A DNA stretch of 54,937 nt, filler included, from Streblomastix strix (Eukaryota), in the NCBI GenBank assembly GCA_008636045.1. It is 2 parts of 2 records of this genome, joined end to end, with 100 filler letters (N's around TTAATTAATTAA, not from the genome) between each part and the next. Parts side by side here need not be neighbours in the genome. Positions count along the whole stretch, not along the records: positions 1 to 27,422 come from SNRW01000143.1; 1 more part is not named here. One strand, 5' to 3'. Both the position numbers and the translations under genes were made by a program. The notes under the pieces were generated by a model, which saw nothing but the letters and a program-made list of their open reading frames with translations, searched no databases and was not told the DNA's origin. Position 1 is the stretch's first letter, and the number at the start of each line of letters is the position of its first letter. This document shows, one piece after another, positions 1 through 54,937 of this stretch.

Positions 1-504
1 TCTTTTTTATAAATTTGACCTCTTTTGCTTAGAATGCAATAATTTGGAGTATTGCGAGCATTTTACCAATTTTGAAAGCATATTTTTCTATCTATAAATA
101 TGAAATTGCAATTTCTCAAAATTATAAGTTACTTTCTAAATATTAATCGATTAAATATAAAAATTTTAAATTTATAAAATTAATTATATGTTTATAATTT
201 CATATTGTTAATATTAAACGTGACGAGTAGGTTTGGTCTAAACCATTTTTTCAATATGTTTAACGCTGTTATATTATGATGCAACGCAAAATACGTATGG
301 ATCGGATAAAGTTAATATACAATACTTTTGGAATCTAAAATTCTATCAATAAATATAAAAAAACTTCTTGGCAGAATCAAAAGCCAATAATGTCAATAGC
401 AGAAATTATTTTCACTAAAGAGTACTACAGACATGAAAAAAGAGTGCTATAGTAATGAAAATTAAAAAATATATTGATCTCTTAAATTTAAGAATAAAAA
501 ATCT
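1..504 (+). repeat. Outer inverted repeat, left copy
   Basis: 1-504 (tcttttttataaatttgacc...aagaataaaaaatct) is the reverse complement of 26917-27422, with scattered mismatches. Confidence 0.95.
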
Positions 505-1269
505 CACAAAAAAATCTAAATTTCAACAATGGTGTTGCGAACTGAGAAACTGATCATTCAAAACAGCTTTAGTAATATTTAAATTATCGATGACGCTTTC
601 GTAGAAAGTACTACTATAACGGCTTTAAACTAATAAATATAACTAATCCTAATCGTTTATCATGCAGCCTTATTTTTTTGAATAATAATGACAGAGATTT
701 CGAAATTCTTATTCTGTTAAAAATTGATAAATATTCCATCTAATTTTTCTTAAATTTTTTTAATTGGTTTTGAAAATTCATTTATTACACTATGCACACT
801 AATTATTAATAACAAATTAGCAATTTCAACAAAAGATAAAACAAAAAATATCATATTTACTAATGATTAAAACATCATTTTGAGAAAATAAAAATAATAA
901 AAATGAAAAAGTTTCTGAAAGTTTTTCTAAATTATTTGGTTTAATTTTTTACTCCAAACCAGTCTTATGCTATTCTATCATATAATTCATATGATCTTCT
1001 TTGAAATTATGAATATTTACTAGTTTCATTAGCTATTTTTTCACAGTGTTATTTCTACTGTAAATCTAAACATTCATCAATACATATTTTCTCATTGTTG
1101 TTATTTACTATTTGCTTATTGTTTAATTGTTGTCTGAACCATTAAAATACATCTTTTGCCTTCCAATTGGTTTCTTTTCAGAAATTGGATCCTATTACGA
1201 ACCTTCAAACAAATTATTATTATTAAATTCGTAATTTTAATACAAAAAAATTATTTATATTCATTGCAT

Positions 1270-2085
1270 TATAGATTAATATTTTATGCCATTAATTTTG
1301 TAAAGAACATTGGTATGACTACCACTTACAAATCACTATATGGATTCAATAACTCAACACTAACATTACCATTAACATTTTCTATGAATATACTAATTTT
1401 ATTGAAATTATGTCTAATTTTGTCAAACTAGAACTATATCTTTAAAGTGCCAATATGAACCAGTAAACTATTTCCTTTTACGTACTAATTCAAACATATT
1501 TGTTTGAATAATCTAATGACAATATTTAATTATTGTTATTATTTGGCCATTAATTAGCCTTTTATTCGCATATTATTTTGTTTATATTTCGTTCTATACT
1601 CGTTTAAATAAGCTATAGTTGGTGTTTGATTATTTAATTCAATAACCTATATCATTTATCCATCATTATCGAGTTCAATGATGTTATTTCCAAAATGCGT
1701 TTCTAATAGTTTGAATTACTCTATCAATAACTCTATCATGATTAGTGAATTTACTATCTGTGAAGAATGAATTTATCTAATTTTCTTTATAGAAATCGTT
1801 TAGTTATTTTTATGCATAAGACTTCTCACCATCTCCTCTGATATCATCAATCTAAACAAAGGATATAAGCTATTATAGAGCTTCAAACATTGGAATTTAT
1901 GATTTAGATTTCACTGATATTACTATTAAATATTTAGTGTTTACATTAATAGCGAATAAATATTGTTTATTTTCAACATTCTTTTCTATTATGAATACTT
2001 AATCTATTTCTTAAGAATTATAGGTGGGTGGGAAGTATGATCCTTCAAATTTCGCGAGTGGTTTTAGTTAATTGTCATGAGGTTC
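1270..2085 (-). pseudogene. Retroviral-like (rve) integrase of Maverick type, frameshifted; boundaries approximate
   Basis: Translation: YFPPTYNSQEID (D1, ~2002-2010)...YLFAINVNTKYL...DDIRGDGEK (D2, ~1822-1848)...FTNHDRVIDRVIQTIRNAF (~1692-1745)...ELNNQTP. This is the integrase core motif order. Confidence 0.75.
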
Positions 2086-2109
2086 TAGAGTATTAGTTTA
2101 AGGATAATA

Positions 2110-4513
2110 TATCGAAAAAAAGAAGTTTTGAAAAACTTTTTGTAGTAACAATAGTCATCAGCTGTTACATTTTTATCTGTTTCTCTATCTGTTTTATAAT
2201 CTTATTATTTACAATTATAACCCTTATTTTTCCAATATTATTCTGTCACTACAAAAGGTTTTGCCTAAGGATTAGGATTAGTATAATCAGCATTAAAATC
2301 AGAATCAGTATAATATGTTTATTTTTATACATTAACCTTAACATTAAATTTTGAGGGAAAGTTTGTTGAATACTGTTTCGTTATTTACGCACATGAAGCA
2401 ATTGAAACATAGTGTAAGACATCAATATTGAATTATTCAAATATATTAATTAAGCTCATTAATAGTTTAGCCTTAATCTCTGTATATTTATTGTTAAAAT
2501 GTTTGTGATATTCTAATCTATTAGTGAATCTCTTAAATTCAACCAAATATTAATCAAATTCATCATTTGTGACGGAAAATCCACCTCTGAGTTAAGATTT
2601 AAAATCGTCTTATTCACATAATTCTGTTTTCATTAATATTTTATTCAAATTCTTTGAGTTAATAATTTTATATAGAAAAACAATTTTATGTTCAGATTTG
2701 TCGCCATAATCTTTTACGCAAGCTTTTAATGTCATTGAACCAAATAGATTCTCTGCATCAATGAATTATAATTTCATATGTGATTTCTAATACATTACTA
2801 TAATTGATTTAGTACTATTGAGATCACCAATAGGTGCACCCATTATCCAAAGTTCATAGTCAAATGCGTCTCATAGAAATGATATACCAAATCTTGAACT
2901 ATTCAAGTCCAAAACTTTAACAAATTTGTTAAGACGAATATTGGGTCCTCATATATCGTACATTAATATATCTTTTCTACTGATTCGAACGCTTACGCAA
3001 GTCATAGATGAACAAAAGATGAAATTTTTGAGAGTTCATATCTTAATAAATAATTCTAAAATCACCTGCTAACTGATCAATTAATGTATAACATCTCTTA
3101 ACCAATTCATATGATTTAACTTTGCTAAATTAAACTTCTATTGATACTATTGATATTTTATATAATTGTGATAGTAAAGTTGTTTAATCTGTTCTATTTT
3201 TCATTATTTAATCGTCCAATGTTTCAAAGATATAAGTGATGAATACACGTTATGCTCTAAGCTAGTCCAACATCCTATATATCATTAAGTATTCAACTGT
3301 TGGATGATTTAATATTGCAGGACAAAGAAGAATAGGAAAATCGTGAAGTAAGATAAATTATTCATGAGATGAAGACATTCATTTTTCGACATATATATTG
3401 AAATATTCATTAACTCCAAAATTAGATTTTGACAGTTTTATAACGTAATTAAGATAGTTAGGCAATATAAGAATTCCAGTTAATTTTTCTATGTTAGACA
3501 CATTGATTGCAAGCAAATTTTTTCAATCGTTGATAAATAATAAGTTTAAAGTTATTGTTTCATTATTGAATTATCTACTTAAATTGAATTATCGATATTT
3601 ATCAGTTTATCTTTCTAATTCATAATAAAATTTATTAATATTTTCCTTTAATTACATAGAAATATGCCAATAGTAACTTGGAAAATGCAATAAATTAATT
3701 ACTTTCAACTTTTTTATCAATTTCATTTTTAACCCTAAATGTCAATGCTGTAAAGAAACAAATTTTTTAACCTGAACCAACATACTGAACTGAATGTTAT
3801 TTAACATGATTATCAAAATATAACGTACATGTTCCAGTATCTATTAGATTACTGATAACAAATATGACACTAATTATTCCAATAGTCAAATTATTTATAT
3901 CTCCGCATGTTCTTTCCATTTGTTCTTTCAATTCTCAGAATTTATCAATTCTAAATAGTTCAAATGATTTCTTATCAGATATTGTTCATTATTTGCATTT
4001 GAAAGCGTTATCTAGTATAGAAATCCTACAAGAATATATATAGTTAAATGAGCCCTATTTTCTTTAAATTTGTACGCGGAAGTCAATTTGAACCTTGATT
4101 GGAAGTCCATAATACGAATCTTATACTTTATTTTCAAATTATCAGAGTTGTTATCACTGAGTTTGTTTATTTAAATGATGAAAATTATAAGTTGTTTCGT
4201 CCGTAGTTAATATAAATGAACGCTGCCAAAATATATTAAAACGGTACCATTTGTCTAGGCCACAAACACGTCAACATTGATGTATTGCAATCACGAGATA
4301 TATGTTCTAAATTATTAGGATTCTTGAATATGGTGTGTTATTGTTTAATATTAGTTTTAAAAAATAACTTAAATGATCAAAATAATTAGTTGAGATGTGG
4401 AAATTGTTGACATAACTGAATGATTGCGTAAATGCGTGCAGCTATTGGAGATGAATGCTAAATCTTACTGCTTGATTAATGTGCGCATTAATGAGATCAA
4501 CAATGCTAAACAT
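2110..4513 (-). pseudogene. PolB-1: protein-primed-type family B DNA polymerase, N-terminus plus 3'-5' exonuclease only; polymerase domain missing
   Basis: ATG at 4513 (MFSIVDLINAH...). Degenerate ExoI FITYIFET (~3221-3243), ExoII VLDLNSSRFG (~2885-2915) and KLQFIDAENLFGSMTLKACVKDYG. The YWKNKGYNCKQQD...NVTADDY segment is homologous to PolB-2. The gene breaks off just before the integrase. Confidence 0.75.
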
Positions 4514-4811
4514 GAATTATTAAGTCAATATTGTGATTAGTTCTAGGACAAAATGATGACATTTTCATATATTCGGACAGCGCTCATTTATACTAACTAC
4601 GAACACAAATTCAATGATTTGTGTGCTACGTGACTAGCTTGTGGGTTAATGTGGTAGGTAAAATTTAATTTTACTAATGAAATTGAATATGTGGATTCCA
4701 GTAGCTCATCTAAGGTGTTAAAAAAAATAATGATGAAATTGATGCTTAAATTAATTCAATAAATTAATGGTAAAGGATAGATCTAAAACCAAAAATAATC
4801 GTCATAATCGT
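3478..4811 (+). repeat. Inner ~1.33-kb inverted repeat, left copy (contains the 5' part of PolB-1)
   Basis: Reverse complement of 25038-26370. Both ends were checked (tttttctatgttagacacattg... and ...aaaaataatcgtcataatcgt). Confidence 0.95.
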
Positions 4812-5553
4812 GATTTACGTATGTGATATGACCTTAAAATGAAGTGCTAGCGATATATGAAAAATCATGTTTTTGATCGAAAAATTAGCCCATCATAAAA
4901 ATATTTTATTAGTAATATAAACTTAAGAAATTTATTGAAAATTTTATGTTTTTAGAATGATTTGAGAATTAACACATAAGAGAATGTTGATATGTAGATT
5001 ACGGAAATGATGTTAAAAATAATTGATTGAACTGTTGATTGAGAAGAATTATGAGAAGTAATGACATGAATGATGGGACAAATTTCTGTTCCACATTAAT
5101 ATATGGGTAATTATTTGCAAAATTCAAGTTTTTATGCAAAGATGATAATTTTCTTGCTCAAATACAAAATATTGAATATTATTATACATACATTATATTT
5201 TTAATAAAATCATAAGTAAAAACCTCGATTGATGGGAAAATGAATTTTTTTAAAAAAAATCTTTTTTTGTTGAAAACATTTATAAAATCTATATATTTTA
5301 TACAAAATTAAAATTAATATAATTATATATAAATAATTCTTTAAAAATGAAACTTCAAAAATTTCTGCATCAAAAATTAACTCAAAATATTTTTAGATTT
5401 ATTTCGTTTCCAAATTGGATAATTCTCATGTTTATTTTATAAAATAATCTTTATTTGATATATATTAAAATATTAAAAGTTTTAAATAACAAAGTTATCC
5501 ATCCTTGAATTCAGCAAATAATTACCCATATGCATGCAAGCGACATGAGTAAA

Positions 5554-5653
5554 TGTGAAGGATTATCCGTGATTATAAGTAGATCGAAAACATGGGACGG
5601 CACAGCTATCAGAAATTGCAGGAATTTTTTATCTGCCATTGCTATACTTCCAT
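5554..5653 (+). repeat. ~100-bp imperfect direct repeat, copy 1 (upstream of the primase-helicase)
   Basis: tgtgaaggattatccgtgattataagt...agaaattgcaggaattttttatctgccat matches 8941-9040. Confidence 0.85.
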
Positions 5654-5874
5654 AAATGAAAGTTAGTTAGAAATAAATTATGAAGATTAATTGTGCATCG
5701 TGTAAATGAAGACATTTATCTATGTCTGGAAACTGTGCCAGCGTGCCAAATAGAAGGAGTGAAAATAATTGATCTCTAATTTCTTAGCCGGCCGGTCTCT
5801 AAATTAATTCTTCTGATTAAAATAAATAAAATTATTTTTATCAACTAACCAAAACATTTTATTTGTAAACTAAA

Positions 5875-8830
5875 ATGGCAACTTTAGAATCCTCAAGCGA
5901 CCAAACAAAATAATAAAACATCAAACAAGTGACTATTGAGAAAAAGACAAAAGGAGCATATCATTGTAAGTCAAAAACAAATGATGAAGCTGGAGCAAAA
6001 ATGAAATAATTAATCAAGGAATAAAAGGATAAGAAATAGGAAACAATTGAAATAGTTAGTGGAATCGTTAGTGGGATAGTGGACGCATCTCTCATTAATG
6101 AAACTATTAATGAATAGACAAATAAACAAACAATCAAAGAAAAACATGAGAAAATCCTACATGATCTACGTTATGCTGAAGGAGATTAGGAAACAAGACT
6201 TATGATATAGTAAGAAGTATATAGATTAGAAAAATAATGAAGATAAGAAGATGAAGAAAAGAAGGATAAACCTAATCCAAACAGCTAGGATAATATAATT
6301 GAGAGATAAGTTATTCAAAAGAGAATAGAAATATAAATTAAACCAATTAGCGAAAGAATTATAGGTACATGAATTGATACAGTGAATTATACTAAAAATG
6401 GTTAAAATGCAGGTGAAAAGAAATAAGTTACAGGCAAATTAATTGATTTAACTCTGAGAAAAGATGGAGATCTATGTGTGATTGATTTCGATATTAACAA
6501 GAATCTATCTAAAGAGAAAATTGATAAGATTAGCTAAAATATTTTAGATAATATGCTACCTGCTAATGTTGGGTTAGTTAAAACATGTCATAGTGGATTG
6601 GACGTTTGTTGTAATAAAAATGGCTATCGTCTTCCTAATAATCGAAGTGTAAAATGAATTGTATAGGATAACATTGAGATTGATATATTTACATAAGTGT
6701 AGAAGCATAAATAATTTGAAGATGATCCAATGTAAACAGATCTTGTGTTAAATCGTGTAGTTGGTTCGAACAGTGGCTTTCGAGAAACTAAAAATAATGT
6801 TAGAGAAACACTTAAATATGAAACGATTAATGATTGGACTAACATGACTTATTTAGCGAATCTAACAGATATAATTGAATCATGGAATGTTGATATTGAA
6901 ATATCATATGCGGAATTTGAGAAATTAAAAATATCTAGATAGTTTAGATAATGGATTACAAATGATGGAACTATAAATAAAATGGATGATGCACTTGCAT
7001 AAGTGTGTGTTGATGAATTGAAGAATTTTACTATTCATAACTACCCTCAACCAATGGCCATGAAATTATCATTATTATGTGTTTTCAGTGTGATTTATGC
7101 AATAATTATTGAACAAATAAGAGCTTAAGGATTAGAAAATCTACATAAATTTTATACGCTAACTCCAAACGCTGAGAAGAATTATGATTAAGCTTCAGGT
7201 TATGATGAATGTAAATCAAATGAATGGATCCTAACAAAAATACATAAATATCATAAAAAGGATAATAATGAATAAACAATAAATCTGTTATTGAAAAAGA
7301 ATTATGAAGCTAAAAAAGTTGAAAAATAAATATATATATATATATATATTAATCTTTAGTTCCAAATAAGATTGATTTATCTGATGAATTCACATTATTC
7401 AATATGAAAAAGAAAGCAGCTAACGGTGAATATGAAAATGAAGAAAAAAAGCGTGTAGGATTTCAGAAGATTACTAGTTTATTATGAAGGTGAAACTGAA
7501 GATAATTATACGGTTAAAAGATATGATGCCAATTGTGAGACATAAGTCTTACATCATTAGTGAGAAGGAACCTTATTTAAAATAATTAGAGAAAATCAAC
7601 ACTAATATTAAGAAGAAGAAGTTTGATGAAAAGACTAGTGAAAAGAATGATGAAACAAAAGAATCTAAACCATTAACTGCTAAACATATCTTTAAGAAAT
7701 ATGCATCGAAATTTGTGAAGAAAGGATATATAATCATTAGTGAAGATCCCAAAATACTCGGTATATTCCAAGGATATAAGTATAAGAGGTTAGAGAATGA
7801 TGAAACTAACTTTGATTGTTTGTAAATATACTATAGTCTAATTTAAGAAACCATTGCTGCAGGAGACTAACGAGTATATGAATATATTCTTAATTGGTAT
7901 GGATGGATGATATAAAATCCCGGAAAAAGTAAAGAGCTGTAATCATTTTACAAGGAAGATAGGGAATTAGTAAAAAAAGATTCATTGATGTAATTGCAGA
8001 ATTACATAATATATGTAGTTGTTCAAACATAGTAAATATTGATGAATTCACTGGAAAGTTCAATTCTGTAGTTGAAAATAAAATATTCGCAGAAGTGAAT
8101 TAAATAATGAATTGTAATTATTCTAAGAAAGGTGTTGCAACAGTAGCGAAATCATTAATTTCAGATTAAACCATAAGAATTATTGAAAAGAATTAGCCTA
8201 GAAGAACTGCTGAGAATGTGATGAATTTTAATATATGTAACTAACAGTGATATACCTGTTTAACTGGAAACTGATGATAGACGTCATTTAGTATGTCCTT
8301 GTAAAACTGTTCATTAAGTAAATGAAGACCATCCTGAAGAAACTGATTATTTTAAGAAATTAAGTTAAGGTTATACTTAAGAGTTCTATGAGAATTTGAT
8401 GACATATTTTCTTGAATGAGATGTTTCATAGTTCAAACCATCACTAATTCCAATGACTGAAGCGAAAAAATAATTAATAAATGTTAGTCGATCACCAGTT
8501 GATGATGTAATTAATGAACATTTCGAATAATTCAAATAAGGTATCCCAGTATCAGTTGCAAATTAATATAGACCAAAACAATGTATAATAAATCCATATA
8601 AAATTACTTTTGAACATATGTGTTCATAATCAAGGCCATACATTAATAAAATAAGAACTAGAATATATACATTGAATGAAGATTAGATAAGATATTTAAA
8701 AAAAATGATAAGTAAAAAAGATATTGAAACATCGCTAGCAAAGTATAAGAAATATAAGTAAGCGAATGATATTTATGGATACAATGATGAGAAGGCAAAT
8801 GAGAAGGATAATGAAAAGATAGAATAATGA
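5875..8830 (+). pseudogene. PrimPol (AEP-type) primase fused to a D5-like SF3 helicase, frameshifted
   Basis: Primase motifs CVIDFDI (~6475-6495, hhhDhD) and VKTCHSGLDV (degenerate KTxxGGxH). Helicase motifs LNWYGWMIQNPG...IILQGRQGISK (Walker A, ~7945-7975), GKFNSVVENK and LETDDRRHLV (~8265-8293). Confidence 0.8.
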
Positions 8831-8940
8831 AATTTATTTTTATTTAACAATCGGTTAATGGCAGGCAAAATGATGATGGGATAATTTGAAGTCTAAATTT
8901 ATGTGCCTGTTAAATTATATGTGCCAGCTCTATGAATAAT

Positions 8941-9040
8941 TGTGAAGGATTATCCTTGATTATAAGTGGGATGAAAACATATGACGGGATAGCTCTAAGA
9001 AATTGCAGGAATTTTTAATCTGCCATAACCATACTGCCAT
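8941..9040 (+). repeat. ~100-bp imperfect direct repeat, copy 2 (downstream of the primase-helicase)
   Basis: tgtgaaggattatccttgattataagt...agaaattgcaggaatttttaatctgccat. Confidence 0.85.
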
Positions 9041-10044
9041 TTCGTAAAATTGTTGAAAATTTATCTAATTCTCAATAGTTGGTGATTTACTGACTAAAAT
9101 GCACTAAATTAGACTGCCATATGAAATAAATTATGGCAAACTTCAAAAGTCAGCTCTAAACGTTATCCCATCCAGATATTTAAATTAAAACTAAATGATT
9201 CTATGCTTATTAACAATCTTTCAATATTTTTGTGAAAATGAAGATGGGACAATTTTAAAAGCATTAATCTAAATGGTTGCAATAATTAGACTGCTATGGT
9301 AATGTATTGATAAGCAAATTAGTCAATTGATCACTAGCTATTGATAATTAGATTCAAATTGAAAGATATGGCATTATGGCAGTATGACAGACGTTTTCGA
9401 CACGATTTTCAGAGAGCAGCCCAGTTTCTACGTCCAACGTACTTACCTTTTCAATATTTATATATAATAGTGGATAATTCTATAGAATTCTAGCATACTT
9501 ACATTAAACACAACAAACCATATGAGACAATTGGGACAATTAGAACGAACATATAATTGAACACAAGCTGTTAAATTTCAAATCATTTTTATCTTATTCA
9601 TTAAAAGGAAATCATTAATTCACTCATTAACTACACTTTAACTTATACAAACCCCTCAAATTAATCCAATCATTAACTAACAAATTGATCAATACATTAA
9701 CCCAATAATTTATCCAAAAATAAACTTTCAATATCAATCAAAATCAATTGCTTATATTACATTATTACATTTAATTATATATCATTGATTTGAAGCAAAT
9801 CTTTCATGATATTTGTAACAATTTTCTGAAGGCGTCGTATCAAGAGTAATTGTAAGTCATTTGCTTAAGCACGAAAATTTTAGCGTAGTATTCTATAACA
9901 TTATTGGACACGTTAACGTTGCCCTGCTACAATACGTTCTATTTGTTCCATGCTCAAACATTAATCATATTTAAAATTTTAATAAGTAATTTACTAGTAT
10001 TTTCATCTTAATTTAATATATATAATTTTATTGCATTGTTCGTT

Positions 10045-10748
10045 AATTCGAGTTAGTTATTTCATTAAATCTATTTACATCAGCATCCTTTATCTCTTCT
10101 CTATAAATCACTGCATCACCACTCTTTATTTAACGCTTCTTCATTATCTCTCTAAAGCTGATGTGTGAGTATTTCATTCATTATTTATCACAAATATTTA
10201 TTATTTCGTAATGTACGTGATAATAGAATAAATGATTTATGCTATTTATGTATGTTTTCAATGAATAGTACTCTTCTCATTCTTCCATTTACTTCGATAT
10301 GAGGATGAATGTGTTGATATAATAGATAGCAAGCAAACATAACCAATATCGTATCTTCGCCAATGTATTCATAAGCGAAGTTCACTAATTGTTAAAGTTC
10401 ATTTTGATCAATATTTTCATATTAAATTCCAACATTAGCTGCTGAGATTATTTTTGAATTATTCTTATTACTAACATACGCATTATATTACTTAAAAGTA
10501 TCTCTATGAAATAATGATCAATATAACTCTTCTATTTATGGTACTTGATTATTCTTAAGGTATTCTACAGCAAAAATAATATTGTCCTTAAGTAATATAT
10601 CTTATTAAATAATATTAGAATCAACTATGTATTAATATATGGTTTCATCTTAATGAATTAATTTCTTTTCACCAAGCTTCTTAACAAATACTTAACTAGT
10701 TGCCAAGTTAATTGCAAATTCAATAATTTTGTTAGATATCCAGAACAT
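10045..10748 (-). pseudogene. Fic/DOC-domain protein with in-frame TGAs; 3' end approximate
   Basis: MFWISNKIIEFAIN...FACYLLYQHIHPHIEVNGRMRRVL (motif ~10270-10310) resembles the Fic consensus HPFxDGNGRxxR, with the typical preceding helix. Confidence 0.7.
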
Positions 10749-10950
10749 TTTTATAACAAATGAAATGTAATTCGAGATAGTTGTTGGTATATCACTAATG
10801 TGCATCGCTTTTGCAAACATTGACTTGTTTCATATTGCTGCAAGTGCATATAATACGTTATATAATACTTTAACTAAAAAAGAGGAAAAGACTCCCATTA
10901 ATTTATCTTTTTATTTATGATTATCAACTAGTTATTTTTGAAAATAACAA

Positions 10951-11510
10951 ATGCCATAGAAAAGATCAGTATCACCATCTGAAAAAATATATTAAAACGA
11001 ACCTATGTCATCACTTTAATCCGTTTCGATAATTCCTGCGATAGTTGAAATAGATTCTTCATTCGAAAAGGAGTAAGAAAAAGCATCAGTTTCCACGTAG
11101 CGATCAAGAAGATCATCAATATTTGAAGAAATTATAGATCCAGATCCATCAGTTTATCGCTGATTATTGGATATAATTATAGAAGATGAACATATGATTA
11201 AAGAATCTGCTCATTTCATATTATCAGAACCTTAACTAATAAGAGTTTTTGCATATACATTTGATATCATAGAAAATGAAGCTATACTTAATATTGAAGA
11301 TGAGGGAAGTTGTGGGAAATTCATGCATGAAGGAATAAGAACATTAAGTTATGTTACAATTAATAATGTAAATATACATACACTCGATTTTTGAGAGAAT
11401 TTATCTTCTCGGAGATTCTTTTAAATTTTGCTTATAAAAAGTTAGAAATATAACTAGTATACTAGATCTAGGAGACATCTCATCAAAACTAATGTCAGCA
11501 GCAAGTAATT
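10951..11510 (+). pseudogene. Hypothetical element protein with in-frame TGAs; 3' end approximate
   Basis: Reads MPQKRSVSPSEKIYQNEP...LSEPQLIRVFAYTF in code TAA/TAG=Q and is preceded by the element's T-rich upstream motif. Confidence 0.45.
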
Positions 11511-11571
11511 GATTATTGGCTGTTCTATCATAAATTCACTAATTTCACTCTAAATCATTTTTAGCAATTAA

Positions 11572-14571
11572 ATGGCTGATGCAGACTTACACTCACTTGA
11601 TGCGCTCATAATTCACGTTGAGATTCTGTTCGGAAGTACACGTTAAAATACAATTGGATTAGTTGAATAAATTAAAAATATTAATAATTAAATTAATAAC
11701 ATAAATAATGCTCCTGTACCTGATGCATACACTAGACCAGAAACAAATGAAATATTTGATTCAAAAGCAGATAAATCGGATACATATACGAAAACTGAAA
11801 CCGATACGTTACTTGATGCAAAAGCAGATAAAACTGATACTTATACGAAAACCGAAACCGATACTGTACTCGATGATAAAGCTGATAAATCTGAATTAAT
11901 TGATTCATATTCCAAGATAGAAGATGATACAAATTTAGACGAAAAAGTTGAAAAAACGAATCTTGATGATTATGATGAATTGACGTCTGCTCAAACAATT
12001 ATAGGTCAAAAATAATTCTGTGTAATTAATATATCTAATTTATCGAAATATGGTAAAAACGATTCTTCTATTCCTCATGCTGGTGGAGGAGATATGTTAG
12101 TAAATTCATTAATAACTTAGCCATGATTATAGGAAGTACGAGATATTGCATCTGGTAAATCAAAAGGTTTCGTGTTTACAACCACATATGAGATGAAAAC
12201 TTGGATGTAAGATTAAGAAAATGTAGCAAAACTTGCTATTGGTGATAATCTATATATTATTGATAAAGAATTTAATAATTATTGTTGGGATGGAAATAAC
12301 CTTCGAATGTTAGAAACCGAACAATCTGATATAAGTAATGTTGTAACTACTTTAAGAACAGCAACTGGAAATGGAAATGCAATAATTTATATATCAGTAG
12401 AAGGAAATGTACTAACACCAGCAAAAAATAAAAATTTTGTTGATATAGATTATGATCAAAGTATTAGTGGATAAAAAACATTCAATACAACTATTCATTC
12501 AGTTGGAATAATGGTTTAAACATATGATAATTCAAGTGTTGTTTGCGCAGGAGGAGGAGTTAGATCAATTGCGGATATTTAAAATGCATCGTATTCTAAG
12601 ACAGAGGATGATGCTTTGTTGCTATTGAAAGCCGATAAATCAACAACATATATCAAGACAGAATATGATGCACTCTTATTATTGAAGGCTGATAAGACAC
12701 AACTGATTGATTCGTATACTAAAGGAGAAATAAATTACTTATTAAATAGTTATGCAGATACTGGAGTTTCCTATACGAAAGGTGAAGATGATGCTTTATT
12801 GTTATTGAAAGCTGATAAAACATAATTGATTGATTCATATAAAACAAAAACAAATGAATAGTTAAGTAAAAATGCTGAAACAACAGCGTTAAATGATTAT
12901 ATTACATTAGATACTTCATAAACAATTAATGCTAATAAAACATTTAAAAATATTTCAAGATTTTCAAGTACTATAGATGGAATGTCAACAATTACTGATG
13001 TATCATTTGTAAATTCAGGTGCAGATAATACTGTTGTATTACTTGGAGCTGGTTCTACTAAGTCAATATCTGAGTTTGGTGGAAGTATTGATGATTCGAA
13101 TTTTATGAAGAAAACAGGCTAAACTATATAAGTTATTAAAGGATATATAAGAAAAAATATGGAAGGTGTGGAGGATGAAATTTCTGAAGATGATGTAGAT
13201 TATATAATTCGAGGTGAAGTTGCAAATTAATATGTTACAAGTAATTCACCAGCAGTATAAAAAATACTAGGTATGAAAATTTTTACTGAAAACGTTATGG
13301 CAGTTGCATTCATTACACCTGACAGAACTAATTAATAAGTACTATTAAGGAATAGAACTTATAAACCATTATCTGAGTTCCGTAGTGGAAGCGTTGATGA
13401 TTCGAATTCCATGAAGAAATCAGGATAAGAAACATATCCAATCGAAGAAAATTTAATATGAAGCGGTAGTGAAATTTCATTAGAAAATCTTCAACCAATT
13501 TAATATGCTATCAAATAAGATGTACAATATGAGTTTGTCTAAAATACAGGATAAACACGAAAATTAATCACTGGAAAATTAGTTCGAACAGATATTAGTG
13601 AATCACTCGATAATATGGAATCAGGATAATTTCCAACAAAAAAATCTATAAATAATATACTTATTAAGAAAATAGGCTAATCTGAATAAGTTATTAAAGG
13701 AATTATACGAAAAGGAAAACTTAACTCTGAAATTGAAGAACCATCAGAAGAAGATGATGATTATTTAACTCTTAAAAATATACAAAATTAATATGTTTCA
13801 ATAGCTGGTACTTAACAAATCTTCGGAGTTAATTCATTTTAAAATAATTTTACTGCAGTTTCATTCGTCAAATCCTGTGCAACAGATTAATAAGTATTAT
13901 TATTAAATGGAATTACTCAGCTGCTATCAGAATTCAGTGGTAGAGGAGGTGATATGAGTGATTATGTTTAAAAAATAAGCGTTGATACATAAATTATTAA
14001 TGGAAACCTAAGAAAATGCGAAGATACTGATGAAGAATATGAAGATGAAGATTATGTAACAGAAGGTGAATTTTATTCTAATACGAATTAAATTATTATC
14101 AACTATTGCGTACGAAAAGAAGGATAAAATATATAAAGCGAAAAAGGAAGTTCATTATTCATTAATCTATTAGGAATGAAAGATGATAATTCAAAAAAAC
14201 TAACAGATTTCACTTACCCTACAGGGCGTGAAACAAATAGCGTTATTACATCAAAATTCTAAAAATTCTACCAAGTATTTACTACACTAGAAATGTTATC
14301 AACATTACTAGCTTCATAATCCAGTTTCATAAAAACAGGCAATCAAATCTATTTCATTCATTTAGTTGTCAAGCTAAATGATACGATATTATCATTTCAT
14401 AATCATGATATTTGTAGTTTAAATCCTCTACTATTATATACGCTATTATTTCCTAGGAACAGTGATTATTTAGCTATGTTTGTGACTGATGGATACGTAC
14501 ATTTTACTACATAAGCAACAGTACGGACTTAAAACGTTAATGTTCTAATTAATACATTTTGGGTAAGATGA
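11572..14571 (+). pseudogene. ~1000-codon phage-tail-fibre-like repeat protein (2 in-frame TGAs, at 12124 and 13459)
   Basis: One frame from ATG 11572 to TGA 14569-71. Tandem KADKxDTYTKxExDxLL repeats, Q(T/S)IxGxK(T/Q)F repeats and 3-4 modules of VLLxxxxxKxxSEF...DDSNxxKKxGQxxQxIxGxxR. Confidence 0.65.
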
Positions 14572-14609
14572 AGCAAAAAAGGCTAATCATATTATTATTG
14601 AACTAAGAA

Positions 14610-16217
14610 ATGAGTTTTGAAGTAGGCAGTGTTTACCTAGATGAAGCATTATTAGATGCAATACTATTTGAATTTTCAGATTTATATGATTATTTGTAAC
14701 ATCAAGAACCAGTTCTACCAGCATAACGAATACCAATAGGAGAATAAACCTTACAAAAATAGGTGAAAGATAATGATGATATTATCTTTAGTACGAACAA
14801 TGTATTCGTTCCTCCAGTATCAAATGTACCTACAAAATTGGATTTAAGTTCATAGCTAGAACGATCCAGTATCTTAACATCAAGTGTATCAGATCCATAA
14901 TTAATTATATACGGTGATCGTGTCACATTAACCGTATCATATGAAACTACTGGATTGTTTGCTAATGGATATTTATTCAAAAATTATCCTGAAGAAGCGA
15001 GATCAAAAGCTGGAGATAAAGCGATTGCATTAGTTGAGACAGATACAACGAATAAAAATAGTTTATTTTGTTGTATCGATTAGAATGGACCTTCTATCAT
15101 TAGTATTTCATAAATTCCATCAAAAACTGCACTCGTAATAAATGTATCTTATTACTAAAAATATGAAAAATCGATGAAAATAAATTTTGATGTAAATTAT
15201 GATGGACAAGTTGATATATTGTATACATGGCATATTATTAGCAAAGGAACATTTAAATCATATTCTCATGTGTATAAAACTTTGAAAAAGTAAACTGAAT
15301 TGATTGCTACTGGATTGTTCGCTAATAATAAATTTTATTATTTGAATAATGATACAAAATTAATGGATGAATTTGCAGTCAATAAAGCGGATAGAGCAGC
15401 TTTGTTCATTAAAGAAGGTCCATTTATTTTTAAATTCATTTTTGGAGCTAAATTTGGATAAATAATATAATAATAAGCTAATTCAGAAAATCAATAAACA
15501 GTTCATAGATTATTTTCGACTATTACTTAAAAACTTCTTCCACCAAATACGAAATATATTCCTATTCGAACTTAACAATTAGAATATACTGTTATGTGTT
15601 TGTTCAAAGATATCTATGATAAATCATTAGCAGTAGAAGCAGCTGTAAATAAAATATTGAATAAGTATGATTGTGAGATTCAAGGAACATATATACTCGA
15701 TAACTATAAGAATCCAACATCAAAAGAAGAACTAAACGCTATACCAACCTATCCATTAGTTCCAAAAGAACATGATTATCACATTGATGAAGTGATAATA
15801 AAATATAATACATAATTTGCATCATCATTTGAACCAACATATACAATAACTAACGTATTCAATTACATTCAACTATTTGCACCTTTTTATCAGGGTGATC
15901 ATGCTTATAATACGTTTTATATCGTTGATGATACGACTTGCAGAGTATATGTATTCAATCTATATTTCGAAACAAAAGGATAAGCAACAATTATGTAAGA
16001 GATTGGTAGAATTCTTGATGTGATATTACGACTTGATGGTAAAAATGTGGGATTTCCTGCACCTGTCTATAGAAATGCTGGTGGATATATTAATTGGTTA
16101 GGTATATGTTATTTCATATTCAATCAATAATATAAAATGTTGTATTGCTTTTGGCAAAATGTTCAAGAAGTTAATCCTGAATCAACAAATGATATATATA
16201 AATATTGTTCAAGTTGA
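14610..16217 (+). CDS. Hypothetical ~535-aa protein, possibly virion structural; frame open
   Basis: Uninterrupted frame in code TAA/TAG=Q (MSFEVGSVYLDEALL...YKYCSS*) that includes track ORF 15594-15815. It lies between the fibre and MCP genes. Confidence 0.6.
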
Positions 16218-16677
16218 ATGTACTATTTATGAGACATTGATTCGAAAATATGATGCTATTACCTTCGTTTTTGCAGTTTAAAATAATGGCGCCGGAATAT
16301 TCAGCAAGCCTAAAACATTAGTCTCAGTTGTAGGTAAAAGTGTCAGTTGGATAAATTGTAAATAGTCAAACCAATAATACCCATAACTATCGCACTTCAG
16401 TCATCTTTGGGACCAGAAGGAAGTATCATAGCGAAAGTAATTAGTGCTGGATCATCTTCAATTGATGCATTATGAGGTTTCAAACAAATAATAATCAAGA
16501 TAACTATTCAACTAAGATTTCAAAACATTCCGATATGATGATTACTTAAGATAAAAGTTCTAATTGATATAATTAGCAAACGAATATTACTTCTTGGAAA
16601 TGAATTTTAATGATTTAAAGTGAAACATCATTCGAATTAACTAACGTATAAATCAAATTATATTTGTTGAATTTAAC

Positions 16678-18399
16678 ATGAATCGCCAATTTATGAAGTC
16701 TTATATCCCAAAATCACAAGAAAATTTGTAGACTATTGAGACCTTATTAAAAACCTTCGCTATTCAACCATTATTGAATGATGGAGAGAATTATTTCTCA
16801 ATCAAAGAGATCAATCCAGAATCATAAATGTCATCAATATTTGATAAGGAGGTTACCATCAGTTTGTCCAATTCAGATCACGATGTAACGCAAATAAAAA
16901 ATTCATTTGTTACGCTTGAGTTTAATATATACATACTATTCGATAATAAATTTGATAAATTTGATGAAGCTTATAAAGATGGTGCCTACATATTCGTGAG
17001 CTTGAAGAATTCTGCTGAATTGATTAAATAATTCGTTCTAAATCATCGTGGAAAGACCATTGATGAATTCCTCCAAAACAATGCAAAAGCTGAATCGTTT
17101 ATTTATAATACTATCTTACCAAAATCTGAGAAAAATAATAAGAGATTTGTCCATTCTTATTATGAAAATGTGCGTAATGTTAACATATCCTGCAGTGGAA
17201 GATATCCTAACATCAAAAAAACTTCAGATGTACTTGTACCATAAAATTCATCTCCATATGTTATGCCAGTTGGATTTACAGTATCAATCCCTCTAGATGA
17301 TTTATTCATTTTCTCTGCATTTTCTGAATATCTAAATTCATTATTTAGTGATCTCAAAATTAAATTCAAAATCAATCCATGCACATTCGTATTCTGCTTA
17401 ATAGATCCAATAATATCTATAGCCAAATATTATATAATTAATAAAGATGAATTATTGAGTTCGGGCTAAGATAAGCTTTAGGATTTTGATCTATTTTTCG
17501 CAAACTGAAGTCTTACATTCCAATACACTAATATGTTCATATAAATTGAATGCACTGCTGATTTAGTTACTGAATAACATACAGAAGAGCTAACTCCTTC
17601 AGGGTTAAAGAATCACGTATGTCATATTAAACAAGTAGCTGTATTTGTTTGAAACTATATTATAGAAGTTATAACAGCAAATATGTATGGATATATAGCT
17701 TCAGAAACATGCCTTAATCGTATATGTTTATTTTATTAATGTCTCCCAGTTGTTATTCCTGCATAACGTATCGAATCATGGATATTTCCAAGTGCAGCTT
17801 TATCGGCTGGAATAAAAACTACTTAAAACATACCTCTTTCTCATGTTACAGATATGTGCTTATTATATCCAAAATATAATAGACGTTTTACTTGTTATGA
17901 AAATCCGTACAATTTTGAAATATTAATTAACGCAATGAGTAGAAATTTCCCTGATTTCACAATGAGTAATCTTAACGAATAATTCTTCAAAATGCAATTA
18001 TAAGCTAATAATCTTGATAATATATTCGAAGCAAGTGATGAACACGAAGATTCACTCACAAGTCAAAGATCTAGTAAAACTCAAAGATACTATGAAGTTA
18101 GTGATTATACATCATTCTTCATCACAATATAATGTGAACGTAATAGCAACGGTGCATTAACATCTGATGGATTAGATTCTACGAATTAGAATATTCGAAT
18201 TGAATTAAAAGGACATTCAATTTTCAGTGGAGAAGTAAATACTTATTATAATGTTGATACTAATGGAAAACATCCACCTCCTCCAATTCTATGCACTGTG
18301 TATGATATTTTCTGGCTATTTAGCCCTGGAGATGGGGGATCTTACTTATATGATACAACTCATTCATATGATTAGATTATTGAATAAGTTACTGCTTGA
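16678..18399 (+). pseudogene. Probable double-jelly-roll major capsid protein (in-frame TGAs at 17506 and 17650)
   Basis: A 573-codon single frame joining track ORFs 16828 and 17263, beta-rich. Segments such as IFVSLKNSAELIKQF, VSIPLDDLFIFSAFSEYLNSLFSDLKIKF and HPPPPILCTV resemble Trichomonas-type Maverick MCPs as I recall them. Size and context fit. Confidence 0.65.
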
Positions 18400-18428
18400 T
18401 ATCAATGGAACATTATTTTAATAATAAA

Positions 18429-18801
18429 ATGAGATTTGGTATGACTTCTGCTCTGAATGTGAAGCGCTTCGTATTAATGTTGGATGATTGTATATATGGT
18501 GATGGAAAGATTAAAGTATAGATTCCTTATGATTTTGATAATTCTAATAATGAACGAAAATATTATTCATACAATGCAAGATACCTAATACGCCAGATAT
18601 TATTTCTATTCATTCAACACTAGTGCAAAAAAATAATATTACAATAGTTTTGTAAGTTTTTGTAATGAAACTAGAACAATTGCTGAAATTTAATAAATGA
18701 ATCACAAACCAGATATGTTAATTTGGTTCAAGAATAATATGAATTAGAATGTATTTTAAACGTATATAAAATTTGTTGTTGAATTAATGCAGGAATATTG
18801 A
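18429..18801 (+). pseudogene. Small hypothetical element gene, frameshifted
   Basis: Starts MRFGMTSALNVKRFVLMLDDCIYGDGKIKVQIPYDF and ends ...FVVELMQEY* in another frame. Confidence 0.35.
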
Positions 18802-19176
18802 TTGCGATTATTTTTGTTATAAATAAATGGAGAAAAAGTGTTAGCTGAATAGTATAAACAATTATTATAAATCTAAGATTAAACTAAAGAGACCATTGAA
18901 CTTACTAAAAGAAATAGTAACTCACGCAATAAATTAAGCAAAAAATAATCACTAGATTAGTTGGATTAACTTATAGCTTTGTTGATCATATGGCATGGGA
19001 AAATGACAAAAATGAAAGATTAAGTCAAATGGAAAATTATGATAAAGAAGTTAATGATATTTTCAAAGAAGTTTAAGCATTATAAATTAAATTGTTCTTG
19101 CTGAATTATTTTTTGCAACAATGGAATAGTTATTCATTCACTTGAGAAACTAATCTAACTTTTATATAACTCATAA

Positions 19177-20070
19177 ATGACATAAGAAACCCCTTCAACT
19201 AGACAAATTGACTTGAACAACGAAAATTTAACAATTGGTTCTTGCTACGGATTTGAAATTATGGCAAGAGATAAAAACTACAGCATTAATGCAACAAAAT
19301 TAGTTCAATTGATTAATGAAAGAGAATTTACAACGAAGGAACTTCGAAATATAACACGTTCACCAACTTTCATTGAAAATAAATAATATCTAGAACAGAC
19401 TAATCTCTTCAATTTGAACGGAGCTCTTACTTACTTACTTCCGATTGTAATTTTGAATGACGTTAGAAGAACATACGTTTGTAAGTAGTTATTGAATATA
19501 ATTTGCTTAAAATCGTCAGTTAAGAGCTTTCACCATGTAACAACTATAATCGATAAAATAATAGAAATAGTTATTACTGAATGCAATGCTGATCCAAATA
19601 CTCCTATAGGTACACGTGTAAGTAATGTTACAAGTGAATTTATGAACTAACAATAAGATAAAATTGATTAATTAAGAGAATTAAATAATGAACTAAGAGA
19701 ATTGAATTGTGAATTAAATGATGATGTAAAATTATTAATTCCATGAGCTGTTCCGAAAGTCAAATAGAGAAGCTTTTGCTTAATAGTTGAATACGTTCAT
19801 TAATTTAGCGATTAAATAAAGATATAAATTAGAAGAAAATTGAAGAAATCTATCTGCAGAGGATTAATGGAATACTTTAAACATGACACATTATTATTTT
19901 TCAATAATCTACCAATAGCAACAATTAATGAAATAATTAAAGAAGAATTTTCTAACCGAAAAGGACCGAAAATAAAAGGCATAAAACTAGCATTTCCTGA
20001 AGACTAATTGGATGATATAATCGAACGAATTAAGGAGATTGTAATTGAAGTAAAGATATATGTACAGCTG
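19177..20070 (+). pseudogene. KilA-N domain protein with coiled coil (in-frame TGA at 19744); 3' end approximate
   Basis: GSCYGFEIMARDKNYSINATKLV...VRRTYVCKQLL matches the KilA-N signatures INATKL and (G)TYVH. Confidence 0.75.
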
Positions 20071-20093
20071 CATTTTATTTTTGTTAAATTGAA

Positions 20094-20450
20094 ATGTCTC
20101 GAATGTTATTTGATAGTAAGCTAATTAAGAACTATAAACCTGTAGATTGAATCTAAACATTGCCAAAACTAAAAATATTTAATAAAATTGATCTATAACC
20201 AATGACATTTGGTACAACTGATGAGTTCCTTTAATATTATGCAGCTAACTAAGAAACTATTGATAAGATGCCAACTATACGATTAAATAAATAATATAAA
20301 GTGGAAGGATATATCTTCACACGTTAGAATGAATAAATGGCGTTTAAATAATCCTAACGCAAATCATCTGAATATTATGAATTGATTAATATATTTTAAT
20401 TAATTAAAGAAATCAATGAAAAATAAAAATATATTTAATTAGCTTCTTTG
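20094..20450 (+). pseudogene. Small hypothetical element protein; 3' end approximate
   Basis: MSRMLFDSK...DEFLQYYAANQETIDKMPTIRLNKQYKVEGYIFTR, with one in-frame TGA. Preceded by the upstream motif. Confidence 0.45.
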
Positions 20451-20489
20451 AATAAAAATAGCAATCAATCTCTTATTAAGAAAATGTAT

Positions 20490-21277
20490 ACATTCATTGA
20501 ATCTAATAATTCTTACAATAGTTCCATCATTACTATATTATGCCAATAATGCTTCTCGTTTACCTAATTACATATACTCATTCAATAATATTTGCTTATC
20601 TAACGATAATGATGATTAATAAAAGAACAAATTGAATTTTTATCTATTGGATCTACCGAAAAACTATATATAGTATCAACGTTTGATTTAATGCTAGCTT
20701 CTAAACCAATTATATCTTGCAAACATAGGAAATAAGTGATTCATGGCTATCTATTTTTGAATAGTTTCTTATATAATAGATTGATCTTATTTTTGAATAC
20801 TGTCATAGCATCATCGAACAACTTAATTGAATGTGGAAACTTATTAGATAAATCTTTTGTTCCAATATGAGATAATATATCCTTCTTTGATTCTTCCTTC
20901 ATTTAACCTTCTAATTTATATTCATTTACTTCATCATAAGCCTTCATACAATCAATCAGTTCATCTAATGTTCCATTAACTTCTACATATGGTACTATTT
21001 TTGTTGGGAAAATTATTAAATTTTTCATTTTCTTATAAGTTATAACATTATTGCTATCAGTTACGTATTTGAATAGTGAATAACAATGATTAAGTAATTA
21101 ACTCAATTTGATTAGCTCTTTGAACGCATAATATGATTTACTGCTACTTCGTTAAACTATGAGTAGATTTATAGAATTGTATGGGAAATAATGCTCTTTA
21201 AGAATCATTGATTATACTTCATGTTCATTAGTTTTTTGTTTACTAAGTAATTGATTTACTTAACTAGTTAAAGACAT
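20490..21277 (-). pseudogene. A32/FtsK-HerA-like genome-packaging ATPase, degenerate; 3' end approximate
   Basis: Eroded Walker A INLLIVQRSSSKS, Walker B SIKLFDDA, and KLFKNRQP*ITYFLCLQD (Arg and Gln motifs) followed by IKSNVD. Confidence 0.8.
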
Positions 21278-21322
21278 TTGCTTGTTATTAATTATTTTAT
21301 TCGCTTATGTTTTTGTTAATGA

Positions 21323-22152
21323 ATGTTTTTATTAAACATAATTATCGATTTTTACCTAAATTCAAAACATTGAGATAGACGCATTTGCATAACATCAAAA
21401 AAACAATGAATAACTCAGATATTTTTCAAATGCAACAGGATTTCCTTCTACACAAAATGGAGGATAAATTCTTGAAATTTTAATTGGATTCATTAACGAA
21501 GATGTTAAGAGAATTAAAGAACTTGAATTATTAACTTCAGCTCAAACATATATTGCTCGTCATTCTAATAGAGGGTTTCGTGTTGAAGCTGAAGATCTAG
21601 ATAATATTGTTGATACACATGATAATACTATAATATATATGGAAGACAAGGAAATATTTATGCAGTTGATGGATTTTATATAAAATAAAGTTTTGGAACC
21701 AAAAATGAAAAAGATGTGAAAAAGCTTAGAAACAGAGATTTTGACAAATCATTATACTGACAATGTTTTTGAAAATAGGTCAGCAAACAAAGGAAAGAAA
21801 GTATAAATTAAAAAAAAGTAAATTAATTCCATATTAAGTGTATACAACACAGAAACATGGTAATATTGATTTATAAAATAATTCAATTGCAAAAATTTAT
21901 GAAGAATCGAATTGTTAGAAATTTAGAGCATATGTTAGAATTAAATTAATCAAAAGATTAGGATTAAAAATAAATACATATATAGAAGCAAATAACGCAA
22001 AATAATAATCAGATATTAAGGTTACATAACGATTATATAATATTAAGAGAGCTGGCTATCGATTCGCAGCAGCTATCTTTAATATACTTGCATAAGAAAT
22101 TAATTAGATTGTAGCAACTGAATTTTAGAGATTAAGTGTTGGAAATCAATGA
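21323..22152 (+). pseudogene. Hypothetical element protein, frameshifted
   Basis: Coding-like stretches in code TAA/TAG=Q (LTSAQTYIARHSNRGFRVEAEDLDN; GNIYAVDGF), ending ...RLSVGNQ*. Confidence 0.4.
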
Positions 22153-22187
22153 TGATGATAACGACATATTATTTTTTGTTTAACAAA

Positions 22188-25040
22188 ATGATTCGATCGA
22201 AAATGACATTTGCAGATGCTAATCGATTACTCTAATTAAATGATCCAAATATAGACATAAATGCGAGTAATAATATGAAAAGATCAGCGCTAAGTTCTAT
22301 ACTGACAAAGATCGGACCCTATGGTTAACGTAATAACGTTAATGCTGTGGAATATGCGATTAATGCAGCAGTTTCTCGTAGATAATTTATGCAATAAACT
22401 TAAGGAGCAACTGTTATTCAATAACATGTTCAAAAGCGGTTCAATTAACGAGAGCAATAACGAATAACACGTGAATAATAACATAAAGTGGAATAAGAGT
22501 AATTATAAAAATAATTATAATAAGTTATTAATGAATTATGAGAAGAATTTGATCCAGAATTAATAGATGAAGAAAGAATATTTGACCCAGATAGATACCG
22601 ATAATAATAGCAGTAATTAAGAGCATTAGAGTTAGAAGAACGTAGAAAAAAATAAGATAAGGATAGGTAGACAAGATTTGTCTAATTATTCGATGAATTG
22701 CATAATGTTTAGGATATGAACATCGATATATTATTCGAAATAGACTAATAAAAAATTAGCGATTATATTAAGACCCATGAATAATTTGTGTTCCATCATC
22801 TCGATACTGATAATAATGTGATTAGGTGATATGATATATAGAATGAAGAATAATTCAATAGGATTAAGAATCTGTCATTTTCTCGATTCAATAAGGATAC
22901 TTCAACTCTGTAGTATAATTCATATAATTTATTATCAATTAATTAAATCAAACCAACTAAATAATATTACAGTAATATTGCTTCATAAGCTGATTTAGAT
23001 AAACATTTAGACTCCGTATATGATAAAGAAAAAGATAATGTGTTTAAACTAGCTGTTGATTTTGTTGTGCTAATTGAACGTGTTAATGTTAATAATTATA
23101 TTGAAGAATTGAATAAAAATAAATCATTTCCTATAGAAACATTTGATAATCAATTATGTAATTAGAAATTAAGTGAAACAAAGTATTAGCCATATTTGAT
23201 CGATGCTGCTCAATTCATTAAGAGATGGGATTATTTGAAGCATTATAACATACTCGATACTAGAATTATCATTGAACCATTAGATTATTTGACTGATCTA
23301 ATGTCCAAATATAAAATAGATATGTTAGCCAATATATCAATGTCACAATGCTCTAATGCGAACAAATGTTCTATGGTATATATAATGATTTCGATATCAA
23401 TAGTGATTATAATTCAGAAAGTATTGATAAATCAATTAAAGTTACTATGCGTTATTGGAGGGCTAAAGCTGACAGTTATAATGAATAAGATAATAAGAAA
23501 GGTAGATATTCAAACAATAATGTAACGATTAATGATTATGATTAATTTAAAGATATATTCAAGAATTAACGATGTTACATGTGTTATGCGAGATTTTCAT
23601 GGAAAAATGGACTAACATTGGATCGAATAGATAATAATAAAAGATATTCAAAAGATAACGTACTTTCATGTTGTTTGTACTGTAATGTATGCAAAGTTAA
23701 TAGAGATGTAAATTAGATGAGATTATTGATATAATTAAAGAAACATGCAATATTTAAGCAATTACCGATGACATTGATCATTGATGAAGGATATCAATTA
23801 TTGCGTAAACGTATTACAGATGGTCGATCTAAGTAATGTATCGATATAATATAGCTGGATAAATAAAATTAAATCATTTCGAATTTGATTAGGAAAATAT
23901 ATGTGTATATTCAATAGATTCAGATTACTTTTAAACACATGTAGTATGATTAGACTTTCACAGTTAATATACGAGTGTTATTATAGGAGAAATGAATATG
24001 TTTAATCTATACACTAATCACATAATTTACATGCCAGCATAACTTATTGAAAGAATAACAGATTAAGAACTATGTAAGTAGTTGATTTATGATGCTAATT
24101 GATTATCTGAAGATACGTAAATGGTAGATAAAATGTTATTATTTGTTGCAGAAGTTAAAGATCAAACTGATGAGCAATATATTAATGATTTTATCAATTG
24201 GGGGTCTAATATCACATAAAATTGATATAACAACAAACAATGAAACAATCTGAGAATTTTAATATATTCATCTAATAGATCATCAACTTCCCCATGAAAA
24301 AGTGGAAATGAAATTGACGAATTTATTCGATACTAATAATTAAGTAATATCATTCAATGAGTATTATTTATAGCTATGGATGGATACCAGTCATTTTATA
24401 ATTGATGATATATATAGTTTCATAACATTCACGAAACATACTAATTTTAACTCATTTGTGAAGGTATTTATGAAAGTGATATATCAAGCAAAATATTTTA
24501 AGAATGAAGGATTGGGATAATTTTGTAAATTAATATTGAATTCAGCTTCCGGTGGTGATGCATTGAATTGAAAGAAATACTCTAATACGAAACTATTCTC
24601 GGCTAATAAAACAATTGTGCAACATATGATGAGTGAATTCATTCATTCAACAGAATTAAATGATGATTTGTACGCTATATCGGTGGACAAGCAAAACTGA
24701 AGATGTAACAGATGTTTATAAGTTGCTTATTTCGTATTAGATTCAGCGAAATTTTGGTAGGTTAATTTTATATATGACTTAATGAAGAAAGCGTATGATA
24801 TGAATCGTTTGCATTTTATACAAGGAAATACTGATAGTTTGATACTTGCTATTAATGGATATTCAAATCGTGGTCCTGAACAGTAGTTTGATGCAATTAT
24901 TAAAGATAAATAGTTCTACAGTAAATATATGGATTGTATATATTACGATAATGGATAAAAATAGATATTACACATTGGTGTAGAAAAATATAGTTATAAT
25001 TGAATTGCATTATCTCATAAAAATTATATAATTAATGACG
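22188..25040 (+). pseudogene. PolB-2: protein-primed-type family B DNA polymerase with an HNH-like insert; exonuclease largely deleted; 3'-truncated
   Basis: Motif A LDFHSQY (~23950), motif B FCKLILNSASGG (~24521-24556), motif C QGNTDSL (~24821, from GDTDS) and IALSHKNY. It stops at the inner inverted repeat. Confidence 0.85.
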
Positions 25041-26370
25041 ATTATGACGATTATTTTTGAATTTAGATCTATCCTTTACCATTAATTTATTGAATTAATT
25101 TAAGCATCAAATTCACTAATATTTTTTTAATTCCTTCGACCAGCAACTCTAACTTATTTATTCAATTTCATTAGTAAAATTAAATTCGACACACCACACT
25201 AACCAACAAGCTAATCATGTAGCACACAAATCATTGAATTTGTGTTCGTAGTTAGTATAAATGAGCGCTGTCCGAATATATGAAAATGGCATCATTTTGT
25301 CCTAGAACTAATCACAATATTGACCTAATAATTCATGTTTAGCATTGATGATCTTATTAATGCGCACATTAATCAAGCAGTAAGATTTAGCATTCATCTC
25401 CAATAACTGCACAAATTTATGCAATCATTCAATTATATCAATAATTTCCACATTTCTACTAATTATTTTGATCATTTAAGTTATTTTTTAAAACTAATAT
25501 CAAACAATAGCACACCATATTCAAGAATCTTAACAATTTAGAAAATATATCACGTGATTGCAATACATCAATGTTGACGTGTTTGTGGCCTAGACAAATG
25601 GTACCGTTTTAATATATTTTGGCAGCGTTCATTTATATTAACTACTGACGAAACAACTTATAATTTTCAACACTTAAATAAACAAACTCAGTGATAGCAA
25701 CTCCGATAATTTGAAAATAAAGTATAAGATTCATATTATGGACTTCCAATCAAGGTTCAAATTGACTTCCGCGTACAAATTTAAAGAAAATAGGGCTCAT
25801 TTAACTATATATATTCTTGTAGGATTTCTATACTAGATAACGCTTTCAAATGCAAATAATGAACAATATCTGATAAGAAATCATTTGAACTATTTAGAAT
25901 TGATAAATTCTGAGAATTGAAAGAACAAATGGAAAGAACATGCGGAGATATAAATAATTTGACTATTGGAATAATTAGTGTCATATTTGTTATCAATAAT
26001 CTAATAGATACTGGAACATGTACGTTATATTTTGATAATCATGTTAAATAACATTCAGTTCAGTATGTTGGTTCAGGTTAAAAAAATTGTTTCTTTACAG
26101 CATTGATATTTAGGGTTAAAAATGAAATTGATAAAAAAGTTGAAAGTAATTAATTTATTGCATTTTCCAAGTTACTATTCGCAAATTTCTATGAAATTAA
26201 AGGAAAATATTAATAAATTTTATTATGAATTAGAAAGATAAACTGATAAATATCGATAATTCAATTTAAGTAGATAATTCAATAATGAAACAATAGCTTT
26301 AAACTTATTATTTATCAACGATTGAAAAAATTTGCTTGCAATCAATGTGTCTAACATAGAAAAATTTACT
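25038..26370 (-). repeat. Inner ~1.33-kb inverted repeat, right copy
   Basis: Near-identical reverse complement of 3478-4811. The ORF track lists the 63-aa shadow ORF at 25805-25996 inside it. Confidence 0.95.
25335..26370 (+). pseudogene. Second copy of the PolB-1 5' region (fragment)
   Basis: Inside the right inner repeat: MFSIDDLINAHINQAV...GQKNCFFTAL. Confidence 0.65.
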
Positions 26371-26824
26371 ATTTTCGTCATATATCCCTTCGTTGATTCC
26401 TTCTGTTTTCTAAGATTTATTTACTCTTTTTAATGTTTTAATCACTTAATCTTCATCTTCTACATTATGTAATTATAATCCGTTAAATGAAAGTAAATTT
26501 ATTATTCTTAAATTTTCTATTGTTGAAAATATTCCCCGATTATTAATACACATTCTACATCTATAGCTAAAAGTAATTATATTTAATTTTGTTGATTTTA
26601 TCATTAAATATTCTATTTAAATCCAACAGATTATAATTGCATTTTTCTATATAATCAAATGTTTTTTAACCTCAATTTATCATTTTCAAACATTCATTGT
26701 TAGTAATGTAATCATAGTCATTCTTTAAAGTATTTTTGAACATCATCTAAGTATGTTTTGAATTTTTAACCGATCTCATAATTCTTATAAGTGCAAGTAC
26801 TTCTTCTTTTGACAATTTGAGCAT
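26371..26824 (-). pseudogene. Small hypothetical gene, truncated at the inner repeat
   Basis: MLKLSKEEVLALIRIMRSVKNS... preceded by the T-rich motif; has in-frame TGAs. Confidence 0.35.
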
Positions 26825-26916
26825 TTATAACTAAATAAAAATTTAAAATAAATAATACAATTAATTTAATATTTTCTATGAAATATTGACTGAAATAATT
26901 TTATTCATCATTTTTT

Positions 26917-27422
26917 AGATTTTTTATTCTTAAATTAAAGAATCAATATATCTTTTTGTTTTCATTACTATAGCACTCTTTTTTCATGTCTGTAGTATTC
27001 TTTAGTGAAAATAATTTCTGCTATTGACATTATTGACTTTTGATTCTGCCAAGGTGTTAATTTTTTATATTTACTGATAGAATTTTAGATTCCAAAAGTA
27101 TTGTATATTAACTTTATCCGATCCATACGTATTTTGCGTTGAATCATAATATAACAGCGCTAAACATATTGAAAAAATGGTTCAGACCAAACCTACTCGT
27201 CACGTTTAATATTAACAATATGAAATTATAAACATATAATTAATTTTATAAATTTAAAATTTTTATATTTAATCGATTAATATTTAGAAAGTAATTTATA
27301 ATTTTGAGAAATTGCAATTTCATATTTATAGATAGAAAAATATGCTTTCAAAATTGGTAAAATGCTCGCAATACTCCAAATTATTGCATTCTAAGCAAAA
27401 GAGGTCAAATTTATAAAAAAGA
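26917..27422 (-). repeat. Outer inverted repeat, right copy
   Basis: Ends ...gaggtcaaatttataaaaaaga, the exact reverse complement of the first bases of the window. Confidence 0.95.
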
Positions 27423-27522
27423 NNNNNNNNNNNNNNNNNNNNNNNNNNNNNNNNNNNNNNNNNNNNTTAATTAATTAANNNNNNNNNNNNNNNNNNNNNN
27501 NNNNNNNNNNNNNNNNNNNNNN
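27423..27522. other. Artificial contig spacer
   Basis: 44 N + TTAATTAATTAA + 44 N. Confidence 0.99.
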
Positions 27523-29402
27523 GTCAATATCTTTCATAAACGATGATTCAAACATACGCTTGATGCATAATAGTGAAAAAGCTCCTGTATGATTAAGAAC
27601 TGATGAAAGTATTGTGATAACCTTCTTCTCTGCTTTCTTATAACCAACTTCTTTATGAACAACAGCTGAAATGCAAGTAACTGGTGCTTTATCGAAGAAA
27701 TTATTATTTGTTTAATCATGATTAACTGCTAATGTGAAGTTTTCTTTATAATCAATTTAAAAAGTAGCTTCATGAAGTGCTAAATTATTAATTTGTTATT
27801 GAAGTTATTCTTATTAGTGCTGTGATTATTGAATATGAACTTTCCAACGAATTAATGTATTTTAATCATCTAATTTTAATTCTTCAAAAGAAATCTTTCT
27901 TATTTACATAATGAATAATATCTAATCAGCCTCAAAACATAAATTACAAAGATCTGTTCTTTAAGAAGGTTCAATTAAATTCTCAGTTTTAGTTTAGAAT
28001 TGTGCTTACGAGAGTTATATGAATGGAAACAACTTCTTGAAGGTTTCGAATAACCTCAATTTGCTCCAATATATCATTCGTTTTTCAATTATAAATTAAA
28101 ATTATCCATAAAATGAGACATTCGGTGCTTTTTACCTATCTAGATAGAAGTCTTCAGACAATATTTTCTCTAATATTGGATTTAATTCATCTTGTACATG
28201 TATTACTTCTGGCTTAGAAGTTTTATTTTGTTCTTAAGAATCTATTTCTTTACTCTCGTCTGATGGAATACCAGAATCTATATATTCATCATCAGAATTA
28301 ATTTTTAATCTTTTTCTTTTTGTTGCTTTCTTCTTCTTTTTTGTCGACTTATCTTTTATAATAATTTATTATTCTTTATCATTTTAGTTCATTTAAAGTG
28401 GATCTTATGAGATTTATTTACTTTCTTGTAATATTTTCATTCTTTCTCTATCTTAATTTATTTTTTAATCTATTTCAGTATCTTAAATTCTCGGTGATTT
28501 TTCCATATTTAAGTTTTGATCGTTTGTATATATATCTGGATTTGATAAACTATCTTCAGATTCACTAATATTGTGTTTAGTTTTCTAATTTTTAGAATCT
28601 TTTTTCATTTTTTTCTGTTTTTTTCTTCTTTTAACTTCTTAGATTTATTTTTCTATCATTTGTGGAACTTGATTTTAACTTACCTGAGAAACATCTGCAA
28701 ATCTATCCATTAGATAAGTTAATAACTCTTTACCTCCAGTAAGTAAGTACTCTTTAAAGAATATAATAACTCCAGTTTTGTAATCTTTTATTAGATTAAA
28801 ATAAAATTTTTATAAGTATTATTAAAACTTAAAAATTTTAAAGCAATAGAATACAAACCTGCAGAAAGTGGTACAATATAATTTCTCTTCTTTTATACCT
28901 GAAACTATTGAGGAATAGATATGTATAGCACATCTTTATTTTAAAAGAGAAAAATATAGAAATTAAATTAAAATTGTAAAATTGAATGTAATAATAACAT
29001 ACTTCGCCCCTTTTGACTAATACATGAAGGGTACGAATAATACAGTAAAAATGAAATGAGCAATTAAAGATGTAGCAGATGGATTCCATCGTTTTTCACT
29101 ATTTCGTGCCGATTTTCTTGCGTTTACTTAAAATTCCATGCACCGAGCCTCTTCGTAGAAGAAACAACTTTTGATTTAGTAAATTATGTTGGGTTTAATT
29201 AATTTAATTAACCAAATGTCTTACCAACGAGCAAGGGCGTTCGCAAAACGGTGTGCATTTATTCTGGTGAATTATCAATGATCTCCATTTGAATGTCATC
29301 TTTTAACTTTAATATTGACTCGAGCTCTTCAACACTCTTTCGAAGTTTATCAATTTCTTTTTATTATTCTTCGACAACGGAGGATATAGGCGGCTGTTAC
29401 AT
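27523..29402 (-). pseudogene. Intron-containing putative DDE-type DNA transposase relic, cut by the contig end
   Basis: ATG at 29402 (MQQPPISSVVEEQ...) and three GT-AG introns. The C-terminal part RTDLCNLC...FQIDYKE...FFDKAPVTCISAVV...ITILSSVLNHT resembles CxxC + D(F/Y)xEN RNase-H-fold transposases. Frameshifted; superfamily uncertain. Confidence 0.45.
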
Positions 29403-29504
29403 TTTTATATAATTTTCACAAAATTAATAGCGAACAACATTTGACAATAATTGCAATTCAAACATTGTTAATAAAATTATTTTATAGTACAATTTACAAT
29501 AAAA

Positions 29505-32330
29505 ATGATATGGGTTGATTTGGTTTATAAACACCCATCTAATATCTTTATCCAATCTCCCGATAGTTTTGAAAACAGAAAGATTGGGTTTCACCTTATG
29601 AATTCTTCCTTTGGCATCACTTCTATCATTTCTTCTTACAGTTCCTCATATAACATCGTTTTATAAGCTTGCATTTTTTTATTCCTTTAAATGAAACATT
29701 TTGCGACTAATTGTTAAAGTGTCACTTGTCCATTGTTATTTTTGAAGATTAGTTAAAATCATTTCATTATGAAGCCTTAACAATTAACTATTTCTAAAGC
29801 TATGACACATTTCATGAGTTTTCGATTCAATTGTTAGTGATATTCTAGCGTTTAGCTTTTTTTAAAGAGAAGTCACAAGTAGTTGCTCCTCCTGTTAATG
29901 CCTCAAGACATACATCAGCATGTGCCATCTGGAGGCGAAGTTGGAGCCATAAGCGGCCTTTCTTCTTCTTATAAGAAGAATTTGAGCGCTAATTATTGCG
30001 ACCTCTATTTACTTCTCTCCTTCTGGTTTCTTATGTAAGCCTCGGTGGGCCTTCATTTTCTGGGTAATTTGGAAGATTGTTTAAGTCTTACTGACTCCGA
30101 TCTTGGTCAGGTTCGTCCTCAGATTATTCTTATTCCTGACCAATAAAAAATTGGAATCCTGAGACATCTATGTGTTAAGCTGCAAGATGGCTTTGTAGAA
30201 GTACATTCATCTAATTTCCAAGATTCATGCCTCCAATGTTTGCACGTTAAGTAACAAAAAACACCAGCAGTTTCTCTGCATGCACGCCATGGAGTCCTCC
30301 CCATATAACATGAGAATGTGGAAGTAACAAGGCTATCATTGGTTGTGGGTTATGTTTGAATTAATTCTTTTTCCCTGATTTGATCCATATTTATGTCCAT
30401 ATTTGATCCGGGATTATAGGCACTCCCGCCAACAACCTGTTTTATACGAGACGATTAGGAGCTGGTTTATCTTTGCAATGAATCAGGAACAACTGCATCT
30501 GAAACAGTTGCCGGAACTGGCTAAGCTGGAGGCAATAGAACAACATTAAATAAACTGAAGTTGTAATCACTATAATTTTTGTCTATAGAACGATCATTTC
30601 TATTATGCCGCCTCTATTCCCGTTTCCTTCGTGGCCTCTTCCACAAACTCTCCTCTTCCTGCTCTTTGACCACGTTTTTATGATCTATATTAGTCTCTAT
30701 AATTATATCTGGTTTTGTAATTCTAACCGCCTCCTTTTGAATTTGATGCATCATCTTATCTGTATATTTTCTTTGAATTGTTCCAATAAGCAGTACTTTA
30801 CTCCTTCTCCTTACTTTGTTCTTCTGAATCTGATTCAGATGATGTCATTCGAACTATGTATAATATGCAGTCAGTGTTAAACTGTTCTTGAACTTACGCT
30901 AATCTGATATTGAGATAGTTCAACTCTGGCATGTTTGATTATTATTTCCTTTTCTTCGATTTCACCTGTACCATATCTAGGATAGTGAAGACGTGAGCAA
31001 GATTTGCTTTCATACTTCAGGAGGTATGATTTTATACCTAAATAGTCCATTTGTTTGTTAAAGGAAGCTTAGCTAATTCTTACTTCGAGGGGAAGAAGAT
31101 TTGTTACGCATCTATATGATTCTGGGTCGATATTCATTATAGTATAAGATTTCTTTAGTATTGTACCTAACGTTTAGGTTTGATTGCATTCAGAATCTGA
31201 AATTTTTTATTAAAGATTTTGATTATTTATGAAAAATAAGTAGAATTTTTTATTATTTTCGGTTCTAGGATGAATCCAGAGAAGCAGAAATTTACTTTTT
31301 AAGCATCAATTACGTTGTGGTAATGATTAAACTTCCATTAAGGGACAACAGTAGTTGTTATTATCATAATTGTAAATTTTACAGAAATTATGCTTAATAG
31401 GGTCCTTAAAAGGGCACTTGAGAAATTTATGTTTGCAGAAACAATTTTTCTGGTCATGAATTAATTTTTGAAAGTAAATTTTTCGTTATCCAGAATGAAG
31501 TTAGCATAGCGCGAGTCTATAGTTGTTTGAGATTTTAAAATGAGTTAGCCTCGATCAGATTTCCAAGCGCATTTGCGATATTTTGTCTCGATGTTAGTTA
31601 CAAGAAGCTTATCTATCTCTTCATTGTCGTTAATTTGGTATGGCATATCACAGAGATGTTGACTCAATCAAATAAATGGGCGTTGATAGCAGAAAACGGC
31701 CAAATTCTCGCCTTATTTGCGCGTTCTGTAGACCTGATGTCCAGGGCTAATCCGGTGACAGTATCAACCACTGCTTCCGACAGGTTGCCCTCCAAAATAT
31801 TTCCAACAATTAGTATATCAAGCACCTTGAACTGTAGCAATTGCAATTAAGAACATAAGGGGAGCGAGTCTATCATCTAGAGTGGATGCAAAAGTTTTCG
31901 TTCAGCTACTGGTATCTCCATGTGTTGAAAAAGCTGTGGAACTCCTGTTGCACATTATTTTACCTCTAAAACTTGCGTATTTGACATATTTTTGTTTAAT
32001 AATCAATTTCTTGCAGCGACGCTCCGATTATGCCTGACCATACTTGTGTGATCTTTCTTTAGACGAAAGATAGCGGTGAGGTGCGTTATATTATTGCGTT
32101 AGTGGCTGCTGTTGGTGCTTACTGTCGATCGGACTGAAATACGTCTAAATCTAGTTGCGCGTAGGGCTAATTTACTGTGTGACTCGAGTTGGTGCCAAGC
32201 ATATATGATTGTTGAGTAAATAACTTACTAAACAAAAGCGCATTTTTGGAGTGGTCCTGATTTGCATCCATTCCTATATTCTATGTTTTTAGATAGCTGA
32301 CCCATGAGGATGGACTGCTCGTGGGTGCAT
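29505..32330 (-). mobile_element. Degenerate retrotransposon relic, DIRS-like (gag-like region plus the start of RT); boundaries approximate
   Basis: Higher GC and no introns. 29520-29830 reads AYKTMLYEELQEEMIEV...*NPIFLFSKLSGDWIKILD, an eroded RT N-terminus (xNPxFxxxKxxGxWRxILD). The YxDD motif, RNase H and recombinase are not present. Confidence 0.55.
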
Positions 32331-32833
32331 ACAGTTTCTACAACCAAATATGGCAGTTTCGTAATAAAGAGGATGAGCAATTGAACTCCGTAACAACGCA
32401 CTATAAAATTTTATTTGATAACTTGTAATCAATTTTGTTACTACTAAATATATATATAGTAGTATTTTTTTTATTTTCACTCTTATTTTCAACTTATTGA
32501 TAACAATGAACTGGTGATTTGAATTTCATAACATTATTGTAGTGTATAAGGAAAAATATGAAAAGATCAAAAAAAAAAATTATTCGATTAATAATTCAAC
32601 AAATAAGAGTAAAGCTAAACTTTTTGCTATTTGTAAAATATGGAAGAATGGATGAAGAAAAGTATGATCAATATTAAAATCAAATTGCAATACAAATTAA
32701 AAAGTGAAATTTTAGTGAATTTAATCTTATTAAACTAATTTATTCTATATATAATATATTGCAATCTACTTTCAAATAACTTTATCTTGCTTTATCTTAT
32801 TCATATACCATCTTTTCTCAGAATATATTCTAT

Positions 32834-35800
32834 TCAAATTGCATTTTCATTAGCATTCACCTTTTATTGAGAAAGTTATTCCAACTATTATATCTAAAAT
32901 TGCTGTTGTTTTTCTAATTCCATCATCTTTTACTCAAGAAGGTCTAAATCGCCGTCTTATAAACCAAATTATTCAATTTATTATTACATCTCTTCAATTT
33001 ATTATAATTTCTACTGAATAATTGATTATTATTGAATTTATTATTCAATTGTTGATGTTTTTTGAGGAGAATTTTTTAAATTATTTGATAATGATATTTC
33101 AAATTAATTTAATTGAGAAGTTTGAAAAGGAGATGAAGAATCAACAGTTTATCTATTTTAATGAGTTTAATGTTATAAAGGTGTATATTACTATTACATA
33201 GAAGTGAAAGAAGAAATATTTGGAGATTAAACAGGAGGAGTAGAGAGAGGAGGATTTTATATTGATGGTTATGGTTTAAGAAGAGGAAGTTATTATTATT
33301 ATTATTTGGATAGAGTAGATGAAGGTATTATAGTATGTGCTAAAAGATTAGATGGAGCAGGTAGTAATGGAGTTTCATCTTATGATTTCTCTATTTATGA
33401 ATTGTACTATGTCAATTTAACTCCAGAATTCTATTTAGGATTTCGAGATTATTGAATTGGATTATATTAAAACGATTAATTTGGATTAATTTATTATTAT
33501 AAGTGTTATTATTATTTCTATTGTGGATTTATTTAGTTTTACATTTATATCGGAATTGGCATTTATAATTATGATTATATATATCTATATTATTATTATA
33601 ATTATTATAATTATTATAATTAAAGAAGAAACTGCTACTGATAAATGGATTACTATTAAGGTTATTTTTATTGCTGTTATTGTTAATTATATTATTAATA
33701 TTCAATTTATTATTATTATTATACTGAAGTATCATTAACAGATAAAAGCTATGGAGACTGAGTAATATTAGGAGAGTGAAGAGGAGATACAACAGAAGGT
33801 GAATTTGAAGGATATATTGAAGATGATTGAGGAAATAGAGAAGATGCAGATGCTGATTATGAAGATGAAGATGAGGATTAATGAGGAATATTTGTATCAA
33901 TCTTAGATTGTTATAATTAATTCTTATTTGAAACAGATTTTGTATTAATAAATTATTTATTCTATTCTTATAAAGTTTCTTTAATACTTTCTATTTCTTC
34001 TTTTTATAATTTCTTTTCTTGTTATACAATAGTAGTTGTGTTTTTAATAATATTGCTATTTGGAACAATAAGTTAATTAATAATATTTTTATTATCTTTA
34101 AGTCTTTTAGGAACAAATATTGGAGCATCTAATCTTGGTTTCATTGTATTAACTTTTGTTTATGTAGGTGTTGAAGAAGATGTAGAAGGAACAGAGGACT
34201 ATAATTATGTAGTTGATGCAAGTTAAGATTATGGAATTGTTTAAGAAACAGAAGACTATGAAGAAGATTGTTAAGCAGATTAAGAAGGTATTGGAGTTTA
34301 ATTAGTAATAATATTTGTAGATTCATTATTGTTAATGTTATTGTTCTCATTCTTTTATTATTTTTATTCGTTTTATTTATTAGATTAGTTTTTATACACA
34401 ATAGAAGTATGTGAAGAAGAAGAATATGTAAATTGAGATTAAGATGATGAAGATTAAGCTGAATTATTTTACTGTTATTAAGATTAATGTGATGAATAAG
34501 TAAATAAAGATTATTAAGGATGGGAAGAGTATGAAAATGGAGTTTAAGATTATTAAGATGGTAATGAAGATACTGAAGTTGATTACAATGATTATTATAA
34601 AGTATTAGAGGGAATTTGATTTGAAGGATAAAAATTAAATGGTTATGTTTAAGAATTAGAAGATTGTGAAGATGAAGAAGATGAAGATGAAGAAGGTGGT
34701 TAATAAACAAATTAAGGAGGTATTAATGTTGGAGTGACTGGATTTGGAGAAATATTATCATTTTATTATTGTTATAATTGCTGTTGTTGCTGCAGTTGTC
34801 TTTCTTAAATTTTTTATAGTTCTTATTCTCTATCTCTAATTTGTTATTATAATTGTATTTATTATTATATTTCTTTTTCTTTCTATTTTTATATTTCTTT
34901 TTCTTTTTCTTTTTCCTTCTCTTTTTCTTTTTCTTTTTATAATTCTAATTATTTCTGCTTCTCTTTTTGTTATTATTATATTTATTATTACAATAATAAT
35001 CGTTATTAAATTAATTATTTTCTTGGATCTGGAGGTTTTGGTGGTAATTAATCTTTTAATATTACTTTTGGAGGCTCTGGTAAATAGTTTGGAAGTTTTG
35101 GGACTAAATTAATATTTATATCTGGTTGAGATGATATAATTGTAGATTAAGAAGTAGATAATAATGTATTTTATTATTATTTATTAGTATCTGGTAAATG
35201 ATGTTTATTTTGCATAGTAACAGATTAAGAAGTTGAATAAGGTTATTGTATTAATTAAGAAGTAGAAGCAGGAGTAGAAGTAAGAGTTTGAAAATCTGAT
35301 AATGATTGTTATTAATTGATTATTTTATTTGTATTTGGCATTGAAGGGCGAGGAGGATATATATTTTATGATGAAGTTACAGAAGAAGAATTAATTGATA
35401 CTTATGTTTGTGGATTTAAATTATCAGATTTATTATCTTTCTGATTATTATTCAGTTATTAGAAATTGTCTCCTTTTTCTTTTTCTTTTTCTTTTGCCTT
35501 TTCTTTGTTTTTTTCTTTTTTCTTTTCCTTCTCTTTCTTTTCAAATCTTTCAGTCTTTTCATTCTTTCCTTACAGTTATTATAAAGCTTTTGTCCAAACA
35601 TCGTCTTATTAACCTTATTGCTATGGTTATTAAGAAGATGATTAAGAAGAAAATTGCTAATTTTATTATTATTTATTTTATTGTTACAATTGAGATAATT
35701 ATAAAGATGCTGATTATTATTAAATTTATGATTAAATTTATGATTAAGTTTAATATTATGATTAAGTTTAAGTTTAAGATTAAGTTTAAGATTAAATTTA

Positions 35801-38800
35801 ACTTTATTTTTATGTTTATGTTAATGAGAGATCTTAAGATTAAGATTATGATTAAGTTTATGACTAAAATTAGCTTTCAGGTTGATATATAAATGTTCCT
35901 TTAATAGTTTAACCAGGAATATAATTATACGAATCATAATGAGATGAAGATTATTATTATGCGACAGAAGTAACTGAAGAAACATTGGATAATGAAGATG
36001 GTATTGAAATTGAATTAGTTGAAGATGAAGATTTAGAATCTGATGTTTAATTTGAAGAAACAGATTATGTTTAAATAGGCTAAGCAGGAATATATTTATC
36101 AAATGTATTAATAGGTGCTAAAGGTTGTTAAACATTTGAATATTTATTATATGCATTCCCAAGGTTATAATCATAATATGATTAATTATAATTTGATGAA
36201 GTAGAAGAGGATGATGAAGATGATGATTATGGAACAGTTTATGAAGAATTGGATGGTGTTAATGAAGAAGATGCTGATGGTTACTATTTTGGTTCATATT
36301 TATAGAATTACTCATTTGCATTCTAATTATAATAATTCTATTTCTTATTATAATACGAATATGATGATGGTCTGGATTAGTACTACTAATAATATTATTG
36401 CTTTTGTTAATATTCTTCTTCTTCTTTCTTTTATTTTCTTTCTGCTAAAATTTATAAAAATAATTAAAGTTTTTATTGTTCATCCATATCTTCATTCATT
36501 AGTATAGTTGAAATCATTTATTCATGTTATTGCTATTCTTTTTGCTGTTATTTTTTGTCTTCATCATCATCTTGAATTTTATCTAGGCTATATTTATCAT
36601 TCTTCTTCTTCTTTTTTAATTATTGTGATTTATTTATATCTTTAATTTCTTTTTCTATACCAACATCATTGTTTCTTCTTAAATTCAAATTTTCATTTTA
36701 ATTCTTCTTCTTTAAGTCAAAATATTAATCATTTTTTCTTCTTTCTTCGTATTCATCGTTATTATATACTTTTTCCTCTTTGTTTTATTTATTATTTTAT
36801 TTATTTTTCTCTTTTTAATTCAAAATCTAAGATTAAAGCAACTTTTCACTCTCTTCTTCTTCTTCCTCTTCTTATAAATCTTCATCTTCTTTCTCTTATT
36901 TATCTTCTTCCTACTCTTGATCATCATTATCTTCTTCTTCTTCTTAAGCTTATTCTTCTTAAGTTTATTCTTCTTATTCTTCTTCTTATTCTTCTTAAGT
37001 TTATTCTTCTTATTCTTTCTCATCGTCTTCTTCTTCTTATTCATTTTCTTCTTATTATTCTTCATCTTCTTTCTCTTATTCATTTTCTTCCTATTAATCT
37101 TCATCATCATAGTCTTCTTCTTCTTCTTCTTCTTCTTCATCTTCATCATTTCCTCCTTTTTTTCTCTTTTCTAATCTCCTATTAAATCTGTCTTCCTTTA
37201 TTTTAATTTGATTATTTTTAAATTTCTTATTTTTTTATTTCTATTTCTATTTATTTATTAAACTTTACTATTATAATTCTTGTTTTCTATTCATTCTGAT
37301 ACTTTTCAATTCTTTTTTTGTTAATTTGTTAACTTAAACTTTTTTACTTTCTTTATTATCACCATTAACTAAATATTTATCTTTATCATTTTCTTTCCTT
37401 TTTTCTTATTACTAATCAACAGATTCTTCACAATCTTCACCATTTTCTTTTTACACAGATTATTAATCTTTACTTCCTTTATCTTTCTTCTCATTTTATC
37501 TTCTTTCCTTCTCAGCTAACAACCTTTATCTTAATTGTTTTAAATTTCATATATGGTATTTTGTTTATTAATGATGGAGAAGTCTTTAAATAATAATGAA
37601 TAATAAATAATGATAAAATAATAAGCAAAACATACTAATCAGGTGTATAGTAAGTAATTTAACAAAGAAGACAAGTTTATTCTTTTCCTTTATATTAATC
37701 CTTTTTTAGATCATATTCTTTTTATTCTTCTCTTTATTATTATTTATCATCTTCATTTTATTATTATTTATCTTCTTCTATTTCATCATTGTCATTTATT
37801 ATTTCCTTTTAATTTTCTTTCTCTTAAATGTCTAATTCATCATTTTTTCTTTTAACCGACTTACTTTTCAGTTCTTTAAATATAAATCAATTTTTTTCTT
37901 TTTTACTCTTTTTTTTAATGTTTTTTTCTTTTTCATTATTATTTTTTTCATTTTAATTATATTCGTCATTTTATTATTTATTTCTATCATTATTTTCTTT
38001 CTTATTTTTCCCTTTATCTTTCTCATCATCAATATCATATATATCTTCTTTCTATAATTTGATATTTTCTAATATTTCAACATCCATTTCCTTCTCTTCT
38101 TCTTCTCCATCATCATCATCATCTTCTTCCTATTCTTTCTCTCCTCCAAATTATTTCCTCAATTAACTTTAAACAATCATTTATTGTCTCATTCTCTTTC
38201 TTCTTGCAGAGATTGACGAAGAAGAATTCTTTGAATGACTCATGGTTTATAATACAACAGAATCATACATTGAAATTTGTTACTATTAAGATTAATTGTC
38301 GGTTATATTATTATTACTATTATTTATATTCAATTATTTATCTATTTCAATAACTTCATCTTTATCATTTAAAAATTCAATTAATAATTAATGTTAATTA
38401 AATTAATTATATTCTTCCATCTCTTTATCTTTTTCATTTTCTTATTTTTTTATATCTTTTCCATCTTTCTTTCTTTTTTCTTCTAATTTTTTCTTTTCTT
38501 TTTCTTATTCTTTCTCTTTTTCTCTTTATTTGGACAATTATTATAATTATTTAAAATATTTATAATTATTTAATTATTATATAGAAGGGAACATTTAAAG
38601 AAGCTATTTTATTTTATCATCCTTTAAGTAACATAATAATATAAAAATGATTATAAATATAAGAAAAAATTAATATTCAAACCTTATTATCAATAATAAT
38701 CATTTCTACTCCTTATTTTTCCCCTAATCCTCCAATTTTTTCTTTTTATTTTTATTTTTATAGTTTTTATTTCCCTTTTTTATTCATTTTATTTCTTTCT

Positions 38801-41092
38801 GGAAATTGAACATTAAATTTAATATATAAATTTCCTTTGTTTTCTTTAATATTATTTTATTTTATATACTCTCTTTCTTTTCTCTCAAACTATTACCTTT
38901 CTCCATATTCATATGTTTTGTGTTTATGATGAAGAGGTAAAAATCCAATATTTCTTATTCCTCTATCATATGCAATTCAAATATTTATATTTAAATATAA
39001 AATTAATTAAAAATAAATAATAATAAATAACATATATAAATTTATTTATTTATTTATTAACCTAAAATCTCCAGGTTTGATAATATCTCCCTAACGAGTC
39101 TTTATCTAATTTAAATATATAATATGTTTATATAAATATGAATATTAATCTTTTATTCTGTTTTTCTTTATCTCTATAATGTTAATAATAATCCATTACA
39201 TTAGAAATTAAAATAAAATACCAAAATTTTCCTTCCATCTAATAATATTAATTAAAATTATATTCCACACAATGCTTCTTTAATATTAATTTCTTTTTCA
39301 AATATTATGTCTTATCCTTATCTTTTATATAAATTATGTTATTCTTCCTATTTAATAATATATAGAAATTATGAATAAGTTCATTTAAATAAATTAATAT
39401 GTATATGATAATATGAATAAAATTGAGAAAATATATTTCAAAAGAAGAAAATTAATCACAAAATTAATACTATTTCAAACTTTAATTGTTATTTTCAATG
39501 AACCTGGTTTCTTTTTATATTTATATTTCTTCTTCTTTTTTTCATTTTCATTTTCCATTTCTTCATCATTCTTTTATAATAATATAAAAATAATAATAAT
39601 GAAATTATTATATAAAAATATAAATTAAATAAATAAATTATAACTATCTTCTAAAAGTTTCATAAAAATGTTTATAAAATAAATAAATCAAACATCGCTA
39701 ATATCTTCTTCTTTAATATCATTATCTTTGACTTGGTTTCCTTCTCCTTCAAATGTCAATGTGTCACCATCTTATTATCCTGGCTGTAAGTATATTAATA
39801 CAAGTATAATAATAATAATAAATAAGAAATTGTTTTTCTTTAATATATTTTCATAAAAAAAAATAATAAAACCTAAATGAAAACTGTAAATTCTTTTTCA
39901 ATTGTTAAAATTTTTTCACCGGCGCATCTATTTCATTATATAAAATAATAAAATTAGTATATGTTATAATAAATAAAGTAATATTTAATATATTATCATT
40001 TTAATTTATCCTAACTTTTTACATCTATCTTTCTCTTTAACTACATTTCCTGTTCCATGGCATCTATGCATAATATAATAACGAATTATAATAAATAATT
40101 AGTAATTATAAAAAAGTTAAATCTTATTCATATTATTATTAATATCAGTATATTGTATATAGAATGAATACTTATAGCATGTTTATTCACATCTTTCAAT
40201 AACCCCTCTGCCAATCAATTTATGTGTAACTCAAGTTCCAGTTCCATTGCATTCCTACATATTATTAGAATAAATAAAATATAAAACAATCTGTATACAT
40301 ATGCATTAATTAACGATACAAACTTGACAAGGCCTTTTACTTGCAATTTTCATTGCTCCTCTTCCTTTACATTCTGGACATATTATTATCTGTAAAAATA
40401 CAATTGATTATTATTAATAATAATCTATAAATAATATATACTTATTAATAAGTTATCTTCTTTTCAATTCCACAGTAAAGTTCTTCTAAAGTCATTTCTA
40501 GTGAATATTCTATATCCATTTCTATTTTCTTTTTCTTTTCTGAGTTTGAGGAGCGAGTAAATGGGAACTGTTTTAATGATAGAGATAATAAATATTAGTA
40601 TCAGAGTGAATAAATACATCCATATTCATAAAAATATCCTTTTGATAGCATAAACATAATAAATATTAAACTAACTTCCCCTTCTCCAAAAATTGCATCA
40701 AAAAGTTCATTCCCTTGAGTCGACTTGAACATTGACGAGTCTTTCATATATTTCTCTCCACATCTGTATATTTTTTAAAAATTATAATCTTTAAAATAAA
40801 TGGAATCAAACTCAGAATAAATTCTTCGAGCTGTGGGATTTTTGAGAGTATTGTATGCAAATCGGAGCTCTTTAAACTTCTCGTCCGTCTTGGTATCGTC
40901 TCGCTAATAAAAGAAGAATAAATAAAACATGAAAAATTAATAATGAAAAAATATTAAAGTTCATACATTCTTCCCTGGCAGATACTAGAGCGCTTTTCGC
41001 CTATATGCATGCTCGACCTCCTCATTCGATGCCCCAGGCTACACACCGAGGACTTCGTATAAATGAGTATCAATACTACTACGCTTGTTCAT
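32834..41092 (-). CDS. Type-I DnaJ/Hsp40-like multi-exon gene with a very long low-complexity C-terminal extension (could be two genes or a pseudogene)
   Basis: J domain LYEVLGV...AYRRKALQYLPGKN...EKFKELRFAYNTL. Zn fingers CPECKGRG, CQ/ECNGTG, CY/RCHGTG and CKK/CAG. C-terminal domain motifs PGQQDGD, IKEALCG and GNLYIKFNVQFP. An E/K/Q/S/P-rich frame ends at TGA 32834-36. Confidence 0.7.
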
Positions 41093-41792
41093 TAATACTA
41101 TTAAAAAAATTAGGATTAAATGTTTAATAAGGTCTAAGAATGAAATAGATAATTTTTTCTTGCATCCCCACGCGCGGTTCTTAGTTAATTATGATATTAT
41201 TAGTAAATATATTACTATACTAAAACATGTTAATTATTCACACATACAGCTCGTTTGCAACAACAGAGCGGTGGAAAAAAGTAAAAACTAGATTTTCACA
41301 ATTTCTGCACCATTGCATTTTTATGCTATTATTCATATATAGGCAATATAAATTAAATATTTACTTAATGAAGATTATGATTTTTAATTATTTCTTTCGT
41401 TATAATAATTTTTCAGGTTTTTTTCTTTTTATTTAACGATTTATCCAACATTTTACTAAATATAACCTTCAGCTTTTGTTCATGGCTAAGCGTTCTTCAT
41501 GAATGCAGCAAAATTTATCATTCTTATTTACTTTAACTATTTTATGGTAAAATAAAAAACTTAATTTGAATTTAAGTTATTTTAATAATTAAAATATAAG
41601 TTAAATCAACATACATTAACAATCACATTATATCATGCAAATAGCATATATAAGTATTGTGGTATATACAAATTTTAAACAACAATTTCCGATATAATTA
41701 AAATATTCCAATCACTTTTAATTTTGTTTTTTACTTTCTTTTTTCCTTTATTTTTCTTTTTTTTTTCCTTTATTTTACTATATTTGCAGATT

Positions 41793-44700
41793 ATGCGCTT
41801 CAGCTTTCTTGTCTTGGCCTTTTTACTTATTCTACCAGCGACTTGTGAGAGTAGAAACTACACACATATTAAACTCGTAAAGGAGAATGCCGTTGTTAAG
41901 CCATAAAACCTTGACCCCTGCCAGAATAGTAGCCCAGTTTCGTCTGGTACTTGCGAGTGCACTTCTGCAAATCATCCTACTGGTTGTGTTCCTGTAGCAT
42001 GTGAAAGTTCAACTCAAACTCATCCTTGCTTATGTACTGGAACCGATACTGATACTCCAACATGCGAATGTACTTCTGTTTATCATCAAACTGGATGCAC
42101 ATGTTCAACATCTTACCATCTTGACGGTTGTTCATGCAATATGAAAGCTGGTTAGCAATATTCTCTAGAATAAGGTCTTGCATGCATGAGGAGCATTCCA
42201 GTGTGACTATTATTTTATTAAATTATTTAAAATAAATTATATATATTACAAATTATTTTTGATCACATTTCATTTCCTTATTTATTTAATTATTCATCAT
42301 TTAATTCAGCTCACTTCAAATGAAAAACCAACAACTATAGATCTTCTTAAGAACTATTTATCTGGATATGTATTCCTTGACACCAGTTTGAATCCACCAG
42401 GTGCTCCAATTGGATATGGTAAACATGCAGTTGATATTATGGGCACTCTTGATGCTATTGGTGCAAATGAATCATATACAAATACATTTGATTTCTATGA
42501 AGACATTATGGTTATTCTTAACAACCTCAAAGATCCACATACAATATTTACTCCACCTTGTATATAAAAATTCATCTATCTCGTTGTTGGGCTACAAATT
42601 CACAAGAATACAACAGATTCTTCATATTATGTTACATCAGGTTAGTATGAAGTTAAATATATCAATTGGCAAGGTAATCTTATTTATAAGAATGAAAATG
42701 AGTTAAATGAAGGAACTCAAGACCCAATTTATGCTATTTCATAATTTGCAGATGAAGAAGTATCTATATCTAAGAATCCAATTACAAGATTGAATCAAGC
42801 ACTTAAATATAATTTATAGTAAAGATCTGCACAACAATTCAAACATCCTGATTCAAATCAAATAACAATGCAAGTTATTGTTCCAGCAGATCCTTCAGGT
42901 ATTTATACAAGTACGAGTATTGTTTAAGTATATGCATCTGGAGATGTTGGCTAATTAAAAGATGAATGTCCACTCAATTCAGGATATTCAATTCTAGGAT
43001 CATATGGAAATAAAGATGGAATTTGGATGAAAATTAAGATTGAAGGAAAGAAAATATTGAATAAAACACTTCGATAATTAAATGGATTAATGAAAAGAAT
43101 GAAGAAGAACGATGATGAAAATGAGAAAAGAAGACATTTTGAAGAATTAATGCATAAACTTGATGAAGAATAAACAAAGATAACTCGAGATATTGAAGAA
43201 ATAATTCATCCAAAACCACTGATTCATGACTTATAAGAATTTGATAAGAATTTAACAACTCGCTATACTAATTAAGATGATATTATTACATTAATCAATA
43301 TTGCATATAAGACAGAAATAAATGATGAACCACTTTAATTTGAGAAACTCCTTACTTATTCAGAGAGTGGATCAGATCAAGTTATTGCATATCATATTCC
43401 ATCTCTAGATCTTGGTGTATTGGTTATAACAACTTTTGGCCCTGATAACTTAGATTCATTTGCATAGGCTATTTTCGATGCTATAAAAGAGTTCACAAAT
43501 TCAAGCGGTACTCATAAATCAAGTAAACTCATGATTGATGTCAGAGGTATCAATTATTTTTATACTTATTTTAATATATTTATATTTATATTTATATTTT
43601 ATATATTCGCAATATATATTTATTTTATTTATTATATTAAAGGCAACGGAGGAGGTAAAGTTGTTGCAGGAAGACAGACTCTTAACTTCATATTCCCATA
43701 AGCTGGACATCCAATATATCAGACAGTCGATTAAATGAAAACAACATCCAATAACGAGCTGACTAAATACATGGCATACGCTTCAAGCAACTGGTTAGAC
43801 ACAGCTGAAATTGCACTTGATGTAGAAACTATGCAAGGAATGTCAACTTTCTATACACAAGGTAATAGAAAAAGAACAACAACATCACCAACCAATACAA
43901 GTAACACACTTACAGTTGACTTAACAGATAAATATGTATTGTATATGGGAAATAATGATTTTTATCTGAATAAAACTACAGATTGGAGTTTGAAGAGGAA
44001 AGAATTATTCTCCCCTGAGAATGTTCTTGTTATCACTGATGGTGTTTGTGGTTCAACTTGTTCATAGTTTGTGAAACACATTGGAGAGAAACATCTTGGA
44101 AGGGTTTGATTATTCATTAATAAAACTTTACTAATTTTTTTACATTATTTAATTTTTGATTATTCTTTACTATTTAATTAAATTTAACTATTTATTTCAA
44201 CTTAATATATATTTATTCTTTTAAATTTATGTAACACTTTTTATTTCTCAGGTTGCAGGGATTGGATTGCTAAATCCATTAGATCTTCTTGCGAGGTTTG
44301 ATATTGGAATGGCTACATCTGCTACAGTCACCAATGTAGAGTCTATTCAATTGATTAAATAAGATCCATATTATGATTAAGCATTCTTAAACATAGATAA
44401 AACTAAGCTTCCTAATAACCTCTTCAGAAGTGGAACAAGACTAACATATTCAGATCGAGGTGGATATGGATTCACAGAAGAATCAAAAGAATCACTTTAT
44501 GAATATTATATAGTTGATCCTGATTTCAGAGTAGAACATGAACCATATAATGATGCTAATAATGATATTAGTAGAATATAATTATACCAGGAAGTTCTTC
44601 AATAAGAGGATTAAATTCTCAGTAGCACTACAGGATAACCTAAGAAATGTCTTTCTTGGGAAGTTGACTTTGATGGTGCTGCTGACAAAGAAAACTGTAA

Positions 44701-47700
44701 GGCATGTATATAAAATGATCCTTATGCTATATATGGACATCCTTGTAGCACTAGAGGACAAAAAGAAATTGATGGATCATCGACAATTGGTGTTGTTGAT
44801 TCTCACAGCTGCATATTCTCACATTGCAGAGTTGGTTACTATAGAAAGAAGGTTGTGATTGGTGGAGAAATGAAATAGTAATGCATTTAAATTCCTTTGG
44901 GACCAAATCAAAATGAAATTGATATCACTCCTAATAAAACTTTAGATATAATAACTGATTCTGATATCTGTTCTTGCTCTCTATAACTAATTGGGTCAAC
45001 AGAATAACCAAATTTTTGTTCATGCACAGAAGATTATGACTTAGATGACTGCATTCTTCAATAATGTAAAAGTAATACCCAAAATTATCCATGTTTATGT
45101 ACAGGATCAGATGTTGATACTCCAAATTGTATTTGTTCAGAGAGTAATTTAGACTCCATAGTAGAAGGAAGTTGTACATGTGATACTGATCATCATCCAC
45201 CAAATTGTCTTTGTGCTTCAAATAATGACATCAATTGCGTATGTTCAAAAATTGGTGAGCCCAAGGACTGCAAATTACTCAAATGTACTGGAACAACTTC
45301 AGAAAGCCTTCCATGTGAATGTGTTTCTGGTGCTGAACCAACAGGATGTATTTCACTTTGTACTTCTGATTCTGATACTTCTGTAGAAAAAGATTCATGC
45401 ATTTGCACACCATCAAAACATCCTATAAATTGTAGATGTCCAACAGACCTGACTGGAATAGGAATAGAAGCATGCCCTTGTCTTACTTCTGATGATCCAA
45501 GAGCTGGTCTTACTTGTCCAATTACTCGTGTTTGTGAAGATGATGACCAGCTAATGACAAATTGCTTATGTTCAGATGAATTTTCTGTTGGAGTTTGTAC
45601 CTGTACATAGTTATATCATGATGATGAAAGTTGTTTGTGTGATGAAGTAGAAGGAGCATAATATGATCTTACTACATGTTAAGCAACAAAGACGTGTATA
45701 AGTATAGACCCAAATCTACCATTTGGATGCACTCCAGAATGTGATGTTGACTCTACAGAAACAGTGGATAAAGATTCATGCATATGCACAACTTCAAATC
45801 ATCCAATAAATTGTAAATGTCCAACTGATTCAGCGAAATTAGTTGGAATCATTGAAGATCGATGTGAATGTCGTTCAACTGCTGATCCTCGAGCGAATGG
45901 AATATGTCCAGCATATTGTTCAGATGCAAATATTCCATCTCCTGATTGTGTGTGTGATACAAATCCATCTGCTCCTTATCCTCCATTATAATGCTAACCA
46001 ACTAAGCCATGCATTAAAGGTACTTTCACTGATCCACTACCAACAGGATGTACTCCAATTGATTGTATTTCTCCAGAATAAGAGTATGCATGTAAATGCG
46101 CAATTGATAATGATCCACAAGGCTGTATTTGCCCACCAGATTTAGATGGAATATCAATTACTACTTGCCCTTGTCTTAATACTAATGATCCAAGAGCGAT
46201 ATTGGGTGGAACATGTCCTCAATATTGTGAATCAAGCAGAACACCAGTTGGATGTAGATGTGACACAGAATCTATCTCATATGATCCAACAACTTGTGCA
46301 AATGAGCTTAAATGCTAATCAGGTGAATATCCTTCAAAAGATAACTGTAATTGTGATCCAGTAGATGCTGTATGTAAGGCAGGTTAAATTGATCCAACTT
46401 CTCTTTTCTTCCATAACAACAAGATTGATGAATAAAATACAGTAACCATTGATTACAGGAATATTAAAGGCGGATTAGATTATACAGGCAAAACTAAGAT
46501 TACAGACTTCAATCCAATCAATAAGACAGCAAAAGTTGGAGATGAAAAATTCATTATATTACCCGAAGAAAGCTTTGATACATTGAAAACAAGTTAAGCT
46601 CTGAACGATTCAGAAAGTTAGTGCAAATTGGTGGATGATAGTCGAAAGAGTCTACATTATGGTCTGTATGGATACTCAGCGTATGTTTATGCTAATAATA
46701 AGGATATATCACCTTCAATAACTGCACTGCTTAAGAATAGTCCAAACAAGATCAGGTACAGCAATGTTCCATTAGATGAATAGTTTTATTACACAGATAT
46801 TGATATTGAAAAGTCGTGTGAGACAAATAATGCAAATTAATACTTTTCCTTTGGAATGAATAAAGAAGGAATTATTGAAACAGATTGTATTAACAACAGT
46901 AATATTCCTGACGAGGGAGACAAATGCACAGAATCATCAATACCCTTTGAACCAATTTTGAAAGATTATCAGGAAGGACATTTCAGAGGAATAAATGTAG
47001 TTGCTATGAAAGATCTAATTATTCGATTTGGACCTGTGCTTTATACCAATAGCGAAGCTGATTTTGGACTAATCGTTGGATGGCAAAAGATTAAAGTTGA
47101 ATAAAATGCAGACATTAATGAAGATAATTGGGTTGAAGTATAACTTTAGAGTACTGGTGAATATAATCTTGTTAATAAACCAATTAAAACAACTGCACAG
47201 TATGAAGGAATTGTAATTTTCAACAGTTAATGCTTAGACATTTATGCTGAATGCAATCCAATTGAAATATGTAAAAGTAATACCCAAAATTATCCATGTT
47301 TATGTACAGGATCAGATGTTGATACTCCAAATTGTATTTGTTCAGAGAGTAATTTAGACTCCATAGTAGAAGGAAATTGTACATGTGATACTGATCATCA
47401 TCCACCAAATTGTCTTTGTGCTTCAAATAATGACATCAATTGCGTATGTTCAAAAATTGGTGAGCCCAAGGACTGCAAATTACTCAAATGTACTGGAACA
47501 ACTTCAGAAAGCCTTCCATGTGAATGTGTTTCTGGTGCTGAACCAACAGGATGTATTTCACTTTCTAAATGTGTTGATATTACAGCATCAACACCAAATG
47601 AAACTTGCCCATGTCCAACTGATGCAACAAAATTAGCTGATGATCCAAGGAAAGATGGGATTTGTAAACTGGTAGTAGAATAAGTAGATACAACTTAAGA

Positions 47701-48262
47701 TTCCAATATCTGCAAAGATATACCTTCATATATAATAACCGTATTGATAGTTTTGGGAATTGCAATTTTATAATTAATTATTATTATTATTGTTCTAGTA
47801 ATCGTTATTACAGTGTGGAAAAATGAATGAAATGTTTATTAATTGTATTATTATTTAATCTCTCTTAATTTAATACTCTAATTATAGGTTCGAAGTCGTG
47901 GTGCTAGTAATAATTCAGCCCAAACTTCTTCATATTCACAAATTAATTCAAAAGCTGTTCCATAAGGAGAATAATATTCTCAGAATTTTAATTCTTCTTA
48001 ACCTCCACTTCATCCACAGTTAAACCCACTTCATTAACAATAATAAGAGTTACAATAACATCCAAAGAGAAAAAAATCACCATTGAAATAAAAATCTCCT
48101 AATCGACAAGAATCACCATTAGAAGATTCTCAAGAAGAAGAATCTTCAGAACTTCACACTCCACCTCCTGAAAACAAGAAACTCCATAAGAAATAACGAC
48201 CTCAAAAGTAAAAAGCAAAAAAGAAACAAAATACTCCAAACGAACAAACTGATTAGGGATGA
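41793..48262 (+). CDS. Large type-I membrane protein: signal peptide, S41 peptidase, Cys-rich repeats, inactive papain-like domain, TM helix and cytoplasmic tail
   Basis: Signal MRFSFLVLAFLLILPATC. S41 motifs LKDPH, MIDVR|GNGGG and ITDGVCGSTCS (~44032-44064). Introns at 42201-42309, 43547-43642, 44104-44251 and ~47813-47887. Hydrophobic segment at ~47730-47812; TGA at 48260-62. Confidence 0.8.
45064..45359 (+). repeat. 296-bp intragenic direct repeat, copy 1
   Basis: Matches 47269-47564; the one difference I saw is ggaagttgt versus ggaaattgt. Confidence 0.95.
47269..47564 (+). repeat. 296-bp intragenic direct repeat, copy 2
   Basis: See copy 1. The ORF track also shows duplicated shadow ORFs here. 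Confidence 0.95.
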
Positions 48263-48419
48263 ATAAATAATAACTAAATGAAAGAAATAGAAAACCACTT
48301 CATAACTTTTCATTTCAACCTACACATGATATACTTTTTCTTAATTTAACCTCAAATAAAAAAAATTTGTATGACTATTGATAAAATAGGGAAATAAATA
48401 AGAGTTTTCAGCTCGAGTT

Positions 48420-52670
<4,251 letters not shown>

Positions 52671-52994
52671 AATTTCTGAATTTGTATATAAATACAATGA
52701 ATTATTATAATGTATAAATATTTTATAAATATTTATCTTGAAAAATCTTGAAAATGAACAAATTATTTTGTCTTTTTAAAATTTTAATTATCAAAGCATT
52801 CATGTTATATTTTGATTTTATTTATTGAAAAATTGGTTAAAAAATATAAACAATTTATTGTTATAATAATTATATACATTTATGCACATTATTAGGCGTG
52901 TAAAGCTCAATCGAAAAAAAAATTAATATAACTGTCCGCGTGGAATTTTTTCTCTTTAATACATATTTTAAGTAATATGTTTAACATCATTTAT

Positions 52995-54937
52995 TCAAAT
53001 TTTTGTAGAATTGAAATGAATGCAAGATTCGTGCGTATAAAAAAGCATATACGCATTTTTTCTTACATTTTCATCTTACAAAACCTAATTAATATCAACC
53101 TGAATAATGAAAAATATTAATAAAAAAATATAATTAAATAATATATTCATATCAAATAAGTATAAATAAGCATTTGTTATCATACTTCGCTTGAGACTTC
53201 ATCATCATATAAACGCCACGAATTTGTACCAACTTAAATATAAATATATATATTAATTAAAGAATAAATAAAAAATAATTTTATATATATTCATCTAATT
53301 ATTATTTAATACTTTCTCTTACATATGCAACATAATGGCCAGATGTTGCTGTTTCACCAATATGTTTAATTAAAGAAGTTAAATAGTATTTTGTTTGTAA
53401 TAATAATTGGGAAGGAATTTATGAAGAAGAAGAAGGAGGAGGAGGAGGAGGAGCATTTTAATTAATATCATCTTTTACCATATTTCTTTTATTTCTATCA
53501 TCAATAATATCTTTATTTATTTATTAACTCCATTATTTGTTATTTGGTGATATGCCAAAAGTTGGTTAATATGTTTCTGGTGGTGTAATAATGTGAAGTG
53601 GAATAATTGATTGAACTGAATTATTTTATTCTTTGAATTAATCATTATTCTTTTCTTATTGATTATCTTTTTCAATATTTTATTATTGATCTTTCTCCAA
53701 TACTTTAATTTTATTATCTTTTAAATCTTTATTAATCTATTAGTCTTGATTATTCTTCATTCCTCCTAATAATCCTCCTTTCTATTAATTTTGGTTAATT
53801 AATTAAGTATCTTTAGATTAAGTATCTTTATATTAATCATCTCCAATATTATCTACTCTAATTCCAATATTATTATCCTTCTTTTCATTCTAATATTTAT
53901 GTTGATCATCTTCATTTTCATCTTCAATATTAATTCTTCTTCTTTTAAAAGCACTATTTAAATTACTTTCTTATATATTATTTTCATTTTACTCTTTTTA
54001 TTATTGTTTCCATTCATTTTATTGATCATTTTCAAGATCTCTTTTTCTCTTAGTTTTCTTATTAATATTAGTTGTATTACTTTAACCTAATTTATTTCTG
54101 TTGGTAAATACATAATCATCATTAATTACATTGTCTATTTAATCTTCATTAATGTCTTCTTGAGTCTATTATTCTATTTCACCTTTATCTGCATTTCTAA
54201 ATAAATTTAAAGGTATTCCTTATTTGTTTTATTAAGTTAATTACTGGGAAGATAATGAAGAATAATTTATTTGTTAATTAACACGTTTATTCTTTTATTA
54301 TTATATCTATTGTTGTTATTATTAATTTGTATGTTAGTTAGTCTGAAATTATTATTATTGATTGAAGCTTAAAATATTATGAATTGACTATTAAGGTTAA
54401 TTGTGAAAATTTTAAGTTTATTATTATTAAATAAGTGAAGGATGTTATTATTATGATGAAGACGAGTGATGATAAGTTTTTGAAGGTGAAATAAGTAGTT
54501 TAGATTATTAAGAAGATGGAAGATTATCATATACATTAGAAACAGTGTTCTTAAATAATTATCTATCTTTATTTTTTGGAGTAGTAAATGATTCTTATTA
54601 TTATCCCAATTATAATGAATCATAAATCTTTTATTAATAGGGTGAGAAATCTTTTGTGTTCAATTACTACTTTTGATTCTTATGGTCTTCTCTTACTCTT
54701 TGCGTTTCTTATTCAACTTATGATGATAGAATTTATTTGGTGTTATTTATTCCTAATAAATCAATTTATTTTTACTATGGTTATTAATTGAGAGGAATTG
54801 GTGTTTATTATTTTTATTATTTTTTCTGATTTTATTAAAATTATTATTTTGGTTTTTATTATTAATTTTATTCCACTGTTTTCACTTTTGCTTTTGCTCT
54901 ATTTTATTAAATTATTTATGTTTGCGCTTTATCCATT
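52995..54937 (-). CDS. Ubiquitin-specific protease (C19), 3' part; continues beyond the window
   Basis: His box YYLTSLIKHIGETATSGHYVAY, then WRLYDDEVS and NAYMLFY, split by two GT-AG introns; TGA at 52995-97. Confidence 0.85.

Follow-up and report, generated by a model that had tools for sequence, protein, structure and literature searches.

Positions 1-27,422 of the window (the whole stretch of DNA analysed, 54,937 nucleotides from Streblomastix strix) are very probably an insertion of the Metamonada Maverick/Polinton-like virus type that has decayed and is likely mosaic, in which TAA and TAG are read as glutamine, as in its likely host, the oxymonad S. strix. Its structural genes are predicted to specify a double-jelly-roll capsid and a fibre, along with a receptor-binding protein that has several heads and a peptide that is likely membrane-active. 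These bases of decayed Maverick/Polinton-like DNA make up one entire contig, which ends at 27,422, as had been claimed, and is followed by an N/linker/N spacer. The initial identification of an endogenous Polinton-like virus was borne out by the capsid, of published cluster MMPC_40, and by a conserved structural module. The features of the contig are:

1..510, plus strand: left arm of an inverted repeat, 96% identical to 26911-27422
829..2154, minus strand: frameshifted pieces of a candidate retroviral-type integrase, core 1678-2154 (Pfam rve E 0.014, below cut-off)
2150..4815, minus strand: 5' part of a putative protein-primed PolB, exonuclease-type region 2150-2870 (assigned by motifs)
3478..4815, no strand assigned: duplicated segment of 1338 bp, inverted copy at 25034-26370 (95%)
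5528..5653, plus strand: direct repeat of 126 bp, 81% to 8917-9040, the pair flanking the primase-helicase gene
5875..8830, plus strand: broken primase-superfamily 3 helicase gene (DUF5906 E 3.5e-9 on 7882-8247)
9968..10829, minus strand: broken Fic-like gene, degenerate Fic motif (Pfam Fic E 0.1)
11005..11490, plus strand: small conserved gene that in many copies immediately precedes the fibre gene
11572..14571, plus strand: fibre-like gene of 999 codons, interrupted twice by TGA in frame; it has a repeat shaft with a C-terminal tip of type A, and motifs resembling BppL_N
14610..16217, plus strand: open frame (ORF535), domains 72-184 and 410-535 with a predicted fibre-head/receptor-binding fold
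16285..16613, plus strand: small frameshifted gene whose homologues start with a basic amphipathic helix
16678..18399, plus strand: gene for the major capsid protein (MMPC_40), 573 codons long and interrupted by in-frame TGA at 17506 and 17650
19177..20205, plus strand: broken KilA-N domain gene (Pfam E 1e-4, just below cut-off)
20585..21277, minus strand: putative A32-type packaging ATPase, 1 TGA, degenerate Walker motifs
22830..25033, plus strand: second putative PolB, of which the 3' part is present in broken form; it has palm motifs and contains an endonuclease VII/HNH insert (phrog_1035 E 9e-10)
26911..27422, minus strand: right arm of the inverted repeat, partner of 1..510

The capsid protein is 65% identical over 570 amino acids to P0519, a member of the confirmed capsid set MMPC_40, and this relationship upholds its proposed assignment to the double-jelly-roll family, as judged by homology. 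According to the accessible text of PMC10120064, a member of this family matches the Sputnik capsid (Foldseek E 2.6e-12) and other members match T. vaginalis at about 32%. The Atlas neighbours of another relative, P0206, at 0.96-0.98 include Preaxostyla, Parabasalia and Preplasmiviricota, together with Capsid_N/Capsid_NCLDV clusters. The fold model of the capsid itself, built from 48 near-identical rows, had a pLDDT of 36 and no meaningful fold match (best Foldseek E 0.2, best VIA Z 3.4). A capsid profile of 77 rows found nothing relevant in PDB or Pfam, and the PDB profile searches with two alignments, one of them this set, gave 0 matches. All named relatives are S. strix proteins, and at least one related locus (L001) was present in metagenome_contigs.

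The capsid gene, the fibre and ORF535 are real multi-copy genes, as the sequence-only reading had supposed, and their order is conserved (fibre, ORF535, small gene, capsid), with a capsid homologue found within two locus tags of 16 of the 90 ORF535 homologues. ORF535 is predicted to contain at least two fibre-head domains. Its domains 1 and 3 were modelled with a pLDDT of about 65-88 and reached best VIA Z scores of 10.0 and 9.4. The best eight VIA matches were phage receptor-binding, tail or tailspike proteins (Z 7.9-10.0, rmsd 2.4-4.2, 91-109 aligned), the predicted fold being that of the lactococcal and Listeria phage receptor-binding heads, and the next were Zamilon Zav_19 and Noumeavirus NMV_189 (as presented in the available part of 10.1101/2023.01.23.525297) and the adenovirus (knob) and reovirus (sigma1) heads. 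ORF535 differs from all these known heads in that one chain bears at least two heads, joined by short linkers and lacking a long shaft, and the identities are 2-14%. Foldseek on PDB gave no match at E 0.001 or better (best 0.008). The middle region (residues 185-408, pLDDT under 50) is possibly a third head. The three domains had no significant profile similarity to one another, and the idea of three sequence repeats was unsupported (hhalign probability under 3%). A penton was rejected for the resolved domains, which model as fibre heads, and none was otherwise recognised. The proposed receptor-binding role for the fibre and the large ORF beside the capsid gene is supported, for the ORF at the level of predicted fold.

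In five homologues of the small gene before the capsid, the helix has a moment of 0.48-0.63; the highest values reached by three control proteins were 0.50-0.52. From the character of this helix and its position, the product is likely a membrane-active entry protein, and we presume a likeness to adenovirus protein VI. No family match was found for this gene. The adintovirus membrane-active accessory proteins, as far as described in the accessible sections of PMC8502044, are likewise small basic amphipathic proteins in the virion gene block. In an active virus of this type, the fibre tip and the ORF535 heads would attach to receptors on the host surface, and the amphipathic peptide would serve to cross a membrane.

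The claim that TAA and TAG encode glutamine was confirmed mainly by homology. The longest stop-free frame increases from 111 amino acids with table 11 to 575 with table 6, but frame length alone is weak evidence because table 6 frames reach 509 amino acids in 50 shuffles. Much stronger is the coincidence of TAA/TAG with alignment columns in which Gln accounts for 50% or more: this holds for 10 of 17 cases in the capsid gene and 16 of 21 in ORF535, two sites falling on columns that are Gln in 68 of 70 and 63 of 70 distant relatives. TGA is not reassigned, since different residues occupy the two capsid TGA columns in the homologues. It could be argued that these codons arose after insertion by C-to-T decay of an active virus that used the standard code, given that CAA-to-TAA is a single transition, silent in this host, and that the copy is decayed. 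However, TAA/TAG make up 63-78% of the Gln codons in three genes that retain 12 CGA and 8 TGG against 4 TGA, and 75% in the L001 capsid gene, which has decayed less and is open over 390 codons; this leaves the explanation hardly credible. Over the element the share is 63-93%, compared with 59-82% in five host ORFs. We thus maintain that the element was already written in the host code, and TAA/TAG would have drifted into Gln positions during a long passage through this host. This usage indicates long residence, not the long adaptation to a recoded host that had been proposed.

The copy is dead and pseudogenised. Far from the compact intact array first described, most of its genes carry TGA stops or frameshifts, the core ones (capsid, fibre, ATPase, primase-helicase and PolB) included. 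The primase part (5875-7329) and the PolB palm have 3 in-frame TGA each and KilA-N and Fic 1 each, and among the nine spans counted only ORF535 is free of TGA. On the tree, the terminal branch of this copy measures 0.27 versus 0.03-0.07 for two sister copies; it would have mutated without selection after insertion. Consensus errors from the collapse of similar copies could in principle produce such lesions in an intact element, and PMC10120064, in its accessible text, warns of such collapse, found in another protist. Against this, eight pieces that were assembled apart from this contig (527-977 bases, depth 21-47) match the window with 0-1 differences (a comparison that covers the first half of the contig, the capsid stops being in the second). 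One of them, matching 13024-14000 without differences although probably from the same reads, spans a fibre TGA. With the long terminal branch added, an assembly artefact appears very improbable, and we consider the lesions genuine.

The remaining gene set stood up unevenly. In the PrimPol-helicase, the helicase part has a Pfam match above cut-off and the primase part is a putative one, assigned by motif. The KilA-N, integrase and Fic calls correspond to broken genes with Pfam matches under the cut-off, that of KilA-N by a small margin and those of the integrase and Fic weak. The putative PolB, ATPase and primase assignments follow degenerate motifs; no relevant Pfam or PHROGs match was obtained for the three, nor any Pfam or PHROGs match for the first PolB fragment or Pfam or relevant PDB match for the ATPase. 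This first fragment ends where the nuclease insert would begin, and we read 3478-4815 as its N-terminal part. No Pfam match to an adenain-type protease was found in 90 of the 277 stop-to-stop frames, decay lowering the sensitivity, and a motif scan gave chance-like matches only; primase-helicase modules and absence of the protease are common among such viruses. Rfam and tRNA searches gave zero matches. Active relatives would integrate through the rve integrase, copy their DNA with PolB or the primase-helicase and package it with the ATPase.

Whether all these genes belonged to one virus is a separate question, and two or more elements have probably contributed to the contig, which would make it a mosaic. 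Synteny holds for the structural module, and the rest of the set may stem from several elements. One element alone, as the sequence-only reading had assumed, bounded by long terminal inverted repeats, equipped with both PolB and primase-helicase, Fic and KilA-N, and later damaged by deletions, would fit the inverted repeats at both contig ends, the second inverted duplicate near them, the GC content of 21-30% throughout, and the size (27 kb, within the 14-40 kb range in the accessible text of PMC12220804). But the two PolB fragments are distinct (27% identical over 63 amino acids) and in opposite orientation, the primase-helicase gene has its own direct-repeat flanks, and neither true termini nor a target-site duplication is visible, so that we regard a single origin as a minority possibility. 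The 127 terminal bases of the two arms are exactly identical, which suggests an assembly-graph overlap, and therefore the true ends of the element are not visible; as the arms of ca. 510 bp reach both contig ends, any target-site duplication would fall outside the visible sequence. Being pseudogenised and probably mosaic, this copy cannot make virions.

Recoded endogenous viruses of S. strix are not new. In its accessible text, PMC10120064 (Bellas et al., 2023) already reports them in this code, with 820 capsid matches, and already infers a long-term association; recoding itself and one more dead copy add little to that work. The element shares capsid family, likely host and code with the Metamonada Maverick-Polintons of MMPC_40 described there (S. 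strix, T. vaginalis and Tritrichomonas foetus), but that account, in the same text, deals with the capsid, and neighbouring genes, ORF535 and tip diversity are absent from it. The literature found contains no other account of S. strix endogenous viruses (subscription papers and bioRxiv supplements being mostly closed to searching) and no description of a fibre-head ORF535, a pre-capsid amphipathic-helix gene or fibre tip diversity. In the available part of 10.64898/2026.06.19.733378 the Metamonada group is still unplaced because its virion genes are too divergent. The entry module and the evidence of tip exchange provide testable handles on whether these Maverick-Polintons leave the cell.

The fibre matches the tail fibre family phrog_10305 (E 3e-4) and, below cut-off, BppL_N (E 8e-5). 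Phage-like fibres, BppL_N included, are known in many Polinton-like viruses and T. vaginalis elements. As far as the available text goes, the Gezel-14T Ltf fibre and its like (10.1101/2022.07.28.501842; PMC12220804) also have long repeats, phage-like parts and BppL_N, and the T. vaginalis elements phage-tail repeats comparable to those of this fibre (PMC12220804). Unlike Gezel-14T-type fibres, ours had no S74 chaperone, collagen or laminin match, and exchangeable tips with a separate multi-head protein are absent from the accessible text of those accounts. Neither tblastn of fibre P0363 against phages nor the named Atlas clusters gave a usable match.

Unrelated tips sit on related shafts. At least five unrelated C-terminal domains were found in the fibre family (tips typed in 71 of 121 fibres). 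The seven reference tips are 14-34% identical, and the tips are complete terminal domains of 100-116 amino acids, mostly 70-95% conserved within type. The AU test on the shaft tree rejects a single clade for types D (p 3e-38), C (1e-57) and B (1e-5). Type A, that of the contig's own fibre, is not rejected (p 0.61), and a recombinant origin of this particular fibre is unsupported. An example is the pair P0375 and P0363, with cores 88% identical, the starts of the downstream ORF535 83% identical and tips unrelated. Recombination of the kind found in phage fibres would account for the exchange of tips.

A family that spreads only inside the genome, its tips swapped by neutral recombination, gene conversion or chimeric assembly, might give a similar picture, one with no bearing on virions: the 820 capsid matches in one assembly and a shaft region of very high repeat depth mean ample homology for recombination and misassembly alike, and no relative was found in viral_contigs. 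Yet tips that are complete, terminal, mutually unrelated and conserved within type need an outside source and selection. Moreover, younger copies have full-length capsid genes (565-573 amino acids), and between two capsid subfamilies third codon positions differ by 0.49 against 0.22 at second positions. We consider purely intragenomic spread unlikely, and that the tip differences between otherwise similar copies likely reflect a once-infectious virus. The wider proposal, that infectious recoded Polinton-like viruses draw on a library of unrelated phage-type tips, reshuffled on one shaft, and have a further adhesin with several heads, is put forward as a tentative one, somewhat against the odds. 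Were it true, virus and host would be engaged in an arms race fought at the cell surface, where the adhesin would possibly dock on the protist's coat of bacteria; past receptor switches would be preserved in the host genome as in a fossil record, and the code would lock the virus to recoded hosts. The heads can be used in ligand screens and the genes as markers in searches for particles in the termite hindgut. In 12 fibre gene models, an N-terminal piece matches the small gene at 11005..11490.

The window consists of two contigs separated by an N/linker/N spacer at 27423-27522, so the finding spans one whole contig, which the sequence-only reading had described as an endogenous Polinton-like virus with an unusual gene set. 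That reading was largely right, except on novelty, since its headline was already known from Bellas et al. (PMC10120064), who report endogenous viruses of S. strix in the TAA/TAG=Gln code. The capsid of the window is 65% identical in our comparison to the homologous protein P0519. Bellas et al. place P0519 in the confirmed capsid cluster MMPC_40, common to S. strix, T. vaginalis and T. foetus, and their model of another family member matches the Sputnik capsid (E 2.6e-12). The structure that we predicted for the capsid of the window was of low confidence (pLDDT 36). Annotated relatives all came from Streblomastix strix: every one of the 108 named relatives found for the capsid-like ORF (109 matches counting the window's own), 90 of 90 matches to ORF535 (frame 14568-16217) and, for the fibre, the top 120 among 598 matches. 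This oxymonad is therefore very likely the host.

Much of the remaining gene content also has precedent in the sections of the literature that we could consult. Polinton-like viruses have been reported to carry phage-like fibres widely, with BppL_N and cases from T. vaginalis among them (PMC12220804), and such fibres are also reported in Gezel-14T particles (10.1101/2022.07.28.501842); primase-helicase modules and absence of the protease are both common, with the Metamonada group left unplaced (10.64898/2026.06.19.733378), and mosaicism is reported in 10.64898/2026.10.13.758929. For ORF535, the small gene and tip exchange in the S. strix virus family we found no account in the literature searched, though supplements may hold some. 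The added value is an annotated entry module and the exchange of fibre tips.

The structural genes form a genuine, conserved module. In a count by eye that used locus tags and the lengths of contigs, a capsid homologue lies within two tags of 16 of the 90 ORF535 homologues, a fibre homologue adjoins 16 of the 90, and all three genes occur on five contigs. In fused gene models the small gene follows ORF535 and precedes the capsid gene, and a second small gene lies ahead of the fibre. The predicted structure of ORF535 resolved residues 72-184 and 410-535 (pLDDT mostly 65-88) and not the middle, where a third head domain is our guess; the three domains had no significant profile similarity among them. 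The best eight rows of the VIA comparison were phage tail-needle, receptor-binding and tailspike proteins (Z 7.9-10.0), followed by Zamilon Zav_19, Noumeavirus NMV_189 and adenovirus and reovirus heads; the whole model reached Z of at least 8 with 4 of 48,161 chains. Foldseek agreed weakly on PDB (best E 0.008) and gave 11 matches at E <=0.001 on BFVD, the named ones being phage. For the resolved parts, the predicted structure speaks against a penton. Virions of virophages and giant viruses are known to contain the fibre-head fold (10.1101/2023.01.23.525297). A basic amphipathic stretch opens five homologues of the small gene at 16285-16613 (moment 0.48-0.63), four of them above the top-scoring windows in three control proteins (0.50-0.52), which suggests a membrane-active role in entry. 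Adintoviruses have membrane-active accessory genes (PMC8502044).

Fibre tips (C-terminal domains) were typed against seven references picked by eye, 14-34% identical among themselves, in 121 proteins (the best 120 of 598 matches plus the window's fibre). A type could be assigned in 71 (C 25, D 19, B 13, A 9, C2 2, E 2, B2 1); the other 50 were mostly truncated or fused. A 150-aa core of the shaft was used for a tree of 56 rows, reduced to 46 once 10 weak tip calls were taken out; on it, AU tests rejected a single clade for D, C and B, and not for A, the type of the window. Of the 16 fibre-ORF535 pairs, 12 were compared, and in several of these the tip differed with both flanks alike; in P0375 and P0363, for example, the cores are 88% and the ORF535 starts 83% identical, with unrelated tips. 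This pattern is consistent with the tip being exchanged as a cassette, with the caveats that the gene models are automatic, that the assembly may contain chimeras and that integrated copies may recombine neutrally. The surface of the protist carries a coat of bacteria, and on a bolder reading the viruses may dock there. A precedent for that reading is PMC12724248, which concerns the binding of virophage tail proteins to bacterial lipopolysaccharide.

The claim that TAA/TAG encode Gln was backed by homology, these codons falling on columns where Gln is the majority residue 10 times out of 17 for the capsid and 16 out of 21 for ORF535. Frame length is little proof: no stop-free frame exceeds 111 aa under table 11, vs a longest of 575 aa under table 6, and 50 shuffles under table 6 reached 509 aa. 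In seven genes of the element, TAA/TAG account for 63-93% of the Gln codons; for five ORFs on the host contig next to it the share is 59-82%. Decay as the source of this share is ruled out, since the three structural genes retain 12 CGA and 8 TGG vs 4 TGA, and the less decayed capsid gene of the metagenome record L001 has 75%. Reassignment of TGA is rejected because both capsid TGA columns carry differing residues.

The copy in the window is dead, a fossil. In-frame TGA occurs in eight of nine spans counted, frameshifts interrupt the integrase, primase-helicase, PolB and small genes, and the capsid branch is 0.27 long vs 0.03-0.07 for two sisters. Run X1, which probably used the same reads, gave separately assembled contigs that match eight stretches within bases 1-14000, the part compared, with 0-1 differences each, one stretch crossing a fibre stop. 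Other copies carry full-length capsid genes, 91 of the proteins falling in a single 90% cluster, so younger subfamilies exist. P0486 and P0136, full-length capsid and ORF535-type proteins, each occur identically at two nearby locus tags, either as young tandem copies or as annotation duplicates. The fibre shaft repeat (12610-13076) is very abundant in the genome, with a summed depth of 238,588 vs 44 at the contig end.

The gene set had also been read as one genome. One PolB fragment (5', minus strand) runs into the integrase; the other (3', plus strand), at the opposite contig end, carries an insert:

23297-23992, plus strand, endonuclease VII/HNH domain within the PolB frame (E 9e-10)

The fragments are 27% identical over 63 aa of overlap, and the first stops at about the position of the insert. 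There is also a 95% inverse duplicate of a 1338-bp segment, which contains a 54-bp inverted repeat (about 80%; 4199-4252/4551-4604, copies 25244-25297/25596-25645). The primase-helicase gene is flanked by its own 126-bp direct repeat (5528-5653 and 8917-9040), possibly the boundaries of an independent mobile unit or the ends of an element, and exactly 127 bases are common to both contig ends, read as an assembler overlap. Given the differing PolB fragments, the inverse duplicate, the direct-repeat flanks and the shared ends, a single genome is not established, and the contig probably holds more than one element. PolB, ATPase and primase are putative, called from motifs; Pfam matches for rve, Fic and KilA-N were all below cut-off. 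Small or broken ORFs without a family match (18484-19142, 20202-20612, 21255-22826) may include the missing penton or protease.

A profile search for the capsid gave 418 relatives at E <=0.001, many of 540-670 aa. In a quick tree of 42 chosen rows, a branch with support of 100 separates seven S. strix capsids from the rest. Many metagenome relatives (P0206-P0341, 540-670 aa, 18-35% identical to the window's capsid) are an undescribed spread of the group; Atlas neighbours of P0206 at 0.96-0.98 were Preaxostyla, Parabasalia and Preplasmiviricota clusters and the Capsid_N/Capsid_NCLDV families. In L001 the capsid gene (1914-3083) stays open over 390 codons when read with table 6, and upstream, on the opposite strand, lies what we take to be a glycoside-hydrolase-like fragment.

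On the second contig, 42439-47830 (plus strand) holds host genes, an ORF that we take to be peptidase-like followed by a 1173-aa protein. The latter is cysteine-rich, ends in a hydrophobic segment at the C-terminal side and contains an internal duplicate of 300 bp.
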